From assembly GCA_017619375.1 (NCBI GenBank), contig JAFZSL010000002.1, forward strand, positions 23,679-87,678: a stretch of 64,000 nucleotides of DNA, in the 5' to 3' direction. This DNA comes from Prevotella sp. (GTDB lineage Bacteria; Bacteroidota; Bacteroidia; Bacteroidales; Bacteroidaceae). The notes beneath the pieces are model-generated. The model was given only the letters and a program-made list of their open reading frames with translations, did no database searches and was not told the origin of the DNA. The position numbers and the translations under genes were made by a program. This document shows positions 1-64,000 of this stretch, one piece after another (positions within the stretch are counted from its first letter, which is position 1; each line of letters begins with the position of its first letter).

Positions 1-1
1 C

Positions 2-418
2 CAGTGGTCAAAGGCGACACCATCGGTTGAAATCCTGAAAGCATTCCAACTGGCTTGTGATGCCGACCAGGACAAGCGGCTGCCTTTCGATGGTGTCTGG
101 CAACAGGAGCCTTCCGGCAATGAAGGCAATACAAAAACTTTCCTCTTGGTCAATGGCGATTTGATGATGGGCATAGAATATGTCCCAGACCCGGACTCGA
201 CCATTTACAGGTACTCCGGTAGCGGAATAAGCACGGTGATAACGGTGAATAATGATACTATAACGTCAAAATGGATGAAAGCCACCATCGTCATGCAAGG
301 AAAAGACCATGCTGTCATGCGAATCGATGACATGGATGAAACCTCACGCCTGAACCGTATCCCCATGCCACCACACATCCGAAGGATGTTGGCAACCACC
401 AAGATGGATGCAAGGTAG
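2..418 (+). CDS. 5'-truncated hypothetical protein (C-terminal part)
   Basis: The frame of ORF 146..418 is open back to the window edge (QWSKATPSVEILKAF...GVWQQEP...MDAR*) and is followed by a hairpin at 507-536. Confidence 0.7.
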   Translation, partial: QWSKATPSVEILKAFQLACDADQDKRLPFDGVWQQEPSGNEGNTKTFLLVNGDLMMGIEYVPDPDSTIYRYSGSGISTVITVNNDTITSKWMKATIVMQGKDHAVMRIDDMDETSRLNRIPMPPHIRRMLATTKMDAR

Positions 419-506
419 GTCCTCTCCGTTTTGATATGAAAGACAGATATCGTAAAAACATCATAAAGGTTAAATTCATACTACAAAAAAACCTATATAT
501 AGGAAG

Positions 507-536
507 GCCGCATCTTGTCGTGAGACAGGGTGCGGC
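507..536 (+). terminator. Probable intrinsic terminator of the first gene
   Basis: GCCGCATCTTGTC-gtga-GACAGGGTGCGGC stem (with G-U pairs) followed by a T-rich tract. Confidence 0.55.
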
Positions 537-704
537 TGATTTTAATGCATGCTTCATTTTAAAATCATTTTTTTACCTCTTCAGGGTTGTTTTTTTCTCT
601 TTTTATCCGTTATATAATAAAATGCCCTACATTCGCAAGCAAGAAAGGAGAGGGAAGCGATTGTCGGGCGAATGCGAAACTTGGAAAAATCCCGTCTCCA
701 AACG

Positions 705-1193
705 ATGCTGGAAAAAAAGGAATTCGAGAGACTCTATACCGCCAACTACACGGCTATGATGGGGCTTGCGCGCACTCTGCTTCACGATGAGGATGAAAGC
801 AGGGACGTCGTGGCCGACGTGATGCTTAGGGTTTACACAAAAGGCATTCCTGACCAATATGCACCGGTGAAATACCTCATGGCCAGTGTGAGAAACAAAT
901 GTCTGGATGTCTTGCGCCAAATGACGATAAGGCAAAAGATGGAGAGGATGCTGCCCATTGAGGACACCATGGTGCCCGCCGAGCCCGATGAACGGCAAAA
1001 CATCTATCTCCATATCATGCAAGTGATGGAAAACGACTTCCCGCCACAAACGAAGAATGTGTTCAAGATGAGATTCGACCAACGGTTGTCATACCAGGAA
1101 ATTGCCGACCATCTCCACATCAGCAAAGCCGCAGTCTATAAGCACCTTGCAAAAGCCATTACAATACTGAAATCCACCATTCCCACCACCTAA
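705..1193 (+). CDS. ECF-type RNA polymerase sigma-70 factor
   Basis: Region 2 (FERLYTANY...DVVADVMLRVY...YLMASVRNKCLD) and region 4 HTH (LPPQT-like FPPQTKNVFKMRFDQRLSYQEIADHLHISKAAVYKHLAKA). Start at ATG 705 preferred; the ORF track starts at 672. Confidence 0.93.
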   Translation: MLEKKEFERLYTANYTAMMGLARTLLHDEDESRDVVADVMLRVYTKGIPDQYAPVKYLMASVRNKCLDVLRQMTIRQKMERMLPIEDTMVPAEPDERQNIYLHIMQVMENDFPPQTKNVFKMRFDQRLSYQEIADHLHISKAAVYKHLAKAITILKSTIPTT

Positions 1194-1204
1194 TCATTAC
1201 CATC

Positions 1205-1837
1205 ATGCCCGACAAGATGCAACAATTATTGGAAATCACCGATACGCCGTATGAGTTTTCCGAAGAACAAATACAAAAGACGCTGCAAGATGATGACATG
1301 AGAGCCGCTTATGCCGTCATGGTTTTGGCAGCACAGGCTTTCGATGCACAGAGAGAGACCGGTCAAGAGAACGCCGAGCAAAACGTCGCCACGACCATCG
1401 CCATGGGAAACAGAAGAAGGCTTTGGCGCATGGTGGCCATCTTCATCGGGGTATGCCTCATTTCCGGACTTGCCGTCGCGGCATTCCTGCCAATGGGTAA
1501 GACAAAGCCGGCTGAGGCGGAACCTGTGGTGGTCGAAGAGAAGGAGACACCATCATCGCCTGTCGCTGATAGTCAAATCCCGAAAAAGGAATTGGCCGAG
1601 CCCCGGCCAGCCACGAATCCCATCGTTGTCTTCCAGGACGAGACCTTGGAAAACATCATGCAGGCGGTGGGAGAGGAATACAACGTGACCCCCGTCTTCA
1701 AAAATGAGCAAAAATGTCATATACGACTCCATTTGAAATGGAACCGCGAGGCAGGACTTGACGTCTTCCTGGAGCGCATTTCCCAATTCAAGCAATTCAC
1801 AGTCACCGCCACCCCTACCACCATCGTCATAGAATAA
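1205..1837 (+). CDS. Short FecR-like anti-sigma factor (single TM helix plus C-terminal DUF4974/FecR_C-like domain)
   Basis: Lies 11 nt after the ECF gene. TM segment WRMVAIFIGVCLISGLAVAAFL, Pro/Glu-rich linker, C-terminal VVFQDETLENIMQAVGEEYNV...LKWNREAGLDVFLERISQF typical of FecR C-domains. Confidence 0.8.
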   Translation: MPDKMQQLLEITDTPYEFSEEQIQKTLQDDDMRAAYAVMVLAAQAFDAQRETGQENAEQNVATTIAMGNRRRLWRMVAIFIGVCLISGLAVAAFLPMGKTKPAEAEPVVVEEKETPSSPVADSQIPKKELAEPRPATNPIVVFQDETLENIMQAVGEEYNVTPVFKNEQKCHIRLHLKWNREAGLDVFLERISQFKQFTVTATPTTIVIE

Positions 1838-1879
1838 GAACACTGCAACATACCTGCACCTCCAACCATCCAAAAAGAA

Positions 1880-4800
1880 ATGAAACGACTCGCCATTTTT
1901 TTCCTCGCAGTCATCCTGCCATTGGCCATCGCACAGGCACAGACCGTGAGCCACGATTTCCAAGATGTCTCTCTGTCGGAAGCCCTCCTCACGTTGGACA
2001 ACGACTGCGACACCATCACCGTCAATTTCGTTTATGACGACCTTGAGGATTTCCGGGTCACCACCAATGTGTGTGAAGCCACCATCCTGGAGGCTGTCAC
2101 TCACGTGTGTGGCTACTATCCCATGCGGATCACCCAACTCAATACCGACATCTTCGTAGAATGCACCCAGCGCGACTCGGTGCGCTTTATCGGACAAGTG
2201 CTGGATGCCAAACACGTTCCCGTGCGTTTTGCCAATGTGACATTGCTGTCGGTCAATGGACGCGACACCCTCAATTACGGAGTGACCAACGACGATGGCT
2301 ATTTTGTCATACCATGCTCCTCGTCGCAGGCGGTCGTGCGCATCACGCATGTGAGTTACTTCGATTTTGAGAAAACCTGTCACGATGGCGATGTCGGTGT
2401 CGTATCGCTCAAGTTGGCCAACAACAAACTGGACCCTGCGGAAGCCGTAGGTTCACTCTCCAAGGCAAACGTGACAAAACGCAGTTATCATTCCTTGTGG
2501 AGGCAGGCCTACAAGTATTCCACCAAGCACTTGCCACGCTCACAGATGGGTGTGATGGACCAGATCATGGCGAAAGCCAGACACGAGGCCAATTACGGGC
2601 AACTCCTCGCCGCCGAGATGATGAAGGCTTCGCTTGCAGGGGAGATTTCACCCGATTCCATACCGGAATTCATCAACGGCCTGGTCGAGGAGGAACGGTC
2701 GGTCAACACCAGGAACCCCATCTTGGCTGCTGTCTATCAGACGGTGTTGGCCAATGTGATGAAGATAGGCGACTACGACATCGAGGAGGCGGAGAAATAC
2801 CGGAAGAAAGCCGTGGAGAATGCAGGACTCTTGGCGGCCAACAAGGCGGAGGCGCTCCAACCATTTGTCACCACAGGCACGGATAGCAAGATTTTCGACA
2901 ACGACCTGCTCTCTGTCATCGGGATGCAGACCGACAACTACCAGGTCATGCGTGATTATTATGCCGGTGCCGGAAACCGGCAGGCGGAGATGTATGCCGC
3001 ATTCTCCTTGGCGGTGCATGGCAACAGCGACAGCAAGGGAGAGGTGAGGCCTGAAAACAGGAGAACACTGATGGTGCAACTCGATTCGCTCATCGACTTG
3101 TATGGCGACATGCCTGAATGTTGCGAGGTGGCCATCGCAAGATACAAGTTGATGTGCGTGGGAAAACGTTTCTCTGTGGAGGAGAAGATGGCGTATCTCG
3201 ACGAGGCTGTCGGCAGATGGCCCGAATGGAAAAACACCAACACGCTGAGGAATTACAGGAGCGAACTCACACGGCCTGCCTTCAAGGTGGACATGGGAGA
3301 GAGCAGGCTGCTGCCGGATTCCTCGAGGGTGGTCAGGTTGTATGATATCCGGAATGTGAAATCGGTAAAATTGCGCATCATGCCTCTCAATGTCAGCCAA
3401 TTCAAAATGCCTTATAGTGCCCGCCAGGGCAACATACCTCTCAATGCCCGCCAGGGCATTTTGGCCAAGATAGGTGATGACGGTTTCCTCAACACCTATC
3501 GCTATAACCATTATATACGCGAATTTGTGGATGAGACCAGCGTGGCTGAATACCGGAAACAACTCCATATGCCCAACGATTGGCAGTTGTTTTCCGACTC
3601 ACTCAGGATGGAAGGTCTTCCCCCGGGGAATTATATCGCCGAAATCACTGCCGACGAATGTGCCATCGACACCATCAGGTTTCGCTTCTCGGTCAGTGAT
3701 GTGTATCTGTTGGCGGAATCCCTGCCGAGATCACGTATCCGACTGGTGGCGGTCAGGGGAACAACGGGCCATCCCATCGCCGGAGCCAAGATATGTCAAT
3801 TCGATCAGTATGAACCCAATGATGTGAAGGTTTCTCAGGCTGACGCCAACGGAGAGGTCATCCTCTCTGGAAGAAAACGTGATTATGGCATGTGGGTGTA
3901 TGCCTCCACCGACGACGACCATGCCTCGCCTGCCATGGAGATGAGGGGCATCGGATATTATGGCAAGGGAGGATTGGGTTCGCGGAAGATGGTTAACATC
4001 TACACCGACCGCGCAATCTACAGGCCCGGGCAGGAGGTGAGCGTGGCAATGGTGACATTCCAGAACAGCAAGAACATAGAAATCAAACCTCTGGCAGGCA
4101 GACAACTCAAAGTAACTGTCTTCGACGCCAACCAAACCGAGGTGATGGATACCACACTTGTCGCAGATGACTATGGTACGGCATTCTTTTCCTTCAAGAT
4201 ACCCGAGGGCAGACGAAACGGAGGCTTCCGTATTGCTGCGGCTTCGGGAAAGAAGTGCTTCGGCATGGTGACGTTCAGGGTGGAGGATTACAAGCGACCA
4301 ACGTTCAAGGTGGAGTTCCTGCCTCGACAGCCAAAGGCCGATGGCGCGTCGATGGAAGTCGAGGACTCCCTGACGCTCAAAGGCTGTGCCACTGCTTTCT
4401 CCGGGGCGCCGATGGCGGGGGCACAGGTGCGATACACCGTGAAAAGAGGGTTGAACAAATCCTCCATGCCCCAAATCTTTGAAAATACGGTGCATACCGA
4501 CCAACAGGGGGATTTTGTCGTGAAAATACCGACGGAGACACCGGAAACGGATGAGGAGAATCCCAAATGGGTGTTTCAGGTGAAAGCCATCGTCACCGAC
4601 CTGGGAGGGGAGTCGCACGAGGCGGACAAAACGCTTACCATGGCAAGCAAGAAACATGACTTGACTGTGGACTGGCCCAAGCAAAAGATGGACATCTCCT
4701 CTCAGAAAACCGTGAATGTGCAACTCTCCGACAAGTGGGGAGAACCCATCGACACCACGGTGGTGTGTTATGTCGACAGGCCCGACCATCCTTTCACGGT

Positions 4801-7800
4801 CATGACCAACACACTGGACACATTGCCGGATGGTGACAGGTTGGCGCTTCCGGGTGAGCATGCTTTATATGCGGTGTTTGACAACGACACGGTGAAAGCC
4901 GCTTTCTTCATCGTTGATTATCAGGCGCGGCGGCCGGGAACATTCACACGAGAATGTTTCGCCCAGAGCGACACACGCTTCCCCAGTGATGGTGGCAATG
5001 TGGACGTGCAGTTCGGCACCTCCCTCAAAGACGTGTTTGTGGTTTATGATTTGTTTGCTGACAACAAAAGGCTCGAGGGTGGCTCTTTCTGGCTCAACGA
5101 TGAGATGTACAACCGCTCTTTCTCCTATCGGTCTGAATATGGGTCGGGTGTTTGCATGACCTTCGCTTTTATCAAAGACGGGGTGGTCTATCGGGAGAAA
5201 GCCGTCATCGAGGCGCCCATGAGGGAACATCAACTCGATGTGAACTGGGAGACGTTCCGCGACCGTCTCAGTCCGGGACAAGAGGAGGAATGGACGATGA
5301 AAATCCGAAAGGTCGACGGCACACCAGCCAAGGCGCAGTTGTTGGCCGTCCTCTATGACGCATCGCTCGACCAGATTGTAAAACCACAGTGGTGGGAGAG
5401 AAGCCAGTTATTGGGATTCTACACGGCTTCCACCAACTGGAAGTGGCCGGAGACTTCCAATATGAGGAAAAATGGAATTACCATGGCATGGTCGGATTTA
5501 CCCACCAGTCCCTTGTCTTGGAGCCATTTCGATGACGACCTGCTGTCGTTGAGGGCGACTGGTTCTGCTTTGGCCAATTTTGCCAGTGTGTCAAAGACAT
5601 TGGACAAAGGGTCAAGGAAGAAGGGCAAACGGGGCTATGTGTCGGGCATCGTTGTCGATGAGGAGGGGGAACCCATCATCGGGGCTTCGGTGATTCAAAG
5701 TGGCACCAATAAGGGAACGGTGACGAATATCGACGGAGAGTTTGAAATCAAAACCGACAAGGACTTGGAGGTCGTTGTCTCATACGTTGGTTATCAATCG
5801 TTGAAAGAGACCCTTCATAGGGGAAAATACAATGTCTTGCAACTTGTCGAGGATTACACCCGCTTGGACGAAGTGGTGGTCATAGGATATGGAACACAAA
5901 AGAAATCGATTTTCACAGGAATCGCAAACGTGATACCCGGCGTACAAGTAAGGGGTGCTTCTTCGGGAAAAGGACGTTCCTCTCGCGAATATGCCTATAG
6001 GACCTCTTATGACAAGAAAGATGAGATGGAAATTCTTGAGGAAGAATCAATCGCTCAGATGTCGATACGTGAGAATATGAACGAGACGGCCTTTTTCCAG
6101 CCCAACCTCATCAGCGGCGACGACGGTTCTTTGGCCATCAGGTTCAAGTTGCCCGAGAGTGTCACCACATGGAGGTTCTTGGGCATGGCTCACGACCTTG
6201 AGATGAACATGGGAACCATGGACTGCACCGCCATGGCACAGAAAGAGGTGATGGTGCAACCCAATCTGCCACGATTCTTGAGAGTGGGCGACAAGGCCAC
6301 CATTACGGCAAGGGTGGCCAACATCGGCGACAAGCCGCAGTCGGGTGTGGCGGTCATGCAGTTGACGGATGCGGAGACAGAAAAGGTGGTTTACACCGAC
6401 AAGTGCGATTTCTTCGTGGAGAAGAACGCCACCACGCCGGTGTCTTTCTCCTTTGTTCCTGACGACACCGCCAACCTCCTCGTGTGCCGTGTCAGCGTGA
6501 GCGGTACCGACTTCGCCGACGGCGAGCAAGGCTTCCTGCCTGTGTTGCCCGACCGCGAGATGACAACCGACTCCTACGCCTTCACCATGCATCAGCCGAC
6601 AACCTTGACCCTCGATGTGGACAGCATGCTTCAGGGCAGCGACCGGCACCGCAGCATGACCATAGAATACACCGACAATCCGGTTTGGATGATGGTGACG
6701 GCAATGCCCACCCTCACAACACGTCCTCAAGACAATGCCATCTCCCAGGCCGTCGCACTTTATGTCAACAGGCTGGGTGAGAACATCCTCAACACCTCGC
6801 CACTGCCTGGCAGGGTCATCAGTCAATGGAGGGAAGCCCCCGTCGACGACAGTCCGCTGATAGGTGAGTTGCAGAAAAACGACGGAATGTATGGCATCGT
6901 ATTGGCGGAGACACCATGGGTGATGGATGCCAAATGGGAGACGTCGGACAGGAGAAACCTGATGAAGTTCTTCGACAAACCCACGATGAACATGCGTATC
7001 GAACAGACGATTTCAAGATTGAAATCCCTGCAGCGTTCGGATGGTGGATGGGCATGGTGGAAAGGCATGCCGAGTTCGCGATACACCACTTTGGCTGTCA
7101 TGGAGATTCTGGCAAGACTCAACAGAACAATGAGAGTGTCAGACAATCTGCATCGAGATTTTGATGTCGAGAAAATGCTCGGTGAAGGACTGAAATATCT
7201 GGACAAGCAGATGAAGGAGGACATGGAGCGTGAGACAAAGATGAAGACTCCCTCGGAGGACATGCTGCACTATCTGTATGTCTGCGCACTGGTGGGTGAC
7301 AAGCCTGATGCGGAAATACAGAAAATGAGAAAACAGTTGATGGAATTCGTGCGGGGACAACAACTCGACCTCACCATCTTTGGAAAGGCGGCATGTGCGG
7401 TCATCATGGCTCACGACGGACAGAAAAGCAAGGCGCACGCTTATTTGCAAAGTCTCAAGGAATATGCGGTGACCTCGCCTGAGCGGGGCATGTATTTCGA
7501 CACTCCGCGGGCACAGTACACTTGGTGCGATGCCACCATCCCCACGGTGACGATGGCCATCGAGGCGCTGAGACTTGTGGAACCTGAGGATACCGTGTCG
7601 GTGGAACTGATGAGGAGGTGGTTGCTCTCGCAGCGGCGCACGAAAGGGTGGGGGAGTGCCATCAACAGCATCAACGCCATCCATGCCTTCCTCGGAGACA
7701 GCAGCGAGGAGATGTCTGCAAAACTGGCTGTCGATGGGCAAGAGACTACCTTCACGTTGGACGGGAAGCCGTTACACCATGAGGCTCCTACTGCGGGAAT

Positions 7801-8314
7801 AGGTTATGTCAAGATGATGGTTGCTGATGATGTGCAGGGGAAACTGAACATCGTCAAGACCTCGCCCCATACATCGTGGGGTACGGTGGTCACCCAGTCC
7901 ATGCGCAGGACGAAGGATGTGGGCGACGCTTCTTCGGGAATGTCGGTGACGCGTGAAATCGTCGGCTATGACGGTCATCTCCATGTGGGCGACAAGGTGC
8001 GTGTGCGCATCACTATCAAGGCTGACCAGGATTATGATTTTGTGCAGATCACCGACAAACGGGCCGCTTGTCTCGAACCAGTGGACGTGGTCAGTGGTTA
8101 CCGTAACGGTTGCTACCGTGTCATGAAGGACAACGCCACACATTTCTACGCCGACAGGTTGAGAAAGGGCACCACGGTGCTTGAAGCGGAGTATTTCGTG
8201 GACCGTCCCGGGAAATACGAGACGGGCAGTTGCACTGTCCAGTGTGTCTATGCACCGGCTTTCTCCGCCCGTGCTTCCTCCCTCTCCCTCTCTGTCGAAC
8301 CTCTGGAGAAATAA
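1880..8314 (+). CDS. Bacterial alpha-2-macroglobulin family protein with N-terminal STN-like + carboxypeptidase-regulatory-like module and a second internal SusC-type N-terminal domain
   Basis: Signal peptide; MG2 motif IYTDRAIYRPGQEV; FRVEDYKRPTFKVEF; WETFRDRLSPGQEEEW; A2M motif IRENMNETAFFQPNL...LPESVTTWRF; LQRSDGGWAWW; C-terminal DQDYDFVQITDKRAACLEP...CVYAPAF. Confidence 0.92.
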   Translation: MKRLAIFFLAVILPLAIAQAQTVSHDFQDVSLSEALLTLDNDCDTITVNFVYDDLEDFRVTTNVCEATILEAVTHVCGYYPMRITQLNTDIFVECTQRDSVRFIGQVLDAKHVPVRFANVTLLSVNGRDTLNYGVTNDDGYFVIPCSSSQAVVRITHVSYFDFEKTCHDGDVGVVSLKLANNKLDPAEAVGSLSKANVTKRSYHSLWRQAYKYSTKHLPRSQMGVMDQIMAKARHEANYGQLLAAEMMKASLAGEISPDSIPEFINGLVEEERSVNTRNPILAAVYQTVLANVMKIGDYDIEEAEKYRKKAVENAGLLAANKAEALQPFVTTGTDSKIFDNDLLSVIGMQTDNYQVMRDYYAGAGNRQAEMYAAFSLAVHGNSDSKGEVRPENRRTLMVQLDSLIDLYGDMPECCEVAIARYKLMCVGKRFSVEEKMAYLDEAVGRWPEWKNTNTLRNYRSELTRPAFKVDMGESRLLPDSSRVVRLYDIRNVKSVKLRIMPLNVSQFKMPYSARQGNIPLNARQGILAKIGDDGFLNTYRYNHYIREFVDETSVAEYRKQLHMPNDWQLFSDSLRMEGLPPGNYIAEITADECAIDTIRFRFSVSDVYLLAESLPRSRIRLVAVRGTTGHPIAGAKICQFDQYEPNDVKVSQADANGEVILSGRKRDYGMWVYASTDDDHASPAMEMRGIGYYGKGGLGSRKMVNIYTDRAIYRPGQEVSVAMVTFQNSKNIEIKPLAGRQLKVTVFDANQTEVMDTTLVADDYGTAFFSFKIPEGRRNGGFRIAAASGKKCFGMVTFRVEDYKRPTFKVEFLPRQPKADGASMEVEDSLTLKGCATAFSGAPMAGAQVRYTVKRGLNKSSMPQIFENTVHTDQQGDFVVKIPTETPETDEENPKWVFQVKAIVTDLGGESHEADKTLTMASKKHDLTVDWPKQKMDISSQKTVNVQLSDKWGEPIDTTVVCYVDRPDHPFTVMTNTLDTLPDGDRLALPGEHALYAVFDNDTVKAAFFIVDYQARRPGTFTRECFAQSDTRFPSDGGNVDVQFGTSLKDVFVVYDLFADNKRLEGGSFWLNDEMYNRSFSYRSEYGSGVCMTFAFIKDGVVYREKAVIEAPMREHQLDVNWETFRDRLSPGQEEEWTMKIRKVDGTPAKAQLLAVLYDASLDQIVKPQWWERSQLLGFYTASTNWKWPETSNMRKNGITMAWSDLPTSPLSWSHFDDDLLSLRATGSALANFASVSKTLDKGSRKKGKRGYVSGIVVDEEGEPIIGASVIQSGTNKGTVTNIDGEFEIKTDKDLEVVVSYVGYQSLKETLHRGKYNVLQLVEDYTRLDEVVVIGYGTQKKSIFTGIANVIPGVQVRGASSGKGRSSREYAYRTSYDKKDEMEILEEESIAQMSIRENMNETAFFQPNLISGDDGSLAIRFKLPESVTTWRFLGMAHDLEMNMGTMDCTAMAQKEVMVQPNLPRFLRVGDKATITARVANIGDKPQSGVAVMQLTDAETEKVVYTDKCDFFVEKNATTPVSFSFVPDDTANLLVCRVSVSGTDFADGEQGFLPVLPDREMTTDSYAFTMHQPTTLTLDVDSMLQGSDRHRSMTIEYTDNPVWMMVTAMPTLTTRPQDNAISQAVALYVNRLGENILNTSPLPGRVISQWREAPVDDSPLIGELQKNDGMYGIVLAETPWVMDAKWETSDRRNLMKFFDKPTMNMRIEQTISRLKSLQRSDGGWAWWKGMPSSRYTTLAVMEILARLNRTMRVSDNLHRDFDVEKMLGEGLKYLDKQMKEDMERETKMKTPSEDMLHYLYVCALVGDKPDAEIQKMRKQLMEFVRGQQLDLTIFGKAACAVIMAHDGQKSKAHAYLQSLKEYAVTSPERGMYFDTPRAQYTWCDATIPTVTMAIEALRLVEPEDTVSVELMRRWLLSQRRTKGWGSAINSINAIHAFLGDSSEEMSAKLAVDGQETTFTLDGKPLHHEAPTAGIGYVKMMVADDVQGKLNIVKTSPHTSWGTVVTQSMRRTKDVGDASSGMSVTREIVGYDGHLHVGDKVRVRITIKADQDYDFVQITDKRAACLEPVDVVSGYRNGCYRVMKDNATHFYADRLRKGTTVLEAEYFVDRPGKYETGSCTVQCVYAPAFSARASSLSLSVEPLEK

Positions 8315-8330
8315 GTCTTGTCAATGACTC

Positions 8331-8391
8331 ACGACCACGAAACAAACGAAATAACCGAATTATTTGGTTGTTTCGTTTGTTTCGTGGTCGT
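8331..8391. terminator. 29-bp-stem hairpin between convergent genes (probable bidirectional terminator)
   Basis: Arms at 8331-8359 and 8363-8391; the two mismatches are both G-U pairs on the + strand; 3-nt loop. Confidence 0.75.
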
Positions 8392-8423
8392 TACAATTTT
8401 CGTTTGCTTCGTGGTCTCGATTT

Positions 8424-9728
8424 TCAATTGTTCATCTTCAATTTCTTTTTGATCCACTCCATCTGTTGGCGGTTGGTGGCGTCTGACGTCCAGTGCTCGT
8501 TGATGGGAGTGATGAGACATTCCTTCTCGCATGTCAGTGTGTTCCATACCGCATAGGACGTGGTGGGCGGACAGGTGTTGTCGTTGAAGCCCCAGGTCAG
8601 GAAAGTGGGACAAGTGATGTGGCGTGCGAAGTTCACCACATCGTAGTAGGCCATCGTGCGAATGTTGGCCTCGGTATAAAAGCCTTCCTCCGCCTTGAAA
8701 TGCGGATAGCCACTGGTCTGGCCCGTGCTGCCCGCCGCCATGTCGCTCAGTGCCGGGTGGTTGGCCACGCACAGTGTCACGCGGTCGTCGAGGGCTGCCG
8801 CAATGAGTGAGAGCGCACCGCCTTGGCTGCCTCCCATCACGGCGACATTCCTGCCGTCCCATTGGGGAAGGGAGCAGAGGAAGTCGATGCATCTCACCAG
8901 GCCAAGATAGACATGCCGCATGTAGTAGTGGTCGGGATTGTCGAGCCCCATCTCCAGGTATTCGCTGAAAGCCGAACGCACATCCACGAAGTCTTTTTCG
9001 TCGAGGGTGGGTCGTATGCCGTGGATTTCTGTCACGAAGCGTATCATGCCCTCCTGCTGGTAGTAGGGGCGTGACGTCACCTCCTTGATGGTCTTCACGC
9101 CGGCGCCGGGAGGAGTGAGCACCACGGGGTGCGCCCCCTCCTTCATGTCCTTTGGCGTAAGCAGGTAACCATAGAGCCAATGACGGCGGTCCACACGTAG
9201 TTTGATGAGGAAGGCATCCTGGTTGTTGTCGCACATCTCGTCCACCTTTTCCGAGGTGTATTCCATCGGGGTCTTTTGATTCTCAGCCACCGCTTTTTGC
9301 CAATAGTCGATGAAGTCTTTTGGCTCCTTGGTGAAGGGCGTGATTTTCTCAGGTGAGAATCCCACTTTCACATGGTGGGTGTAGGTTGCTCCATCCACTT
9401 TCGCCGACAGTCTCAAGTCTCGGAAACCAGGGGTCTTGCTCGTCCCCATGTTGATGACGGCCCTGCCGTTCTTGAGTTGCACCTTGCTGGTCTTGTCGCT
9501 TTTGAGCATGTCGCCGCCGATGCCATACTCCACTTCCACATCGCGCGGGATGCCGTATTTGTAGAACTGCACCTCGACCTTGGCCTCCTCGCCGGTCTTG
9601 TACAACCAGTCGGCGTGGTCGGGAACGGTCACCCACAGGCAGTCGCTGCGGTAGGGATAGTTTTCACCTTTCGACGTGTTGGTGAACAAGGCCAAAAGCA
9701 CCAGGAGTAAAAAAGTCTGTTTTTTCAT
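8424..9728 (-). CDS. Acetyl xylan esterase, CE7/AXE1-like
   Basis: Signal peptide MKKQTFLLLVLLALF; TPPGAGVK; nucleophile GGSQGG; GFNDNTCPP; NEHW. Start at ATG 9728 preferred over the ORF-track start 9812. Confidence 0.88.
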   Translation of the reverse strand: MKKQTFLLLVLLALFTNTSKGENYPYRSDCLWVTVPDHADWLYKTGEEAKVEVQFYKYGIPRDVEVEYGIGGDMLKSDKTSKVQLKNGRAVINMGTSKTPGFRDLRLSAKVDGATYTHHVKVGFSPEKITPFTKEPKDFIDYWQKAVAENQKTPMEYTSEKVDEMCDNNQDAFLIKLRVDRRHWLYGYLLTPKDMKEGAHPVVLTPPGAGVKTIKEVTSRPYYQQEGMIRFVTEIHGIRPTLDEKDFVDVRSAFSEYLEMGLDNPDHYYMRHVYLGLVRCIDFLCSLPQWDGRNVAVMGGSQGGALSLIAAALDDRVTLCVANHPALSDMAAGSTGQTSGYPHFKAEEGFYTEANIRTMAYYDVVNFARHITCPTFLTWGFNDNTCPPTTSYAVWNTLTCEKECLITPINEHWTSDATNRQQMEWIKKKLKMNN

Positions 9729-9821
9729 ATTTTTGTTGCTTATCTTTATGATGTGTAAATTTGCATGGTGGTTCGGTTGTTTCATAAACTGCATGAGATG
9801 GAAACACGCCATGACATGGCT

Positions 9822-10862
9822 TCATGGGGCCTTGACGACGATTTTGTCACCTGTCAGGTCAACCTCGAAGAGGTGTGGGATGCGGACGGTCCTTCCCCTG
9901 GGGTCTTTCGCGTGGCTGTGTACGGACATCATCCACTGGCCGTCGAACCGTTGGAAAAGCATGCTGTGGCCATAGTTGGGAGGTGTGACGGGGTCGGGTT
10001 CCTGTATCCACGGTCCGTCGAGCGTGCCGCTTTCCGAATAGGCCACCCCTTGGGTGTAGTCGCCAAACACCCATGAGGTCCATAGCATGCCGAGGCGTCC
10101 CGTTTCTGTGCGGAACAACCACGGGCCGTCTGTAACCTTGTTCCATGTCACGTTTCCATTCTCGTCCTTCTCACGGCTCCAGGGAGAGTCGCTGGCGCGG
10201 AAGAGCACTTTCGGCGAACCCACGGTTCCGCTGAAGTCGGACTTCAGTTCAATCTTCTCTATCGTTCCGTTCCAGTTTTGCAGCCATTCACCGCAGAACA
10301 CCATATAGGGCTTGCCGTCGGTGTCGCGCCAGAACGTCCCGTCGAGTGTGGGGCGGTCGGCTGGCAGATAAGTGGCGTCTCCAAAGGCGCGATACGGCCC
10401 CATGGGGTTGTCCGCTTGTAACACCTGGCAGGCACGTCGCTCGATAACGTTGCCACGGAAGGTGCCTATCTTCACTTCGCGGTTGGTGAACGTGGCGAAA
10501 TAGTAGTACTTGCCGTCTATAAGATGCAGTTCGGCCGCCCATATCATCGGTCGCGGCCCCATCCATGAGTCCTTGTCAAACTCCGTCACGCGGTAGGGGC
10601 CGTCCCATAGCATCAGGTCTTTGCTGCGCCACATCATGCCGCCGGTGCCCGTCATGTAGTACATCTGCGTCTTCTTGTCGGCCAAAATGGCCGGGTCGCT
10701 GAGGCGGATGGAGTCCAGGGGAGTGTCGAATTCCCCGGAGGGCGGGGTGTATGGCGGCGTGTCCGGCAATGCCGGCTGGTGGAGTGCCGCACCCCTTGCA
10801 TATGCAAAGGATGCCACGGCGGCGAGGAGGACGGCAGCGGCCATCAGTTGGATTTTCTTCAT
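9822..10862 (-). CDS. Glycoside hydrolase family 43 protein
   Basis: Signal peptide; IRLSDPAIL; WAAELH; TLDGTF; VTDGPWL five-bladed propeller motifs. Confidence 0.88.
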   Translation of the reverse strand: MKKIQLMAAAVLLAAVASFAYARGAALHQPALPDTPPYTPPSGEFDTPLDSIRLSDPAILADKKTQMYYMTGTGGMMWRSKDLMLWDGPYRVTEFDKDSWMGPRPMIWAAELHLIDGKYYYFATFTNREVKIGTFRGNVIERRACQVLQADNPMGPYRAFGDATYLPADRPTLDGTFWRDTDGKPYMVFCGEWLQNWNGTIEKIELKSDFSGTVGSPKVLFRASDSPWSREKDENGNVTWNKVTDGPWLFRTETGRLGMLWTSWVFGDYTQGVAYSESGTLDGPWIQEPDPVTPPNYGHSMLFQRFDGQWMMSVHSHAKDPRGRTVRIPHLFEVDLTGDKIVVKAP

Positions 10863-10943
10863 TATCTTATGGTTTTAGGGATTGTTTCGTATGATGTCAT
10901 GGAAAAGTCCAGGGGTCGTGGGGAAATGAACAAGGCCGTGCAT

Positions 10944-12833
10944 TCATTGGTGAACGACTTTCCTCACCGTGCCATCACTCATGCGGATGATGTTCAGGCC
11001 TCGTTGCATGAGGCTATGGCTGCGCCCGTCAGGTGAGATGAAGACTTTCGGGACAGCCATCCCGGTGTCGTGGATGGTGTCCACACCCGTTGCATCGACA
11101 GCCACGCCGTGGATGGCGAGGTCGGAGAGGCAGATGGTCTTTCCTGTTGCCGTGCCGTTGTACCAGGGATAGACGCGCACCAGCAATTGCTGGCCGTCCT
11201 TGACGGTGATGACAGGCATGGCCTCGACATATTGCGGAGTGTTGGCGGGCATCTTCTTCATCTCGAAGATGGTGGTGCGCGTCTCGAAGTTGTCCAAGGA
11301 GTAGTATATATGGCAGCACATGCCATTGCCTCCACTTCCCGAAACGAACAGTGAGATGAGGTTGACTTTCAGTTCGGTGCCGGTAGTGGGTTGGATGCCC
11401 CATTGGATGTAACGCTCGGGATTGTCGTCGATTTCATCGGCAGGCCATGCGTCGCCGTTAGGCAGGTTGCGTTGCATTTTGCGGCTGGTGTCAAATCCCG
11501 TCCATTCTGGCCACACGGTGTTGGCGTTGGGTGCAGAGTAGCGTTGCATGTACATGCCCGTCCAACTTTCTCCTATTATGGTGGCGGGGCCGGTGAGTTC
11601 GCATCCATCGTCTTTTTCCAATCGCCAATAGGCGTTCACCTCTGTGCCGCCTTCCAAGGAAACGGCGGTGGCACTGACGGGTATCTCCACGACTCTTTCG
11701 CCTTGCCTTACCGTGATGGTTCCGGTGGTGACACCGTCGTCCTTCAGCGTGACTTGTGCGTAGAAGGTCTGCACGAGGGTGGAGGCTTGGTATTGCACCT
11801 CGACGATGTCTTGCCATTGGACCTTGTTGAGAGACAGCAGTATGCCTTCTGTGGCGGAGATGGTCACCGTGCCTGTCTCAGGTGTGAGTCCGAAACCGTT
11901 GATGGTGAGTTCTTTGACAAGGGTTTGACCTTTATATGCCTCGCCGAAGTCGGCCGTCGCCGGTGTTACCGAGATGTCGGTGGGGATGATGATGTCCTCG
12001 GCGAGGATGCCTTGGTTTTTCATCAATCGTGCACACTCTCGTGCCACGAGCAAAGCCCCTGTGGTGTTGAAATGGGTGGAGCCTTCGCCATCAAACAGGT
12101 ATTCGTGGCATTTGGCGTCGCCATAACTTTCATAGAGTTCGGCGGTGGCGGTGGTGAGGTCGATGAAAGGCACACCTTTCTCGATGGCCAGTTGTTGGGA
12201 ATGATAGGCGTAGTCCATCGTGTGGTCGCCCTCGGGCACCTTGTGTCCTGAGGTGGGGCCGTTCTCGGTAAGCACGGAGAAGGAGTCGCCCAGGTCGTGT
12301 CGCCCGTTGCGCCGTATCTTTCCCCCTGAGAAGTAACTGCGGCATACTGGCGAGGCGATGACGGGGTGTGCTCCCAAGGCAAGTGCCTCGTCCACGATTT
12401 TACTTAGATATTCCTTGTAGGAGGTGGAGGGTACGGTGCCGCGTTGGTCCACGGCAGCGGCGGCGGCATTGTCGCCGATGCCCAGATAGTAGTTGTAGAG
12501 TGCCACTCCGTCCATACCGTCGTTTTTCTCGTCGTTGTGGGCGAAGGTGATGATGACATAATCACCGGCTTCCACATTTTTCTTGGCCGTCTGCCACAAC
12601 TCGTTGTAGCCGCTTCGGGAATCACGGCCGCCTTTGGCATAGTTGACGCTGGTCCATCCATTGGTGAGGAAGTTGCCGAAATACATGCCCCATCCGCGTG
12701 TCACGGTGGCGTTTTCTTCATAATTGGCCATGGTGGAGTCACCCAGCGTATGTACTTTCTTGGCATTGATGGCCGTGGTGTGTGCCAGCAGTGCGATGAT
12801 CAGGGCAAGGGATGTCAGTAGGTTTCTTTTCAT
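10944..12833 (-). CDS. SGNH/GDSL carbohydrate esterase (CE12/rhamnogalacturonan acetylesterase-like) with Ig-like and beta-sandwich domains and T9SS tail
   Basis: VHTLGDSTM; NYAKGGRDS; FAHNDEK; PVCRSYF; C-terminus SPDGRSHSLMQRGLNIIRMSDGTVRKVVHQ. Start at ATG 12833 preferred. Confidence 0.8.
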   Translation of the reverse strand: MKRNLLTSLALIIALLAHTTAINAKKVHTLGDSTMANYEENATVTRGWGMYFGNFLTNGWTSVNYAKGGRDSRSGYNELWQTAKKNVEAGDYVIITFAHNDEKNDGMDGVALYNYYLGIGDNAAAAAVDQRGTVPSTSYKEYLSKIVDEALALGAHPVIASPVCRSYFSGGKIRRNGRHDLGDSFSVLTENGPTSGHKVPEGDHTMDYAYHSQQLAIEKGVPFIDLTTATAELYESYGDAKCHEYLFDGEGSTHFNTTGALLVARECARLMKNQGILAEDIIIPTDISVTPATADFGEAYKGQTLVKELTINGFGLTPETGTVTISATEGILLSLNKVQWQDIVEVQYQASTLVQTFYAQVTLKDDGVTTGTITVRQGERVVEIPVSATAVSLEGGTEVNAYWRLEKDDGCELTGPATIIGESWTGMYMQRYSAPNANTVWPEWTGFDTSRKMQRNLPNGDAWPADEIDDNPERYIQWGIQPTTGTELKVNLISLFVSGSGGNGMCCHIYYSLDNFETRTTIFEMKKMPANTPQYVEAMPVITVKDGQQLLVRVYPWYNGTATGKTICLSDLAIHGVAVDATGVDTIHDTGMAVPKVFISPDGRSHSLMQRGLNIIRMSDGTVRKVVHQ

Positions 12834-13068
12834 TACGTAGTTTGTTTGTTTCAAAAGTTTTAGAGCCGTGCATGTCATATCGCCAAGGCTGTCAGAATGC
12901 TCTCTTCCATGTAAATGCGGTCAAAGGTTTTGCAAAGTTGCAGCAAAAATAGTAAAAAAATAGGATTTGCAAGTCAGTCGAGATGAAGAATTTGCTTTTC
13001 TTTGGAGGAAAGATGATGATTTGCTTTAAAAAAGAGGTTTTTCTTGCTTGTTCATCCGTATTTTTCCT

Positions 13069-13076
13069 TAATTTTG
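13069..13076 (+). promoter_or_regulatory. Bacteroidetes sigma-A -7 element for the GH43 lipoprotein gene
   Basis: TAATTTTG matches TAnnTTTG about 100 nt upstream of the start, in an AT-rich divergent spacer. Confidence 0.45.
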
Positions 13077-13178
13077 CTGACACAATCCCAACCATTGATT
13101 AAGCGAGTGCTGAAGAGCTTGCTCATGATGCCGTGCATGAAAAATGGTAGAATGAAATTCAAACTACATTTTTACGAT

Positions 13179-14825
13179 ATGAAAGACAAGATTCTGAAAA
13201 TCGCCGTTGTCGCTGTCTGCGGCATCATGGCGGCAACTTCCTGCACCCAGCAGGTGAAAGAGGATGAACCAGTGCTGAAAACCGTGGGCAATCCGTATCT
13301 CCCCCTTTGGGAACATATCCCCGATGGTGAGCCATACGTCTTTGAAGACCCCGACAATCCCGGCAAACAGCGTGTGTATATCTATGGTTCGCACGACAGT
13401 CGTATTACCGACTATTGTGGCATGGAATTCGTCGTATGGTCGGCACCTGTCGAGGACCTGAGCCAGTGGCGCTACGAGGGCGAGGTGTTCAAAGTGGACA
13501 AGAACGCGAAAGGCGAACCTTTCGACTCTGTTGGCACGGCCGATGTGCTCTTCGCCCCCGACGTGGCATTGATGACCGACGCTGATGGCCAGAAAACCTA
13601 TTACCTCTATCCCAACGACCAAGTGGGCGGACGCAACGGCCTCATCGCGAAGAGCGACAAGCCCACCGGCCCCTTCACGGTGTGCAATTGGAGCAAGGAC
13701 GACCCTAACAAGACCGATGGCGTGCTGCAGTTCGACCCCGCCGTCTTCGTCGATGACGATGGTCGTGTCTATGGCTATTGGGGATTCGAGAGGTCTTACT
13801 GCGCCGAACTCGACCCCGCCACGATGGCGACGGTGAAACCAGGAGCCAAGGTAGTGGAGGACATGGTGTCGGGGAAGAACCAGCCTGGTGATTTCCGCTT
13901 CTTCGAAGCCTCCTCCATCCGTAAGATCAAGGACAAATATGTCTTCATTTACAGTCGTTGGACGAAAGATGGAGAGTTCGGACTTCCCGACACCAATTAC
14001 ACCCTGGCTTACGCCTATAGTGACAACCCCCTTGGCCCCTGGACCTACGGCGGCACCATCATCGACGGACGCGGACGCGAGACCGATGAGCAGGGCAACA
14101 CCATCGCCTCCGCCGTCGTCTCGGGAAACACCCATGGCAGCATCTGCCTCGTCAACGACCAGTGGTATGTCTTCTATCATCGCCAGACCGGCACTAATGA
14201 GTTCGCCCGCCAGGCCATGGTGGCACCCATCACCGTCAAGGTGGAGGAAGGCCCTGGAGGCAAGGTGGAGATTTCCGAGGGAGAATTCAATTCCGAAGGC
14301 TTTGCCCTCAACGGCCTCGACCCGCTGGAGCGCCATTCTGCCGGCATCGCCTGCTGGCTCACCGGTCCGAAAGTGGCGGAGCACAAATGGCCCGACAACA
14401 TCTTCTACGGCTCATATGTGGCTGCTTCATACGGCAACGATGACAAGTTCGATGCTCCCTATGACTTACGCAACAACACCAACCCGGTGGTCAACAACAC
14501 CGATGGCTCCATCGTGGGTTACAAGTATTTCAACTTCACCGCCACTCAGGGGAAGAAGGACTTGAAACTGTTGTTGAAACTCAAGCCTGAGGGCATCGAC
14601 GGCACCATACAGGTGATGGCAGACAGACCATGGGCCTCAAAAGGCGGCAAATTGCTGGGCACTGTCGAACTGAAAGCCGACATGCCCAAGGAGTCGACAG
14701 AACTGACCACCGTCCTTCCCGGACTGACGGAACTGAAGGACAAGCACGCCATCTTCTTTGTCTTCTCTTCGGATACCAAGGAGAAGAGTCTCTGCACTCT
14801 CGAGGACTTCGCCTTTTCTTTTTAG
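13179..14825 (+). CDS. GH43 glycoside hydrolase lipoprotein with C-terminal CBM6-like beta-sandwich
   Basis: Lipobox MAATSC; GNPYLPLWEHIPDGEP; FAPDV; FDPAVFVDDDG; FFEASS; GNTHGS. Start at ATG 13179 preferred. Confidence 0.88.
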   Translation: MKDKILKIAVVAVCGIMAATSCTQQVKEDEPVLKTVGNPYLPLWEHIPDGEPYVFEDPDNPGKQRVYIYGSHDSRITDYCGMEFVVWSAPVEDLSQWRYEGEVFKVDKNAKGEPFDSVGTADVLFAPDVALMTDADGQKTYYLYPNDQVGGRNGLIAKSDKPTGPFTVCNWSKDDPNKTDGVLQFDPAVFVDDDGRVYGYWGFERSYCAELDPATMATVKPGAKVVEDMVSGKNQPGDFRFFEASSIRKIKDKYVFIYSRWTKDGEFGLPDTNYTLAYAYSDNPLGPWTYGGTIIDGRGRETDEQGNTIASAVVSGNTHGSICLVNDQWYVFYHRQTGTNEFARQAMVAPITVKVEEGPGGKVEISEGEFNSEGFALNGLDPLERHSAGIACWLTGPKVAEHKWPDNIFYGSYVAASYGNDDKFDAPYDLRNNTNPVVNNTDGSIVGYKYFNFTATQGKKDLKLLLKLKPEGIDGTIQVMADRPWASKGGKLLGTVELKADMPKESTELTTVLPGLTELKDKHAIFFVFSSDTKEKSLCTLEDFAFSF

Positions 14826-14917
14826 GAGAAAATAGGAGCAAGTAGGAAAAAAATAGGAGGCTCTCCTAAAGCCTCCTACTTGCTCCTAAAACCTCCTATT
14901 ATTTCCTATTTCCTAAA
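14823..14917. repeat. Inverted array of 10-bp-spaced TAGGA/TCCTA units between convergent genes
   Basis: TAGGA at 14823, 14833, 14843, 14854; TCCTA at 14864, 14874, 14884, 14894, 14904, 14911. Confidence 0.85.
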
Positions 14918-17800
14918 CAGGTCTTTCTCTTTTACCATGACCACGGTGCCATATTTGGACAATTCCTTGAGGTTGAGTTTCTTCTTATTACCCACGATGC
15001 CGAACACGCGGTGCCCGTCGTTGTTTTTGATATTGGCATCGTAGAATTTCAACATATCCTCCATGGTGGCGTTGTTGTAGAGTGTGGCCATTCCTGTGTT
15101 GGGGTCGCTCGTGAAACCTACCAGTTGGGCGCTGGCGATCGACGAACCGATTTCCCTGAACGACGGGAAGTCGCTGCTAAGGTTGTTGACACTTTCGTGT
15201 TGGGCAGTGACGAAGGTCTTTTTCACGGCAGGCATGTCACCGAGCAGCGAGTCCACCAGTGCAATGGCCTCCATGGTCTTGTCGCCTTGAGTGCCCACCA
15301 GTGAGAGGAAGGCAGTGGGTGAGTTGGGATACAACAACCGTGAGCGGGTGTACAAATGTGCTCCTGTGGAATAAGCCATCGACCGGAACTCCCTCACCTC
15401 TTGGAAGAGTATGGAAGACATGCCGCCACCGAAATACTCCTCAAGAAGCCATGCGGGAACGCGGCTCTCCTTGGTGGGCAGCGCCTTTATCGGGTCGTAG
15501 GTGAAGAAGAGCGTCTGTCGCGATTTGGGCATGTCATAGACATATACCAACGGCTTGTCGTAGGTGGCAATCGGCGTGGAATAGTCGACGAAGGGTGCCT
15601 TGCCCACGGGGATGGTGGCACGCACCACGTTTTCTACCACCTGGTTGTCGAGCGAGCCGCTATAGACAATGGTGCTTGTGGCGTTGAACACCGACTTGAA
15701 GGCATCGATCAATTCCTGCCCGGTCAACTTCTTCACTTCCTTGTAGGTGATGCGGTTGAGTTGGGCGGACTCGTTGCCTGTCAACACTTTTTGTATGAGT
15801 GCCCTTAAGACGTCAGCGTTCTCCTCAGTGAGTGACTTCTCCTCCGACTTCGCAGTATCCTTGACCTTCTTCAGCGCCTTGTCATTGGACTGGACACGGG
15901 AAAGGAAGTGCTGCACCAGTCGCATGGTGGGTTCGAAATACTTGTCCACGCCGGTGACCTCCATTTCGACACTACCATTGCTGGAGGAGAACGTCATGCT
16001 GGCACCATACGCTTGCAAGGCGGCGCCCAGTTGCTGACGCGTCAGTGAGTCGGTGCCGAGGGAGTTGAGCAGTTCGCAGGCGGTGGAGAGTTTCCTGTCG
16101 GCCTTCTCACCCTTGTTGTAATTCACGTTCAGTTTGAAGAGGTCGTTCACAGGATTCTTCACCATGTAAAGGGCTGACTTCCCTCCCAGTGGTGTCTTGA
16201 CGACGTCGTTCTCAAAGTCGAGCAGTCGCGGTTCGACGTTTTCAACGGGGATTTGTGCTAATCGTTTGGCGTATTCCGACTCCGCGTCCCTGTTCTTGGG
16301 TTTCACCGGTGTGTATCCTGGCTGGCTCAACTTGTCCTTTTCATAACTCCCGTATTTCTTCTTGAATCTTAAAAAGGGTTTTTCAAAATATCGCTTGGCG
16401 GCGGCCATCACATCCTGCTTGGTCAGGGAGTTGATGGCGTTCACCTTGTCGATGTATTCCTGCCAACTGTGACCAGTGCTCATCACCATCACCATCTTCA
16501 TCGCCCTGTCGTCTATGGTCTCCAACTGGCGGAAGGCGCTGCGGTAGGCCTCCTGCTTCTGGATGTTGAACTGTTCGTCGCTGAAGTCGCCGTCGACGAT
16601 GCGCTTGATTTGGGCGAGACACGCATTCTCTGCCTTCTCCGTCTTTCCCAGGAGGTTGGGTGCGAGGAGTAACGCAAACACCCCTGCGTCGTTCAAGTTG
16701 AGCGGCAATGCGGCGGCCAACAGCACCTGTCCCTCGTTGGACAGTGAGTCGAGCATGCCGGCCTTGCCGTTGAACAACAAACTGGAAGCCAACTCCAGGG
16801 CGTTGGCGTCCCTCTCGAAATCCGTCGTGCCATTGAAGGCCAGGGCTTCCAGACTGATGATGGGTATGGGCATTTTCACCTCTATGGTGCGCTCTGCCCC
16901 AATTTCTGGCAGGGTGGATTTCACCCGAGTGGGTTTCACGCCTTTCGGAATGCGTCCGAAGGTGCTTTCCAACAGTGGCATGACACTATCGGAGTCGAAG
17001 TCGCCGCAGAGTACGATGCCCATGTTGCTACCGACATAGTACTTGTCGTAGAAAGCCTTCATCTCCGACAGCCTGGGGTTCTTCAGGTTCTCCGTGCTGC
17101 CGATGACGGGATAGGCGTAGGGTTGTGTGCCGAAGAGTTCGGCCATCAGTTTCTCGCGGATGGTGGTCTCCATCCTGTCCGACCCCATGTTCTTCTCTTC
17201 ATACACCGTCTCCAACTCGCCTTGGAACAGGCGGAAGACAGGGTTGATGAGTCGGTCGCTGTTCAAGCGGCACCAATGCTCGATGTATTGGGGGACGAAG
17301 ATATTGTGGTAGAATGTGAGGTCATACGACGTGCCCGCGTTCAATTTGCTGCCGCCATAGAGTGAGATGAGGCTGTTGAACTCGTTGGGGATGGCATATT
17401 CCCCCGCTTTCTGGCTGAGGCGGTTGATGTTTTTCTGGATGGCTGTGCGCTGCGCCTCGTCGGTAGTGGCGGCAAGGCGTTCGTAAGCAGCGGCGATGCT
17501 GTCGAGCCAGGGCTTCTCTGCAGCGTAATCCACCGTGCCGATTTCATCAGTGCCTTTGAACATGATGTGTTCGAAATAGTGGGCGATGCCCGTGTTGGGA
17601 CAGTCCTTCGCACCGGCATTGACGACAACGGCGCCAAAGACCTTGGGTTGGGTGTGGTCTTCGTTCAGCCACACGGTCATGCCGTTGCTCAAGGTCAGTT
17701 CCTTCACTTCCAACAATTTTGACGTCTGTGCGTATGACGGGCAAACCATGCCGGCCAACAACAGCAAAGTGCAAAGCCTTCCAAATAATTTCATTTTCAT
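14906..17800 (-). CDS. M16 family (insulinase-like) zinc peptidase
   Basis: Signal peptide; TLSNGMTV; inverted zincin motif GIAHYFEHIMFKGT; ELETVYEEKN; second M16 half ending EVREFRSMAYS. Start at ATG 17800 preferred. Confidence 0.92.
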   Translation of the reverse strand: MKMKLFGRLCTLLLLAGMVCPSYAQTSKLLEVKELTLSNGMTVWLNEDHTQPKVFGAVVVNAGAKDCPNTGIAHYFEHIMFKGTDEIGTVDYAAEKPWLDSIAAAYERLAATTDEAQRTAIQKNINRLSQKAGEYAIPNEFNSLISLYGGSKLNAGTSYDLTFYHNIFVPQYIEHWCRLNSDRLINPVFRLFQGELETVYEEKNMGSDRMETTIREKLMAELFGTQPYAYPVIGSTENLKNPRLSEMKAFYDKYYVGSNMGIVLCGDFDSDSVMPLLESTFGRIPKGVKPTRVKSTLPEIGAERTIEVKMPIPIISLEALAFNGTTDFERDANALELASSLLFNGKAGMLDSLSNEGQVLLAAALPLNLNDAGVFALLLAPNLLGKTEKAENACLAQIKRIVDGDFSDEQFNIQKQEAYRSAFRQLETIDDRAMKMVMVMSTGHSWQEYIDKVNAINSLTKQDVMAAAKRYFEKPFLRFKKKYGSYEKDKLSQPGYTPVKPKNRDAESEYAKRLAQIPVENVEPRLLDFENDVVKTPLGGKSALYMVKNPVNDLFKLNVNYNKGEKADRKLSTACELLNSLGTDSLTRQQLGAALQAYGASMTFSSSNGSVEMEVTGVDKYFEPTMRLVQHFLSRVQSNDKALKKVKDTAKSEEKSLTEENADVLRALIQKVLTGNESAQLNRITYKEVKKLTGQELIDAFKSVFNATSTIVYSGSLDNQVVENVVRATIPVGKAPFVDYSTPIATYDKPLVYVYDMPKSRQTLFFTYDPIKALPTKESRVPAWLLEEYFGGGMSSILFQEVREFRSMAYSTGAHLYTRSRLLYPNSPTAFLSLVGTQGDKTMEAIALVDSLLGDMPAVKKTFVTAQHESVNNLSSDFPSFREIGSSIASAQLVGFTSDPNTGMATLYNNATMEDMLKFYDANIKNNDGHRVFGIVGNKKKLNLKELSKYGTVVMVKEKDLFRK

Positions 17801-18017
17801 GTCCGTGTATTTTGATTGATTATATTTTTGCAAAAGTAATGATTTTTCCTCATAATAAGACAAAATCTTGCAATAAAACCTGAAAACATTCAACCCGCAG
17901 ACTCTTTTTCAAGTGGATTCAGACTTTAAAATATGTTAATCTTTCGTAGGGAGTCATAACTAATGGTTATATTTGCAAAAATATTACAAATTTAAAAATC
18001 TCATCATTTTGAACATT

Positions 18018-18518
18018 ATGAAAAGAGTCCTTTTCCTTTTAATTGTGATGCTCTCCACATTAAGCATCAATGCCCAGCAATATTACGGGCGCGTGCAAGA
18101 CAGTGACGGTTACACCAACATCCGTCGCGGTCCTGGCATGAACTACGGGATAGTGAGAACCTACCGTTCTGGCGACTACCTGTATTACACCCCCCAGAAC
18201 AATGGGTGGAGCAAGGTCTACTCGGGGAACAAAAGCAATACTTTCATGGGGTATATGGCCACCAGCCGCATCGTGAGAGTGAACCCCAACAACGCTTCCC
18301 CTTCTTCCTCTTCTTCGATGAGAAGCGGCACCATCACCGACCCTGTGGACAACTATGTGAACGTGCGTCGCGGCCCTGGCACCAACTATGCCATCTCCAG
18401 CCGCCTCACCGTAGGCACGCGTATCTATTACGTTCCCGCCACAGCCAGCTGGGCCAAGGTATACAACTCCAACAAGGTGTATCTTGGTTATGTGGCTCTC
18501 AGTCGCATCAGGAAATAA
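18018..18518 (+). CDS. Secreted protein with two bacterial SH3b domains
   Basis: Signal peptide; two repeats (DGYTNIRRGPGMNY...NGWSKVY and DNYVNVRRGPGTNY...ASWAKVY) joined by a Ser-rich linker; TATATTTG promoter element at 17968-17975. Confidence 0.85.
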   Translation: MKRVLFLLIVMLSTLSINAQQYYGRVQDSDGYTNIRRGPGMNYGIVRTYRSGDYLYYTPQNNGWSKVYSGNKSNTFMGYMATSRIVRVNPNNASPSSSSSMRSGTITDPVDNYVNVRRGPGTNYAISSRLTVGTRIYYVPATASWAKVYNSNKVYLGYVALSRIRK

Positions 18519-18656
18519 ACTTCTCTTAGGAGCGCAACAACTGTCAGGGCAGGGCCATCAGTACAATGTGCTCTGCCTATGATTTCTGCAATGATGAAAG
18601 GTTACTGAACCACGAAGCAGTTCGTAAAAACTTTTACACATACACATCAATTACTT

Positions 18657-21041
18657 ATGAAACACCATCCTGTTACACCCCTTGCCAAGTCGATGCTCTT
18701 GGCCCTTATGCTGTTCGTCCTCTCTTGCATGACGGGACAAGCGCAGACAAAAGTATGGAACGATGTCGTGGCGGGCTATGCCAACACGCCTGTAGTGAAA
18801 GTGACACGCGTGGCCTTATACGGCGACCGCACAGAACTTTCCATGCACATCGATTTCGTCAAAGGGCAGTGGATAGCCATCGCACCGAACACCGTGATCA
18901 AGGTAGATGGTAAGGACTATGTCGTGAAGGGAGCCACAGTGTTGACACTTGGAGAGCGCTTCACCATGTCGGAGGACACGTTGGATTTCGTGCTGACCTT
19001 CGAGCCTGTTCCCGCCAAGACGGAAAACCTCGACCTCGTGGAACCGGGAGGGTGGTGTGTGATGAACATTCGCGATGCAAGCCTCCTTCCCCAAGGCATC
19101 ACCGACACCTATTGGCGCGACGAGGCGACGGGCGATTGGCTCATCGGCTTTGCAAAAGACCATGTCGTCTATCAAAACGAGGTGTGGGACATCGCTGCTG
19201 TCAAGGAGAAAAAGGACGCCTATACACTTACCCTCCTCTTCAACAACATGCCTGGAGTGAAATGTGCTTTTCATTCAGAGGGCCATTCATTAAAAGCCAA
19301 GGTTGTCAAGGTGGGCAAGATGAAAAAAGGTCTGCGTACCATCACCATCGACGACGGAAAGCCCGTGACATGCAGTCCCATCACCACTGCCACGCTGCCT
19401 GATTACCCGGTAAAAGACACCCGCAGGGGATTCATCGACAACGGCTACAACCCCACCGACAGTGTGACCATCATCGGGTGGTTGAAGGACATGCCCGCAC
19501 AGGCTTGGCAAACAGGAAAGGAGTTCAAGGTGAGTTACGAGGACATCATCACCAACAAGGAGGAGAACGCCTACACCAAGATGGACTCCCTGGGGCGCTT
19601 CTCTTTCAAAATGCCACTGCTCAACTCTTCCGAGGTCTTCATCGACTGGGGGCGCACCACCGTCAACGCCTTCCTCGAGCCGGGCAAGACCTATTTCTTC
19701 CTGTACGACTTTAAAACAGGACAGAAACTCTGGATGGGCGACGACGTACGGGTGCAAAACGAAATACTTACGCATCCACGTTCCAGGGCAGAAGCTGATG
19801 TTCCATACGACCGCAATGATGTGGACCTCCTGGTTTATCAGGCGCAGACCGACAGCACACGACAGGTGCAGATGAAACATTTGGAAAACTTGCTCCAAAG
19901 CCATCCCACCTTGTCGCAAAGGTATGCCGACTACCAAGCAGGTTACTACCGCATGCTACAGGGACGTAACATCATGCAGGCCCAATACCATGCCAAAGAC
20001 CGCATCGTGCCAAAGGAAGTGCTCGACTACGTCGGCAACAACTTCTGGCAGAAAGCCCCCAAGCCATACACCCTCTACCGTGACTTCACGACGATGAACA
20101 ACGACTTTATGAGCGAACTCGTAACGGGACGAAACGAGGGCCTTCCGGAGATAATGGAACGATTGGAGCGAGATGGCAAGGTCACCCTGAGCGATGAGGA
20201 GAAGGAGCAACTTGCCGCCTATCCCGCTGCTGCCAAGAAGGTGCAGGAAGACTTCCTGAACGCAAAGGATGAAAACGAACGGCAAGCCGTTGTCGAAGCA
20301 TTCAACAGTTCGAAGATGGTGACCGTCTTGAACGGGTTGCTGGATAGATGCAAAGAACCTATGGCAACTTATGGTTTCATGCAGGTGCTGGATGTCGTCG
20401 ATTCCATCGGTTGTGACAAGACCCTGCGCGACATCATCCTGGCACAGCGCATCTATCAGCAGATAGACGCCATGCGCCAACCGGTTAGTGCCAATGTCTT
20501 GCAATTTGCTGAAAATGAAATCCAACTGCCTGCAGCATTCAACAGGGTGAAAGACTTGAACGACAAATACCTCGCCATCTTTCAGCGAGACATCTCCGAT
20601 TCACCCAGTTTGAAGTCGGCCAAGGACATGGTCGAGATGAGTGATGGCGAGCAGATTCTGCGCAAGATCATCGAACCTTATAAGGGAAAGTTGATTCTTC
20701 TCGACATCTGGGGCACTTGGTGCGGCCCATGCAAGGAAGCGCTCTCTCATTCCGCCGAGGAATACGAGCGATTGAAAGACATCGACATGGTGTTCCTCTA
20801 CTTGGCCAACCGCTCCGATGACGATTCGTGGAAGAATGTCATCAAGGAGTATGACGTCCTGGGAGACAACGTGGTGCACTACAACCTGCCCGCAGACCAG
20901 CAGAATGCAGTGGAAAACTTCCTCAATGTGCAGTTCTTCCCCACCTACCGCCTCATCGACCGCGACGGGCAGGTGCTGGATGTCAATGCCGACCCGCGCG
21001 ACCTGGAAAGACAGGCGAGGATGTTGGAGCAAATGAAATAG
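18657..21041 (+). CDS. Large secreted protein with C-terminal TlpA/thioredoxin-like domain
   Basis: Signal peptide; C-terminal YKGKLILLDIWGTWCGPCKE...FFPTYRLIDRDG. Confidence 0.85.
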   Translation: MKHHPVTPLAKSMLLALMLFVLSCMTGQAQTKVWNDVVAGYANTPVVKVTRVALYGDRTELSMHIDFVKGQWIAIAPNTVIKVDGKDYVVKGATVLTLGERFTMSEDTLDFVLTFEPVPAKTENLDLVEPGGWCVMNIRDASLLPQGITDTYWRDEATGDWLIGFAKDHVVYQNEVWDIAAVKEKKDAYTLTLLFNNMPGVKCAFHSEGHSLKAKVVKVGKMKKGLRTITIDDGKPVTCSPITTATLPDYPVKDTRRGFIDNGYNPTDSVTIIGWLKDMPAQAWQTGKEFKVSYEDIITNKEENAYTKMDSLGRFSFKMPLLNSSEVFIDWGRTTVNAFLEPGKTYFFLYDFKTGQKLWMGDDVRVQNEILTHPRSRAEADVPYDRNDVDLLVYQAQTDSTRQVQMKHLENLLQSHPTLSQRYADYQAGYYRMLQGRNIMQAQYHAKDRIVPKEVLDYVGNNFWQKAPKPYTLYRDFTTMNNDFMSELVTGRNEGLPEIMERLERDGKVTLSDEEKEQLAAYPAAAKKVQEDFLNAKDENERQAVVEAFNSSKMVTVLNGLLDRCKEPMATYGFMQVLDVVDSIGCDKTLRDIILAQRIYQQIDAMRQPVSANVLQFAENEIQLPAAFNRVKDLNDKYLAIFQRDISDSPSLKSAKDMVEMSDGEQILRKIIEPYKGKLILLDIWGTWCGPCKEALSHSAEEYERLKDIDMVFLYLANRSDDDSWKNVIKEYDVLGDNVVHYNLPADQQNAVENFLNVQFFPTYRLIDRDGQVLDVNADPRDLERQARMLEQMK

Positions 21042-21136
21042 GATTTTAAGGAGGGTATAGGAAAACTATAGACCCTAAGGATATTAGAGATCTTAGAAAA
21101 CCTTAGGAGAGCCCTGGGCTTATAGGAAGATATAAC
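21039..21136 (+). repeat. Degenerate 9-10-bp-spaced TAGGA-type array
   Basis: TAGGA/AAGGA/TAGA units at about 21039, 21048, 21058, 21068, 21077, 21104, 21123; ends in TATAAC like the 38779 copy. Confidence 0.55.
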
Positions 21137-21137
21137 T

Positions 21138-22319
21138 TTACAAGTGTTTCTTTAAGAACTCCAGCACTCGTTGCTGAGCCTTTATTGGACAACTGTGGGG
21201 GATGTCCCAAATCTCTGTTTCCAAGCGGTCGTCGGCCCCTTGTGACTTCCACGTCTCATGCATGGTGGCGAAAGCCTTTTCCACACCGGGTACGGGGAAG
21301 AGTTTGTCTTGTGAGCCGTTGATAAAGAGCATCGCCTTCGGACATGCCAGAGAGGCGACATGGGGATAGTCCATCCAGCGGCGCAAGCCGGGGAAACAGT
21401 TGGCGAAGCCGCCATTTTCCGTCCGTTTGTAATTGAAACTCATCTGCTCGTCGGTTGTCACCATCCAGCAGATGGCCGTCCCCACCTTGATGCGGTCTGA
21501 GAGGGCCGACAGCATCCATGCCCTGTAAGCTCCCATGGAACAGCCGGTGCAACCTATTCTTGACGCATCCACCTCGGGCATCGAGGCAAGATATTCCGTG
21601 CCGGCGATGTCGTCGTAGGTCATATAGGCCGACAGGTCGATGCCATACATCATCATGTTGCCGGCAATCATGTCGTAACGGTCGCGGTTGGGGCCTTCCA
21701 ACTGCCCGCGCTCTCCCCACATCGGGGCGTCGGCAGAGAACACCACATAGCCGTGACGCGCCAGGAAGTCGCCGAAAAACTGTCCTTCGTAAAGATTGGT
21801 CACCCATTCCCCGGCATCCTTGATGACCAAGGAGTCCTCACAGGCCAGCGGGCGTATCATCTTCTCCTTGCCGATGAAGAGGTGGGCGCCATGGTCGTGC
21901 AGGGCGTTGACGGCGGGGAAAGGCCCTTTGCCATCGGGGATGAGCACATAGGCGGGAACGGTATAGTAACGGCTGAGCCGAATTTCAATCTTGCGTGCCT
22001 TGTAACCATCGCGCTGTTCCTCGCAGAGCACCTTCACATCGTAGCCTTGAGAGGGAGGGGGTGGGGGAGCAAGCATGCAGTCGAACACCTTTTGACGGGC
22101 CATGCGCCGCCACTCGTCGAAGTCCTTGATGTCGCTGTTGCCCCATGCCAGCGGATAATCGAAATCCGCAATCAGGGAGTCGGCGTAGACGGGAAGGTTG
22201 CGTTTGAACTCATACTTCTCGCGTTTCTGGGCAAAGGCACTGGTGGCGCCCGACAGCAGAAGCACCATCCATACAAGGCTCACGGCCTTGTTGGTCATCA
22301 TATTTTTCTTATTCATCAC
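21138..22319 (-). CDS. Alpha/beta hydrolase (dienelactone hydrolase/Abhydrolase_7-like esterase)
   Basis: Signal peptide; PAVNALHDHG; GCTGCSMGA nucleophile elbow; NGSQDKLFP; IPHSC. The exact start among M22319, M22316 and M22301 is uncertain. Confidence 0.82.
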   Translation of the reverse strand: MMNKKNMMTNKAVSLVWMVLLLSGATSAFAQKREKYEFKRNLPVYADSLIADFDYPLAWGNSDIKDFDEWRRMARQKVFDCMLAPPPPPSQGYDVKVLCEEQRDGYKARKIEIRLSRYYTVPAYVLIPDGKGPFPAVNALHDHGAHLFIGKEKMIRPLACEDSLVIKDAGEWVTNLYEGQFFGDFLARHGYVVFSADAPMWGERGQLEGPNRDRYDMIAGNMMMYGIDLSAYMTYDDIAGTEYLASMPEVDASRIGCTGCSMGAYRAWMLSALSDRIKVGTAICWMVTTDEQMSFNYKRTENGGFANCFPGLRRWMDYPHVASLACPKAMLFINGSQDKLFPVPGVEKAFATMHETWKSQGADDRLETEIWDIPHSCPIKAQQRVLEFLKKHL

Positions 22320-22392
22320 TTTCCACTGTTTTTCAATTCATAAGACGGGTGCAAAGGCACAATCGGCATGGCTTTTGCCACGACAGAAAAGT

Positions 22393-22423
22393 TGAAGGCT
22401 GACAGAAAAGCCGTCAACCTTCA
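22393..22423 (-). terminator. Terminator of nrdD-nrdG
   Basis: On the minus strand TGAAGGTTGAC-ggcttttct-GTCAGCCTTCA followed by ACTTTTCT; overlaps the nrdG stop. Confidence 0.6.
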
Positions 22424-22926
22424 TGCCCGGGGATTTGGGTGTTCGGTTTCCAAAGGACCACTTCACCGGCGTAGAGTGTTTTCTGGACGTCAATCAACCG
22501 CTGGTTGGACGAGCCACGGAACAACAGGTCGGGGTCGTGCAGTTTTTGTATGTAGGGGCCGTCGACGAGAACGTCGAGTTGCTCCAGCAACTCTCGTTGT
22601 TCCTCGTTGATGAGGCTCTCATAAACGAAGCCGGTATAGCACCATATGTCCTTGTTGCTGTAGGTGTGGATGGCCCTGGCCAGTTTGGCGAAGCCCTCCG
22701 CTTGGTACATCGGGTCGCCTCCGGAGAACGTGACATTGGCGAAGGGGTCGGCCATGATGATTTTCATGAGTGCAGATGTGGTCATCTCCCTGCCGCCATC
22801 GAAAGCCCAGGAATGAGGGTTGTGGCAACCCGGACACTGATGGTTGCAGCCGGCACAGTAGATGGACGTCCTGAATCCAGGACCGTCCACCATCGTGTCT
22901 TCTATGATGTCGAGGACTCTGACCAT
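22414..22926 (-). CDS. nrdG: Anaerobic ribonucleoside-triphosphate reductase activating protein (radical SAM)
   Basis: VDGPGFRTSIYCAGCNHQCPGCHNP (CxxxCxxC); TFSGGDP; DVLVDGPY; FRGSSNQR; directly downstream of nrdD. Confidence 0.97.
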   Translation of the reverse strand: MVRVLDIIEDTMVDGPGFRTSIYCAGCNHQCPGCHNPHSWAFDGGREMTTSALMKIIMADPFANVTFSGGDPMYQAEGFAKLARAIHTYSNKDIWCYTGFVYESLINEEQRELLEQLDVLVDGPYIQKLHDPDLLFRGSSNQRLIDVQKTLYAGEVVLWKPNTQIPGHEG

Positions 22927-22984
22927 TCACTCAATATCATGATTTTTTATCTTAGTATTCCTTGTAATTCTGGTTTTCTTAGAG

Positions 22985-25240
22985 TCACTGGTTGGTGGCT
23001 TCCTGCTCTTCAAACAGGTCTTTCGGACCGTGGTCGATGTGGGTCACGCGGTCGTTGAGTTCGGCGAGTTTGCCACTGTTCCAGCGGTCGGTGGTGCCTA
23101 CAAGATAGCCAGTAATGCGCTGCAGTTTGTCGATGTTGGTCGAGCCGCATTTCGGGCAGGTTGTCAAATTGTCGTCGGCGTTCTCGTAGCCGCAGTCCAT
23201 GCAGCGGTTGCGGTTGTGGTTGACGGAGCCATACCCCATGTCGTATTGGTCCATCATGTCCACCACGCTCATGATGACCTGCGGGTTGTGGGTGGCGTCG
23301 CCGTCGATTTCAACATAGAAGATGTGTCCGCCGCGTGTGAGGTTGTGATAGGGAGCCTCCACCTCGGCCTTGTGGCGTGCGGAGCATTTGTAGTATACCG
23401 GCACGTGGTTGGAGTTGGTGTAGTAGTCGCGGTCGGTGACACCGGGGATGACGCCGAACTCCTTGCGGTCTTTCTTGGTGAACTTTCCCGCCAGTCCCTC
23501 TGCAGGAGTGGCGAGTACGGAATAGTTGTGATGGTAGCGCTCGCAGAAATCGTTGATTCTGTCGCGCATGTAGGTGACAATCTTCAGTCCCAGTTCCTGC
23601 GACTCGGCACTTTCCCCATGGTGCTTCCCGGTGAGGGCGACGAGGCACTCTGCCAAACCGATGAACCCGATGCCGAGGGTTCCTTGGTTGATGACGCTCT
23701 TCACGGTGTCTGTCGGTCCCAGTTTGTCGGCTCCTATCCAGAGGCTTTTCATCACGAGCGGGAACTGTTTGGCAAATGCCGTCTGCTGGAACTGGAAACG
23801 TTCGTCGAGTTGCTTGGCCGTGATTTCCAGCACATGGTCGAGTTTTGCGAAGAACATTCCGATGCGTTTTTGTTCATCCTTTTCTTCCATGCACTCGATG
23901 GCGAGTTTCACGATGTTGATGGTGGAGAAGGAGAGGTTGCCACGCCCGATGGAGGTCTTCGGTCCGAAGCGGTTCTCGAAGACGCGTGTGCGGCATCCCA
24001 TGGTGGCCACCTCGTGCAGGTAACGCTCGGGGTCGTCGGCCTTCCATTCATCGGTCTTGTTGAACGAGGCGTCGAGGTTCAGGAAGTTGGGGAAGAACCT
24101 TCGTGCCGTCACCTTGCAAGCGAGCGTGTAAAGGTCGAAGTTGCGGTCTCCCGGCAGGTAGTTGACCCCGCGTTTCTTCTTCCATATCTGAATGGGGAAA
24201 ATGGCAGTCTCGCCATTGCCCACTCCCTCGTAGGTGGAGAGAAGAATCTCTCTCATGATGCATCGTCCCTCGGCGGAGGTGTCCGTCCCGTAGTTGATGG
24301 AAGAGAACACCACCTGGTTGCCGCCACGCGAGTGGATGGTGTTCATATTGTGTATGAAGGCCTCCATCGCCTGGTGCACGCGTCCCACGGTCTTGTTGAC
24401 GGCGTGCTGCTGGGCACGTTCCTTCCCTGTCAAGCCATCGAGAGGTTTCTTGATATAGTCGATAAGAGGTTCATCATAAAGGTCTTTGTAACTCTCGCCG
24501 TTGAGTTCCTCAAGGCTTTTCAGTTCCTCAATATATGTCATGCGCACATAAGGCGCCAGGTAGAAGTCGAAGGCGGGGATGGCTTGGCCGCCGTGCATCT
24601 CGTTCTGGGCGCACTCCATCGAGATGCATGCCAGTACGGAGGCCGTCTCGATGCGCTTGGCGGGACGCGAGGCACCATGTCCAGCAATGAAGCCGCAGGT
24701 GAGGATATGGTCGAGCGGATGCTGTACGCAGGTGAGCGACTTGGTGGGGTAATAGTCTTTGTCGTGGATATGCAAATAGTTGTGCTCCACGGCTTCGCGA
24801 CTTTCTTCCGAGAGGAGGTAGTCGTCGACGAAAGGTTTTGTGGTCTCAGAGGCGAACTTCATCATCATTCCTGCCGGAGTGTCGGCATTCATGTTGGCAT
24901 TCTCACGGGTGACATCGTTGTTCTTGACGTTCACGATGTCGAGGAAGACGTCTCTGGTCTTTGCCTTGCGGGCGATGGAGCGTTGGTTGCGGTAGGCGAT
25001 GAATTTCTGTGCCACGTCCTTGCGGCTCGACTTCATCAGTTCTATCTCCACCATGTCCTGGATTTGCTCCACGGTCATCTGGCTCTCGCCTCGTTGTGCG
25101 ATGTAGTCGGTGATTTTATATAAGAGACGCTCGTCCTCACCCTTGTCTGTGTGAAGCATGGCCTTGCGGATGGCAGCCATGATTTTTTGCTCGTTGAAGC
25201 CTACGATGCGTCCGTCGCGCTTTACTACGGTCTGAATCAT
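22985..25240 (-). CDS. nrdD: Anaerobic (class III) ribonucleoside-triphosphate reductase
   Basis: N-terminal ATP cone VVKRDGRIVGFNEQKI; LHIHDKDYY; MGCRTR; GRGNLSFSTIN; ATPAEGL; CMDC..CPKC zinc ribbon; glycyl-radical motif RITGYLVG. Confidence 0.98.
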   Translation of the reverse strand: MIQTVVKRDGRIVGFNEQKIMAAIRKAMLHTDKGEDERLLYKITDYIAQRGESQMTVEQIQDMVEIELMKSSRKDVAQKFIAYRNQRSIARKAKTRDVFLDIVNVKNNDVTRENANMNADTPAGMMMKFASETTKPFVDDYLLSEESREAVEHNYLHIHDKDYYPTKSLTCVQHPLDHILTCGFIAGHGASRPAKRIETASVLACISMECAQNEMHGGQAIPAFDFYLAPYVRMTYIEELKSLEELNGESYKDLYDEPLIDYIKKPLDGLTGKERAQQHAVNKTVGRVHQAMEAFIHNMNTIHSRGGNQVVFSSINYGTDTSAEGRCIMREILLSTYEGVGNGETAIFPIQIWKKKRGVNYLPGDRNFDLYTLACKVTARRFFPNFLNLDASFNKTDEWKADDPERYLHEVATMGCRTRVFENRFGPKTSIGRGNLSFSTINIVKLAIECMEEKDEQKRIGMFFAKLDHVLEITAKQLDERFQFQQTAFAKQFPLVMKSLWIGADKLGPTDTVKSVINQGTLGIGFIGLAECLVALTGKHHGESAESQELGLKIVTYMRDRINDFCERYHHNYSVLATPAEGLAGKFTKKDRKEFGVIPGVTDRDYYTNSNHVPVYYKCSARHKAEVEAPYHNLTRGGHIFYVEIDGDATHNPQVIMSVVDMMDQYDMGYGSVNHNRNRCMDCGYENADDNLTTCPKCGSTNIDKLQRITGYLVGTTDRWNSGKLAELNDRVTHIDHGPKDLFEEQEATNQ

Positions 25241-25305
25241 TTATTACTTAGGCGTTTAGTTGTTCTGAATCAAAAAAATGACCGGTATCATGGTCGAATG
25301 GATTG

Positions 25306-25337
25306 CAAAGATAATAAATATTGCGGATATTCTCAAA
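25306..25337 (-). promoter_or_regulatory. Sigma-A promoter of nrdDG
   Basis: Minus strand TTTG (25337-25334), 20-nt spacer, TATCTTTG (25313-25306). Confidence 0.7.
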
Positions 25338-25532
25338 CTTATTTTTGGCATTTATTTTTCTTTTTTACGTATCATTTACATGCCAATTCTTGGACATGCC
25401 AAGCTCATAGCGAGTTCCGCATGATTGTTCATCAAATTCTTTTTCATGCATCTTCTACAATCAACTGACGGCATCTTGTGATGTGCATTTCGTGCATCTC
25501 TTTTATGAAGAGAAAAAAACATCTTGTTTTGT

Positions 25533-25563
25533 TTTGCATTGCATACAATTTGCACTATCTTTG
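25533..25563 (+). promoter_or_regulatory. Sigma-A promoter of the membrane-protein gene at 25586
   Basis: TTTG (25533-25536), 19-nt spacer, TATCTTTG (25556-25563). Confidence 0.7.
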
Positions 25564-25585
25564 TAACATTGTAAAAAAAAATAAT

Positions 25586-26251
25586 ATGGCAAAAGTGAAT
25601 GTGGATAAGAAAAGAAGGGATTTGGAGCAGACGAAGAATTACGACCATCGTGTAAGGCTCTACGAAGACGGCAAGTATCATTGGTCGTACGACCTCAACA
25701 TGCTGAAAAACCCTGCGGTGCTGATTGATGTGTTCAAGGCGCTGGGCATGACGGTGGCCATCGTGGGGTTCATCATCGTTGTGATACAGGCTTGTGAGAA
25801 TGGGATACATGCGGAAGAAATGATGTTTGCTCTGAAGTTGATAGGTATCATGGTGGCAATCATGTTCGTGCTCAGCATATTGGGTTACTTGATTTATGCA
25901 GCGATGTCGGGTTGGACGTATACGGCGCTTTTCACCATGGATGATAATGGCGTGGTGCATGAACAGTCTCCTCGTGCGGATAAATTGGCGAAACGCATCG
26001 GTTGCCTCACCATATTTGTAGGGCTGCTGACACGCAAGCCTGGTGTGGCGGGGACGGGCATGTTGGCGGCAAGCCGGTCGACGATGTCCTCCAACTTCTC
26101 CTCTGTCAAGACGGTGAAGGCGATACGGCGGATGAACACCATCAAGGTGAATGAGCGATTTGAGAAAAATCGCGTGTATGTCAACGATGAAGACTTCGAT
26201 TTCGTCTATGACTATATCGCCTCTCATTGCCTGAATGCGAAAATCAAGTGA
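25586..26251 (+). CDS. Hypothetical membrane protein
   Basis: Two clear TM segments (VFKALGMTVAIVGFIIVVI; LIGIMVAIMFVLSILGYLIYA) and a soluble C-terminal region; promoter just upstream. Start at ATG 25586 preferred. Confidence 0.78.
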   Translation: MAKVNVDKKRRDLEQTKNYDHRVRLYEDGKYHWSYDLNMLKNPAVLIDVFKALGMTVAIVGFIIVVIQACENGIHAEEMMFALKLIGIMVAIMFVLSILGYLIYAAMSGWTYTALFTMDDNGVVHEQSPRADKLAKRIGCLTIFVGLLTRKPGVAGTGMLAASRSTMSSNFSSVKTVKAIRRMNTIKVNERFEKNRVYVNDEDFDFVYDYIASHCLNAKIK

Positions 26252-26257
26252 GGATAT

Positions 26258-26297
26258 CAGGAGGTCTTAGGAGCAAGTAGGAGGTCTTAAGTGGTCA
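26258..26297 (+). repeat. 10-bp-periodic TAGGAG array
   Basis: CAGGAGGTCT-TAGGAGCAAG-TAGGAGGTCT-TAAGTGGTCA; TAGGAGCAAGTAGGA is identical to 14833-14847. Confidence 0.75.
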
Positions 26298-26390
26298 AAA
26301 AGGGGTGTTTTTGAAAAATTAACACTCAATACACCCCGTATGCATCTGATTATTTATATTTTTGCATCTTAATTGCATATTTTAAAAGGT

Positions 26391-26879
26391 ATGAAGAAGA
26401 TTTTCCTACTGCTTACCATAGCCTTTTCGTGCATGGCAAGCCATATGAGTGCCCAACTTCCCGCCATCACCCTCAAGACGATGGAGGGCAAGACCATACG
26501 CACCGACACCCTGTCTAACGAAGGCAAACCGTTCATCATCGATTTCTTTGCCACGTGGTGCAAGCCCTGCAACCGCGAACTCGACGCCATCAGTGAGGTG
26601 TATGAGGATTGGCAGGACGAGACGGGGGTGAAGATCTATGCCATCTCGGTGGACCAGGCCCAGAACATCAACAAGGTGAAACCGCTTGTCGACAACCATG
26701 GTTGGACTTATGACGTGTTGCTTGACACCAACAGCGAGTTTCAGAAAGCTCTTGGCATACAGATGATTCCCGCCACCTTCGTGCTCGATGGCAACGGCAA
26801 GATCGTATATCGCCATGTCGGCTACAACGAGGGCGAAGAGCAAGAACTCATCGAAAAGGTTCGTGAACTTGTGAAATAG
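26391..26879 (+). CDS. TlpA/ResA-like thiol-disulfide oxidoreductase
   Basis: Signal peptide; LPAITLKT; IIDFFATWCKPCNRE; IPATFVLDGNGKI. Start at ATG 26391 preferred. Confidence 0.92.
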   Translation: MKKIFLLLTIAFSCMASHMSAQLPAITLKTMEGKTIRTDTLSNEGKPFIIDFFATWCKPCNRELDAISEVYEDWQDETGVKIYAISVDQAQNINKVKPLVDNHGWTYDVLLDTNSEFQKALGIQMIPATFVLDGNGKIVYRHVGYNEGEEQELIEKVRELVK

Positions 26880-26881
26880 GC

Positions 26882-28525
26882 ATGAGGACGTTTTTTGCAT
26901 TGTTGGTCGTCATGTTCGCCATTCCCATGGTGATGACGGCCCAGAACGAGGGCGGCAACGTCGTGACCGTCACAGGAAGCATCCAGAGCGATGTGCTTTT
27001 CCCCCAAGAGGATGAGGACATCGGTGCAATGGAATCCGACCACAAAGTGCTCACCAACAGTTATGCCGACGTCCATGTCATCAGCAAGCACGTGGATGCC
27101 GGAGCCAGAGTGGAGTTCATGCGCTTCCCACTCCCCGGCTATGAGAACGACTTCAAGGGATGGGGTCTCGCCAACATCTACGCCAAGATGCACACCGACA
27201 AGTTGGAGGTGACACTCGGCAACTTCTACGAGCAGTTTGGCAGCGGTTTCATCCTACGCACCTATGAAGAGCGCAGCCTCGGCATCGACAACTCCCTGCT
27301 TGGCGCCCGCGTGACGGCGAAGCCTGTGAAGGGTGTCATGGTGAAGGGCCTTGCCGGTTGGCAGCGACATTACTGGAGTTACAATGACGCCCTCATCTCC
27401 GGAGGCGACCTTCAACTCAGCATCGACCAATGGTCGAAAGCCCTTCAAGACAACGGCACCTACCTGTCGCTTGGAGCGTCGATGGTGAACAAGCATGAGC
27501 GTACAGAGGATGTCATGTGGGACTACAACCATCTCCTCAATCTCCCCGAGAACGTCAACGCCTTCGACTTCAGGGCCAGCCTCCAGAAAGGCAACGTCAG
27601 CGTGCTGGCAGAATATGCCTTCAAGACACAAGACCCTTCTTCCGACAATAAGTTCATCTACCGCAGGGGCCATGTGGCCATGCTCTCCGCCTCCTATTCC
27701 AAGCGCGGCATGAGCATCCTGCTGCAAGCCAAGCGCAGTGACAACATGTCTTTTCGGTCGAAACGTATGGAAAGAGGCACCTCCTCATTCATCAACCACC
27801 TGCCGGCCTTCACCCTCGACCACACCTACGCCCTTGCCGCATTGTACCCCTATGCCACACAACCCGATGGAGAGTGGGCCTATCAGGCAGAGTTGGGCTA
27901 CAACTTCAAGCGCAACACCTTCCTTGGAGGGAAATACGGCACCAACGTGAAAGTGAACTTCTCCCATGTCCACAGCATCGACAAGAACGTCATCCCCATC
28001 GGCGCCCCTCACGATACCAACGGCTATGGGTCGGCGTTCTGGAAATGGGGTGACGGCATGTATTACCAAGACTTCGACATCCAGGTGGACAAGCGCATCA
28101 CCAAGGACTTCAAACTTAACCTGATGTACATGAACCAGTTCTACAACAAGACGGTGATCGAGGGTGAGGGAGGCATGGTTCATTCCGACATCTTCGTCGC
28201 CGACGGGAAGTACAAGTTCAACAACAAGGTCACGCTCAGGGGAGAGTTGCAGTATCTCGCCACCAAGGACGACGAGGGCGACTGGGCTTTCGCGCTACTG
28301 GAACTCTCCGTGCTGCCCCGCCTGATGTTCACCGTCTCCGACATGTACAACTGCGGTGAGACCGACCTCCACTATTACCAGGGGTTGGTTACCTTCACCT
28401 ACGGCGCCCATCGCCTTCAGGCCGGTTACGGACGCACCCGCGCCGGTTACAATTGTTCCGGAGGTGTCTGTCGATACATACCAGCCACCAAGGGTTTCAC
28501 TTTGTCGTACAACTACAACTTCTGA
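26882..28525 (+). CDS. Probable outer-membrane beta-barrel (DUF6029-like)
   Basis: Signal peptide; amphipathic beta-strands; GNFYEQFGSGFILRTYEERSLGIDNS; YNCSGGVCRYIPATKGFTLSYNYNF with terminal Phe; sits between TlpA and Omp28 genes. Confidence 0.75.
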   Translation: MRTFFALLVVMFAIPMVMTAQNEGGNVVTVTGSIQSDVLFPQEDEDIGAMESDHKVLTNSYADVHVISKHVDAGARVEFMRFPLPGYENDFKGWGLANIYAKMHTDKLEVTLGNFYEQFGSGFILRTYEERSLGIDNSLLGARVTAKPVKGVMVKGLAGWQRHYWSYNDALISGGDLQLSIDQWSKALQDNGTYLSLGASMVNKHERTEDVMWDYNHLLNLPENVNAFDFRASLQKGNVSVLAEYAFKTQDPSSDNKFIYRRGHVAMLSASYSKRGMSILLQAKRSDNMSFRSKRMERGTSSFINHLPAFTLDHTYALAALYPYATQPDGEWAYQAELGYNFKRNTFLGGKYGTNVKVNFSHVHSIDKNVIPIGAPHDTNGYGSAFWKWGDGMYYQDFDIQVDKRITKDFKLNLMYMNQFYNKTVIEGEGGMVHSDIFVADGKYKFNNKVTLRGELQYLATKDDEGDWAFALLELSVLPRLMFTVSDMYNCGETDLHYYQGLVTFTYGAHRLQAGYGRTRAGYNCSGGVCRYIPATKGFTLSYNYNF

Positions 28526-28531
28526 TCCGAC

Positions 28532-29332
28532 ATGCAACCACTCAGATATCTTGTTTTACCTCTTCTCTCACTTCTCTTCCTCACCGCATGCAGCGAAATC
28601 GACGAGGACGAGCGGCTTATTTATGTCAAGCCCACCCCCGTGGGGCGCAACGTCCTTATAGAGGATTTCACCGGGCAGCGGTGTGTGAACTGTCCCACCG
28701 CCACGTCGGAGATAGAGAAACTGCAGGAATATTACGGCGAAGACCATGTCATCGCCGTCGGCATACACAGCGGCCCCTTTGCCAAATCGGTACGTGGCGT
28801 ACCTTATCCGCTCTACACGGAAATAGGGGATGAGTATTATAACTATTGGAAAGTCGAGTCACAACCCATGGGCGTCATCAACCGTACGGGCACCTGCGAC
28901 TACCTGTCTTGGGGCGCCAAGGTGCGAGACGACCTGTCCAAGAACGCACAGGTCTCGCTTGAAGCATCCTGCGATTACGACAAGGCGAGTCGCAACGCCA
29001 CCATCACGGTGAAAGGGAATGGTGTTGAAGGCAGCGTTTCGGGTTCTTTGCAGGTATGGCTCACCGAAGACAACATCACCGACTTCCAACTCATGCCCGA
29101 TGGCAGTAGGAACGATGCTTATGTTCACAACCATGTGCTGCGTTGTGCCGTGAACGGCACCTGGGGTGTGTCTTTCCATGTCGGTGAAGCCGAACAATTC
29201 ATTTATGATTTCACTCAGATTCTCGATGATGGCTGGGTGCCTGAAAACATGCACGTCGTGGCTTTCGTCTATGATGACACTGGTGTCTATCAGGTGACCA
29301 CGTGCCCGGTGGTTCCGCGCCTTGAGTGGTGA
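28532..29332 (+). CDS. Omp28-family outer-membrane lipoprotein
   Basis: Lipobox LFLTAC; VLIEDFTGQRCVNCP; VIAVGIHSG; YVHNHVLR; HVVAFVYD. Confidence 0.88.
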   Translation: MQPLRYLVLPLLSLLFLTACSEIDEDERLIYVKPTPVGRNVLIEDFTGQRCVNCPTATSEIEKLQEYYGEDHVIAVGIHSGPFAKSVRGVPYPLYTEIGDEYYNYWKVESQPMGVINRTGTCDYLSWGAKVRDDLSKNAQVSLEASCDYDKASRNATITVKGNGVEGSVSGSLQVWLTEDNITDFQLMPDGSRNDAYVHNHVLRCAVNGTWGVSFHVGEAEQFIYDFTQILDDGWVPENMHVVAFVYDDTGVYQVTTCPVVPRLEW

Positions 29333-29412
29333 TGGCTTCGCGGGTTCGGCTGGTCCGATTCGTCTAATGGGTCTGAAAACCAAAAAAAGAAAACAACCAA
29401 ACATTATATTAT

Positions 29413-31197
29413 ATGAGAAAAATTTTACTTTTTGCAGCCTTGTTGGCATGGGTGGGCGTTGCAAGCGCACACACCGTGGCCGTGGGCTATTCCAACGGCC
29501 AGGTGGCCGAGACGAGTCCTTACAAGATTTCGGGCAAGGGGCATGTGAGCGCCGCCGTTTACATCACCCCCGAAGTATATGAGAAATACGCCCAATGCGA
29601 TTTCATGGGCATCAGTGTGGGATTGGCATCCGCCAAGTATTGCGACTCGCTCACCGTATGGGTGCGTGAGACACTCGACGGCGAGGACATCGTCACGAAG
29701 ACCATCAAGAGAAGCAACAACGATGCCATCGACCAAGGGTGGAACAACATCTTGTTTGACACGCCCATGCCTTTGGAGGGGAAGAGTTTCTACATCGGCT
29801 ACACCTATCACCAGTCCTACAAGGACGGTGCCGTGTCGGTGGTGGGAGAACCCAGGCCCAACACTTCGTACCTCAAGCGTGGAAACCTGGCCAGTTGGGA
29901 GGACATCTCCTCTGAGGGTGTTCTCAGTATCGAACTGCTCGTAGGTGGCGACAACATGCCTCCCTACGACCTGAAAGTCGTTTCCGCAACCGCCACGCGT
30001 AGTGGAGACGGCGTGGTCACCGTTGTGACCAACATCATCAACAATGGTTCAAAGGATGTTACGGAATACGACCTCACCTTCTCGGCTGAAGGATATAATT
30101 ATGTGAAAACGATCAGCACGCCGATTGCCAGCGGTGCCAACACCAAGGTGTCCACCATTCTTTATGACGTACCCGAAGCGGTGGGATTCGACCTTCCTTT
30201 GACGGTGACCGCCACACGCATCTCCGATGGCGAGGACTATTTCCCAGAGGACAACAGCACCGTCGCCTCCATGCGCATACCACGCAATGTCGTGGTGGAG
30301 GAGTTCACCGGCACCGGCTGCGGTTGGTGTCCCCGCGGCCTCGTGGGCATGGACAAGATGCATGAGCGATATGGCGAGCGCTTCGTGGGTATCGGCATCC
30401 ATCAGTACAACAGCAGCGACCCCATGTACCCCACCAGGTACAAGAACCTGGGCTTTGATGGTGCTCCCGAGTGCAAGATAGACAGGAGTTACCTCACCGA
30501 CCCCTATTATGGCAAAGGGAATGACATCTGCGATGACTTCGAGGCAGAGATGGAAGTGCCCACCTACATCTCCGTGATGGTCTCCGCCACTTTCAACGCC
30601 GACCGCACGGCAGTGGACATTACCGCCGATTTGAGTTCCCAGGCAGCCTTGAACGGGCTTTCCGTGGGCTTCGTGCTCACCGCCGATAGCGTCACGGGAA
30701 CGGAAAGAGCATGGAAACAGGCCAATTACTATTACCAATACCAACCCTCGCAATTGCCTGACGACTTGAAGCAGTTTGGCAATGGCGGCGTGAACGGAGG
30801 AAGCTCTTTCTTCTGGAGTTTCAACGACGTGGCCATTGGCACCTATTATGAAGGTGGCAAGTATGAGATGTCGATAGGCAACATCGGCAAACGTGAGACA
30901 AAGACCGTCACCGCCACCGTGGACATGCCCACGAAGGCTGCGTTGGTGAATGCTCTCCGCTACGACCTCATCACTGCCAACGTCCTCGTGTTGGATGATA
31001 AAGGCGTCGTGGCCAATGCCGCCAAAGTCAGGGTGGTGGATCCCACCGACGTGAAAGAGTTGGATGTCAAGCCTGCTGGCAACCTTCGTGAGGTGGCCCG
31101 TTATACGCTGGACGGCAGGATGATTTCCACTCCCCAGAAAGGTATCAACATCGTTAAGTTGTCAGATGGTTCCACCATCAAGGTCAATGTGAAATAG
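29413..31197 (+). CDS. Omp28-related thioredoxin-fold protein with T9SS C-terminal tail
   Basis: Signal peptide; VVVEEFTGTGCGWCPRG; VGIGIH; C-terminus ARYTLDGRMISTPQKGINIVKLSDGSTIKVNVK. Confidence 0.85.
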   Translation: MRKILLFAALLAWVGVASAHTVAVGYSNGQVAETSPYKISGKGHVSAAVYITPEVYEKYAQCDFMGISVGLASAKYCDSLTVWVRETLDGEDIVTKTIKRSNNDAIDQGWNNILFDTPMPLEGKSFYIGYTYHQSYKDGAVSVVGEPRPNTSYLKRGNLASWEDISSEGVLSIELLVGGDNMPPYDLKVVSATATRSGDGVVTVVTNIINNGSKDVTEYDLTFSAEGYNYVKTISTPIASGANTKVSTILYDVPEAVGFDLPLTVTATRISDGEDYFPEDNSTVASMRIPRNVVVEEFTGTGCGWCPRGLVGMDKMHERYGERFVGIGIHQYNSSDPMYPTRYKNLGFDGAPECKIDRSYLTDPYYGKGNDICDDFEAEMEVPTYISVMVSATFNADRTAVDITADLSSQAALNGLSVGFVLTADSVTGTERAWKQANYYYQYQPSQLPDDLKQFGNGGVNGGSSFFWSFNDVAIGTYYEGGKYEMSIGNIGKRETKTVTATVDMPTKAALVNALRYDLITANVLVLDDKGVVANAAKVRVVDPTDVKELDVKPAGNLREVARYTLDGRMISTPQKGINIVKLSDGSTIKVNVK

Positions 31198-31203
31198 AAG
31201 ACT

Positions 31204-34200
31204 ATGCTTAAGACCATCAAGACCATTGTTTTGACCTGCGCCGCCATGGCTTCGCTGGTTGCCACCGGAAGGATGGTTTCCTATTCTTCCGATGGCGATA
31301 TCATCATACCCCCTTATGAGGAGGACTGGCAGGGCGAAGGGGTCTTCGACCGATACGTGGTCGTAGACTGCAATGAGGACAAGCGTACTTGGACTTTCAG
31401 CAACGGACAGGTGCGTTACCATTATTCCTCCGTCAATGCTGCCGATGACTGGCTCCTCACCCCTGAAATCCTCTTGGAATCGGGCAAGGTGTATGAATTT
31501 CTGGCCACTGCCTTCGCTGTCAGCGACTCTTACACGGAGCGCATAGAGATTTCCCTGGGACAGGGTGTCGACCCAGCATCCTTCACCCAGGTGGTGGTGC
31601 CTCCTACCGATTTGAATGGTTCCACACCCCAGGAACTGCCAGCCACCTTCACTGTCAGCGAGGGTGGTTACTATCGCATAGGCTTTCACGCCATCTCCGA
31701 AAAGAACCATTTCTTCCTCACCCTCCAGGGGTGGTCTTTGGACGTCCTGGTGGAGAGTGGCGCACCCTCTGTTGTCACAGATTTACAAGTGGTGCCTGGC
31801 GAGAAGGGCGCCCGCATGGCCACGTTGAGCTTCATCGCTCCGGCGACGTCGGTGTCAGGCGACTCCTTGACCGAACTTGACCGCATAGAGGTGAGTAGCA
31901 AAGGTGGTTTGCTGGCCACCATCGACCATCCCGTTCCCGGGGAGGCTCAGGAAATAGAGGTGACGGTGGAGGAAGATGGCTATCACGACTTCGACGTAGT
32001 GGCATGCAATGCCATCGGCATCGGCATGCCGGCCCATGCCAACGTTTATGTTGGTTGCGATGTTCCCATCCTTCAAGGTGTCGTGGGATGTGTCGACCTG
32101 CGTGATGGCAAGATGGCATGCTCTTGGAGCACCGCCGGCGAAGTGGGCGAGCATGGTGGGTATGTCGATTCCACCGCTGTGGAATACCGCCTCTATCCCC
32201 TTGATGCCAGTGGGTCACGTGCAGAGTTGCTTGCCACGACGACTGAAACCAGTTGCGTGGTCGACTATTCCTCTTTTGACACTGGCGCCGCCCAAGTATT
32301 GCAAGTGGAGGTGGAGCCGGTGTTTGCAGAGAAGGAAGGTGTTGCCATAGGAGGGAGGCTCATCATAGGAAAACCCTCCATATTGCCCTATCACCAATCG
32401 TTTGATTCCTCATCGCAAGGCGTGTTCTGGTGGCAGGAGGCCGATGGTGGACAATGGCTTGCCAGCCAGATGGCCGCCGACGCCGATGGCGCCTGTCTCC
32501 GCTTCGTTGCCGACGACTCTATCGCCAGAGGCAAGGCTTGCAGTGAGAAATTGACGCTGAAGGGGGCTTCGCGACCCATGCTGCTCTTCCAACACAACAC
32601 CAAGGCGGGTCAGAATATCCGCCTGCATGTGTTTGCTGACCGCCAAGATGCCAACGGCCCCGTGTTGCTCAAGACCATCTTACCCGATGAAGAGAAGAGT
32701 GACAGTTGGGTGCAGGAAGGCATCGATTTGAGCGAATACGTGGAAGAGGATTATATTTTGCTGACCTTCATCGTCGAGGCAGACGAGAAGGGCGCAGTAT
32801 GTCGCATTGATGACATCCAGGTCAGGGACGTGCCCGATTGCGACTTGGAATTGGTGTCGGTGCTGCTTCCCAAGCAGGTGAAGGTGGGTCATGAGGAAAT
32901 GGCTGTTGTCACCGTGCGCAACAACGGTCTGTTGTCGGTGGGAGATGATGCCTATGCGGTGGAATTCACCGTGGGCGACAGTACTGTTACTGTTGGCACC
33001 AAAGAGTTGGCGCCATTCACCGGGGTCACCACCTATACCTTTACGTTCACACCTTCCATCTTCGACGAGGTGTTGGTCGAGGTGAGCGCCAAGGTGGTGT
33101 GTTCGGAAGACCTTGAGGAAGGCAATAATGTCGCTACTGCTGTGGCAAGTGTCAAACAGCCGTCGGTGGCTCGCATGGTCAATCTGACGGCGGAGGCTTA
33201 TGGCTCCGATGTGTCTTTGACATGGAACCTGCCTAATGGCTCTCTCAGCGAGGGCATCTACACCGAGGACTTCGAGGACACCGAGATATTCGGCAATCTG
33301 TCGACTGGTGGCGTCACCGCCGACAACCATTGGGGAGAACTCGGCCAATGGAAACTATATGATGGCAACGGCACCCCTGTCCGCATAGTGGAAGTAAACG
33401 ACTCCGACAGCATAGGGTCTGATGCTCCGAAGGCGTTCCAGGTGTTCAACGCCTTCGAGAACGGTCTCGACATGACCGATTACGACGTAGTTGAGTCGAT
33501 GGCTTCATATTCTGGCGAGCAGATGTTGCTGGCGATGCCTCCTGCCGACGGACAACCGAGCGACAAGTGGCTCATCTCGCCGTTGCTCAGCGGTGGCGAG
33601 CAGACCATCAGCCTCTTTGTCAGTGCTACGGCCAACGACCCGGAGACCACGTTCGAGGTGTGGTACACCACTACGAACACGCCTGACGACTTGGAGCATT
33701 ATCAATTGGCTTACAATGGAGTGGCATCCACCATGGACTGGAACGAGGTGAGGTTGGAACTGCCTGTCGGCGTACGTTATTTCGCCATTCGCAGCACAGC
33801 TTCCGGCGCAGCTGGCTTCATGTTGGATGATATCACCTTCACGGCCTCTCCCTCTTCGAAGATGCCTAAGGCGGCCCGTCCTACGCTCACGGGATGCCAC
33901 GTCTATCGCGACCAGGTGCTCATCGCCCAATTGGATGCCGGTGTCGTGGAATATGTCGACAACGAGGTGGTGGATGGACAGCACACCTATTATGTCACAG
34001 CCGTCTATGGTGAGACTGAGTCGGGACTTTCCAATCCCGCCGTCGTGGATGTGGATATCACCGCCATACCCGATGTGGCCGCTTCGGCTGCCCGTTTCGG
34101 TGATGACATCATGGTCTATGACCTCCGCGGAGTCCTGCTGGGCCATGGCCGTGATTGTTTCAACTCCCAGCCGAGAGGGGTCTACATCATCAAGGACATG

Positions 34201-34236
34201 CACACGGGTCGTGTGGCTCGTGTGTCAAGGAAATAA
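31204..34236 (+). CDS. T9SS-secreted adhesin-like protein (cleaved-adhesin/choice-of-anchor J, FN3 and CARDB-like domains)
   Basis: ADDWLLTPEI; SDKWLISPLLSGGEQTISL; FMLDDITF; GCHVYRD...YYVTAVYGETESGLSN; C-terminus VYDLRGVLLG...GVYIIKD. Confidence 0.8.
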   Translation: MLKTIKTIVLTCAAMASLVATGRMVSYSSDGDIIIPPYEEDWQGEGVFDRYVVVDCNEDKRTWTFSNGQVRYHYSSVNAADDWLLTPEILLESGKVYEFLATAFAVSDSYTERIEISLGQGVDPASFTQVVVPPTDLNGSTPQELPATFTVSEGGYYRIGFHAISEKNHFFLTLQGWSLDVLVESGAPSVVTDLQVVPGEKGARMATLSFIAPATSVSGDSLTELDRIEVSSKGGLLATIDHPVPGEAQEIEVTVEEDGYHDFDVVACNAIGIGMPAHANVYVGCDVPILQGVVGCVDLRDGKMACSWSTAGEVGEHGGYVDSTAVEYRLYPLDASGSRAELLATTTETSCVVDYSSFDTGAAQVLQVEVEPVFAEKEGVAIGGRLIIGKPSILPYHQSFDSSSQGVFWWQEADGGQWLASQMAADADGACLRFVADDSIARGKACSEKLTLKGASRPMLLFQHNTKAGQNIRLHVFADRQDANGPVLLKTILPDEEKSDSWVQEGIDLSEYVEEDYILLTFIVEADEKGAVCRIDDIQVRDVPDCDLELVSVLLPKQVKVGHEEMAVVTVRNNGLLSVGDDAYAVEFTVGDSTVTVGTKELAPFTGVTTYTFTFTPSIFDEVLVEVSAKVVCSEDLEEGNNVATAVASVKQPSVARMVNLTAEAYGSDVSLTWNLPNGSLSEGIYTEDFEDTEIFGNLSTGGVTADNHWGELGQWKLYDGNGTPVRIVEVNDSDSIGSDAPKAFQVFNAFENGLDMTDYDVVESMASYSGEQMLLAMPPADGQPSDKWLISPLLSGGEQTISLFVSATANDPETTFEVWYTTTNTPDDLEHYQLAYNGVASTMDWNEVRLELPVGVRYFAIRSTASGAAGFMLDDITFTASPSSKMPKAARPTLTGCHVYRDQVLIAQLDAGVVEYVDNEVVDGQHTYYVTAVYGETESGLSNPAVVDVDITAIPDVAASAARFGDDIMVYDLRGVLLGHGRDCFNSQPRGVYIIKDMHTGRVARVSRK

Positions 34237-34260
34237 GTTTTTCCCCAACTCCTCCAACCT

Positions 34261-34299
34261 TTCCGCCCCGCTTTTTCGTCATGAAAAGGCGGGGCGGAA
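34261..34299. terminator. Terminator hairpin closing the Omp28 operon
   Basis: TTCCGCCCCGCTTTTT-cgtcatg-AAAAGGCGGGGCGGAA, a 16-bp stem with one G-U pair. Confidence 0.8.
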
Positions 34300-34555
34300 T
34301 GATGTCGGGACTATCAAATTTAGTGATTCCAGCAAGGCTGGAAAAACAAGTAAAATTAGAAAAACAAGTGAAAGACAAGTTCAAAAAATGAGTTTTCAGG
34401 GCTGTTTTCCCCCTAAAAACGCATATTTTTGTGAAAAAATCGAAAAAATAGGCTGAAAAATTTCATGTATTTGGATTTTATTTTGTATCTTTGTGGCCTA
34501 AAGAGAGAAGATCAGCATTGATTTAAAAGATTAGCACTGTTTCATTATTGGATCT

Positions 34556-34759
34556 ATGATTCTTTCCTTGGGTATATGTTGCATAGTTGCCATGATGATA
34601 CTCTTCTTTGCCAAAAGTATGGGAAGGAATGAGTGCAAGGCTGATACCTTTGATGGCGGAAACGCCTCGAAGGGAGATATGCTATGTCTTTCCACTGGGG
34701 CAGTGAAGCTGACTTCTCGTTGGAAGAGAATATTTTCACACAACAGACATGCTAAATAA
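34556..34759 (+). CDS. Possible small protein (67 aa) with hydrophobic N-terminus
   Basis: TATCTTTG at 34486-34493 upstream, N-terminal MILSLGICCIVAMMILFFA, and a terminator-like hairpin plus T8 at 34872-34907. No family recognised. Confidence 0.35.
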   Translation: MILSLGICCIVAMMILFFAKSMGRNECKADTFDGGNASKGDMLCLSTGAVKLTSRWKRIFSHNRHAK

Positions 34760-34912
34760 GTATTAAAGATGTCGGTTGGTCAGCGGACCACCCTTATGGA
34801 TATACATCGAAAAGGTAAGAAGTTAATAGTGAAATAAGTGACCTTTTTTTTAAGTTTTGAATGAATGGGGGCTATGGCGATGGGTTCGTCGTAGTCTCTT
34901 TTTTTTGTCCAT

Positions 34913-35086
34913 TTTTAGCTTCGCTGATTTTTGTCACGACTCGGCAGAGTTCAAGCAAGTTTGACTCTGCTCTCACTTCTCCAAAAATTCAATTTTCAAT
35001 TTTAGCTTCGCTGATTTTTGTCGCGACTCGGCAGAGTTCAAGCAAGCTTGACTCTGCTCTCGCTGCTCCAAAAATTCAATTTTCAA
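34913..35086. repeat. Two tandem copies of an 87-bp palindromic element
   Basis: Units 34913-34999 and 35000-35086 differ at 4 positions; core GCAGAGTTCAAGCAAG(C/T)TTGACTCTGC is self-complementary. Confidence 0.9.
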
Positions 35087-36485
35087 TTTTCAATATAATC
35101 CTGTGGTATGCAGCGAGGGGCATGGGGCGGTTGTCGTGCACTTCGCATATGACGTGCACCTCGGCGCCGTTAGTATCAGCCGGGATGGTGAGGGTGGTTT
35201 TTTCCTGATTTCCGCTGATGGAGATGGAAGTCGGACAGTTGCCAGCGTCCCGTTGTATCCACCATTTGTATGTGATGGGGTCACCGTCAGGGTCTTTGGT
35301 GCCAGTGGCGTCGAGGGTGATGGTTGTTCCGGCTTGTGTGGTCAGCAGGGTGGGTTGGGGGCCTTGTTCGCCGTTGACGACAACCACAGGGTTTCGATTT
35401 CCCTTTCCTGTTGCCGCCCACTCGATGCGTGCGGCAAAGTCGTTGAAGATATCGGGATAGAATCGTTCCTCGTATTGTCTTGAGATGTTTTTCTGCGGTT
35501 GACGCCAATTGGTCCATGCCACGGTGAGAGAGTCAGGGCACATGTCACGGCAGAAGCATCCCGCCCAACCTATCTGTGTCGGGTCGTCGGGGTCGTGCAG
35601 TCCGTTGGGCAGGATGTTGAGCCAACTTGGTGTATCTCCCTCCACTCCCCATTTGTAGGTGGGGTAGATGCTGCCGAGTTTCCCCTTGCCTTGGATCATC
35701 GAAGCATATTGTGACCAGTTCTTGACCCCCAGTTCATTCTGTGACAGCCATGCACTCTCATCCCAGATGAAGAGGAGGTCTCGTGCAAATTCCCTGCGTA
35801 GCCATTGGTGCGAACTATAGGCGCGGTTGGCACGCATGGCCCACACCATGTCTTGGTCGGTGATGGTGAATAGACGGAGTTTGTTGAGGAATATGCGTAG
35901 TTGTTCTGGGGTGCGTTGCTGGCTCACTTGCCAGATGGCTTGTGCCAATGTGTTGGCACCACCCCATGCTGCCACCCAAAGCGGGCGTGGGTCGTTCTCA
36001 TCCACCAAACGTATGATGAGGTCGCTGCCGGCAGAACGGTTGGCCTCTCCAATGACACCGATGCCCGACTGTGTGCTGCCCATCGCGACGCGGCTTCTCA
36101 GGTATTCGGCGCTGGGCCAATATCCTATCTCCTGACAACCAGACTCCTCTTCCAAGGTGCGGAAGCCCTTCTGTCCGGACCTTTTCATCAGTTGGCGCAC
36201 GTCATGTCCATAGGCGTCGATGACCCGCCAGAGGGAGTCGGCCCACTCTTTGGGGTAGGGGTCGCAGTTCCAACCTGTCGTGGTAATCAGCGCCTCTATC
36301 TCCACCTGGTCGGCGTAGGTCATCAACCTCACCATCGACTCCATGTCGTCGGGTTCGATGTCGCCTGGGGCAATGTCGGTGAGCACCACAAGCCTTGGTT
36401 TCAAGGGGGAGGCATCCGTGGTGACAGTTGGAAGGCAGGAGAGGAGGATGCAAAGAGCGATGAGGCCCAATGTCCTTGAATTCAT
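35076..36485 (-). CDS. DUF1593 (Sde182 nucleoside-hydrolase-like) domain protein with C-terminal Ig-like domain
   Basis: KPRLVVLTDI; EPDDMESMVRLMTYADQVEIEALI; WGGANTLAQAIW; EGDTPSWL; DFAARIEWA..NRNPVVVV; TLDATGTKDPDGD. Start at ATG 36485 preferred. Confidence 0.85.
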   Translation of the reverse strand: MNSRTLGLIALCILLSCLPTVTTDASPLKPRLVVLTDIAPGDIEPDDMESMVRLMTYADQVEIEALITTTGWNCDPYPKEWADSLWRVIDAYGHDVRQLMKRSGQKGFRTLEEESGCQEIGYWPSAEYLRSRVAMGSTQSGIGVIGEANRSAGSDLIIRLVDENDPRPLWVAAWGGANTLAQAIWQVSQQRTPEQLRIFLNKLRLFTITDQDMVWAMRANRAYSSHQWLRREFARDLLFIWDESAWLSQNELGVKNWSQYASMIQGKGKLGSIYPTYKWGVEGDTPSWLNILPNGLHDPDDPTQIGWAGCFCRDMCPDSLTVAWTNWRQPQKNISRQYEERFYPDIFNDFAARIEWAATGKGNRNPVVVVNGEQGPQPTLLTTQAGTTITLDATGTKDPDGDPITYKWWIQRDAGNCPTSISISGNQEKTTLTIPADTNGAEVHVICEVHDNRPMPLAAYHRIILKIEN

Positions 36486-36564
36486 AAGAAAACCAGGACT
36501 CTTAGAAATACTAAAAGTCCCAGTTGCAGTGGATGTGTAAAGCATAATCTTCAATTATTTTTCA

Positions 36565-38739
36565 TCATTTGACCAGTTTCCTGACCGTCTTGAGGAGTTG
36601 TTTGGAGGGAGCAGCTTCCCCGTTGTAGGGGATGAGCCACCATTTCACCGTCCAAGAGAGCGACTCACCAGGAGCAAGTTTGGTGTAAGCACCCTGGCTC
36701 TCTAATTCGATGTAGGTCTTTCCCCTGTTGACATAGACTTGTATCTCTGCTTCGTCGGGTGCCGGTTGGTTGGTGTTGAGGTCTTCGAATTTCTTCACCA
36801 TGAGCAAGCCCTTGTTGAGGTATGCCAGCCAGCCCTTTCCGTCGGCATTGATTTTCCGGTTGTCGTTAGCTTCGTCCGTGGTGTACCATGCGGCTTTGAA
36901 AGCAGTCTTGAAGGGAATGACCCCTGCCGGTGTGATTTGTTCAGCAGGTGCGTCAAAGAAGATGAGGCCCTCGTTGAGCACGCGTGTGATTTCCCATGGA
37001 GCCACCTGCTTTTCCACACCGCTTTCGTTGATGATGGTGTAGGTTACGGTGATGGCTTCCGATTTCTGGTCGGTGGTGAAAGACTTGCGGATGCGGAAGC
37101 CCAGTTTCTTGGAAACGTCGCTGGTGAGCACCAGCGTGTTGCCGTTCTGCTCCATCGTGTATGGGCCTTTGTCGTATTCTTGCACTGGCGGCCAGTTCCA
37201 TTCTTTTTGCGGACTGGTCCAGAAGGTGCTGCCGTATGCTTCTCTCATGGGCATTTGTGAGATGGCCTCTTGCCCCTTGTACTTGTATGACAGGATTTTT
37301 CCTCCTTCGCTTGGGTCGATGGTCATCTTGACATCGCCCGTTTGGATGTAGCATTTAGGGAAGATGACCCTGTAGTGTCCGCTGAGGTGCATGAAAGCGA
37401 AGAGGCGCAGCAGTCCGTCATAGTAGGCATCGAAATAGCCATCCTCGAAAGGTACGTGCTTGGCTTCCCACAACGCCTTTACAAACTCCTTGCTCTTCTC
37501 ATGAGAGCACATCATGGATGCGGCGGCCGTGGTGGCCACCAATCCGATGCTATGGCGCAGTTTACGGAATCCTCCTGCCTGCAGGATTTCATTCCCCTCG
37601 GGCAATGACCCGTCCACGCGGTATTGGTCGACGAAGGAGTCCACGCCCTGGGTGTAGAAGAAGTTTTGTATGCGCTCGCCATATTGGCGTTGCCATTCCT
37701 TGTCGGCGCAGCTCCACTCATAATCGAGGGCAATGTTCATGGGCACGCGCCACGAGTCGTAGCGGAAGTTGCTGCTGCCATTGCGGGGAGGAGTCTGCGG
37801 CTGTCCTTGTTGTCCTTGTGCCTGTGCTTGTCCCTGTCCTGGCGGCCTGCCTGGGAAGCGGGGCATCTGCATCTCGCTGCCGTCATATTGGCACATGTCG
37901 GGGTTGAGGCCCGTCTTCTCGTCAATGGCCTTGTGGAGGAACTCACGGCTCTTTCTGGCACATTCCATCCAATAGTCGCTGCGCCCGTCGTCGGCCCATC
38001 GCGCCCATACCTCATAGAAGGCGGGGATATGATAGGAGGGGTCGGTATAGCGCTGTCCGAATCCATCTGGCGTGAAGGTGATGAGTTTCGTCTCCGGGTC
38101 GATGAGGAACATTTTCTGTGGTCCCGACTGTTGCTGTCCCCCAAAGCCTCCAAATCCCCCAAAGCCTCCTCTCTGCTCAGGCTCGTATTCCTTGGGCATG
38201 GTGCAATTGAGGATATGTTGGGCTTCAGCCTTGTAATTGATGCCTGTGTCGTCGCCCCATCTGTTGGAGGCGAATATCAGGGCCGTGATGAAATACAACT
38301 CTCCGTCGGAGGCCGCTCCCTGGGCGTTGCGTGTGCCGTCGGTCTTCAAACTCCATGCGAAGTAGCCCTCTCGTGGCCCGTCCTTATGTTGCATGTATTT
38401 CTTGCTCCATCTCCATAGACGGTCGAAGATGTCTTTCTTGTCCATCTGCACGGCGATCATCAAGCCATAAGACATGCCTTCCGTTCGCACGTCATGGTTT
38501 TTGATGTCGCTGATGTAGCCCAGCGTGTCGCCCACCTCGAAGTACACCTTGTTGGGACCGGTGAACACATCGTTGAACACTTCCTGCATTTTTCTCTCAA
38601 CGGCCATGGGGTTGTAGCCCATTTCCACGAAGAGGTTGCGATACTGTTGGGTTTCAAAGCCGCCCTTGTCCCAAGGTTTCTGGGCTTGCATGCCGATGGC
38701 AGCCATGGCAAGGAACAGGAGGATAGACCATTTTTTCAT
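36565..38739 (-). CDS. GH8 glycoside hydrolase (xylanase/Rex-like branch) fused to a C-terminal DUF4380-like beta domain
   Basis: Signal peptide; DVRTEGMSYG; FDRLWRWS; GAASDGELYF; TDPSYHIPAF; FRYDSWRVPMNIALD; C-terminal GGKILSYKY...YGSTFWTSPQKEWNWPP. Confidence 0.88.
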   Translation of the reverse strand: MKKWSILLFLAMAAIGMQAQKPWDKGGFETQQYRNLFVEMGYNPMAVERKMQEVFNDVFTGPNKVYFEVGDTLGYISDIKNHDVRTEGMSYGLMIAVQMDKKDIFDRLWRWSKKYMQHKDGPREGYFAWSLKTDGTRNAQGAASDGELYFITALIFASNRWGDDTGINYKAEAQHILNCTMPKEYEPEQRGGFGGFGGFGGQQQSGPQKMFLIDPETKLITFTPDGFGQRYTDPSYHIPAFYEVWARWADDGRSDYWMECARKSREFLHKAIDEKTGLNPDMCQYDGSEMQMPRFPGRPPGQGQAQAQGQQGQPQTPPRNGSSNFRYDSWRVPMNIALDYEWSCADKEWQRQYGERIQNFFYTQGVDSFVDQYRVDGSLPEGNEILQAGGFRKLRHSIGLVATTAAASMMCSHEKSKEFVKALWEAKHVPFEDGYFDAYYDGLLRLFAFMHLSGHYRVIFPKCYIQTGDVKMTIDPSEGGKILSYKYKGQEAISQMPMREAYGSTFWTSPQKEWNWPPVQEYDKGPYTMEQNGNTLVLTSDVSKKLGFRIRKSFTTDQKSEAITVTYTIINESGVEKQVAPWEITRVLNEGLIFFDAPAEQITPAGVIPFKTAFKAAWYTTDEANDNRKINADGKGWLAYLNKGLLMVKKFEDLNTNQPAPDEAEIQVYVNRGKTYIELESQGAYTKLAPGESLSWTVKWWLIPYNGEAAPSKQLLKTVRKLVK

Positions 38740-38778
38740 CTTGTTGAATAATAAGTTGTTAAAGATTATCTTTATTTA

Positions 38779-38843
38779 TAGAAGGCAATAGGATAAGATA
38801 GGAGGCCATGGGAGGTATGGAGAGGCCATAGGGGTAGTATAAC
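38779..38843 (+). repeat. 10-bp-periodic TAGGA-type array
   Basis: TAGAA 38779, TAGGA 38789, TAGGA 38799, TGGGA 38809, TAGGG 38829, ending in TATAAC. Confidence 0.65.
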
Positions 38844-38854
38844 TCATGATGATT

Positions 38855-40072
38855 TCAAAGGCCGATTGCAGCCATGACCTTGTCGGTGGCACCCGCCTGT
38901 CCTTTGACGAATGTTCCGGCATCGTGGCTGACGGTGTCGAGGAACTTGGAGTCGTTGGCCAGACGGTCCATCGTCTCTTGGAAGGTGTCGGGGCCGTCCA
39001 CTTCGAATCCTCCTTTTACAGCGAGCAGGCCCTGGGCTTCTTGGAACCGCTTGTTGTTTGGTCCGAAGATGACAGGCATGTCCCATACGGCAGCCTCCAG
39101 CACGTTGTGGATTCCCACACCGAAGCCACCGCCCACATAGGCCACCTCGCCATATTGGTAGATGCTCGAGAGCAATCCGAAGCAGTTGATGATGAGACAA
39201 CGTGCTTCCGCAGCTTCCTCAGGGGTCGTTTCGGTATATAGCACCGTGGGCATCTTCAGCATCCCCTTTATCTGCCTCAGATGGTCTTCGCCGATGACGT
39301 GAGGCGCGATGATGAGCCGCCAGTCGCTATGCTTGTTGAAATAATTGATGAAGACATCTTCGTCAGGGGGCCAACTGGATCCCGCCACAAAGACGCGGTG
39401 TCCGCGAGAGAAAGCCTCGGCAATGGGGAGTTGTTTGGCGGCGTCCCTGATTTGCAAAACCCGGTCGAAGCGTGTGTCGCCCACCACCGTGGCGTTGTTC
39501 AGGCCGAGGCCTGCGAGCAAATTCCGGCTGGTCTCGTTCTGGACGTAGAAATGTGAGATGCATCTCAGCACATGTGAGTATTCGCGTCCGTACCATTGGA
39601 AGAATACTTGTTCGGGTCGGAAGATGCTCGACACGCTATAGACCGGCACTTTTCGGTGGCGGAGGATATGCAGGTAGTTGTACCAGAATTCGTACTTGAT
39701 GAAAAAGGCCATCACGGGGTGCACGAGCTTGAGGAATCGCCGTGCGTTCCCCGGTGTGTCTAATGGGAGGTAGCAGATGATGTCGGCCCCCTCGTAGTTC
39801 TTTCGCACTTCATATCCCGATGGTGAGAAGAAGGTGAGCAGGATTTTGTATTCGGGATGGTCGCGACGAAGGCGTTCCATCAGAGGTCGGCCTTGTTCAA
39901 ATTCTCCCAATGAAGCGGCATGGAACCACACGTACTGCGCCCCTTCCTCCACCTTCTCGCGCAAGATGTCGAATGCGGCGCGCTCACCACGCCACATCTT
40001 ACGCACCTTCTTGTCTATCAGACTGTAGATGGCCACGCCGAAGAGATAGAAGTATAGGAGGATGGAGTACAC
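38855..40072 (-). CDS. waaA: 3-deoxy-D-manno-octulosonic acid (Kdo) transferase
   Basis: VWFHAASLGEFEQ; TFFSPSGYE; YLPLDT; IKYEFW; GDTRFDRV; IIAPH; GIHNVLEAAVW. Confidence 0.95.
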   Translation of the reverse strand: MYSILLYFYLFGVAIYSLIDKKVRKMWRGERAAFDILREKVEEGAQYVWFHAASLGEFEQGRPLMERLRRDHPEYKILLTFFSPSGYEVRKNYEGADIICYLPLDTPGNARRFLKLVHPVMAFFIKYEFWYNYLHILRHRKVPVYSVSSIFRPEQVFFQWYGREYSHVLRCISHFYVQNETSRNLLAGLGLNNATVVGDTRFDRVLQIRDAAKQLPIAEAFSRGHRVFVAGSSWPPDEDVFINYFNKHSDWRLIIAPHVIGEDHLRQIKGMLKMPTVLYTETTPEEAAEARCLIINCFGLLSSIYQYGEVAYVGGGFGVGIHNVLEAAVWDMPVIFGPNNKRFQEAQGLLAVKGGFEVDGPDTFQETMDRLANDSKFLDTVSHDAGTFVKGQAGATDKVMAAIGL

Positions 40073-40115
40073 GGAAGGGGATTTGTTTGTTGCAAATGAG
40101 ACGTGTCGGTGATTG

Positions 40116-41630
40116 TCAGATCATGGCGATGGCACGTCGTAGCCTTCGCACCGTCTCTTCCTTTCCGAGGAAGGCAGAGATGTCGAACATTCCCGGTCCT
40201 TTTCCGATGCCGACAAGTGCGAGGCGGAAGGCGTTCATCACGTCGCCCAACTTGTATCCCTTTTTCTCGATCCATGCCATCACCTCTTTCTCCTGGTTCT
40301 CGAGGGAGAAGTCGTCGAGGCTTTCCAACAGGTCGGCCAGTTCGCCCATCACTTGCGGCGAGTCCTCTTTCCAACGCTTGCGGACGGTTTTTTCGTCATA
40401 TTCTGTCGGTGGTACGAAGAAGAAGGAGCACAGCGGCCACAAATCCTTGACGAAGTCCACGCGGTCCTTCATCATCGCCACCACCTCGGTGATGCGTTCG
40501 AACGTCTCGTCGACGCCATGGCCGGCGACGATGGGCGCGAAGAGTCCCGCCACCTCTTCGTTGCTTTTGTGCAGCATGTATTCGTGGTTGAACCATATGC
40601 ACTTCTTGTAGTCGAAGCGAGCACCTGACTTCGAGCATTTGTTGATGTCGAACAGGCGCACCAATTTGTCCAAAGTGAACACCTCCTGCTCCGTGCCGGG
40701 GTTCCATCCGAGAAGAGCGAGGAAATTGATGATGGCTTCGGGGAAATAGCCGTTCTCTCGATATCCCATGGACACTTCTCCCGACTTTGGGTCTTTCCAC
40801 TCGAGTGGGAAGACGGGAAATCCCAGTCGGTCTCCATCTCTTTTGGACAGTTTGCCCTTCCCCTCCGGTTTGAGCAACAGTGGCAGGTGTGCGAATCTTG
40901 GCATGGTGTCGGCCCATCCGAGAGCTTGGTAGAGCAGCACGTGTAGAGGCGAGCTGGGCAGCCATTCCTCTCCGCGTATGACATGCGTGATTTCCATCAG
41001 ATGGTCGTCTACGATGTTGGCGAGATGGTAGGTGGGCAGTTCGTCGGCGCTCTTGTAAAGCACCTTGTCGTCCACCACGTCGCTCATGAACTTCACTTCA
41101 CCACGGATGATATCGTCGATGAGCACCTCCTTGCCCGGTTCCACCTTGAAGCGCACCACGTATTGCGTGCCATCCTCAATGAGTGCTTCCACCTCCTCTG
41201 GGGGCATGGTGAGTGAGTTGCGCATCTGGCTTCTTGTTTGTGAGTCGTATTGGAAATTGGGCATTTCGATGCGTTTGGCGTTCAACTCCTCCGGTGTGTC
41301 GAAAGCGATGTACGCCTTGCCGTTCTCCAGCAACTGATCCACGTAGCGACGGTAGATTTTCCTCCGCTCGCTTTGGCGGTAAGGTCCATAGTTTCCGCCA
41401 ATCGACACCCCTTCGTCAAACTTGATGTCCAACCATTGGAAAGCTTCGATGATGTATTCCTCGGCACCAGGCACCAGGCGTGTGGAGTCGGTGTCTTCGA
41501 TGCGTAAGACGAGGCTTCCTCCGTTTTGTTTGGCAAAGAGGTAATTATACAAGGCGGTGCGCACGCCGCCGATATGCAAGGGCCCTGTTGGGCTGGGTGC
41601 AAAACGCACCCTCACTTTTCTGTCAGACAT
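40116..41630 (-). CDS. gltX: Glutamate--tRNA ligase
   Basis: [17 protein letters not shown]; LRIEDTD; [26 protein letters not shown]; KLSKRDG. Confidence 0.98.
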
Positions 41631-42009
41631 AATCTTGATTTTTGTGCAAAATTAATGTTTTTTTTCTTAATAGTAGCAATTTCATCCGTATTTTATATGA
41701 TGGATATCATAGAAAACCAGTAATCTTGGAAAACAAGAGCCTCAAGGAAACCTATTATCCCTGTTGGTACTGTCTATCAGATGGGAAAAGGCTAAAATAA
41801 CCAATAAAAATGCATTTTTTTCCTTTAAAGGGATGGTGGAATCATTAAATATTGTTATATTTGCTCGCAAAATGGCGAGTGATGAAACGAAATCCGGCAT
41901 CCTTATTGAGAAGGGTGCATCCCCGCCAAAAAGAGAGGATGGCGCCGTGTGGCGCATGAATGAAAACACCGACAAAAAGGGAATAACTAACAACTAATAA
42001 TCTAAAAAT

Positions 42010-43875
42010 ATGAAAAAGTTTATTTTATCAACATTCTTGTCGTGCCTGGCTTTTTGGGCACAAGCCCAGCCTTCAGGCCAGACACTCGCCACCTCCACGA
42101 TATGCAACGAGGATGGTACGGTGACGTTCTATTATCAGAACGATAACGCCAAGGAAGTGATGGTTGATGTTCAGTTTGCTGGTCGTCAGCCAATGACTCG
42201 TGATGCAGAGACTGGATTTTGGAAGGCCACCCTTGGTCCCGCCGCCCCCGACATGTATCCCTATTGCTTCATCGTTGACGGTGTGAGCGTCATGGACCCG
42301 CTCTGCGACCAGTATTTCCCCAATGAGGGTTTCAAAAACAGTTTGTTGGAAATTCCCGTTCTCAAGGGGCATCTTGGCCACGACATCATTGACGGCATAC
42401 CCCATGGCTCGGTGGAGTATGTCTATTACTACTCGAAGAGCCTGGGTGCCACCAACCAAGCCGTGGTCTATCTTCCGCCCAGTTATCAGATGAAACGCGA
42501 AAAGAAATATCCCGTGTTTTATCTCATCAGCGGCACCACCGACACCGAGGAGGTGTATTATAAGGTTGGTCGTGTGAATTACATCCTCGACAACCTTTTG
42601 GCACGTGGAATGGCAGAGGAGATGATCGTGGTGCTCCCCTATGGTAATCCTTTCAAGTTGCTTCCCACGCAGAACGAAGGGTCCGGCATGCCTCAGATGC
42701 AGTTTGGGCGTGATGTGTTCAGCCTCGACCTCATCGACGACCTCATGCCCTTTGTGGAGAAGCATTTCCGCACCATCAACGACCGTGACCATCGTGCCAT
42801 AGGAGGTTTCTCACGCGGTGGCAACCAAGGCCTTTCCATCGGCCTTCGCAACATAGACAAGTTCTCTTACCTCTGCAGCTACAGTTCGTTCACCTCCACC
42901 GACATCCCGCAGGTTTACGACGATGCCGCCTCGCTCAACTCCAAACTCCATCTCTTCTGGTTGGGCGTGGGCACCGATGATTTCCTTTTTGGCAATGCGC
43001 GTGACTATATGGAGTTCCTCGACAAGAAAGGCATTCGCTCGGTAAAGGAATTCACCACCGACAAGTATGGCCACACTTGGATGAACGCCAAGTTCTTCCT
43101 TGGCAAAACCCTTCCCCTCCTCTTCAAGCCCCAGGAGTCCGAGAAGGCGATGGCAGCGGGCCAGCCGGCTCCCGCCGCCACCGGTCAGGAACAGCAGTTC
43201 ACCGCCGGTGTGATGGCTCGTCTCTTCCCTCGTCCCATCGTTTCGCCAGAATATAAGAAAGAGAGTATCGTCTTCCGTTTCAAGGCTCCCGATGCACAGA
43301 AGGTACAGTTGGCAGGCGAACCGTTTGTCCAGCCGCTTTCGATGGAGAAGGATGCCGACGGTGTGTGGTCTGTGGAGTTGAGGGACCATGTGATGGAGAC
43401 TTTCACCTATTACTTCTTGGTGGATGGCATGCAGGTGGCCGACCCGAACAACATGTATCTCGCTCCGTCGAAAGGGTTCAAGCCAAGCATAGCCAGCCAT
43501 CCCTCCAGTCCCTACCATTTCGCATCGATGGGCGCCATCGACCATGGCGAGTTGAGTTATAACATCATGGCCCACGAGGCATGGTACGTCTCCCCGATGG
43601 TGAACCAGCACGGCTTCCCCTCATTCATCCAACTCATCCCCGGCAAGGACGACACGATGGAGAGTTGGTTCAAGGTGGGTGGTGCCAACGCCATCGCCGA
43701 CAAACTCATCTCCCAGAAGAAGACCAAGGCTTGCATTATCACGACGAGCCGTCTTGAGTTCATGCAGCATTCCGAAGGTCCCAAGCCAGAGGTCCACACC
43801 TTGCGCGCCGACGATTACAAGACGTGGGCGGAGCGTCGCAACGCCCTTGAGGCGCTGTTGAAAAAACTGAAGTAG
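42010..43875 (+). CDS. CE1-type carbohydrate esterase with E-set/CBM48-like domains and a degenerate second module
   Basis: Signal peptide; E-set domain (PDMYPYCFIVDGVSVMDP); VYLPPSY; GGFSRGG; GHTWMN; second E-set domain (FRFKAPDAQKVQL..YYFLVDG) followed by a short remnant; TATATTTG at 41856-41863. Confidence 0.85.
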   Translation: MKKFILSTFLSCLAFWAQAQPSGQTLATSTICNEDGTVTFYYQNDNAKEVMVDVQFAGRQPMTRDAETGFWKATLGPAAPDMYPYCFIVDGVSVMDPLCDQYFPNEGFKNSLLEIPVLKGHLGHDIIDGIPHGSVEYVYYYSKSLGATNQAVVYLPPSYQMKREKKYPVFYLISGTTDTEEVYYKVGRVNYILDNLLARGMAEEMIVVLPYGNPFKLLPTQNEGSGMPQMQFGRDVFSLDLIDDLMPFVEKHFRTINDRDHRAIGGFSRGGNQGLSIGLRNIDKFSYLCSYSSFTSTDIPQVYDDAASLNSKLHLFWLGVGTDDFLFGNARDYMEFLDKKGIRSVKEFTTDKYGHTWMNAKFFLGKTLPLLFKPQESEKAMAAGQPAPAATGQEQQFTAGVMARLFPRPIVSPEYKKESIVFRFKAPDAQKVQLAGEPFVQPLSMEKDADGVWSVELRDHVMETFTYYFLVDGMQVADPNNMYLAPSKGFKPSIASHPSSPYHFASMGAIDHGELSYNIMAHEAWYVSPMVNQHGFPSFIQLIPGKDDTMESWFKVGGANAIADKLISQKKTKACIITTSRLEFMQHSEGPKPEVHTLRADDYKTWAERRNALEALLKKLK

Positions 43876-43885
43876 CCCCTTTGTG

Positions 43886-43943
43886 AAAAGTGTTTGAAAA
43901 CATGAGGGATATCAGCGTATTTCTCATGTTTTCAAACACTTTT
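43886..43943. terminator. Perfect 21-bp inverted repeat with 16-nt loop (terminator and/or regulatory site)
   Basis: AAAAGTGTTTGAAAACATGAG (43886-43906) and CTCATGTTTTCAAACACTTTT (43923-43943). Confidence 0.6.
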
Positions 43944-44094
43944 TCGTAGTTGAAACAAAAACGAAACGTTTTGAAACGTTTTTGAAAGGATGTAAAGTTA
44001 AAACATAAACTGGTGCGACAATTATTATTGTTCTTCTCATTTTAAAGAAGTAATTTTGCACAAAACAAATTACAAGTTTAACGCAATCTTTTTT

Positions 44095-46635
44095 ATGGTA
44101 ACCGAAAAGACATTATGGAGCCATCGTCGTAACCGGCTGTTAATGGCTTGCTTTGTGTTGGCTGCGGGCTTTTCCATGACCTCTTGCTCTGATGAGTATG
44201 ATTTGGATGAGCGGTCCCCGGAAGGATGGGGGTCGAGCATCTACAATTGGCTTGTGGAAGACGGCAACTACACCAACACCGTTCGGATGATTGAGGACTT
44301 GGACTACAAGGAAGTGCTTGCAAAGACGGGTTCCAAAACCCTCTTTGTCGCTGACGACCAAGCCTACTCACGATTCTTCCAGAACAACAGTTGGGGGGTG
44401 AGAAGCTATGAGCAATTCTCCACTTCCCAGAAGAAATTGCTGCTCTTCGGCAGCATGATGGACAACTCGATGCAGCTCAACAGCCTGCCGAGTGTGGAGG
44501 GAACGCCACCCCGTGAGGGAGAGTGCATGAGGCGCTTCGCCTCCAACACGCCCTACGACTCCGTGGCCATACTCTATCCCCAACAGATGCCCGACAATCC
44601 TTATTGGGCACGTTACAGGGAGTCAGGCAAACCGATGGTGTGCATGACCGACAATTCCGTCGTGCCGCTTGTGCAGTTCATCGAGAAACAGTTGGTCAAC
44701 AAGCGCATCACCAACAACGACTACGACTTCCTCTACAACAAGACCACCCACAGGGTTTCTGGCGATGCCAGCATCAACGGCGTGCAGGTGGAATCTCCCA
44801 ACATCAAGTGCTCCAACGGTTTCATCCACAAGATGAGCGAGGTCATCATGCCCTTGCCCAACATGGCAGAACTGGTGGCGAAGAAGCCCAATGTCAGCAC
44901 TTACAACAAGTTGCTGGAACGTTTCTGCGCACCCTACTGGGTGGGAGAGGCTGTCACCACGCAGTATAATTATCTTTATGACCAAAATGTGGACTCCGTC
45001 TTCCAGAAGCGCTTCTTCTCCGAGAAGTCACAAGGCGGCAACCCGCTCAGCGCCACACCCACCAACGGTGCCGTCAACGGACTGTTGAAGTATGACCCTG
45101 AATGGAACGCCTACTACGCAGGACTCGACGACCAAGGCGGCAACATCGCCTTGCAGCGCGACATGGCCGTGATGATGGTCCCGAGCAACGAGGCCATGGA
45201 GGAATATTGGGAGTCGGGTGCCGGTCGTGTGCTGAAGGACTATTACGGTACTTGGGAGAACGTTCCAGACGAGGTGGTGGTGAAACTGCTGAACAACAAC
45301 ATGCTCAGTTCTTTCGTCTCCTCTGTCCCTTCCAAGTTCCAAGGCATCCTCAACGATGCCAACGACCCCATGGGCGTTGAGGTGTCGGCCATCGACTCTG
45401 TTTGGCTTGGCTGCAACGGCGCCATCTACCTTACCAACCACGTCTATTCACCCACCGCTTACGTCAGCGTCTCCTTCCCGGCCTTGGTCAACGAGAGCAT
45501 GAAGATCATCTATTGGGGCATCGAGCAGTTGCAGTATAATGTATACCTCAACTCCCTCAACTCCTACTACAGTTTCTTCATCCCCACCAACAAGGCGTTG
45601 CTGGAGTATGTCGACCCCGTCTCCTATGGCAAGAATCAGACACAACTCTTCAGGTTCCATTACGACCCCACCAAGGTCAACGTGGAAGACAGGGTGTGGG
45701 CCAGCATCTATAACTACGATCCGGTGACTGAGACCCTGGGCGACTCCATCGGAAGAGCAGGATACGAGATGGTGAGAAACCGCTTGAAGGACATCCTCGA
45801 CACCCATATCGTCATCGGCAATGTGGAGGACGGCCAGACTTACTACCGCACGAAGGGTGGTACGGAAATCAAGGTCACCAACGTGCATGCTGGCGCCAAC
45901 GGCATGACCGTGGAAGGCAGTTACCAGACCAACGAGAGTACTCCCCTCAGGGTGAATTACATCTACGACCAAACCGATGGTGGCAACGGCAAGAGTTACA
46001 TTCTCGATGACAAACCCATCATGGGAACGAGGCAGACCGTGAGGGACGTCCTCGCCAGCAAGCCGGAATTCTCCAAATTCCTCGAGTTGATGGACGGCAG
46101 CGGCTTGTTCGAGCAGATCCACAACCGTCGCAATGCTTGTGGCGGCACCAATGTCTCCGTCTTCAACACCTATCATTATACCATCTACGTCCCCACCAAC
46201 GAGAGCATCACCGAGTTGCAGAGACAAGGCAAACTCTCCTCCTGGGAGGCTGTCGATGCTTTCGAAGAGGCTGGCAACCTCACCGCCAAGACCCGCGACT
46301 CGTTGCAGATTGTCAACTTCTTGAAGTACCACATCCAGGACAACGCCCTCTTCATCGGCGCTGGTGAGGATTCCGGCGACTTCGAGACCGCTGTCATCGA
46401 CCCCGCCACCGAGCGCTTCTACAGGGTTACCGCACGCCTCACCGCCAACGGCATAGAAATTGTCGACCATGCGCGCAACACCCGCCATGTGGTCACTTCC
46501 AACCCCTCGCTCTACAACTTGGTGGCTCGTGAATTCCAGTACAACACCGCTGATGCGTCGAGTTCCAGTCAGATTGAGACTTCCTCCTCGGCAGTCATCC
46601 ATCTCATCGACCAACCACTGATGATACAGAATTGA
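44095..46635 (+). CDS. Multi-fasciclin (FAS1) domain lipoprotein
   Basis: Lipobox FSMTSC; KTLFVADDQAY; CSNGFIHKMSEVI; YSFFIPTN; YTIYVPTN; VIHLIDQPL; TAATTTTG at 44051-44058. Start at ATG 44095 preferred. Confidence 0.82.
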   Translation: MVTEKTLWSHRRNRLLMACFVLAAGFSMTSCSDEYDLDERSPEGWGSSIYNWLVEDGNYTNTVRMIEDLDYKEVLAKTGSKTLFVADDQAYSRFFQNNSWGVRSYEQFSTSQKKLLLFGSMMDNSMQLNSLPSVEGTPPREGECMRRFASNTPYDSVAILYPQQMPDNPYWARYRESGKPMVCMTDNSVVPLVQFIEKQLVNKRITNNDYDFLYNKTTHRVSGDASINGVQVESPNIKCSNGFIHKMSEVIMPLPNMAELVAKKPNVSTYNKLLERFCAPYWVGEAVTTQYNYLYDQNVDSVFQKRFFSEKSQGGNPLSATPTNGAVNGLLKYDPEWNAYYAGLDDQGGNIALQRDMAVMMVPSNEAMEEYWESGAGRVLKDYYGTWENVPDEVVVKLLNNNMLSSFVSSVPSKFQGILNDANDPMGVEVSAIDSVWLGCNGAIYLTNHVYSPTAYVSVSFPALVNESMKIIYWGIEQLQYNVYLNSLNSYYSFFIPTNKALLEYVDPVSYGKNQTQLFRFHYDPTKVNVEDRVWASIYNYDPVTETLGDSIGRAGYEMVRNRLKDILDTHIVIGNVEDGQTYYRTKGGTEIKVTNVHAGANGMTVEGSYQTNESTPLRVNYIYDQTDGGNGKSYILDDKPIMGTRQTVRDVLASKPEFSKFLELMDGSGLFEQIHNRRNACGGTNVSVFNTYHYTIYVPTNESITELQRQGKLSSWEAVDAFEEAGNLTAKTRDSLQIVNFLKYHIQDNALFIGAGEDSGDFETAVIDPATERFYRVTARLTANGIEIVDHARNTRHVVTSNPSLYNLVAREFQYNTADASSSSQIETSSSAVIHLIDQPLMIQN

Positions 46636-46654
46636 CAATTGAAACAAGACTACT

Positions 46655-49600
46655 ATGGCAACAAATAGAATAAAAAGAATCATTGGAGCAGTCATCCTAT
46701 GCCTCCAATTGTCAGTTCTCAGCATATTTGCACAGAGCCCCGGCGACATCGTCAGCGGCACTGTCAATGACACCTACGGACCTGTCATCGGCGCCAACGT
46801 CGTGGAGCTTGACGGCGCCAACCGTATCGTCGCCTCCACGGTGACCGACATCAACGGCAACTTCTCTTTGAAGATCGTGTCACCCAAGAACAAGTTGCGT
46901 TTCACCTATGTGGGCCACAAGACCGTCACCCAGTCCATCAACAAACTCAAGTATGACATCATGATGGGTGACGAGGAGCAACTCGACGAGGTTGTCGTCC
47001 TCTCCAAGAAACGTGCGGGAGGCTCTGGACTGGCCATTCCGGTCGATGAGATCTCCACCGCCCGTGAAAGCATCAACATGTCGGAGTTCGAGGGACTATC
47101 CATCACCACCGTCGACGAGGCGCTGCAAGGACGTATCGCAGGTCTCGACATCGTGGCCAACTCCGGCAACCTGGGTGCCGGCACCTCCATGCGCTTGCGT
47201 GGTGTGTCGAGTATCAACGGCTCCAGCGAGCCCCTCATCGTCGTCGATGGCAACGTATGGGAAACCAACACCAACAATTTCGACTTCTCTTCCGCCAATG
47301 AGGAGAAGTTCGCAGAACTCCTCAACGTCAACCCGGAGGACATCGAGAGCATCGACGTGCTCAAGGACGCCGCCGCCACCGCCATCTGGGGTTCGCAAGG
47401 TTCCAATGGTGTGATCGAGATCAAGACGAAGCGTGGTACGCGTGGCGCCACCAGGGCCACCTACAGTTTCCGACTCACCGGCACCTATCAGCCCAATGGT
47501 TACAAGATGCTCAATGGTGACGAATACACCATGCTGCTCAAGGAAGAGTATTTCAACCCGTCGATGAGTGATGACGCAAGCAACATCCCGGAGTTGAACT
47601 ACAATCCCAGTTTCCCGGAATACGAGATGTACAACAACAACACCGACTGGTTGAAGGAAGTCAAGCAGATAGGTTGGCGTCAGAACCACTACCTCGCCCT
47701 GAGCGGTGGTGGTGAGAAGGCCCACTTCCGCATCGGTGCCGGCTACGACCATGAGACCGGCTCCATCATCAAGCAGCAACTCGACCGCTTCACCTCACGT
47801 GTCAACCTCGACTATTTCGTCAGCGACCGCATCAAGATCGAGACCAACATCGCCCTCACCTACACCAAGAATGAGAAGAACAACGGCGACCTCCTCTCCA
47901 TCGCTTACACGCGCATGCCCAACCTCTCCATCTACGAGCAGGACAAGTATGGCAACGACCTCGATGAATACTACAGCATGCTACCCACCGTCTCCAACGC
48001 TTTGAGAGACCAGTTGAGCAACAAGAACCCCGTAGCATTGGCCTATCAAGCCAAGAACCACGACACCAGTTACAACATTGAGCCGGAATTCAAGTTGAAA
48101 TATAATTTCTTGGGACTGAGTGTTACGGATACCCAACTCAGTTATGAGGGCAAGGTGGTGTTCAACATCTTCAACCGTTATGAGGACACCTTCATGCCGC
48201 TCTCGCTCAGCACCACGGGATGGAACGACACCGATGGCAAGCAAAGCAACAGGACGACCGCCAACTCCTCCAAGAGTTTCGGTGTCACCACCACCCACAC
48301 GCTCACCTTCACGCCGGTGTTCAAAAACAAGGACCACTACCTCACGATGTTGCTCCGCGGCCAGTTGACCAGTGGCAAGAACAGTTCTCAGAGCACCGTG
48401 GAGTGGGGACTCCCCTCCGGCACCATCACCAGCCCCGCCGCAGCAGGCATCATCGACGGCATCAGCACCGGCAGTGGCCAGTGGAGGAGCATCTATTTCA
48501 CCTATTCCGCACACTATTCTTACAAGGGACGATATGCGGCCGATTTCTCTGTCCGTCGTGACGGCACCACCAAGTTCGGTTCCGACCAACGCTGGGGCAA
48601 CTTCCCCGCACTCTCCTTGAAGTGGCTCATCCACAAGGAGAAGTTCTTCACTGAGCATCTTCCTTGGATTTCCACGTTCTCCGTCCGTCCGGGCTGGGGT
48701 ATCGTGGGCAAGCAACCCGGTTCGGAATACCTTTATTTCAGCAAGTATGCCAATGGAAGCGGGTATATGAACGAGCGAAGCATCTATCCGCAGAACATCC
48801 AGTTGAAAAACCTGAAATGGGAACAGAAAGAGACCTGGAACGTTGGTTTGGACTATGGCTTCTTCAATGAGCGCATCACCGGCAACGTCGAGTTCTACCG
48901 CCAGTACACCACCGACCTGCTGATGAGCGGCAGGGGCATTCCCACCTCGTCGGGTTACAGTCAGTTTGCATGGCAGAACGTGGGTGAGATGAAGAACATC
49001 GGCTGGGAGTTCAACATCAACGGCAACCGCATCATCAGAGCTGGAAAGTTCAGCGTCGATTTCAACGTCACCTTCGCCAACAACAAGAACCAGATCACCG
49101 CCATGGAGGAAACCTGCCTCGCCAGTCTCAACAGTGAGTTTGACCGCAGCAACGGTTCCTACCTTTCCCGCGTGGAACTCAACCGCTCGTTGGGCAGCAT
49201 CTACGGCTTCCGCTACAAGGGTGTCTATCAATACTCCGACTACTCACCTGAGGAAATCAAGGGTGTCAGCGGTCCCAACGCCCCCGTTGTCAGGGATGAA
49301 AACGGCGTGGTCATCATCGACGAGAACGGCATGACCAAGCCGATGACCTTCTGCTACGGGTCTGTCAACTATGAGTTCCGTGGTGGCGACGCCATCTACG
49401 AGGATGTCAACCACGACGGCCAAATCAACGAACTTGACATCGTCTATCTCGGTTCGTCACTGCCAAAGTTCACCGGAGGTTTTGGTTTCAAACTCAATTT
49501 CGGCCGTTTCACCTGGAACAATCAGTTCAACTTCAGGTATGGCAATAAAATAGTGAACCGCGCGCGCATGCGTGTAGAGAATATGTATTCCAACAACAAC

Positions 49601-49951
49601 CAGAGCCGCGCCGTCAATTGGAGATGGCGTGTCGAGGGTGATGTCACGGAAATACCACGCGCACTCTATCAGTATGGTTACAACTGGTTGGGAAGCGACC
49701 GCTTCGTGGAAGACGGGTCGTTCATCAGGCTCAATTACTCGCAGATCAGTTACAGTCTTGATCCCAAAATGCTCAAGAAATGGGGACTGAAGCAAGTGAG
49801 TTTCTATGTCTCGGCCAACAACTTGTTCTGCCTCACCAAATATTCCGGTGCTGACCCGGAAGTAGGCTACGGTTCGTTCGGATTGGTGACCGACGAAGCC
49901 AAGACACCTCGCTCGAAATCTTTCACAGGAGGCATAACGATTCAATTCTAA
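46655..49951 (+). CDS. SusC/RagA family TonB-dependent transporter
   Basis: N-terminal extension ending LDEVVV; plug LQGRIAG..MRLRGVSS..PLIVVDG..NPEDIESIDVLKDAAATAIWGSQGSNGVIEIKTKRG; LKWEQKETWN; RFVEDGSFIRL; terminal Phe. Confidence 0.97.
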   Translation: MATNRIKRIIGAVILCLQLSVLSIFAQSPGDIVSGTVNDTYGPVIGANVVELDGANRIVASTVTDINGNFSLKIVSPKNKLRFTYVGHKTVTQSINKLKYDIMMGDEEQLDEVVVLSKKRAGGSGLAIPVDEISTARESINMSEFEGLSITTVDEALQGRIAGLDIVANSGNLGAGTSMRLRGVSSINGSSEPLIVVDGNVWETNTNNFDFSSANEEKFAELLNVNPEDIESIDVLKDAAATAIWGSQGSNGVIEIKTKRGTRGATRATYSFRLTGTYQPNGYKMLNGDEYTMLLKEEYFNPSMSDDASNIPELNYNPSFPEYEMYNNNTDWLKEVKQIGWRQNHYLALSGGGEKAHFRIGAGYDHETGSIIKQQLDRFTSRVNLDYFVSDRIKIETNIALTYTKNEKNNGDLLSIAYTRMPNLSIYEQDKYGNDLDEYYSMLPTVSNALRDQLSNKNPVALAYQAKNHDTSYNIEPEFKLKYNFLGLSVTDTQLSYEGKVVFNIFNRYEDTFMPLSLSTTGWNDTDGKQSNRTTANSSKSFGVTTTHTLTFTPVFKNKDHYLTMLLRGQLTSGKNSSQSTVEWGLPSGTITSPAAAGIIDGISTGSGQWRSIYFTYSAHYSYKGRYAADFSVRRDGTTKFGSDQRWGNFPALSLKWLIHKEKFFTEHLPWISTFSVRPGWGIVGKQPGSEYLYFSKYANGSGYMNERSIYPQNIQLKNLKWEQKETWNVGLDYGFFNERITGNVEFYRQYTTDLLMSGRGIPTSSGYSQFAWQNVGEMKNIGWEFNINGNRIIRAGKFSVDFNVTFANNKNQITAMEETCLASLNSEFDRSNGSYLSRVELNRSLGSIYGFRYKGVYQYSDYSPEEIKGVSGPNAPVVRDENGVVIIDENGMTKPMTFCYGSVNYEFRGGDAIYEDVNHDGQINELDIVYLGSSLPKFTGGFGFKLNFGRFTWNNQFNFRYGNKIVNRARMRVENMYSNNNQSRAVNWRWRVEGDVTEIPRALYQYGYNWLGSDRFVEDGSFIRLNYSQISYSLDPKMLKKWGLKQVSFYVSANNLFCLTKYSGADPEVGYGSFGLVTDEAKTPRSKSFTGGITIQF

Positions 49952-49970
49952 TATGGAAAATATTACCATT

Positions 49971-51653
49971 ATGACAGATAAAATCAAACATATCATGGTT
50001 GCCGCATCCCTGGTGTTCACTCTGACGGGATGCTCCGACTTCCTCGACATCCTCCCCATGAACGAGGTGGTGCTCGAAAACTTCTGGACGGAGAAAGGCG
50101 ACGTGACCAGCGTGGTGAACAGTTGCTATGAAACGCTCGAAAGCGGAGACTGCCTCACCAGGATGGGCGTATGGGGAGAGTTGCGCTCCGACAACCTCAG
50201 ACTCGGTGGTTCAGTGCCCAACGAGATCAATGAAATCCTCAAGGAGAACCTTCTCCCCTCTAACCCCATGTGCAGTTGGGCGAGTTTCTATGTGGCTATC
50301 AACCGTTGCAACACCGTTTGCCATTATGCACCGATGGTGCAGGAAATCGACCCCAATTACACGTTGGAGGAGATGAAGGCGAACATAGCGGAGGCTTCCG
50401 CCATCAGGGCGCTCTGCTATTTCTACCTCATCCGCACCTTCCGCGACGTGCCCTACACCACCCAGCCCAGCATTGACGACACACAGAATTACATTCTCCC
50501 CGCCACGCCGTTCAATGCCGTGCTCGACTCTCTCATCACCGACCTCGAGAAGGTGAAGGACGACGCTGTCAGGAGATATTATCAAGATGACAGCCCCAAT
50601 GCCTACCAGAACTCGAGCAAGATTACACGTTGGGCCATCTACGCCTTGCTTGCCGACCTCTACCTGTGGAAAGGCGACTGGGACAACTGCATCAAGTATT
50701 GCGACTTGGTCATCGATTTCAAGAGGGAGCAATACAAGGAGATGATCGAGCGTGAAGGCAATGTCAACAACATCGCGCTCTTCGGCGACATCCCCATGAT
50801 CCTGGAGAAGCCCGTGGGCAGCACCGTCTGCGGCAACGCCTACAACGAGATTTTTGGAGAGGGCAACTCCTTCGAAAGCATCTTTGAATTGTATTTCCGC
50901 TCCAACCAGAGCCAGCAGAACTCATGGGTGAGCAGTTATTACGGTAACAACAACACCACCATGGGACGCCTCAGCGCGCCCGACTTCCTCTGCAAGGATG
51001 CCGCTTTGGGAAACAACCTGATTTTCAAGAAAACCGACGGAAGAGTGTATGAGTCCACCGAACTCGACAACTCCAGTTACGCCATTACGAAGTTCGTGAG
51101 AAGGAGCGTGAGTTATTCCACCCAGAACGTCACGAAGGAGTCCGACCTCAACTTGTCGAGTTCACGTCGTTCCAGCGCCGATGCCAACTGGATCTTCTAC
51201 CGTCTCAGCGACATGCTGCTCATCAAGGCGGAGGCAGAGATACAGCGTGGCGAGGGCGGTTACGAAAGGGCTTTCAACCTCATCAACATCGTCAACAAGA
51301 GGGCTAACGACGTCATCAACAATGCTCGCACAGACACGTTGAAGATGGGCGACTATGTCACTTCCAAGGCTTCCATGGAGGAACTTCTGATGGAAGAGCG
51401 CCAGAGAGAGTTCATGTTCGAAGGAAAGCGTTGGTTCGACCTTGTCAGGGTGGCAAGGAGGGATGGCAACAACACCAGGCTCATCTCTCTCGCCTCAAGG
51501 AAATACATCGAGAATGTCAATGCCATCAAGATCAAACTCGCCGACCCCAACATCATCTACTTCCCCTATGCGAAGAGCGAACTCAAGGTGAACCCGCTGC
51601 TTGTGCAGAACCCCGCGTTCGGCAACGAGGAAGACAATGAACTGACCAAATAA
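49971..51653 (+). CDS. SusD/RagB family lipoprotein
   Basis: Lipobox TLTGC; FYVAINRCN; RALCYFYLIRTFRDVP; ALLADLYLW; YRLSDMLLIKAEA; ERQREFMFEGKRWFDLVR; LVQNPAF. Confidence 0.96.
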   Translation: MTDKIKHIMVAASLVFTLTGCSDFLDILPMNEVVLENFWTEKGDVTSVVNSCYETLESGDCLTRMGVWGELRSDNLRLGGSVPNEINEILKENLLPSNPMCSWASFYVAINRCNTVCHYAPMVQEIDPNYTLEEMKANIAEASAIRALCYFYLIRTFRDVPYTTQPSIDDTQNYILPATPFNAVLDSLITDLEKVKDDAVRRYYQDDSPNAYQNSSKITRWAIYALLADLYLWKGDWDNCIKYCDLVIDFKREQYKEMIEREGNVNNIALFGDIPMILEKPVGSTVCGNAYNEIFGEGNSFESIFELYFRSNQSQQNSWVSSYYGNNNTTMGRLSAPDFLCKDAALGNNLIFKKTDGRVYESTELDNSSYAITKFVRRSVSYSTQNVTKESDLNLSSSRRSSADANWIFYRLSDMLLIKAEAEIQRGEGGYERAFNLINIVNKRANDVINNARTDTLKMGDYVTSKASMEELLMEERQREFMFEGKRWFDLVRVARRDGNNTRLISLASRKYIENVNAIKIKLADPNIIYFPYAKSELKVNPLLVQNPAFGNEEDNELTK

Positions 51654-51682
51654 GCACCGCAAACCTTTAACAGATAAGAATC

Positions 51683-53608
51683 ATGAAGAAATTACCCATA
51701 TTCCTATTCGCCGTCCTGGTCATTTGCGCTGTCGCTTCATGCGTCGATAATGACGACGACGTTCCCATGAACTACTACCAGTCGAAGAAGGTCACTGCGG
51801 CAGGCTTCCTGGAGGAGAACCAGGAGCAGTTCAGTGAGTTCATCGCCATCCTCAAGCGGACGCCATATTTCTCCATGCTGTCCACTTATGGCACCTACAC
51901 CCTCTTCGCCCCCAACAACGAAGCCATCGGAAGGTATCTCAGCCGCTCCGGATACGGCAATGTGGACAACATCCCCACTGAGACTTGCGACACCCTTGCG
52001 CGCACGCACATCATCAAGAAGGGTGCCTTCTTCACCACCGACATCGGCGAGGGTGCCTTGCCCGAACTCAACATGGACGATTCCTACATCGTCCTCTCGA
52101 GCGACTCCGATGTCAACAACCACAATGCGCTCGTCTATTACATCAACAAGAACTCCAAGATGATCGACTACAATGACTCCGTCACCAACGGTGTCGTCCA
52201 CGTCATCAACAACGTCATCTCCTCCAGCAGCCTCCTCCTCCCCGACAAGATTGCAGAGGACCCGGAACTCACCCTATTCTCGCAGGCACTCAGCCTCACC
52301 GGAATGTGCGACTCGCTGGTGAAATATCTCGATGAGTCCTACTATTGCAGCGAGGACTCCGTGCATGAGGGCGTGATGGTGCGATGCACCTCAGGTTCAG
52401 CCCTCTACACCCGTTCGTTCTGGCCGGAGAAGCGCTATTTCAAGTACACCGCCTTCGTCGAACCGGACTCCGTCTATCGGAACAAGGGCATCAACAACAT
52501 AGAAGACCTCAAGGCCTACGCCAAGAGCGTCTATGACCAGACCTTCCCCGAAGATGCCGGAAAATACGACGACAATCCCAAGGACCGCAGGAACCCGCTC
52601 AACCGCTTCGTCAGTTACCATCTTCTGCCCCGCATCGGACAATACAACAGTTGGGTGATGTCTGGAGAGTTGAGGGAGCACTGCTGGTACACCTCGCTCA
52701 GCGACCCAGAGGAGTTCTATGAGACGATGTGTCCCGGCACCATCATGAGGTTTGCCGGACCATCCGCAGGCCTCTTCATCAACCGCAAGGGTTTGCAGAA
52801 CAGGTTCACCGTGCGCGGTGTCAAGGTTCTCTCCCCATCTGAGTCAGGCTCCACCGACCAGAATGCACTCAACGGCGTCTATCACTATCTCGACGACATC
52901 CTCGCCTACACCCCGGAAGTCAGGGACGTGGTGCTCAACTGCCGCATCCGCATCGATGCCACCGTGCTGAGTCCCGACTTCATGAACTGCAACGGACGTG
53001 GGCGCTACGGAGAGGACATCCTCACCGGCTTCAAGAACCAGTACATCACCGACTGGAAGGTGAGCGACGAAACCTATGTGGGCGTGCATAGCGACGTGGG
53101 CTATTGGAACTCCTACCAGGCCAACGCCGTCTGTATCAGTGGTGTCTTCGACGTGGCCTTCAAACTCCTCCCCGTGCCTTCGGGCACCTATGAGGTGAGG
53201 CTCGGCTACACCGTGGGCGAGGAACGTGGCGTCGTGCAAGTCTATCTCAACAACGAGCCTTGCGGCATCCCTGTCGACCTCAGGGTCTATGGTCCCGACC
53301 CCAACATCGGATGGATGGAGGACACAGACGACGAGGAAGAGAACAGGGCCAACGACAAGGCCATGCACAACAGGGGTTACATGAAAGGCATGGACAGTTA
53401 CCGTCCATGGGATGCCGACCATCCTCTTCGTGGCAACAACTGGAACCTCAGAAGGGTCCTTGCCACGCAGTACCTCGACTCCAACAAGACTTATTACCTG
53501 CGCTTCCGCCAGGTGCTCGACGACCCGGACCGTTACTGGTCCTTCGACTACATCGAACTTTGCCCGAAGAGCATCTATGGAAGTCCTGAGGGAGAAGATA
53601 CGCATTAA
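51683..53608 (+). CDS. Fasciclin-domain lipoprotein (SusE-positioned)
   Basis: Lipobox AVASC; YTLFAPNNEAI; NGVVHVINNVI; YTAFVEPD; NGVYHYLDDIL; C-terminal beta-sandwich GTYEVRLGY..DYIELCP. Confidence 0.82.
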   Translation: MKKLPIFLFAVLVICAVASCVDNDDDVPMNYYQSKKVTAAGFLEENQEQFSEFIAILKRTPYFSMLSTYGTYTLFAPNNEAIGRYLSRSGYGNVDNIPTETCDTLARTHIIKKGAFFTTDIGEGALPELNMDDSYIVLSSDSDVNNHNALVYYINKNSKMIDYNDSVTNGVVHVINNVISSSSLLLPDKIAEDPELTLFSQALSLTGMCDSLVKYLDESYYCSEDSVHEGVMVRCTSGSALYTRSFWPEKRYFKYTAFVEPDSVYRNKGINNIEDLKAYAKSVYDQTFPEDAGKYDDNPKDRRNPLNRFVSYHLLPRIGQYNSWVMSGELREHCWYTSLSDPEEFYETMCPGTIMRFAGPSAGLFINRKGLQNRFTVRGVKVLSPSESGSTDQNALNGVYHYLDDILAYTPEVRDVVLNCRIRIDATVLSPDFMNCNGRGRYGEDILTGFKNQYITDWKVSDETYVGVHSDVGYWNSYQANAVCISGVFDVAFKLLPVPSGTYEVRLGYTVGEERGVVQVYLNNEPCGIPVDLRVYGPDPNIGWMEDTDDEEENRANDKAMHNRGYMKGMDSYRPWDADHPLRGNNWNLRRVLATQYLDSNKTYYLRFRQVLDDPDRYWSFDYIELCPKSIYGSPEGEDTH

Positions 53609-53636
53609 CATCAATCACTAACAGACAAAAATCATC

Positions 53637-55241
53637 ATGATGAACCATAAATATATCATCTGTGCCATCTTCGCCCTCTGCGGCCTCGTTGGTTGTTCAG
53701 AATGGGATGACCATTACGAGGACACCAGCGTGGCTGGAAGTTCCACCACGCTATGGGAGGAACTGAAGGCGAAACCCGAACTCAGTGACTTCTGTCAGGT
53801 GTTGGAGCAGACCAAGGTTTTCAGAATGCACAAGAAGACCCCTGTGAGTTATGCCGACCTGCTCAACAGCGGGCAGTCGTTCACCGTCGTGGCGCCGGTC
53901 AACGGTACTTTCAACAAGGATTCGTTGCTCAATCTCGTGCAGACCAACCAGGGCGACTCCGTCGTGGAGCGATTCTTCGTGCTCAACCACCTCTCGCGCA
54001 CCCTCCGCTCCGTCACACCCGTTCCCGACAACATGTTGCTGCTCAACTCCAAATACGTGGAGGTGGGAGTGGATGCCATCGAGGGTGTTGGGGTCGTCTC
54101 TCCCAACAACCATGCCAAGAACGGCGTGCTCCATGTCACAGCAGGTCCGCTGCCCTATCGCTACAGCCTGTATGAGCAGTTGTGCAACAATACCGGACTC
54201 AACCAGATCGGCACGGTGCTCCGCACCTACCAAGAGGACTATTTCGATGCCGAACACTCCGTTTCCAGCGGCATCGTGGAAGGTGTCCCTGTCTATGTCG
54301 ATTCTGTTGTCATCGAGCGCAACAAGATGTTGCAACGCATCGGATACATCGACTCCGAGGACTCCACCTACATGATGGTCGTCCCCTCCAACCAGGGATG
54401 GGCGAAGGCATGGGAAGAGGCCAGCAAGCATTTTGTCTATGACGAGAAAGTGCAGAAACGCGACTCCTTGCAGCAGTATTGGACCACTCGCGCACTCCTC
54501 GACGACGCCATCTTCAATGTCACCGACCAGAAGTCCGTGCAAGATTCACTCGTCTCCGTGCAATATACACGTTCCACACCGGAATACCACGTCTTCTACA
54601 AGCCGTTCGCACAAGGAGGCATCCTCGCGGGAGCCATGCCGGTGGAGTGCAGCAACGGCCAATTGTATGTCACTCAGGAGTGGCCCTTCAATCCGACAGA
54701 CACCTATTTCAAGGAAATCTGGAGCGAGGCTGAGTCCACGCAACTCATCTTGCAGGAAAAAGACTGCCAGTACAACGTCAGGCACATCTCTTCCGACAGC
54801 ATCTCCAAGGGAGGATACCTGCATGTCATCCCTCGTACCGCCACCTCCAACTGGGAACTCACCTACAAGGTGAACAACACCCTCAGCGGCGACTACGACG
54901 TCTGCGCCATCATCCTGCCCAAGTCGGTTGACAACCCCATCAACCCCAACTTGAAACCATGCAAGTTCAGGGCCACCATCACCTACGTCGATTCCCTCGG
55001 CAACGAGCAGTCGTTCAACTGTGGCAACACACAGTTCAAGACCATCCCCGAGGTGGTGGACACCGTGGTGGTTGCGGAGAACTTCCATTTCCCCGCCTGC
55101 AACTTCGACCAGAACGACATCAAGGTCACTGTGAAACTGACCTGCTCCATCCTGGCGAGAGAGACTTCCACCTATGCTCGTGAGATGTATATCGACTGCA
55201 TCTATCTGAGACCAAGAACCACTAAATCCGAAGAACAATGA
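53637..55241 (+). CDS. Fasciclin-domain lipoprotein
   Basis: Lipobox GLVGC; WDDHY; FTVVAPVN; KNGVLHV; YMMVVPSN; CSNGQLYV; C-terminal IDCIYLRP. Its stop overlaps the next start (ATGA). Confidence 0.82.
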   Translation: MMNHKYIICAIFALCGLVGCSEWDDHYEDTSVAGSSTTLWEELKAKPELSDFCQVLEQTKVFRMHKKTPVSYADLLNSGQSFTVVAPVNGTFNKDSLLNLVQTNQGDSVVERFFVLNHLSRTLRSVTPVPDNMLLLNSKYVEVGVDAIEGVGVVSPNNHAKNGVLHVTAGPLPYRYSLYEQLCNNTGLNQIGTVLRTYQEDYFDAEHSVSSGIVEGVPVYVDSVVIERNKMLQRIGYIDSEDSTYMMVVPSNQGWAKAWEEASKHFVYDEKVQKRDSLQQYWTTRALLDDAIFNVTDQKSVQDSLVSVQYTRSTPEYHVFYKPFAQGGILAGAMPVECSNGQLYVTQEWPFNPTDTYFKEIWSEAESTQLILQEKDCQYNVRHISSDSISKGGYLHVIPRTATSNWELTYKVNNTLSGDYDVCAIILPKSVDNPINPNLKPCKFRATITYVDSLGNEQSFNCGNTQFKTIPEVVDTVVVAENFHFPACNFDQNDIKVTVKLTCSILARETSTYAREMYIDCIYLRPRTTKSEEQ

Positions 55242-58200
55242 GAAAGATACTGATTTTCGTATTGTTGATGGCGGCAGCATCGATGACCGCCCAGGACATG
55301 AAAAACGTGACGGGACAAGTGGTGGATGCCGCGACAGGGAAACCCTTGTCGGGTGTCATGGTCCAGGCCTATGGCGATGCGAGATACTCCACCCTTACTG
55401 ACGAGATGGGCTACTATGTGCTCAAGACACCAGAATACACCCGCTCCATCATCATCAGGGTGGACGGATACAACCTTGAGCAATGCGCAGTGAGGAACGG
55501 CGTGGCCAATGGAAAACTTTACCCGGAAAGTTTTGGCGAACTCTACAATCCCGCCACCAGCGCCACCGCCACTTCAGAGGCTTCCAACTTTGCCAACACC
55601 TCTGAAGTCAGCATCGACCCACTCGTGGCACAACGGATGGCCGCCGATGTCAGGCCGACTACGCTCAGCGGACTACCCGGAATAGGAGGTCGCATGCTCA
55701 TCGGAGGCATCAACTCCTTGAATGCCAACAGCCAACCCTTGGTGGTCATCGACGGAGTCATCATGGATATGCAGTACAACCGTCAGATGCTTCACGACGG
55801 CTACTACAACAACATGCTGGCCAATCTCAATGTCAATGACATCGAGAAAGTGACAGTGCTGAAAAACGGCACCGCCCTCTATGGCGCGAAAGCCGCCGAC
55901 GGCGTCATCCTCATCCAGACCAAGCGCAACAAGAGCATGGCCACCAAGATCGACGTGACCATCAACGGACGCTACGAATTGGTGCCGAAACTTCCCGAGA
56001 TGATGGATGCCGAGGACTACAGGCTTTACACCACGGAATTGCTCGCTGGCAAGACCAAGTTGCAAGGGTCGATGAAATACCTGAACAACGACCCCAACTA
56101 CTTCTACTACAAGCAGTATCACAACCAGACCGATTGGACGAAGGAAGTGTATGAGAATGCCTTCTCCCAGAATTACGGCATCAATGTGCAGGGTGGCGAC
56201 AATGTGGCATCCTACAACCTCTCCGTGGGTTATTCCTTGGGAAACAGCACGCTGAAGAAGAACGATTTCTCCAGGTTCAACATGCGCCTCAATTCTGACA
56301 TCGAGGTCATCAGGGGACTTGACGTCAGATTCGATGCCTCCTACAGCGACCTCGACAGGTCCCTTACCGACGACGGCGCACCCATCGACCCGCTTGAGGG
56401 CGTCATCACCTCGCCGGGATTCCTCAGTTTGGCCAAGGCTCCTTTCCTCTCGCCTTATGCCTACGACATGAACGGCAACCTCAGCCATTATCTCTCCGAG
56501 GCCGACGACTACCTCGAGGGCATGTTCCAAGGCAAGGGAAGACTCGCCAACCCGACGAGCATCCTCGAGAATGGCGATGGCACCAACCGCAACTCCTTCG
56601 GAAGCCGACTCATCATGTTTGCCATCACTCCGAAAGTGAGACTCAACAGGCATCTTAAACTGGCTGAGCATTTCTCCCTTGGACTGGTCAATACCAACGA
56701 GAACTACTACCTCCCCATCATGGGCGTGCCCACCTTCACTGTCAAAGGATTGGATGAAGGAGCCACGTTGCAGAACTATGTTCAGAGCGCATCCGCAAGG
56801 CAGACATCCATCCAAAGTGACACCTATCTCGATTGGAACAACCGTTACGGACCACACCGCATCAACTTGAGGGGTGGCGTGAGGTATCTCACCAGCGAAT
56901 ACAAGTCCACCTGGCAAAGAGGCTACAACACCGGCAACGACAAGACGCCCAATATGAGCAACTCCTTGCAGTTCAAGAAAACCGGTGGTGCCGATGACAA
57001 GTGGAAGGAAATCGCTTGGTATGGCGTGGCAGGATACAACTACGCTGAGCGTTTCTATCTTGATGGTGGCTTCTCCCTCCAGTCCTCCTCTCGCTTTGGC
57101 GATGATGCCGACGGACTGAAACTGGCAGGAGTGGTGTGGGGCCTCTTCCCCAGCATCGAGGCGGCATGGGTGCTTTCCAACGAGAAGTTCCTCGCCAACG
57201 TGAAAGGCATCAACTACCTCAAGATTAATGCAGGATTCGATGTCACCGGCAATGACGACATCGACTACACCGCTTCAAGAAGTTATTTCGTCTCCAACCT
57301 CATGCTCAACAACGAAGTCACAGGACTCTCCATCGGAAACATCGGCAACACCGAACTGAAATGGGAGACCACGAGAAGGGTGACTGCCGGACTGGAAGCC
57401 AATTTCCTCAACAACAGGATCAGCCTCCGGGCCAACGTCTTCAAGAGTTGGACGGAGAACCTCCTCGCCTTGAGACAACTCGCTTGGACCAGCGGCTTGC
57501 AGGAGACTTGGACCAACGCTGGCAAGTTGGAGAACAGCGGCTTTGATGTGAGCCTCAAGGCAAAGGTGCTTGCCCTCAAAGACTTCCAATGGGAGATTGG
57601 TGCATCCGTCGGACATTATTCCAACGAGGTCACCGCACTGCCTGATGGGCGCTCCTTTGAGACGGAAGCCTATGGCGCAAACATCTTGACGAAGGTGGGA
57701 CAACCCGTAGGTGTCTTCTATGGATGGAAGACCAACGGCGTCTATCAGAACACTGCGCAGGCCACCGGCGAAGGTCTCTATATCGACACGCCGACGGGTG
57801 GACGCAGTTATTTCCAAGCCGGTGACATGCGCTTCGCCGACCTCGATGGAAACAAGGTCATCAATGACGCAGACAAATGCATCATCGGAGACCCCAACCC
57901 CGACCTCTATGGAAACATCTTCACCAACCTGACATGGAAGAGGTTCACTCTCTCTGCCGTGTTCAATTACTCCCTTGGCAACGACCTTTACAACTACCAG
58001 CGCTCGCTGCTCGAAGGAGGAAGCCTGTTCCTCAATCAGACCACGGCCATGAACAACCGGTGGAACACCGAGGGACAGTTGACCACCATCCCCAGGGTCA
58101 GTTACAACGACCCGATGGGCAACTCACGCTTCAGCGACAGATGGATAGAGGATGGCAGCTACCTCAGGCTCAGTTCCGTCACCCTCAGTTACCACCTCCC

Positions 58201-58387
58201 CATCATCAGCACCTACTTGCAGGGCATCACCGTGTGGGGTAATGCCTCCAACCTCTTCACTCTCACCAAATACCTGGGAAGCGACCCCGACAGGGCATTG
58301 CCCGGAAGCCAACTTTACCAAGGCATTGACTTCGGATATGTCGCCCCGGGACGCACTTTCTCACTCGGTGTCAATATCAACCTCTAA
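55238..58387 (+). CDS. Second SusC/RagA family TonB-dependent transporter
   Basis: NSQPLVVIDG; NDIEKVTVLKNGTALYGAKAADGVILIQTKR; LKWETT; RWIEDGSYLRL; C-terminus GVNINL. Confidence 0.95.
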   Translation: MRKILIFVLLMAAASMTAQDMKNVTGQVVDAATGKPLSGVMVQAYGDARYSTLTDEMGYYVLKTPEYTRSIIIRVDGYNLEQCAVRNGVANGKLYPESFGELYNPATSATATSEASNFANTSEVSIDPLVAQRMAADVRPTTLSGLPGIGGRMLIGGINSLNANSQPLVVIDGVIMDMQYNRQMLHDGYYNNMLANLNVNDIEKVTVLKNGTALYGAKAADGVILIQTKRNKSMATKIDVTINGRYELVPKLPEMMDAEDYRLYTTELLAGKTKLQGSMKYLNNDPNYFYYKQYHNQTDWTKEVYENAFSQNYGINVQGGDNVASYNLSVGYSLGNSTLKKNDFSRFNMRLNSDIEVIRGLDVRFDASYSDLDRSLTDDGAPIDPLEGVITSPGFLSLAKAPFLSPYAYDMNGNLSHYLSEADDYLEGMFQGKGRLANPTSILENGDGTNRNSFGSRLIMFAITPKVRLNRHLKLAEHFSLGLVNTNENYYLPIMGVPTFTVKGLDEGATLQNYVQSASARQTSIQSDTYLDWNNRYGPHRINLRGGVRYLTSEYKSTWQRGYNTGNDKTPNMSNSLQFKKTGGADDKWKEIAWYGVAGYNYAERFYLDGGFSLQSSSRFGDDADGLKLAGVVWGLFPSIEAAWVLSNEKFLANVKGINYLKINAGFDVTGNDDIDYTASRSYFVSNLMLNNEVTGLSIGNIGNTELKWETTRRVTAGLEANFLNNRISLRANVFKSWTENLLALRQLAWTSGLQETWTNAGKLENSGFDVSLKAKVLALKDFQWEIGASVGHYSNEVTALPDGRSFETEAYGANILTKVGQPVGVFYGWKTNGVYQNTAQATGEGLYIDTPTGGRSYFQAGDMRFADLDGNKVINDADKCIIGDPNPDLYGNIFTNLTWKRFTLSAVFNYSLGNDLYNYQRSLLEGGSLFLNQTTAMNNRWNTEGQLTTIPRVSYNDPMGNSRFSDRWIEDGSYLRLSSVTLSYHLPIISTYLQGITVWGNASNLFTLTKYLGSDPDRALPGSQLYQGIDFGYVAPGRTFSLGVNINL

Positions 58388-58399
58388 AAAGACAGGAAA

Positions 58400-60100
58400 A
58401 TGAAAAAATTACTTCAATTCATCACAGTCATCACCCTGTCGGCCTTCCTCTTCGGCTGCGCCGACCTGATGGAAACCGACTCTGAACTTGTCGAGTTTGA
58501 GGAGGACAACACCCTGAACCATCCCACCGACACCGTCTATAGTGTCATGGGCATCATAGGGAAGATGCAAGTCATCGCCGACCGCACCGTGCTTCTTGGA
58601 GAGGTGAGGGGAGACCTGCTGACCACCACCGATGCCGCCGATGCCGACCTCAAGAGGCTCGCTGCCTTCGATGTCACCACAGACAACAAGTACAATGCCG
58701 TGAGCGACTACTATGCTGTCATCAACAACTGCAACTACTTCATCCAGCATGTCGACACAACGCTGCAACGCAGGGGAAGAACCATCTTCACCTCTGAATA
58801 TGCCGCAGTGAAAGCCTTCAGGGCATGGACCTACCTCCAACTCGCTCTTGCCTATGGCGAGGTGCCCTTGGTCACCGTGCCGGTGATGACGGAACAGGAC
58901 GCCAAGAACGAGATGAACAAGGCCAGGACGGGCATCGTGGATATCTGCAACTTCTTCATTGACGACCTCAAACCCTATGCATTGGTGGAGAAACCAAGAT
59001 ATGGTTCCATCAACGGCATCAGTTCCGAATTCTTCTTCATCCCTGTCAGGGTGTTGCTGGGCGACCTCTGCCTCTGGGCGGGTCGCTATCAGGAGGCCGC
59101 AACATGGTATCATGACTACCTCAACGACAAGAACGAACCGAGGCCTATGAATGCGTCGGCACGCTCCAGATGGAACACCAATATCACCGAGTTCAACCTC
59201 GCGACACCCATCAATGGATACGAAGTCACCAACACCCGCGAGACACTCAGCCTCATCCCGATGGAGGACCGTATTTTCGACGGCGTGGTCAGCGACTTGC
59301 AGAACGTGTATGGTTCCACCCGCGAAAACAACTATTACTTCCAGGTCACGCCTTCACAGGCCATGATGGACTTGTCGGCCGAGCAGACCTATTGCATGGA
59401 GTTCAAGAACGACACCGAGACCGACACCATCTATGTCCCCAAGGTGGGACTCATGAGGGATGTCATGGCAGGAGACTTGAGACTCTATTCCAACTTCTCC
59501 CAGAACTCCGTGGGAGGACAGGATGAGTATTCGGAGTTCTCCACCATCCGTCAGAGCGTCAACAAGGTCACTTCGAGATGGGTGGCCACCTACAGGCTCA
59601 ACATGGTGTATCTGCATTATGCCGAGGCCCTCAACCGCAGTGGACTGCCTCAGTCGGCGATGGCCGTGCTGAAGTATGGCTTGTGCCCAGAGAATGTGGT
59701 GGCATACGTTGACAGTACAGAGCAGGTGGCTGCCGGCAACCTCATCGCCTTTGACAACAACGTCTTCACTCGTGAGAATACCATCGGCATCCACTCCATT
59801 GGGTCGGGCGACTCGCAAGCCAACGGCCTCTACGTCCTTCCCATGCCAAGTGAGCCGATGGCCACCCGTCAGGACACCGTCAATTACCAAATCCCGCTTG
59901 TGGAAGACATGATTGTCAATGAGATGGCCCTGGAGGGTGCTTTCGAAGGCTACCGCTTCTACGACTTGATGAGGATAGCGATGCGCAGAAACGCCCCTGA
60001 ATACCTCGCCATACCCATATCCAAGCGAAATGGCGTGGTGGACGAGGGACTGCGTGCCCGCCTCATGGAAAGGAGAAACTGGTATCTGCCACTGCCTTGA
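58400..60100 (+). CDS. Second SusD/RagB family lipoprotein
   Basis: Lipobox FLFGC; YYAVINNCNYFI; RAWTYLQLALAYGEVP; LLGDLCLW; YRLNMVYLHYAEALN; LEGAFEGYRFYDLMR. Confidence 0.92.
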   Translation: MKKLLQFITVITLSAFLFGCADLMETDSELVEFEEDNTLNHPTDTVYSVMGIIGKMQVIADRTVLLGEVRGDLLTTTDAADADLKRLAAFDVTTDNKYNAVSDYYAVINNCNYFIQHVDTTLQRRGRTIFTSEYAAVKAFRAWTYLQLALAYGEVPLVTVPVMTEQDAKNEMNKARTGIVDICNFFIDDLKPYALVEKPRYGSINGISSEFFFIPVRVLLGDLCLWAGRYQEAATWYHDYLNDKNEPRPMNASARSRWNTNITEFNLATPINGYEVTNTRETLSLIPMEDRIFDGVVSDLQNVYGSTRENNYYFQVTPSQAMMDLSAEQTYCMEFKNDTETDTIYVPKVGLMRDVMAGDLRLYSNFSQNSVGGQDEYSEFSTIRQSVNKVTSRWVATYRLNMVYLHYAEALNRSGLPQSAMAVLKYGLCPENVVAYVDSTEQVAAGNLIAFDNNVFTRENTIGIHSIGSGDSQANGLYVLPMPSEPMATRQDTVNYQIPLVEDMIVNEMALEGAFEGYRFYDLMRIAMRRNAPEYLAIPISKRNGVVDEGLRARLMERRNWYLPLP

Positions 60101-60107
60101 CACCATG

Positions 60108-60150
60108 CTCGGAGGAATTGGAGCAATTTGAATGCTCCGAGTCCTCCGAG
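60108..60150. terminator. Hairpin built of 9-nt GGAG units after SusD2
   Basis: CTCGGAGGA-ATTGGAGCA, 7-nt loop, TGCTCCGAG-TCCTCCGAG. Confidence 0.6.
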
Positions 60151-60216
60151 AAAGCCTATCATCAGAATAATCTGAGTTTTTTACCAACCTTTTTCAATAA
60201 TTAAATTCATTCATCT

Positions 60217-63200
60217 ATGCGAAAGCTTTACAAAATTTTCATCGCGCTGACCCTATGCGTGTTTGGTGTGGTGAACGCGAATGCAGGGGAGCGCACGCCG
60301 CTCACTCCCGACATTTTCTTCGCGTGGGACGGATGGGGTGCTGACGCCCAGCAGACCGGTCCCGCCGATTGTGCTTACGTGCTAAATGAGTCAACAGGAC
60401 AGCCCTATGGTGACCCCTCGGTCATCAACTACGCTGACCTGACGCTCTACTCGAAACTCTATGTCACGTGCACGGAGGGAACACCACGATTCCTCTTCAA
60501 CCGCACGAAGGATGAAGGACAGTACAGTGAGAACGAGGCAGAGTCCTACCTTCTCGAGTATCCGAAGAACGGATGGTCCGACCGTTACTTCACCAAGGAT
60601 GGCGACACCTACATCGTCGACATCAAGCAGATGGTGAAGGACAAGGGCTTCGCCCATCTTCATGCCATCAAGGGTGCCAACTGGTCCAACGTCACCGTCA
60701 CGGCCATGGACCTCGAGCGTGAGGGCAAGGCACAGCAGGTGGGATGGACCGACCTCATCGTCAACGGCAACCTCGAGGGTGACGATGTCACCAGCTTCTT
60801 CTCCAAGGAAGCTCCCTCTACAGATGTCCTCCCCTCTGTCATTTATGAGGGCGTAGGTGTCGATGGCAGCCGTGGCATCATGGTGCAGTCTGACGACAAC
60901 CCCTCACAGGATTGGGACACCCAGTTCTGGATGTACTTCCAGGAGAACATCCCCGAGGGCACCAAGTGGCGCGTGTCCTTCGACTATCGTGCCAGCCAGG
61001 ATGGTGGCTCCGACACCCAGGCCCATGCCGAGCCGGGCGACTACATTCACTATGAGATGATAGGCTCGCCCAACTTCTCCACCGAATGGCAGCACTGGAG
61101 CAACGAAGGCGTTGTCACATCTACCCAGGCTGGTCCCAACTCAGGTGGCGGCCTCTTCCACTCCATCGCCTTCAACCTCTCCAAGAACAAGGTGGCCACA
61201 CAGTTCTTCTTCGACAACCTCAAGTTCGAAATCTTCAAGGTCGGTACCGTGGCTGAGTTCTCCAACGACGTCATCCTCATCGACTTCGGTTTCGAGACCA
61301 ATATGAAGGAACTCGTGCAAGCCGGCGGACAGAAACGCTTGATGTATCCTCTCAACTGCGTCACCGTCAAGGTCAATGGCGAAGTGAAGGAACTCTACTC
61401 CGTGGAAGGCTTCGAGGATGGACGCTTCTACATCTTCCTCAACGAGGGTGTCGAACCATCCGACTTGGTGGAGGTGACCTTCACCAATCCGGGCGACCAG
61501 AAATACCACCTCATCTATCAGTCAGGCCCCGGTGGTGATGTGCAAAACTTCACCGGTATAGCCGAGTACAACCCAGAAGTGGAGGAGAACGATGGCTATC
61601 CTTACGACTACCTCACACCTGTTGTCATGGTGGCCGACCCCGAGGATGGTTCCTTCAATCTCCCCAACAGCATCAAGGAATTCAAGCTGAAGTTTGACAA
61701 GGATGTTGATTGTGGCGCATTGGAAGCCAAACTCGACAACGAGGCGCTGAGCATCTCTCCTGCAGAGGGCAATGCTTCAGAGGTCACTCTTGTCCGTAAC
61801 AGTTCCAGTGATCTCGCTGATGGCGAGTACACGCTTCATGTCACCAAGATCTATCCCATCCTCAGACTGGATGACTCCATCTACGGCGACACCATCATCA
61901 CCATCAACGTCGGCAAGGTCAGCACCGACCCGAACGATGTGCCGAAGGACATCCTGCCCGACTATCTGGCATCTGCACCCAACGGCGGCATCCCCGAGGG
62001 TTACCTCGTCATTTTCGGCGAAGGTGAGGAGCGCGTGGCTCCCAACACCTACGGCTCAGGCGCTCGTACTTTCGACTTCGCTGCCGGTGGTGACTTCACC
62101 AAGGGACTCTATTTCCGCGACAACTATGTGGAATATGGCTGCTTCACCGACTACCCACTCCCCTTGGAGGCTGGCAAGAAGTACGATGTCTTCTTCAACG
62201 CTGCTGCTTGGAAGGACAATGGCGGCTGGATGAAGTTCCAAATCCTCACCGAGGCTGAGGAGATTGTCTTCGAGACCGTGGTCAAGACCGCACCCAACGT
62301 CAACGGAAGCACCGGAGCTGTCAACGGCGCCGCAAGTTTCAACACCAAGTTCGTGCCAGAAGCCACTGGCAACTACAAACTCAGATGGATTCCCGCCACC
62401 AACGAGAATGGCGACCAGGGTGGTTTCAACGAGGTGATTCTCGCCAACCCGAGAGTCAAGTACGTGCCCAATGTCGCTGGTATCGAGGAGACACAACTCC
62501 TTGCCACCGCACTGGAGAATGCCAAGAGCACTCTCGCAGCCAACTCCGACGACAGGTACAGTGGTACTGCCTTCGACGCCCTGAATGCCCTCATCCAGAA
62601 GTATGAGGCAGAAGGTCCCAACTACACCGCTCCTTCCGCTTACAGAAACGCTGCCGCCGCTCTTGATGCTGCTTCACAGGCACTCAAGGACCACCGCGTG
62701 CTTTGCGACACCTACGACGCACTGCCAACCAAGGCACAGCAGATCGTGGACAACAATGCTGAGAAGAAGTTTGCCAATACTCAACTTTACGCCAGCCTCA
62801 AGGAGGTTGCCGCCAAGTATGTCACCAAGGAGACCAGCACCGTGACCGATCCTGAGACCGGTGAGACCTCCGAAGTTGTCAACTACATCATCAAGGTCAT
62901 CAAGGACGACGCTGAACTCCAGGCCGCCATTGAGGAACTCCAATACCTCGTCAACACCACCGACCTCCTCTTCACCGAGGGTGAGTCCAAGACTTCCGAC
63001 ACAGGTGTGAAAGTGCTCGTAGAGCGTCTCCGCCTGGGTGCCGAGGCCCTCAAGAGCCTGGGAGCCGGTGACGACCCGCTGGTAGCCGCTGCCAACAACG
63101 CCCTTACCGACGACGATGGTTTGGCAGAAGCCATCCAGAACAAGCTGAAGGTGGTGCTCTATGAGCAACTCAAAGACCCCAACAACCAGTTGTTCGCCGA

Positions 63201-63948
63201 GCAGGTCAACGAGGAAACCCTCGAGACCTTCACCCCGACTTATGACATGACGGTGTTCGTGAAGAACCCCAACATCTACAAGCAGCAGGACAACATGAAC
63301 TTCACTGAGGAGAATGTTCCTGGTTGGTACACTCCGGAAGGCTACAACCGTCCAGGCCTGAGCGTGGGATGGGGTCAGCCGAGAGGCAACAACGAGATTG
63401 CTGAGGACTGTATGTTCCAGACATGGGGCAGCAGCTTCAGGGTCGAGCAGACCGTCTACAACGCTCCTGTCGGCGTCTACACGCTGAAGGTCGGCTTCGG
63501 CGAGCGTATGAATGATGACGAGGCCAACTTCGTTGACAGTTACATCTATGCCAAGACCTCCGACACCCTTGAGGGTGAGGACGGACAGATTGGCGAGTGC
63601 CCGGGAATCGGACAGTCCTTCCCCTATGCCAACGCTGTCATTGAGAACATCGTCGTCACCGACGGCATCATCACCTTCGGTGCAAACGGTGGTCCTTCAT
63701 CTCACACCTTCGTCAATGACGTGAGACTGCTCATCGCAGCTCCCGCTCCGTATGTCGATTATGGACAGTTGTATCAAGACGCCTTCACCGACATCGATGG
63801 CAATGTCATCAAACCGGCCACCGTGCGTGCCGTGGAGTTGTATGACCTCAACGGACGCCGCCTTGTCACTGCCGGCAAGGGTGTCATGATTGTCAGGAAG
63901 TACATGAGCGACGGCACCATCAGGGTTGAGAAAGTCGTGAAGAAGTAA
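60217..63948 (+). CDS. Large T9SS-secreted multidomain protein with CBM4-like, Ig-like and helical repeat domains; no catalytic domain recognised
   Basis: Signal peptide; LIVNGNLEG..DWDTQFW..WRVSFDYRAS..FFFDNLKFE (CBM4/CenC-like); DPEDGSFNLP..LKFDKDV (Ig-like); C-terminus ELYDLNGRRL..KGVMIVRKYMSDGTIRVEKVVKK. Confidence 0.8.
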   Translation: MRKLYKIFIALTLCVFGVVNANAGERTPLTPDIFFAWDGWGADAQQTGPADCAYVLNESTGQPYGDPSVINYADLTLYSKLYVTCTEGTPRFLFNRTKDEGQYSENEAESYLLEYPKNGWSDRYFTKDGDTYIVDIKQMVKDKGFAHLHAIKGANWSNVTVTAMDLEREGKAQQVGWTDLIVNGNLEGDDVTSFFSKEAPSTDVLPSVIYEGVGVDGSRGIMVQSDDNPSQDWDTQFWMYFQENIPEGTKWRVSFDYRASQDGGSDTQAHAEPGDYIHYEMIGSPNFSTEWQHWSNEGVVTSTQAGPNSGGGLFHSIAFNLSKNKVATQFFFDNLKFEIFKVGTVAEFSNDVILIDFGFETNMKELVQAGGQKRLMYPLNCVTVKVNGEVKELYSVEGFEDGRFYIFLNEGVEPSDLVEVTFTNPGDQKYHLIYQSGPGGDVQNFTGIAEYNPEVEENDGYPYDYLTPVVMVADPEDGSFNLPNSIKEFKLKFDKDVDCGALEAKLDNEALSISPAEGNASEVTLVRNSSSDLADGEYTLHVTKIYPILRLDDSIYGDTIITINVGKVSTDPNDVPKDILPDYLASAPNGGIPEGYLVIFGEGEERVAPNTYGSGARTFDFAAGGDFTKGLYFRDNYVEYGCFTDYPLPLEAGKKYDVFFNAAAWKDNGGWMKFQILTEAEEIVFETVVKTAPNVNGSTGAVNGAASFNTKFVPEATGNYKLRWIPATNENGDQGGFNEVILANPRVKYVPNVAGIEETQLLATALENAKSTLAANSDDRYSGTAFDALNALIQKYEAEGPNYTAPSAYRNAAAALDAASQALKDHRVLCDTYDALPTKAQQIVDNNAEKKFANTQLYASLKEVAAKYVTKETSTVTDPETGETSEVVNYIIKVIKDDAELQAAIEELQYLVNTTDLLFTEGESKTSDTGVKVLVERLRLGAEALKSLGAGDDPLVAAANNALTDDDGLAEAIQNKLKVVLYEQLKDPNNQLFAEQVNEETLETFTPTYDMTVFVKNPNIYKQQDNMNFTEENVPGWYTPEGYNRPGLSVGWGQPRGNNEIAEDCMFQTWGSSFRVEQTVYNAPVGVYTLKVGFGERMNDDEANFVDSYIYAKTSDTLEGEDGQIGECPGIGQSFPYANAVIENIVVTDGIITFGANGGPSSHTFVNDVRLLIAAPAPYVDYGQLYQDAFTDIDGNVIKPATVRAVELYDLNGRRLVTAGKGVMIVRKYMSDGTIRVEKVVKK

Positions 63949-64000
63949 CAGATTTGATGATGTGATGAAAATGTGACTTTTCATCTCAACACCCTTCAGG

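Follow-up and report, generated by a model that had tools for sequence, protein, structure and literature searches.

TAGGA-N5 arrays of a Prevotella genome as a candidate dispersed minisatellite family, frequently starting on TAG stop codons

The rumen Prevotella genome studied here carries a large family of short tandem arrays, in which each unit is TAGG(A/T) followed by five variable bases (consensus TAGGAGGTTT), at ~97 loci across 38 contigs. We put at about even the chance that these TAGGA-N5 arrays are a lineage-specific dispersed minisatellite family, growing by slippage or template switching, seeded at TAGGA and tolerated at gene 3' ends. The arrays hold 3-20 units, most of them show a super-period of 20 bp, and TRF detected them in the genome with periods of 10, 20, 30 and 40. 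The consensus TAGGAGGTTT occurs in 21 chains and TAGGAGCAAG in 10. The sequence-only reading had claimed a TAGGA repeat family with a lag of 10 nt from four sites in the window (the whole 64,000-nucleotide stretch that was analysed), and the genome-wide counts bear this out far above a shuffled intergenic background. Same-strand TAGGA/TCCTA pairs at lag 10 numbered 174, versus ~3 at neighbouring lags, with harmonics in the autocorrelation at lags 20, 30, 40, 50 and 60. Intergenic lag-10 pairs numbered 144, whereas 100 dinucleotide-preserving shuffles gave 0.96 on average and never more than 4. Within the window TAGGA-N5-TAGGA matched 8 times against 0.07 expected, a count reached by 0 of 100 shuffles, and all four window arrays (beginning at 14823, 21039, 26258 and 38779) match their description.

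The arrays are not assembly artefacts, since identical copies are present in independent metagenome assemblies; 12 of the 97 loci lie at contig edges, and many arrays are decayed. The 4.3 Mb host genome (G000, 99.98% complete) contains ~100 decamer arrays together with tandem-repeat families of other periods (7, 9 and 11 bp): several heptamer and nonamer families and ~80 arrays of a second large family, the 11-mer GAGTTAAA-N3, which co-occurs with TAGGA arrays in the genomes G092 and G228 as well. Tandem repeats are in general scarce in bacterial genomes (PMC12699852), so the many arrays make this Prevotella genome an outlier. These TAGGA arrays were not described in the publications retrieved by our literature searches.

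To compare core and spacer, we used 30 period-20 arrays that TRF had found without the motif, and anchored one half of each on TAGG. The non-anchored half keeps T, A, G and G in 28, 30, 28 and 28 of the 30 arrays, respectively, whereas positions 6-9 differ between the halves in 19-22 of them. A conserved core with a variable spacer had been taken to exclude simple slippage. The contrast between core and spacer was confirmed; the exclusion is arguable, because slippage on pentamer microhomology would by itself maintain the core while the spacer could vary.

The family is almost entirely intergenic, 85 of the 97 loci being assigned to intergenic spacers. Genes were called with a greedy longest-ORF caller, whose stops are exact and whose starts, and a few ORFs, are unreliable. 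Arrays were found in 5.0% of convergent spacers versus 2.2-2.4% of the other spacer types, at a density of 0.317 per kb of convergent spacer versus 0.123 per kb of divergent spacer, so that the enrichment anticipated between convergent genes amounts to ~2-fold. A start at or near a gene 3' end, stated for all copies, is true of the window arrays but not of the family, in which 12 of the 97 loci lie in divergent spacers. The proposed enrichment at stop codons was found: 12 of the 43 sense arrays start at offset 0, on the TAG stop of the upstream gene, and at most 2 at any other offset, and TAG is the stop of 53% of genes upstream of sense arrays versus 18% genome-wide. In L002, an M16 ortholog lacking the array, TAGGA is already present at the stop. 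Array strand showed no association with gene direction, GC skew or gene-strand majority, and ~8 loci (85 assigned, 97 in total) contain both orientations. Arrays follow the 5S/rRNA operon ends in all four cases seen at contig edges, and some arrays fill short co-directional spacers. Many arrays sit just downstream of canonical hairpin terminators and hence probably beyond the transcript end. Codon-usage PCA of the array-flanked genes, used as an expression proxy, gave a shift that is confounded by spurious ORFs and was set aside.

The array at 14823-14917 lies between a GH43 gene (13044-14825, + strand) and a convergent M16 peptidase gene (14906-17893, - strand), whose 80-nt spacer is filled entirely by the array plus the stop codons. 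Its forward half (14823-14862, + strand) consists of four units, TAGGAGAAAA, TAGGAGCAAG, TAGGAAAAAAA and TAGGAGGCT, with TAGGA starting at 14823, 14833, 14843 and 14854. The inverted half (14864-14915, - strand) has six TCCTA units, starting at 14864, 14874, 14884, 14894, 14904 and 14911. The GH43 stop, TAG at 14823-14825, opens the first array unit; the TAG stop of the M16 gene is the complement of 14906-14908, inside the unit 14904-14908, and the last TCCTA unit (14911) falls within the M16 C-terminal codons (LFRK*). The coordinates bear out the claim that the TAG stops of the GH43, M16 and large TlpA genes are themselves array units. The shared sequence TAGGAGCAAGTAGGA is present at 14833 and 26268 (both + strand), as claimed, and recurs at 14874-14888 on the - strand.

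Pairing of the two halves is predicted to form a long imperfect hairpin (14823-14898) with stems 14823-14828/14893-14898, 14833-14847/14874-14888 and 14854-14859/14863-14868. Its minimum free energy is -41.5 kcal/mol (z -5.7), and 0 of 200 shuffles were equally stable. For the M16 transcript, a terminator-like site lies at 14841-14881 (- strand), where the stem-loop AAGTAGGAGGCTTTAGGAGAGCCTCCTATTT has a T-rich tail with a T-run behind it. The hairpin's tail on the GH43 strand is only T-rich. The locus thus has the layout of an intrinsic terminator, in which a stable stem-loop and then a T/U run come immediately after the stop codon, and array-less orthologous spacers carry ordinary hairpins at the position of the terminator-like site. 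Judging from this predicted fold and layout, the array most likely serves as the intrinsic terminator of the GH43/M16 spacer, clearly so for M16, and probably acts bidirectionally; transcripts would end at the hairpin. Unit order of the M16/GH43 array is kept in species in which identity of the flanking M16 protein is as low as 78%, suggesting constraint at this locus, for which terminator function could account.

The other three window arrays are all on the + strand. The decayed array at 21039-21136 has as its first unit the TAG stop (21039-21041) of a 794-aa TlpA/thioredoxin-like gene. It is species-specific: the site is empty in the G092 ortholog, and in the G228 ortholog the TAG stop is shared but carries no array. 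The short array at 26258-26297, of units CAGGAGGTCT, TAGGAGCAAG, TAGGAGGTCT and TAAG, follows a 256-aa gene and lies upstream of an AhpC/TSA-like gene; in G092 and G228 it is a diverged 10-bp-periodic remnant (TGAGAG cores) beside a conserved promoter region. The decayed array at 38779-38843, between the start of a GH8 gene (36565-38739, - strand) and the stop of a kdtA-like gene (38855-40072, - strand), is antisense to both and is missing from the orthologous regions of G092 and G228. Many cores are degenerate in the arrays at 21039-21136 and 38779-38843. In G092 and G228, one of the four window arrays is well kept, one is a diverged remnant and two are absent.

Among strains at 99.4-100% identity the arrays are identical, and neither length polymorphism nor hypervariability was seen; between species, arrays were gained, lost or decayed. 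Length differences come in unit steps: a 10-bp indel distinguishes the array at L001 from that at L003, and paralogous arrays behind two rRNA operons differ by gaps of 30 bp and by a net 10 bp. The arrays that follow the rRNA operons are long, at 19-20 units. TAGGA-N5 arrays occur in about 43 of 401 Prevotella species (~10%) and in 0 of 16 other families of the order. The preferred spacers are species-specific, with TAGGAGGTTT in the genome studied here, TAGGAAGTTC in G228 and CCTAGGA in G016.

Under the minisatellite explanation, replication slippage or unequal exchange would add and remove units in 10-, 20- and 30-bp steps, with the pentamer as microhomology. Units losing the core would leave amplification, so that the core would seem conserved while spacers drift. 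Existing TAGGA sequences, TAG-GA stops included, would seed new loci through microhomology-primed template switching or illegitimate recombination, with no dedicated transposase involved, and copies would be retained at harmless sites, behind stops and terminators and especially between convergent genes. At the GH43/M16 locus, an inverted pair of sub-arrays supplies both stops and the predicted hairpin and would have been co-opted as a terminator. In favour of this explanation are the unit-step length differences, the starts on stop codons, the TAGGA or TAG already present at the array-less M16 (L002) and TlpA (G228) stops, the weak constraint and turnover of the arrays, and the other tandem-repeat families of the genome. 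Most family copies look like tolerated self-expanding repeat DNA, and we infer both the slippage/template-switch mechanism and that the family in general has no host function. The absence of length polymorphism among near-identical strains means that ongoing slippage is not directly observed, and counts against this explanation. A genome of this kind can illustrate how minisatellites originate, here at TAG stops, how they spread without a transposase, and how they are co-opted, in this case to give stop codons and a terminator hairpin.

The TAGGA family may, by analogy, be placed among bacterial minisatellites of the same general kind as the cyanobacterial STRR (short tandemly repeated repetitive) heptamer families, reportedly described by Mazel et al. 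in 1990. STRR families consist of short tandem units at many dispersed, mostly intergenic loci, with several families per genome; they are lineage-specific and are not known to have an associated transposase or an established function. The arrays here likewise have a short head-to-tail unit, many unlinked loci, unit-step lengths and a patchy lineage range, with several families in one genome and no associated transposase. Unlike the uniform STRR heptamer of Cyanobacteria, the TAGGA unit is 10 nt long, with an invariant and a free pentamer, and its arrays are found in Bacteroidota (Prevotella) and are frequently seeded on TAG stops. A second likeness is to the direct repeats of the heptamer TAACTGA, which form hundreds of intergenic sets in Beggiatoaceae, some Cyanobacteria and five Bacteroidetes (PMC4679880). 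Both are intergenic sets of direct repeats with a patchy phylogeny and stop-codon-containing units, and for both there are neighbouring species without repeats at the same spacer (PMC4679880). In the best-studied case, however, most TAACTGA repeats closely precede a start codon and share one fixed 'forward' orientation, which suggested translational control (PMC4679880), whereas TAGGA arrays may face either way and are commonest at gene 3' ends and in convergent spacers.

A possible but doubtful alternative is that the arrays are phased DNA sites of a sequence-specific or architectural protein that reads TAGG once per helical turn, with a nucleoid-associated protein, a cooperative ribbon-helix-helix-type binder or gyrase wrapping as candidate readers. 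Such sites would mark or insulate gene 3' ends, for example through the relief or blockage of supercoils and read-through between convergent genes and behind rRNA operons. The invariant core and free spacer are consistent with this, as are the orientation independence, which fits a role at the DNA level, the enrichment in convergent spacers, the arrays behind all four rRNA operon ends seen, and the 11-bp period of the second large family. That the core and period are shared by ~43 of 401 species with differing spacers would be explained more directly by a trans-acting reader than by descent plus a slippage filter. The unit alternates GGAGG and TTTTA, and a wedge model predicts a curvature of 72 degrees per 31 bp for the consensus. 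With the wedge parameters used, the median predicted curvature is 40 degrees per 31 bp for arrays versus 27 for other intergenic DNA (p = 1e-5). This curvature, the arrays behind the four rRNA operon ends, the shared core and period, and the unit order kept at the GH43/M16 locus were counted against the minisatellite explanation.

Against phased sites, no candidate protein was found. No gene family recurs beside the arrays beyond large paralogous families, and the genes beside divergent-spacer arrays, as candidate autoregulated binders, offered nothing suggestive, being mutually unrelated and including some caller artefacts. The 7- and 9-bp families of the same genome behave alike, and the convergent enrichment is only ~2-fold, which a tolerated insertion of any kind would show too. 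Single loci are weakly constrained, since two window arrays are species-specific, one is a remnant, and many arrays are decayed. A strict 10.0-bp period also drifts off one face of B-DNA within ~10 units, and so leaves it in long arrays. The 10-bp period of the sequence-only reading stands; its emphasis on phasing by one helical turn is weakened by this drift and by the 7-, 9- and 11-bp families. Plasmid partition centromeres and operator arrays, such as the R1 and pSK41 parC sites and the omega-protein heptads, are tandem repeats of 7-20 bp, direct or inverted, that are bound cooperatively by ribbon-helix-helix proteins, and the likeness extends to repeats that include 20-bp units of two 10-bp halves. 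Those par and operator arrays are single loci linked to par or regulator genes, whereas TAGGA arrays occupy ~100 chromosomal loci, beside which neither a linked binder gene nor a par operon was found. We would venture only tentatively that TAGGA-N5 arrays, and perhaps the 11-mer GAGTTAAA-N3 arrays likewise, serve as cis-sites for a system of chromosome organisation that has gone unrecognised in some rumen Prevotella, in which a protein reads TAGG once per turn on curved DNA. If so, the arrays would label the places where transcription units end, those of every rRNA operon among them, and could for example load gyrase or block read-through and supercoil diffusion between convergent genes; the core conserved in >40 species with their own spacers would be the footprint of the reader, and the arrays would amount to a new kind of chromosomal landmark in a genus abundant in the rumen.

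We consider it improbable that the arrays act in RNA, as rut sites, as binding or sponge sites of an RNA-binding protein, or by anti-Shine-Dalgarno pairing with 16S rRNA. In co-directional spacers the C-rich strand is transcribed more often (27 vs 16 for TAGGA, 29 vs 16 for the 11-mer), a mild bias with a pooled binomial estimate of p ~0.014. The antisense unit AAACCUCCUA, which we take to resemble a rut site, is G-free with C runs every 10 nt, and the consensus contains a perfect GGAGG, the unit AGGAGGT. However, 37% of arrays are opposite, and those in convergent spacers have no strand preference; an orientation untied to transcription argues against a strand-specific role in RNA. The many arrays behind hairpin terminators, probably past the transcript end, speak against it too, and a Rfam scan of the window gave no match. 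The suggested array for an RNA-binding protein was not supported as regards a CsrA-type partner: CsrA (PF02599) had 0 matches in 35 Prevotella genomes, array-rich or array-free, with positive controls, which speaks against a CsrB-like sponge.

It is similarly hard to credit that all members of the family are transcription terminators whose hairpins come from inverted arrays. The GH43/M16 array folds strongly, scores as terminator-like and sits where relatives have ordinary terminator hairpins, and inverted array pairs are also present in further convergent spacers of this genome and of G228. Against this, both orientations are present in only ~8 of the 85 assigned loci, and some arrays lie in short co-directional or divergent spacers. 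General terminators were rejected because separate canonical terminators are equally frequent in array-bearing (12 of 27) and array-free (162 of 394) convergent spacers.

REP/BIME elements of enterobacteria and pseudomonads are imperfect palindromes of ~20-40 nt mobilised by RAYT; their hairpins can stabilise or terminate transcripts, and BIMEs bind gyrase and IHF, a parallel to the architectural-protein reading of TAGGA arrays. TAGGA arrays share with them their number, their extragenic position at transcription-unit ends and between convergent genes, their occasional inversion and their ability to form hairpins. The sequence-only suggestion of a REP/BIME-like element is nevertheless largely refuted and very improbable, as is any other transposase-driven miniature element: the units are 10-nt direct repeats and not palindromes, few loci (~8) are inverted, and loci with common units have unrelated flanks without conserved sequence, terminal repeats or target duplications. 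The linked REP-associated tyrosine transposase that had been proposed was absent from G000 (0 matches to Y1/RAYT, PF01797; 6 of 14 control genomes positive). Nor were related arrays seen in viral contigs, where a specific 30-mer had 0 matches; 68 scattered matches to a looser four-unit pattern, many in giant-virus bins, were judged unrelated.

In practice, the arrays break assemblies, as the 12 loci at contig edges show, and shape gene 3' ends, and they could be used to mark strains or species. When metagenomes were scanned with a 26-mer, 2 contigs of one relative (~93% identity) showed further repeat proliferation but revealed no mechanism.

The focal array lies between a GH43 gene (13044-14825, plus strand) and the convergent M16 peptidase gene (14906-17893, minus strand). 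Four TAGGA units on the plus strand (starts 14823, 14833, 14843 and 14854) are followed downstream by six TCCTA units (starts 14864, 14874, 14884, 14894, 14904 and 14911), and the 80-nt spacer is wholly occupied by the array and both stop codons, the GH43 stop being the first TAG of the array and the M16 TAG stop the complement of 14906-14908. Within the window TAGGAGCAAGTAGGA occurs at 14833 (+), 14874 (-) and 26268 (+), and the arrays at 21039-21136 and 38779-38843 are decayed versions. The sequence-only reading had described these arrays, with that at 26258-26297, as they stand in the sequence. The window contains 8 matches to TAGGA-N5-TAGGA, where 0.07 would be expected. The whole genome (4.26 Mb, 78 contigs, 51% G+C) holds 174 same-strand pairs at lag 10, compared with ~3 at neighbouring lags, with harmonics reaching lag 60; intergenic DNA alone holds 144, compared with 0.96 (maximum 4) in dinucleotide shuffles. 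The lag-10 signal is therefore present genome-wide and not confined to the four window sites.

Phased chains of at least three units number 107, versus 17 in reversed or complemented controls, and merge to ~97 loci on 38 contigs. In the consensus unit, TAGGAGGTTT, the first four positions do not vary, the fifth takes A or T, and the last five are variable (G/A, then T/A-rich). Many arrays show a 20-bp super-period, for example TAGGAGGTTT-TAGGAGCAAG or TAGGAGATTT-TAGGAGGAAA. TAGGAGGTTT is shared by 21 chains and TAGGAGCAAG by 10, and identical units recur amid unrelated flanks, so that no larger MITE-like element surrounds the arrays. For an ascertainment-free test of the core we used 30 period-20 arrays found independently of motif by TRF, each anchored on TAGG in one half. 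The opposite half carried T in 28/30, A in 30/30, G in 28/30 and G in 28/30, and positions 6-9 differed between halves in 19-22 of the 30, which shows a constrained TAGG core and an unconstrained spacer. One contig opens with an irregular array (C13:5-102 of the source genome) in which TCCTA is repeated without spacer or with 5-6-nt spacers (TCCTATCCTATCCTAATCTTATCCTA...), and here the pentamer is a unit by itself. Units of 9 bp (CTAGGAnnn, e.g. TCCTAGTAT) define a minor sub-family, which clusters regionally, in six spacers within 30 kb (C8:9068-39364), on a single strand throughout, that of the mostly minus-strand local genes.

Using a crude ORF map of our own, we assigned 85 loci to spacers. 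Arrays occupy 5.0% of convergent spacers and 2.2-2.4% of co-directional and divergent ones (0.317 per kb of convergent and 0.123 per kb of divergent spacer), so that the suspected enrichment between convergent genes held. In co-directional spacers 27 arrays are antisense and 16 sense, not tied to gene direction; array strand showed no association with GC skew or local gene-strand bias, and no recurrent gene family was found adjoining the arrays. The suspected enrichment at stop codons was also borne out: of the sense-oriented arrays lying between -35 and +60 nt relative to a stop codon (43 in all), 12 begin on the stop itself and at most two at any other offset, and TAG is the stop of 53% of genes before sense arrays versus 18% genome-wide. 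Arrays merely overrunning gene ends would place the first in-frame TAG about equally in unit 1, 2 or 3, which is not so. In four antisense arrays, the array edge makes a TAA stop.

An M16 ortholog without an array (L002) already ends ...AGGAAATAGGA, the TlpA-like gene has the same ...ATGAAATAG end in a second species (G228) and no array there, and the TlpA-like locus of G092 is an empty site ~70 nt shorter than in the source genome. These comparisons show the seed to be older than the array. The M16 C-terminus LFRK* (CTG TTY AGG AAA TAG/TAA) is conserved across Prevotella (window 14906-14920; L002, L004-L006), and its codons hold AGGAAATAG(GA), a natural candidate seed.

The most economical account, to which we give an even chance, is a minisatellite family with growth, seeding, selective filtering and occasional co-option. 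Arrays would expand and contract through slippage or unequal exchange on pentamer microhomology, a process that by itself would keep the core and free the spacer. New sites would be colonised at pre-existing TAGGA pentamers, TAG-GA stops included; selection would leave arrays only at harmless positions, and some may be co-opted as terminator hairpin or stop codons. Array length differences are unit steps: loci L001 and L003 differ by a 10-bp indel, and the paralogous arrays that follow the rRNA operons on C1 and C28 differ by whole units, with gaps of 30 bp and net 10 bp. The arrays at 14823, 21039 and 26258 are identical in independent same-species metagenome assemblies (99.4-100% over 4.7-10.5 kb); they are therefore real and not contingency-type hypervariable loci. 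In a more divergent strain (L021), differences fall mainly within the 26258 array and the adjoining promoter region is nearly unchanged. Beside this array, two long ORFs overlap on opposite strands (25478-26251, plus; 25376-26227, minus), neither with a Pfam match; public gene calls choose the plus-strand ORF (256 aa).

The main rival, a protein reading TAGG once per turn, is possible but distinctly less probable than the minisatellite account. In its favour, core and period are the same from species to species. Of 401 species-representative genomes of the genus, 43 contain (TAGGA-N5)x3 (chance ~0.01 per genome), with at least 10 matches in ~16 genomes and 302 in one; 16 other families of the order gave no matches. 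Spacer preference varies by species (TAGGAAGTTC in G228; CCTAGGA in G016, G047 and G353; ATAGGA in G203 and G269), while pentamer and 10-bp period stay constant, and array contexts in G228 are as in the source genome: between genes, past terminators, and as inverted pairs where genes converge. Association with rRNA operons also speaks for a reader. All four rRNA/5S operon ends visible at contig edges (C1:68494-68784, C28:1-450, C32:40618-40820 and C39:1-260) run into the same terminator hairpin, behind which lies a TAGGA array in one orientation or the other. Predicted curvature points the same way: a wedge model gives the consensus 72 degrees per 31 bp and real arrays a median of 40 degrees, compared with 27 in the rest of the intergenic DNA (p = 1e-5), which is suggestive and not extreme. 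Against a reader stand the 7- and 9-bp-period families that share the genome with the TAGGA arrays, the failure to find a candidate protein, and weak per-locus conservation: G092 (RGIG6036) and G228 (RUG13201) keep the 14823 array with the same central units (M16 protein 78% identical; the array is absent in G211), hold only a diverged 10-bp-periodic remnant of the 26258 array, and lack those at 21039 and 38779.

Roles at the RNA level are unlikely. The proposed RNA-binding-protein array, taken as a CsrB-like sponge, fails because CsrA is found in 0 of 35 genomes, and the window matched no known RNA family in Rfam. Many other arrays, in the source genome and a second species, start a few bases past a canonical hairpin-plus-T terminator, so at least these copies probably sit beyond the transcript end.

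The two halves of the focal copy are predicted to pair in one long hairpin with a free energy of -41.5 kcal/mol (z = -5.7; 0/200 shuffles equally stable). On the M16 strand a T-run comes directly after the apical stem TAGGAGGCT...AGCCTCCTA, and the site is scored as terminator-like. In M16 orthologs that are more distant, ordinary GC-rich hairpins occupy the same place. The focal copy is most likely the M16 terminator and probably also that of GH43, a putative role that would explain why it is the best conserved of the four window arrays. A general terminator role is quite improbable. A separate canonical terminator is present in 12/27 convergent spacers with an array versus 162/394 without, an equal frequency, and TAGGA arrays as a class are therefore not terminators.

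A transposase-driven element is very improbable, since the REP/BIME-like element once suggested would need palindromic units, which these are not, and no Y1/RAYT transposase was found in the genome. Phage origin was rejected, as viral contigs lack related arrays.

TRF (score at least 50) reports ~570 tandem repeats in the source genome. The 11-mer GGAGTTAAAGG (GAGTTAAA core plus 3 variable bases) is a second dispersed family, larger than the TAGGA one, with 81 arrays, none inside a gene (29 antisense versus 16 sense; e.g. C27:27977-28118, C30:73209-73421, C38:5917-6152, C53:143221-143254). It co-occurs with TAGGA arrays (486 matches in G092, 430 in G228, 22 in G205) and is practically lacking in 40 Prevotella genomes without them. 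The heptamer ATTGAA(A/G) forms 61 arrays of period 7 or 21 (e.g. C5:1-71, C54:71589-71640, C67:61108-61165, C36:3540-3590), mostly sense at 3' ends (23 sense versus 6 antisense, only 1 in a divergent spacer). TAGGA arrays are not so oriented, and the heptamer pattern hints at an element of gene 3' ends that is strand-specific and may act at the RNA level. Further families include several 9-mers and one AAATGGTAAGA 11-mer. The 10-bp period noted in the sequence-only reading stands, but it is not unique among these 7-, 9- and 11-mer families, which weakens the step to one helical turn. No earlier description of TAGGA arrays was found in the searchable literature; the nearest described analogues are the cyanobacterial STRR heptamers and the TAACTGA repeats of Beggiatoaceae (PMC4679880). 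Finally, metagenome contigs of one close relative (L151:2900-3400 and L152), ~93% identical to C5:2845-5745, stack three tandem families in one spacer: GTTGGAGAA-based ~27-bp units, a ~20-bp unit (CACTCACTGGGCGCAC...) and a six-unit TAGGA array. The corresponding C5 spacer is nearly repeat-free, with only one or two GTTGGAGAA-like copies.

Follow-up and report, generated by a model that had tools for sequence, protein, structure and literature searches.

A TlpA-like thioredoxin-fold protein, an outer-membrane β-barrel of the DUF6029 family and a second thioredoxin-fold partner constitute a gene module that is kept across Bacteroidota. A redox reading of this module is well supported. As its putative function we propose, tentatively and with slightly less than even confidence, that the three-part envelope module carries thiol-disulfide chemistry out of the periplasm as far as the cell surface. 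The 64,000-nucleotide stretch of rumen Prevotella DNA that we analysed (the window) contains four genes in one orientation (+), followed by a putative cargo gene; the features are as follows.

26357..26364, + strand: possible Bacteroidota-type -7 promoter element (TATTTTTG, fitting TAnnTTTG), read from the sequence, 27 nt before the start of TlpA
26391..26879, + strand: TlpA/ResA-like thiol-disulfide oxidoreductase, predicted periplasmic, 162 aa
26559..26570, + strand: TlpA active site C57-K-P-C60, within FATWCKPCxREL; cysteines invariant in the family alignment
26882..28525, + strand: DUF6029 outer-membrane β-barrel, 547 aa, 2 nt after TlpA
28445..28480, + strand: hairpin of the barrel (residues 522-533), tipped by C525-S-G-G-V-C530 (from conservation and the model)
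28532..29332, + strand: Omp28-family lipoprotein, 266 aa, 6 nt after the barrel
28682..28693, + strand: Omp28 active-site-like motif C51-V-N-C54, followed by Pro; CxNCP in 77 of 84 homologues
29413..31197, + strand: 594-aa multidomain surface-type protein, 80 nt after Omp28
30319..30330, + strand: C303-G-W-C306 of the 594-aa protein (EEFTGTGCGWCPRG); C303, G304 and C306 invariant in 36 homologues
31204..34236, + strand: 1010-aa choice-of-anchor-J protein with a CTD-like tail (NF038128, E 4e-24), 6 nt after the 594-aa gene

The earlier note on this DNA had described a tightly coupled, operon-like set encoding four proteins with cysteine motifs. When the ORF coordinates were rechecked, the gaps of 2, 6 and 80 nt were as claimed, and each motif was present: FFATWCKPCNREL in TlpA, YNCSGGVCRY in the barrel, GQRCVNCP in Omp28 and GTGCGWCP in the 594-aa protein. 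The interval given for the set, 26391-31197, holds the four plus-strand genes and ends one gene short, where the 1010-aa ORF adjoins. That gene is probably co-transcribed with the upstream four, and its product is likely a secreted cargo; it is outside the conserved module, with a homologue near the module in just six of the 80 Bacteroidales loci. TAnnTTTG is what we take to be the Bacteroidota -7 consensus, and TATTTTTG is a candidate element only; a sigma-70 scan found nothing specific at this site.

The conservation of the gene arrangement was assessed on several scales. TlpA, the barrel and Omp28 were contiguous and co-oriented in 79 of the 80 Bacteroidales loci, the 80th ending at a contig edge. 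Adjacency of the trio was the rule in 40 deeper loci as well, with its members together in most of them, and the clusters of TlpA, the barrel and the thioredoxin-fold partner were the only ones conserved around the barrel. Checked in this way across Bacteroidota, the synteny holds phylum-wide. Of 301 genomes, 61 had DUF6029, 65 had Omp28 and 54 had both (odds ratio 161, Fisher p 1.5e-40, uncorrected for phylogeny). The synteny and co-occurrence counts place the arrangement far beyond chance. A cassette-type TlpA orthologue was also present in 7/7 genomes in which it is unlinked (E 1e-36 to 1e-51), and none was detected in 20/20 barrel-negative genomes (best match 1e-17).

The third partner proved to be the variable member. 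All seven barrel-only genomes belong to one family (f29), in which unrelated thioredoxin-fold proteins with a CPHC motif stand in for Omp28: one of these is a lipoprotein, and the other has a classic T9SS CTD. These partners lack the entire Omp28 C-domain, and the family retains the cassette TlpA and the cysteine pair of the barrel. In some other lineages, the barrel-adjacent partner bears a T9SS CTD in place of the lipobox. By its targeting signals, the partner is thus predicted to get to the surface lipid-anchored, by way of T9SS, or in both forms. The trait common to the third partner across lineages is the thioredoxin-fold CxxC only.

The TlpA-like protein matched Pfam AhpC-TSA (E 6e-25) and Redoxin (E 2e-20) and has a signal-peptidase-I-type signal ending in MSA before Q. 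ResA, StoA and DsbE were its top NCBIfam matches, all under cut-off, and it likewise scored below the cut-offs for ResA, DsbE and TlpA. PDB 2m72 matched it with an E of 6e-63 and about 70% identity (read by eye from the alignment). Its subfamily is distinct in its own genome, at 249 bits versus 92 bits for the next paralogue. Residues C57, P59 and C60 were invariant in 111 cassette TlpAs, as were D88, G148 and P127, the last of which is likely the cis-Pro. The known pathways from DsbD/CcdA to TlpA/ResA/CcmG likewise have in the periplasm a WCxPC reductase of the thioredoxin fold, with a cis-Pro. The DsbD gene is shared as well; this genome encodes one DsbD_TM protein (a 713-aa open frame).

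The barrel (DUF6029/PF19494, E 2e-194) has a signal-peptidase-I-type signal ending in MTA before Q and a C-terminal Phe. Its AlphaFold2 model (mean pLDDT 94.4, pTM 0.88) has about 24 strands, as counted by hand from the DSSP string. Foldseek searches with the model returned generic large barrels only, the best being the 24-strand FimD pore (TM 0.49/0.56), and MtrB was among the matches with a generic resemblance (TM 0.42); neither a specific structural relative nor a sequence relative was found in the PDB. Barrels of the FimD-like 24-strand class house folded protein domains in their lumen, and two long conserved loops of the present barrel (residues 116-138 and 288-330) may be a candidate lumen plug.

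The most conserved feature of the barrel is its Cx4C pair. In the model, the hairpin that bears it joins the penultimate strand (510-519) to the last one (536-546), and topology rules for outer-membrane proteins would put its tip on the extracellular side. Among 114 sequences of 18-80% identity, C525, G528 and C530 were invariant, the two cysteines occupying two of just ten invariant columns, and G527, R531 and P534 were at least 90% conserved. Non-conservation of these cysteines had been named as grounds for abandoning the relay proposal; their invariance removes that objection. Alternating access as in DsbD, in contrast, is unlikely as stated, because the pair appears to sit at the outer hairpin tip and not mid-membrane.

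The size of the barrel, together with the conservation of a redox protein on either side of it, raises the alternative that it is a substrate channel with no electron path, flanked by redox enzymes between which nothing is relayed. A surface thioredoxin-fold protein would then capture or reduce an external substrate that bears disulfides or reacts with thiols (cystine, disulfide-rich peptides or another small molecule), this substrate would diffuse across the wide barrel, and TlpA would finish the reaction in the periplasm. HBP35, discussed below, helps growth under scarce hemin (PMC2907840), and the 'Omp28-related' P. clara 00502, no more than a candidate orthologue of the window's protein, draws trypsin, a disulfide-rich protease, to the cell surface and promotes its degradation (PMC9477747). 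We nevertheless consider a pure channel unlikely: the conserved neighbours of the module include no transporter, TonB-box/plug or periplasmic binding protein, an unplugged pore of 24 strands would make the membrane seriously leaky, and the invariant cysteine pair is left unexplained.

The same pair can also be viewed as structural, since Cx4C at a hairpin tip is a typical structural staple. The barrel might then be a platform on which Omp28-type proteins dock or are assembled, a plug-and-barrel arrangement like LptD/LptE, with TlpA serving biogenesis only, by keeping the cysteines of the barrel or of Omp28 reduced in transit or by correcting wrong disulfides. One barrel gene adjoins one partner gene in strict co-inheritance, LptD of LptDE was among the generic Foldseek matches, and TlpA/ResA-type proteins such as ResA and CcmG are maturation factors. 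However, the sole partner in several lineages is a T9SS cargo and so has an export route of its own. An unrelated thioredoxin fold can also take the partner's place with TlpA and the cysteine pair retained, so that CxxC chemistry is conserved and not one docking fold. Neither DsbB nor VKOR was found in this genome, which makes a purely DsbA-made structural disulfide less likely. Moreover, surface lipoprotein export in Bacteroides has been attributed to the Lpt machinery (preprint PMC13692018), and B. thetaiotaomicron exports surface lipoproteins yet, as our control search showed, has no DUF6029. We judge a docking role improbable.

The Omp28 lipoprotein (PF11551, E 5e-45; NF033782, 293.6 bits against a cut-off of 150) consists of a lipobox (LTA before C20), an acidic stretch (SEIDEDE), a thioredoxin-like N-domain and the Omp28 C-domain. 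In 84 sequences, C20, C51, C54 and P112 were invariant, and 74 of the 84 lipoproteins had at least two Asp/Glu residues at +2 to +7, a stretch that resembles the acidic surface-export signal of lipoproteins (PMC5080379). The family profile matched PDB 2r2c, an Omp28 structure, with an E of 6e-33, and matched thioredoxins and DipZ weakly. NCBIfam lists a selenocysteine variant of Omp28, the presence of which would have argued for catalysis; it was not found in the 301 genomes.

Omp28 is homologous to HBP35 (P. gingivalis PG0616, PDB 5y1a) over both domains. The profile match (E 8e-8) spans both, C51/C54 align with C48/C51 of HBP35, and HBP35 likewise has a thioredoxin-like N-domain with CxxCP followed by an Omp28-type C-domain. 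The function of the family, previously described as unresolved, therefore needs qualifying, since HBP35 has published thioredoxin and hemin-binding activities: it outpaces E. coli thioredoxin in insulin reduction, and its C48S/C51S mutant is inactive; the authors saw no oxidative-stress phenotype (PMC2907840). HBP35 is displayed on the cell surface, as we propose for the Omp28-type proteins of the window. It is sorted by a CTD, whereas the window lipoprotein is lipid-anchored, and studies have treated it as a T9SS cargo on its own, with no described link to TlpA or a barrel.

The 594-aa protein (AlphaFold2 model pLDDT 86.7) comprises a signal peptide, a jelly-roll (~21-178), a CARDB-like Ig domain (~187-289), an Omp28/HBP35-like region (286-541) and a tail (~550-594). 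Residues 286-541 align over the full length of the Omp28 profile (hhalign, 99.4% probability, E 2.7e-21); the protein matched NF033782 with an E of 1.4e-9, and its best PDB sequence match by phmmer was the motif region of HBP35. Source records name its homologues 'hemin-binding protein' or 'Omp28-related outer membrane protein', and E296, E297, T299, G300, T301, C303, G304, C306, R308 and G309 were invariant in the 36 homologues. It differs from HBP35 in its two additional N-terminal domains, the lack of the His motif and a short tail that fails curated CTD models. The tail had been called a T9SS tail; by sequence it is only CTD-like, about 45 aa. TIGR04183 and PF18962 did not match the tails of the 594-aa and 1010-aa proteins at E 10 (isolated tails) or E 1 (genome-wide). 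A genome-specific iterated HMM reached the 594-aa tail in round 3 (E 1.5e-4) and the 1010-aa tail with an E of 4.5e-8; in a profile comparison the former also matched the final 50 residues of PDB 8bbl (E 2.7e-5), and the same tail occurs on small unrelated proteins in relatives.

Given the hemin binding of HBP35 (PMC2907840), the cysteine pairs and an Omp28 His motif might instead relay haem or a thiophilic metal through the outer membrane, with TlpA perhaps readying the ligand cysteines, by analogy with Sco and CoxB in copper delivery. A conserved Y-x-H-x-H motif of Omp28 does align with the H204-H206 region of HBP35, and the Omp28 profile made weak contact with copper- and metal-resistance DsbA-like proteins. 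The metal variant of the earlier proposal nevertheless has little support. The His motif is missing from the 594-aa family, which has WSFNDV instead, and the replacement partners in f29 lack the whole His-rich C-domain. The conserved neighbourhood includes no gene for a metal transporter, a chaperone or haem uptake, and neither CxxCH nor Sco-type CxxxC motifs were found. Since the thioredoxin-fold CxxC is the sole conserved trait of the third partner, we regard metal or haem transfer as very improbable. The core of the earlier interpretation, periplasmic and surface redox proteins, is strengthened by the lipoprotein and T9SS-type targeting, the CxxC swap and the HBP35 homology.

In the thiol-disulfide route that we favour, reducing equivalents would pass from cytoplasmic thioredoxin to DsbD, which would keep the soluble periplasmic TlpA-type reductase reduced. 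The ~24-strand barrel and at least one surface Omp28/HBP35-type protein would complete the core; in this genome the predicted surface-exposed partners are the lipoprotein and the 594-aa protein. The module proteins may form a complex, and electrons would cross the outer membrane at the barrel, from TlpA to the surface thioredoxin folds, either by direct contact of the two folds within the wide lumen or via the Cx4C hairpin. Against such a relay, the hairpin resembles a staple and would lie about a membrane thickness from TlpA; where the habitat is reduced, as in the rumen, ambient thiols could recharge surface thioredoxins with no relay at all. The direction of flow is not fixed, as the CPHC motif of the f29 partners is DsbA-like.

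The locus has a probable counterpart in P. gingivalis, where PG2175 (a thioredoxin-domain protein), PG2174 and the Omp28 lipoprotein PG2173 adjoin porA (PG2172), which encodes the T9SS cargo PorA (PMC13744359, PMC9722745); the window has an HBP35-like protein at the spot of PorA. PG2174, detected in vesicles (PMC4335976), may be the counterpart of the DUF6029 barrel, and the trio has no published function. Omp28, Q7MT24 and Q7MT25 were detected only in vesicles of H2O2-treated P. gingivalis (PMC12937337). We guess from accession order that the latter two are gene neighbours of Omp28, because Q7MT23 is PG2175 (PMC13744359); as support for a redox module, these data are suggestive only.

In layout, the module resembles MtrCAB of Shewanella (PDB 6r2q), whose genes, likewise side by side, encode a redox protein in the periplasm, a very large barrel and a redox lipoprotein at the surface. 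MtrCAB uses haem cofactors, with MtrA threaded through the barrel, whereas the present module has no haem motifs and would use cysteine pairs as carriers. With the DsbD pathways it would share the logic of a cysteine-pair chain through which reducing equivalents cross a membrane and reach a specific client. DsbD has an α-helical inner-membrane domain with cysteines mid-membrane; here the membrane component is an outer-membrane β-barrel with cysteines predicted at the outer rim. The known DsbD/CcdA pathways stop in the periplasm, whereas the proposed module would extend to the cell surface, where its thioredoxin-fold proteins would act on surface or extracellular substrates, whose disulfides they would reduce or isomerise.

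Reading the open frames, we found five genes in one orientation between positions 26391 and 34236 of the window, which, going by the names on near-identical proteins and loci, comes from a rumen Prevotella:

26391-26879 (+), TlpA/ResA-like thioredoxin-fold protein, 162 aa, the first gene
26882-28525 (+), DUF6029 protein, 547 aa, 2 nt after the previous gene
28532-29332 (+), Omp28 lipoprotein, 266 aa, 6 nt after the previous gene
29413-31197 (+), 594-aa protein, 80 nt after the previous gene
31204-34236 (+), choice-of-anchor-J protein, 1010 aa, 6 nt after the previous gene

The spacing suggests that the five genes are co-transcribed. All motifs quoted in the earlier note (WCKPC, CVNCP, CGWCP and YNCSGGVCRY) were present in the sequence. 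The 1010-aa protein gave weak MAM and CARDB matches and has a CTD-like tail, with no thioredoxin-family match. A homologue is encoded near the TlpA, barrel and Omp28 genes in only 6 of 80 Bacteroidales loci, among them L071 and L072, where it lies directly downstream as in the window; the protein is probably a cargo whose gene is transcribed with the others. Upstream of the cluster lie a 222-aa membrane protein gene (25583-26251, +), whose product gave no family match, and, on the opposite strand, a 751-aa open frame (22985-25240, −), presumably an anaerobic ribonucleotide reductase from its C-terminal Cys cluster and RITGYL motif. Neither gene is conserved together with the module. Short direct repeats (ggaggtcttaggagcaagtaggaggtcttaag) occupy positions 26258-26297, between the membrane-protein gene and the TlpA promoter region.

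To see which of these genes are inherited together, we used 301 evenly drawn Bacteroidota genomes. DUF6029 was present in 61 of them, nearly always as a single copy. In 40 loci from this sample the barrel gene was usually flanked by TlpA-like and Omp28-like genes, and all-against-all clustering of the neighbours gave three conserved clusters only, namely TlpA, the barrel and Omp28. Related loci, retrieved with an 11-sequence alignment, were from Bacteroidales only. The arrangement is strongly conserved: the three genes were contiguous and co-oriented in 79 of 80 named Bacteroidales loci, and a contig end interrupts the 80th. At least one long gene resembling HBP35, the Omp28-type surface protein of Porphyromonas gingivalis, also lies nearby in about 50 of the 80. 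Barrel and Omp28 occurred together in 54 genomes, the barrel only in 7, weak Omp28-like matches only in 11 and neither in 229 (odds ratio 161, p = 1.5e-40, uncorrected for phylogeny). In all seven genomes in which TlpA was not adjacent to the barrel, a single cassette-type orthologue was encoded elsewhere (E 1e-36 to 1e-51), and no cassette TlpA was found in 20 genomes that lack the barrel and belong to the same order or class (nothing better than 1e-17). We consider it very likely that the three genes function together as a unit, and that this unit serves thiol-disulfide chemistry at the cell surface and the outer membrane.

The window TlpA matched AhpC-TSA (E 6e-25) and Redoxin (E 2e-20) in Pfam, indicating a thioredoxin fold of this type, and it also matched PDB 2m72 (E 6e-63; ~70% identity as read from the printed alignment) and the ResA structure 4nmu (E 5e-18). 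Residues C57, P59, C60 and P127 were invariant among 111 cassette TlpAs; the active site, WCKPC, is of the WCxPC type, and P127 would occupy the conserved cis-Pro position. Because the protein scored below the curated cut-offs of all four named equivalogs (ResA, 85.9 against 170 bits; DsbE/CcmG, 62.7 against 123; TlpA, 39.3 against 230; StoA, 76.1 against 210), it is, by these profiles, a separate subfamily that is none of ResA, DsbE/CcmG, TlpA and StoA. Within the window's own genome, an HMM of this subfamily gave 249 bits for the cassette TlpA and 92 bits for the next paralogue. The signal peptides of TlpA and the barrel both end directly ahead of a Gln.

The DUF6029 protein matched PF19494 over model positions 8–538 of 538 (647.7 bits, cut-off 27; E 2e-194) and had no sequence relative in the PDB. 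Its AlphaFold2 model (pLDDT 94.4, pTM 0.88) was all-beta, with about 24 strands by our own count from the DSSP string, and had short turns at 68–70, 105–107, 147–151, 237–238, 275–276, 406–409, 446–449, 478–480 and 508–509, with longer loops between them. The chain ends in a Phe (F547, conserved at ≥90%) after a last strand formed by residues 536–546. The segment preceding this strand is a small hairpin (522–526 and 529–533), bounded by breaks at 520–521 and 534–535, with C525 and C530 on either side of its tip. Since outer-membrane barrels end in the periplasm and the hairpin precedes the last strand, the model places the Cys pair at the hairpin tip in a predicted extracellular loop register. 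The earlier note had staked its relay on conservation of this pair, and among 114 sequences at 18–80% identity C525, C530 and the intervening G528 were in fact among just ten invariant columns; G527, R531 and P534 were conserved at ≥90%.

Foldseek retrieved generic large barrels only, led by the 24-strand FimD pore (best TM, 0.49/0.56) and followed by 22-strand TonB-dependent receptors, MtrB and LptD. Contact between folded partners in the lumen is conceivable, because this class of barrels (FimD, MtrB, LptD) is wide enough for a folded domain. A barrel of such width could also let a substrate pass, with a redox enzyme acting on it at either end, a reading that we regard as unlikely. The one paper that mentions DUF6029 proposes a Wzi-like polysaccharide porin (PMC9603273). 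We rejected this assignment: the model has about 24 strands as against the 18-strand barrel of Wzi, Wzi was not among the top 50 Foldseek matches, and no polysaccharide genes were conserved around 40 diverse loci. A Slam-like lipoprotein translocon was also set aside, since the partners can be T9SS cargo, Bacteroides thetaiotaomicron is without a DUF6029 barrel, and there is a report of a general route based on Lpt (PMC13692018).

The third gene product matched the Omp28 families well above their cut-offs (NF033782, 293.6 against 150 bits; PF11551, 153.7 against 34.9 bits). Its lipobox, LTA followed by C20, leads into SEIDEDE. The residues invariant among 84 lipoproteins were the lipobox Cys, C51, C54, P112, R204 and G212, and 77 of the 84 have the motif CxNCP. 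The profile of these proteins matched the Omp28 C-domain structure 2r2c (E 6e-33) and residues 29–259 of HBP35 (PDB 5y1a; E 8e-8), with FTGQRCVNCP aligned to FTAEWCGYCP; it also gave weak matches to thioredoxins and to the thioredoxin domain of DipZ. HBP35 is a hemin-binding protein exported by the T9SS; in recombinant form it surpasses E. coli thioredoxin in the rate of insulin reduction, an activity that the C48S/C51S mutant lacks (PMC2907840). The selenocysteine variant of Omp28 (NF045500, NCBIfam) had no match in the 301 genomes, and a six-frame scan of all fetched loci for UxxC or CxxU gave spurious matches only.

The 594-aa protein had no Pfam match. Its residues 286–541, aligned by hhalign with the profile of the 84 lipoproteins (probability 99.4%, E 2.7e-21), constitute a complete Omp28-type module, consisting of a thioredoxin-like CxxCP part and an Omp28-type C-domain; the direct match to 5y1a was weak (E 0.07–0.29). 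In the AlphaFold2 model (pLDDT 86.7), a jelly-roll and an Ig-like domain precede the thioredoxin-plus-Omp28 module, from which a disordered linker leads to a three-strand tail. For this model Foldseek retrieved mainly GH2 enzymes, by their combination of jelly-roll and Ig domains; HBP35 and CTDs were not retrieved, and the sole match to the redox module was 2axo, a thioredoxin-like DUF1223 protein. Some homologues carry the source names 'hemin-binding protein' or 'Omp28-related outer membrane protein', and the His motif proposed for hemin binding by HBP35 is not conserved in the family. A relay of metal or haem through the trio, for which hemin binding by HBP35 might be cited, appears very unlikely to us.

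The T9SS tail that the earlier note had assigned to this protein is the weakest element of the original observation. The curated models TIGR04183 and PF18962 did not match the isolated tails of the 594-aa and 1010-aa proteins (E up to 10), nor did they do so in a genome scan (E up to 1); the same genome has at least 10 T9SS CTDs by curated models. An HMM seeded with these CTDs and iterated needed two rounds to recruit the 1010-aa tail (E 2e-5) and three rounds to recruit the 594-aa tail (E 1.5e-4), and the 594-aa family profile matched the C-terminal 50 residues of PDB 8bbl (E 2.7e-5). A tail of about 45 aa is common to the 594-aa protein and to unrelated small proteins encoded at neighbouring positions in relatives. 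The tail behaves as a sorting module would, although it does not reach the length of a standard CTD, and we call it CTD-like only, because the curated T9SS models gave no match. In 13 Prevotellaceae relatives (among loci L077-L103), an extra small gene of 206–285 aa lies between the Omp28 and HBP35-like genes (e.g. L087:10569-11255); it has only the short C-terminal tail in common with the 594-aa protein and is absent from the window. Its size and position are reminiscent of P. gingivalis PorA. The window's own genome has three more Omp28/HBP35-like modules elsewhere (C21:10536-10940, C2:3582-4256 and C18:183315-183461), all inside larger open frames (686, 510 and 1163 aa). With several such modules in the genome, the single barrel and the single cassette TlpA may serve several surface partners.

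A variant of the module bears on what the third component contributes. All seven barrel-only genomes belonged to one family, f29, from which we examined nine loci in nine genomes (L151-L159; e.g. L152:5882-9247). The f29 barrel, a distant one by our own HMM (E about 1e-30 to 1e-35), has kept the Cys pair (C-T-S-G-I-C). It is preceded by a cassette TlpA (E 1e-41 to 1e-45) and followed, in place of Omp28, by AhpC/TSA-like thioredoxin-fold proteins with a CPHC motif, which occur as two paralogues in seven of the nine loci. We read four of these pairs in full, and each consisted of a shorter lipoprotein and a longer protein with a textbook T9SS CTD (QNYPNPFNPST ... SGIYIYRL ... KRMTLVK). As judged from these sequences, the third component is replaced in f29 by a non-orthologous protein, with nothing kept except the CxxC thioredoxin fold and the dual surface targeting. 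In some deep lineages, the barrel-adjacent Omp28-like gene encodes a signal peptide and a classic CTD and is without a lipobox. Taken together, the f29 replacement and the CTD-bearing Omp28 of deep lineages argue that the partner works outside the cell and that its conserved function lies in thiol chemistry and not in the Omp28 C-domain, where the His motif is found.

We then considered where reducing equivalents could come from. The window's own genome encodes one DsbD_TM (PF02683) protein, a 713-aa open frame on another contig and unlinked to the module, so that a reductive envelope pathway is available. Searches of this genome, whose positive controls were detected, found neither DsbB nor VKOR. 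As the usual machinery for making structural disulfides is thus absent, a functional role for the barrel pair is modestly favoured. As the best specific mechanism we tentatively propose that TlpA, charged by DsbD, would be the source of reducing equivalents, which would pass at the barrel to surface proteins of the Omp28/HBP35 type. Several points speak against it. The Cys pair lies on the outer rim and has the look of a structural staple, as would be expected if the barrel were a docking or assembly platform and the pair a structural disulfide, an alternative that we hold to be improbable. Ambient thiols of the rumen could recharge surface thioredoxins, HBP35 mutants are without an oxidative-stress phenotype (PMC2907840), and the CPHC motif of f29 leaves the direction of flow undecided. 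Participation of the Cx4C hairpin itself as a shuttle is possible, and less likely than the transfer from TlpA. Similarly doubtful is the fullest version, a protein-thiol conduit in which reducing equivalents from DsbD-charged TlpA would be taken up inside the 24-strand barrel and handed, directly or via a hinged Cx4C shuttle, to lipid- or LPS-anchored surface thioredoxins. If true, it would be without precedent among known disulfide relays in crossing the outer membrane, and would place an enzymatically powered reductase or isomerase on the exterior of the Bacteroidota cell, with host or dietary disulfide-rich proteins or the cell's own surface proteins as possible targets.

The module differs from known conduits. 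DsbD-type relays use the helical DsbD_TM membrane domain, whereas the membrane element here is a beta-barrel; the MtrCAB conduit has multihaem CxxCH partners, whereas the module has CxxC thioredoxin motifs only, and Pfam and NCBIfam searches found no cytochrome families in the five window proteins. The same trio probably exists in P. gingivalis as PG2175/PG2174/PG2173, because Omp28 is PG2173 there and the listing for PG2175 is a thioredoxin-domain protein (PMC13744359, PMC9722745), while PG2174 is a vesicle protein that has not been characterised (PMC4335976); the T9SS cargo PorA is PG2172 (PMC13744359, PMC9722745). In this species, Omp28, Q7MT24 (listed as DUF5723) and Q7MT25 (a T9SS CTD protein) were detected only in vesicles of H2O2-treated cells (PMC12937337, Table 1); to guess from accession order, Q7MT24 and Q7MT25 may be neighbours of Q7MT23 (PG2175). 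In Paraprevotella clara, a T9SS protein that recruits trypsin, 00502, has the annotation 'Omp28-related', in a paper that gives no annotation for genes 00503-00508 and makes no mention of cysteines (PMC9477747). If it has the same CxxC module, reduction of trypsin disulfides could explain the promoted autolysis. DUF6029 and Omp28 are both abundant components of vesicles and the outer membrane, for which the module supplies a working hypothesis.

To our knowledge, the envelope thiol-redox pathways described so far all end in the periplasm, and we know of no answer to how surface proteins like HBP35 stay redox-active outside the cell. In the module, surface thioredoxin-fold proteins are joined by a barrel and a periplasmic reductase, both dedicated to it. 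Gut, rumen, oral and environmental species across Bacteroidota inherit this set as one unit, and it offers a concrete, genetically testable candidate for the missing link to surface redox activity. Should disulfides really be reduced at the surface, this could matter for haem acquisition, for oxidative-stress tolerance and for the attack on host proteins rich in disulfides, for example trypsin, IgA and mucins.

Follow-up and report, generated by a model that had tools for sequence, protein, structure and literature searches.

In a Prevotella contig, within a 64,000-nucleotide stretch hereafter called the window, seven genes follow each other on the + strand in the order FASa-SusC1-SusD1-FASb-FASc-SusC2-SusD2, as assigned by Pfam and NCBIfam (Table 1); together they most likely serve to capture sugars at the outer membrane and to import them, and they represent one copy of a cassette of fixed make-up that is common in Bacteroidota. 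The same order of three fasciclin (FAS1) proteins and two SusC/SusD pairs had been read in a preliminary description of this DNA and is borne out, gene by gene and at the same positions, by the profile matches, PF02469 recognising FASa, FASb and FASc alike. The genes are indeed co-oriented with a single overlap, the intergenic distances being 19, 1, 29, 28, -4 (overlap) and 12 nt, while the bound of 47 nt given earlier for the gaps has to be lowered to an actual maximum of 29 nt.

Table 1. Features of the seven-gene cassette and its flanks (positions in the window).
Feature	Position	Strand	Basis or remarks
CE1-type esterase, putative feruloyl/acetyl esterase, with CBM48-like stretch	42010..43875	+	Pfam
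terminator-like 28-bp hairpin with a T run behind it, between esterase and FASa	43885..43944	+	RNA fold
TAATTTTG, inferred promoter	44052..44059	+	fits Bacteroides -7 motif TAnnTTTG; 36 nt 5' of FASa ATG
FASa	44095-46635	+	PF02469 5.6e-16; 846 aa
SusC1	46655-49951	+	TIGR04056 8e-212; Plug, CarbopepD_reg_2
SusD1, SusD-family lipoprotein	49953-51653	+	PF07980 4e-25, PF14322 8.8e-13
FASb	51683-53608	+	PF02469 1.6e-15; 641 aa
FASc	53637-55241	+	PF02469 2.5e-08; 534 aa
SusC2, divergent SusC/RagA transporter	55238-58387	+	TIGR04056 2.6e-162
SusD2, divergent SusD-family lipoprotein	58400-60100	+	PF14322 2.3e-07, PF07980 8.7e-06
17-bp hairpin directly 3' of SusD2 stop, closing the seven-gene unit	60108..60150	+	RNA fold
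1243-aa secreted protein, no assigned family	60217..63948	+	SPI signal, short conserved C-terminal tail

The cassette is bracketed by two strong hairpins: the upstream one is the top-ranked terminator-like site (-34.8 kcal/mol, z = -9.8), the downstream one folds at -30.1 kcal/mol (z = -5.6), and for either of them 0 of 200 shuffles folded equally well. The putative promoter agrees with what is reportedly the Bacteroides -7 consensus; from this element just 5' of FASa to the hairpin after SusD2, the seven genes would probably be read as a single transcript, the co-oriented esterase gene upstream probably belonging to a separate transcript of its own. No regulator gene adjoins this copy of the cassette.

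Fasciclin lipoproteins and transporters

FASa is made of four tandem FAS1 domains (at about residues 50-257, 328-457, 464-640 and 650-846, as delimited by jackhmmer); FASb has two (40-185 and 188-411) followed by a C-terminal CBM6/35-like jelly roll, and FASc two (41-175 and 173-351) followed by a CBM22/35-like one, the CBM-like assignment of both C-termini being a matter of moderate fold similarity (TM 0.44-0.75 on target). Lipoprotein and export signals are present in all three proteins, as well as in their orthologues; since a lipobox cysteine is followed by an acidic export signal in each case (MTSC and SDEYDLDE in FASa, VASC and VDNDDD in FASb, LVGC and SEWDDHYED in FASc), the three are predicted to be surface-exposed. 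In the AF2 models of FASb (pLDDT 82.8, pTM 0.84) and FASc (pLDDT 82.9) the FAS1 pairs find their best fold matches in periostin, TGFBIp and fasciclin I (Foldseek: TGFBIp/periostin 1e-13 for FASb, periostin 2.7e-10 for FASc); the other Foldseek matches are MiXBM 7ehg (2.5e-06, TMt 0.71) and CBM35 2w1w for FASb, and CBM22-GH10 2wys (1.5e-04), MiXBM, CBM35 2w47 and CBM22 1dyo for FASc.

The presence of these jelly rolls suggests that glycan binding probably sits there and not in FAS1, which modifies the earlier proposal of FAS1 lipoproteins as glycan binders. On these models FASb and FASc would act as surface glycan-binding proteins (SGBPs), the FAS1 pair forming a stalk and the distal jelly roll binding the glycan, a role to which the SGBP reported at the same position in the Bacteroides thetaiotaomicron RG-I PUL lends support. 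FASa, a four-FAS1 rod devoid of a CBM-like domain, is probably a scaffold or a spacer, a function which we propose tentatively.

The two transporters differ at both ends. SusC1, a TonB-dependent transporter of the SusC/RagA type, carries a canonical TonB box (LDEVVV) and has Phe as its last residue; in SusC2 the NTE-plug junction lacks a canonical box, and the protein ends in Leu. This is a property of the two types: in an N-terminal alignment of 15 SusC1 and 15 SusC2 sequences, a strict motif, i.e., a strand of the (D/E)-E-V-V-V type, is seen in every SusC1 shown, and it occurs in 0/20 SusC2, while the last residue is Phe in 19/20 SusC1 and Leu in 17/20 SusC2. The two form sister clades (support 100 and 98) of mirrored topology, which points to a single old duplication whose products have been passed on together. 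From what is known of the family, the two transporters, each a SusC barrel under a SusD lid, would import two oligosaccharide classes derived from one complex polymer.

Spread of the cassette and neighbouring enzymes

Five paralogous whole-cassette copies, with position-specific similarity, are found in the genome, SusD2 of the present copy being 27-42% identical to the SusD2 of the four paralogous cassettes. Other genera share this gene order, with at least 15 loci that are complete and about 9 that are truncated or variant; the taxa concerned include Prevotellaceae, Alloprevotella, Dysgonomonas, Prolixibacteraceae and, as the most remote, Pedobacter, and FASb-type proteins are encoded by 228 of the 401 sampled genomes of the host's family. 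An order that recurs five times in one genome and in at least 15 loci of other genera is not due to chance. The architecture is fixed and, as had been proposed, distinct, with fasciclin lipoproteins replacing those of the SusE/F type, but it belongs to a widespread cassette and is not unique to this locus. The copies differ in what surrounds them: a GH128-like enzyme with CBM4_9 adjoins C52, a GH43 adjoins C16, a CHB_HEX_C/F5_F8C protein lies near C7, and C33 has an HTCS regulator directly 3' and otherwise only a T9SS protein of no assigned function. The cassette is a reusable front end, its five diverged copies being wired to different neighbours, and the copy described here, though real, is an ordinary representative of a family on which little has been written; in the searchable literature, neither the fasciclin character of this PUL core nor its logic of two transporters was found described.

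No hydrolase is encoded within 44095-60100, and the earlier statement that the PUL holds no enzyme is literally true of that interval; it is, however, a boundary artefact, given that the CE1-type esterase lies upstream and a GH98 downstream (C53:87969-91085), starting 291 nt beyond the end of the window. The esterase matches PF00756 (3.3e-17) and CBM_48 (2.2e-06) and, partially and below the NCBIfam cut-off, the feruloyl-esterase half of NF041944. The GH98 matches the PDB entries of its family at 1e-169. Solved GH98 structures are 9h6f-h.

Between the cassette and the GH98 lies the gene for the 1243-aa protein, which has no match in Pfam, NCBIfam or PDB; because neither Pfam nor NCBIfam assigns it to a family, the label "CBM4-like" formerly given to it is not confirmed. 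Its residues 590-761 are 34% identical to residues 838-1001 of the GH98, and its tail is common to large proteins adjoining the C52 and C7 cassettes; it probably works with the PUL as a surface or secreted protein. One relative (G037) keeps the cassette, the 1243-aa protein and the GH98 together; in two of the four GH98-carrying relatives (G023 and G022) the GH98 occurs without the cassette, and the link with the enzyme is therefore modular, not fixed.

The nearby GH8, GH43 and AXE1/CE7 genes are confirmed, as is a GDSL gene. Of the substrates suggested earlier, xylan or pectin, the former is a reasonable guess; the GH98, CE1, GH8, GH43 and AXE1 enzymes all point to it, and the nearest FASb homologue outside the genus is flanked by a GH10-CBM6-CBM35 xylanase and a GH51. 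Judging from these gene neighbours, the substrate of this copy is most likely an arabinoxylan that is heavily decorated and carries esters. The adjacent GH98, and perhaps also the 1243-aa protein, would cleave this polymer on the cell surface, the CE1 enzyme would remove its esters, and the nearby GH43, GH8, AXE1 and GDSL enzymes would complete its breakdown. On sequence grounds, this copy is probably the PUL core for a complex xylan, a kind of core already known.

Weighing the interpretations

The best explanation, which we regard as likely when taken as a whole, is that the seven genes are the capture-and-import core of a PUL, with FASb and FASc as SGBPs and arabinoxylan as the substrate. 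The fixed pairing of the transporters might instead point to an obligate mixed complex of two barrels, SusC1D1 and SusC2D2, linked or arranged by means of the FAS1 lipoproteins, much like the bridged heterodimer suggested earlier, in which only SusC1 is energised via its canonical TonB box, SusC2 being a dependent, gating or sensing subunit: none of the 15 complete loci has one SusCD pair apart from the other, and the trees of the two pairs are mirrored, the TonB-box strand and the C-terminal residue separate SusC1 from SusC2 as described above, and the FASa rod carries no CBM-like domain. Co-inheritance alone, however, suffices for mirrored trees; the absence of the box from SusC2 proves little, since the strict motif is found in just 9 of the 21 other SusC proteins of this genome, and where SusC2 is of the Bacteroides-type or C7-type clade, its NETMVLPF or NETVITPF stretch could function as one. 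In addition, the solved SusCD complexes (BT2261-64, the levan and dextran utilisomes, RagAB) are, to our knowledge, homodimers, and we hold a mixed complex to be unlikely.

It is quite improbable that the fasciclin lipoproteins serve as adhesins, fastening the cell to particles of plant cell wall or to other cells, and are simply co-expressed with the transporters. Indeed, FAS1 is best known as an adhesion module (as in its PDB relatives periostin, TGFBIp and fasciclin I), some FASb-type proteins are encoded away from any SusCD pair (e.g., L029 and L027) and the host organism is a rumen fibre degrader; yet the slots after SusD are SGBP positions, the order and number of the FAS genes relative to each SusCD pair are fixed across orders, FASb and FASc end in CBM-like domains, and the B. 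thetaiotaomicron gene that occupies the place of FASc reportedly encodes an SGBP for soluble glycan. Import of something other than a plant glycan (e.g., glycopeptides, microbial exopolysaccharide or phosphoester polymers), the xylan-related neighbours being coincidental, could be argued from copies that have no recognisable CAZyme nearby (C33 and C7, among several) and from a FASb-like gene adjoining a GH20, but the enzymes of this copy, the position of the closest out-of-genus FASb homologue between GH10 and GH51, and the HTCS regulators, which are typical of glycan PULs, make it very improbable indeed.

Comparison with known systems

With the Sus-like utilisomes, which reportedly employ SusE/F-type SGBPs (starch Sus, levan BT1760-63, dextran), the capture-and-import core proposed here shares the SusC barrel, the SusD lid, the extra surface lipoproteins encoded after susD and, on each lipoprotein, a distal carbohydrate-binding domain on a stalk; unlike in those systems, the stalk would be FAS1 instead of Ig-like, and three accessory lipoproteins hold fixed positions around two different SusCD pairs. 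Tandem FAS1 domains are shared with periostin, TGFBIp and fasciclin I (PDB 5yjg, 5nv6 and 1o70), FASa having four of them like periostin and TGFBIp, but the bacterial proteins, at an identity of 12-17%, carry a lipid anchor and CBM-like jelly-roll fusions and have neither an EMI domain nor an integrin context.

Among PULs, B. ovatus PUL-XylL (BACOVA_03426-03433; Rogowski et al. 2015, PMC4491172) has two SusC/SusD pairs, after which come surface proteins without catalytic activity and a GH98 that is likewise at the surface; this GH98 is an endo-xylanase whose action is confined to highly decorated corn xylan, and esterases and GH43s belong to the system as well. Two SusCD pairs, a GH98, esterases and GH43s thus recur in both systems; in PUL-XylL, however, the SGBP is an inactive GH10 (BACOVA_03431), BACOVA_03430 has no assigned function and no fasciclin proteins are described, the GH98 is a lipoprotein instead of carrying an SPI signal and a short C-terminal tail, and an HTCS is present, which is absent here. 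By its neighbour enzymes, the C52 copy can be likened to PUL 10 of Alkalitalea saponilacus, in which GH128 and CBM4 occur and laminarin induces the SusC/SusD pair CDL62_12310/12315 (PMC13591233), a substrate different from that proposed for the copy described here.

The RG-I PUL core of B. thetaiotaomicron runs, in the summary of Luis et al. 2018 given in PMC8002723, BT4164/65, BT4167, BT4168/69 and BT4170, BT4167 being reported there as an RG-I-binding SGBP and BT4170 as a surface lyase. As far as that summary goes, the two loci share two SusC/SusD pairs with two genes between them, a surface enzyme encoded right behind the second SusD and an SGBP in the FASc position, and differ in their enzymes (GH98, CE1 and the 1243-aa protein here; PL9, PL11, GH28 and GH105 there) and, probably, in their substrate. 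The full seven-gene order, with Pfam FAS1 matches, was found inside RG-I-type PULs of two Bacteroides-like genomes (G453 and G314), and in the former SusD2 is directly followed by a Pel9A/BT_4170-like lyase (3e-255); from gene positions in such a genome and from the PF02469 matches of the B. thetaiotaomicron control genome, we infer that BT4163, BT4166 and BT4167 carry FAS1. By position, FASc would be the equivalent of BT4167 and the cassette would form the core of the Bacteroides RG-I pectin locus. At the level of the C7/Bacteroides clade, protein identity amounts to no more than about 20-35%, and compared with the Bacteroides type even the variant TonB-box-like strand is lost from SusC2 of this copy. 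Since the cassette would be the RG-I PUL core of Bacteroides-like genomes, with BT4167 as its SGBP, the architecture can be considered as already characterised, with a known substrate, in part and at the level of the family only.

Gene order, spacing and transcription signals

The order of seven co-oriented genes proposed in the preliminary description, FASa-SusC1-SusD1-FASb-FASc-SusC2-SusD2, was borne out by an ORF listing combined with profile scans (Pfam, NCBIfam); the genes are listed in the table together with their surroundings and relatives. The intergenic distances are 19, 1, 29, 28, -4 and 12 nt; FASa, FASb and FASc score 59.3, 57.8 and 34.6 bits, respectively, against PF02469 (Pfam gathering cut-off 22), so that the claimed fasciclin (FAS1) nature of the three lipoproteins stands, and the adjacent susC-like (TIGR04056) and susD-like genes by which a PUL is recognized are found as two pairs. 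Both hairpins flanking the unit are unusually stable, and the element TAATTTTG, as read in the sequence, fits the Bacteroides -7 promoter motif; a sigma-70 promoter scan, whose model is ill-suited to Bacteroidota, gave nothing above shuffles. On account of the flanking hairpins and of the -7-like motif, the seven genes look like a single transcription unit.

Features of the cassette, its surroundings and its relatives (window positions unless a contig or locus is named; C53 is the contig of the window, which spans C53:23679-87678, C33, C52, C16 and C7 are other contigs of the source genome, G453 is a Bacteroides-like genome and L-numbers are loci)
Feature	Position	Strand	Match or remark
CE1-type esterase	42010-43875	+	partial match to the feruloyl-esterase half of NF041944
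Hairpin, 28 bp	43885-43944		3' of the esterase; -34.8 kcal/mol, z = -9.8
-7-like motif	44052-44059		
FASa	44095-46635	+	Pfam Fasciclin, 5.6e-16
SusC1	46655-49951	+	TIGR04056, 8e-212
SusD1	49953-51653	+	SusD Pfam families
FASb	51683-53608	+	Pfam Fasciclin, 1.6e-15
FASc	53637-55241	+	Pfam Fasciclin, 2.5e-08
SusC2	55238-58387	+	TIGR04056, 2.6e-162
SusC2, N-terminal part (no canonical TonB-box strand)	55238-55760	+	
SusC2, C-terminus	58340-58387	+	
SusD2	58400-60100	+	two SusD matches, both weak
Hairpin, 17 bp	60108-60150		directly 3' of the SusD2 stop; -30.1 kcal/mol, z = -5.6
1243-aa secreted protein	60217-63948		after SusD2; no match in Pfam, NCBIfam or PDB
Tail of 1243-aa protein	C53:87400-87626		
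7TM-HD receptor and dCache-HAMP-SpoIIE-HATPase_c genes	C53:91209-95889 (L001:8209-12889)		after GH98, same strand
Cassette copy, C33	C33:2786-19504		HTCS directly after SusD2; 763-aa protein with T9SS tail upstream
Large neighbour, C33	C33:489-2780		
Cassette copy, C52	C52:79007-95865		GH128-like (PF11790) enzyme with CBM4_9; LamG/ricin protein; 1199-aa protein of unknown family
Large neighbour, C52	C52:75002-78601		
Cassette copy, C16	C16:279924-297201		GH43 and second SusCD pair
Cassette copy, C7	C7:23287-38852		904-aa CHB_HEX_C/F5_F8C protein
Large neighbour, C7	C7:38976-41690		
Closest out-of-genus FASb homologue	L029:10001-11968		44% identical, full-length
Two cassettes, head to head	G453:C38:31001-91000 (L109-L111)		
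Tyrosine-integrase gene between them	L110:8959-10134		

Architecture of the fasciclin lipoproteins

Each of the three proteins carries a signal peptide and a lipobox cysteine with an acidic stretch (CSDEYDLDE in FASa, CVDNDDD in FASb, CSEWDDHYED in FASc); lipoprotein export signals of such an acidic type reportedly direct Bacteroidota lipoproteins to the cell surface, as Lauber et al. are said to have found in 2016, and the surface exposure of FASa, FASb and FASc is a prediction made on this basis. The two marks of a surface glycan-binding protein (SGBP), a lipoprotein signal and the neighbourhood of susD, are found together, FASb and FASc following SusD1 directly. Iterated profile searches revealed FAS1 units additional to the Pfam matches: FASa is made up of four FAS1 domains in tandem, as many as periostin and TGFBIp have, while FASb and FASc have two each, plus about 230 and 180 more residues, respectively.

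FASb and FASc were modelled with AlphaFold2 as single chains, with confident results (FASb: pLDDT 82.8, pTM 0.84, from a 22-row alignment; FASc: pLDDT 82.9, pTM 0.75, from a 20-row alignment). In Foldseek searches of the PDB, TGFBIp, periostin and fasciclin I come up for the FAS1 pairs of both models (E 1e-13 to 1e-7), and single FAS1 domains match at TMt 0.75-0.84, as expected of the FAS1 fold; searches of the PDB by sequence yielded no FAS1 structure from Bacteroides. A second set of matches comprises single beta-jelly-roll carbohydrate-binding modules with the CBM6/22/35-type fold: for FASb, the xanthan-binding module MiXBM (7ehg, 2.5e-06, TMt 0.71), the CBM35 2w1w (TMt 0.59) and the CBM35s of Xyn30D and Pc1,3Gal43A; for FASc, the CBM22 of C. 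thermocellum Xyn10B (2wys CBM22-GH10, 1h6y, 1dyo), the CBM35 2w47 (TMt 0.63) and MiXBM. We infer that these matches align to the C-terminal domains of the two proteins, which have no match among the Pfam CBM families; a few residues are conserved in that of FASb (G501, Y503, D532, D622). Given the FAS1 pairs and the C-terminal jelly-roll matches, FASb and FASc look like SGBPs in which a FAS1 stalk carries a distal CBM, their glycan binding being predicted from the models. A CBM-like C-terminal domain is present in FASb and FASc and absent from FASa, and the glycan binding originally attributed to the FAS1 fold would probably have to be moved to these domains.

A cassette family and its two SusC proteins

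A Fasciclin scan of the whole source genome (4.26 Mb, 78 contigs) gave 12 matches in five places, and BLAST of all ORFs recovered five complete copies of the seven-gene order, in which every gene most resembles its positional counterparts in the other four copies. The identity of SusC1, FASb and SusC2 to all four other copies is 36-56%, 21-31% and 28-50%, respectively; FASa is 30-41% identical to its counterparts on C33, C52 and C16, and only weakly similar (~20%) to that on C7. Beyond this genome, one genome per species was scanned and position-specific HMMs were then applied: the complete order occurs in 15 loci of other genomes, about nine further loci being cut by contig ends or frameshifted, and position-specific best matches are found in the five own copies, in the 15 other complete loci and in three cassettes of Bacteroides-like genomes. 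The hosts include Prevotellaceae and Bacteroidaceae MAGs, Alloprevotella, Ca. Colivivens, Prolixibacteraceae, Puteibacter, Saccharicrinis, Draconibacterium, Breznakibacter, Dysgonomonas and Pedobacter superstes, many with several copies (36 FAS1 matches in Puteibacter, 23 in Pedobacter). Of 401 genomes drawn evenly from the family, 228 encode FASb-type proteins (20 of 27 genera); such proteins are also found in at least 1593 protein clusters, for which the sole name is 'fasciclin domain-containing protein'. The distinct architecture envisaged in the preliminary description is therefore real as a fixed seven-gene order, but it is not confined to this locus; the cassette, widespread and anciently fixed, serves PULs for different glycans as their outer-membrane front end.

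Variants and isolated members accompany this family. In Saccharicrinis sp. FJH54 (L035) a six-gene form lacks FASc (FASa-SusC1-SusD1-FASb-SusC2-SusD2), and FASb-type proteins also occur apart from SusCD pairs; the closest FASb homologue outside the genus, in a MAG of Bacteroidales UBA2559, has no SusC or SusD beside it and is flanked by genes for a GH10-CBM6-CBM35 xylanase and a GH51 arabinofuranosidase, and a more distant one in Prevotellamassilia (L027) is found beside a GH20-ricin protein.

A tree was built from the source genome's full set of 31 SusC-like proteins and the cassette SusCs of the 15 complete foreign loci. It unites all SusC1 proteins in a single clade (support 100) and all SusC2 proteins in a second one (98), the two being sister clades with mirrored internal branching; the pair thus goes back to a single duplication and was afterwards passed on and re-duplicated as a unit. 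The N-terminal alignment shows a TonB-box strand of LDEVVV type at the junction of N-terminal extension and plug in 15 of 15 SusC1 and in none of 15 SusC2 proteins; the corresponding SusC2 region reads GELYNPAT in the clade of this copy and NETVITPF or NETMVLPF in the C7/Bacteroides-type clade, where it might serve as a variant TonB box. The C-terminal residue is Leu in 17/20 SusC2 and Phe in 19/20 SusC1 proteins. Since the strict TonB-box motif discriminates weakly (SusC1 11/20, SusC2 0/20, other SusCs of the source genome 9/21), the missing box of SusC2 can be taken as a suggestive clue only. These features could be accommodated by a single obligate hetero-oligomeric surface machine of all seven proteins, in which a mixed SusC1D1/SusC2D2 two-barrel complex would be held or organized by the FASa rod and fed by the two FAS1-stalked CBM lipoproteins, SusC1 alone being coupled to TonB via a canonical box and SusC2 opening dependently; mirrored trees are, on the other hand, expected from co-inheritance alone, and we consider such a machine improbable, the SusC1/SusC2 heteromer being a minority reading. 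If true, it would be the first heteromeric utilisome and would provide a reason for the persistence of tandem SusCD pairs.

Surroundings and probable substrate of this copy

The locus was at first described as devoid of enzymes, which is true within 44095-60100, but a co-oriented CE1-type esterase lies directly upstream and a GH98 gene (1038 aa) starts 291 nt past the window end, 342 nt past the stop of the 1243-aa protein; with the contig sequence beyond the window taken into account, the enzyme-free reading was dropped, linked carbohydrate-active enzymes being found on both sides (CE1 upstream, GH98 two genes downstream). The neighbouring GH8, two GH43, AXE1 and GDSL genes are confirmed, all of them within 35 kb of the cassette. 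The enzyme has the catalytic (PF08306, 1.6e-54) and C-terminal (PF08307, 6.8e-08) domains of GH98 and is a putative member of the endo-xylanase subgroup; in the PDB it matches three recent 'GH98' entries (9h6f/g/h) at 1e-169 and the pneumococcal blood-group enzymes at 2e-08. The CE1 esterase, the xylan-type neighbours and the GH10/GH51 context of the nearest FASb homologue make arabinoxylan the most likely target: this copy is probably xylan-directed, and a highly decorated, esterified arabinoxylan is the substrate we favour, if by a narrow measure. No HTCS (a type of PUL regulator), ECF/anti-sigma or SusR-like regulator was found beside this copy; after the GH98, on the same strand, come genes for a 7TM-HD receptor and a dCache-HAMP-SpoIIE-HATPase_c protein.

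In the closest GH98-bearing relative (G037; proteins 72-89% identical) the cassette, a large unknown protein and the GH98 are kept together, the counterpart of the 1243-aa protein being 46-48% identical. A GH98 without the cassette occurs in two other relatives (G023 and G022), which rules out a fixed link; the GH98-cassette association is modular.

The 'CBM4-like' label formerly given to the gene of the 1243-aa protein had to be abandoned, given that this protein, like four other large cassette neighbours, has no Pfam match even at E <= 5 and none in the PDB. A domain of about 170 aa is common to it and to the C-terminal part of the GH98, and its short C-terminal tail is common to six other large proteins, including the neighbours of the C52 and C7 cassettes. 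The status of T9SS cargo is not supported, the tail giving no match to TIGR04183 (T9SS sorting domain) at E <= 0.1, a model whose cut-off is passed by 10 other genes of the genome, among them the 763-aa neighbour of the C33 cassette; the sharing of the tail makes a divergent sorting tail possible. Directly beside four of the five cassettes of the genome, a large secreted protein (763-1243 aa) is encoded that belongs to no known family; three of these proteins have the common short tail, and the one on C33 has the TIGR04183 T9SS tail. These neighbours could represent enzymes or binding proteins not yet described, acting together with the cassette.

Significance and comparison with studied loci

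The original observation is thus confirmed and its interpretation partly right. Full-text literature searches found no paper linking fasciclin domains to SusC/SusD systems, the matches being plant-related or otherwise unrelated; undescribed in the searchable literature are the fasciclin nature of the three lipoproteins, the predicted FAS1-stalk-plus-CBM design of FASb and FASc and the meaning of the second, TonB-box-poor barrel. The cassette is very common, FASb-type proteins being encoded by over half of the family's sampled genomes, and several copies are present in rumen Prevotella, sediment Bacteroidales and Pedobacter. Seen as one evolutionary unit, it provides PUL annotation with a name for three 'hypothetical' lipoproteins and suggests a new stalk fold of SGBPs. 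As regards the rumen, this copy represents a candidate system for complex arabinoxylan, and its 1243-aa secreted partner could be a new enzyme.

Among characterized loci, PUL-XylL of B. ovatus has non-catalytic surface proteins encoded after its two SusC/SusD pairs, and its GH98, BACOVA_03433, is an endo-xylanase at the surface that is active on highly decorated corn xylan only (PMC4491172); PUL 10 of Alkalitalea, with GH128 and CBM4, is induced by laminarin (PMC13591233). In one Bacteroides-like genus of the same family, FASb-type genes were present in 10 of 10 genomes examined, and the loci of two genomes hold complete cassettes (two in G453, one in G314), whose FASa, FASb and FASc positions all pass the Pfam FAS1 cut-off. 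In G453, SusD2 is directly followed by a protein with a Pel9A-like beta-helix (3e-255) and a 'Rhamnogalacturonan lyase BT_4170-like, C-terminal' domain (3.4e-94), and then by a PcRGLX-like enzyme, a GDSL esterase, GH88/105 and PL11; the G314 cassette is flanked by GH28, three PL11 and HTCS. The two G453 cassettes stand head to head, with a tyrosine-integrase gene between them; the RG-I enzymes follow the left one, and after the right one come genes for an MG2-domain protein and an uncharacterized protein, then a VapE/BT4734-like gene. This arrangement suggests arrival on a mobile element.

CHARACTERISED systems were compared with the cassette, namely the core of the B. thetaiotaomicron RG-I PUL, which comprises the SusC/D pairs BT4164/BT4165 and BT4168/BT4169, the SGBP BT4167 and the outer-membrane lyase BT4170 (review PMC8002723). 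The control genome of B. thetaiotaomicron matches PF02469; with the Dysgonomonas FASc as query, the named matches were from Dysgonomonas and Paludibacter only. The PF02469 match and the equivalent position of the BT_4170-like lyase in G453 lend indirect support to BT4163, BT4166 and BT4167 as putative FAS1 proteins of B. thetaiotaomicron. B. thetaiotaomicron on RG-I offers a tractable genetic model in which to ask why two different SusCD pairs are maintained side by side and whether the second barrel, poor in TonB box, can function by itself. Its RG-I PUL has the same gene order as the cassette, with BT4167 at the FASc position, and by this positional equivalence its core appears to be the cassette described here.
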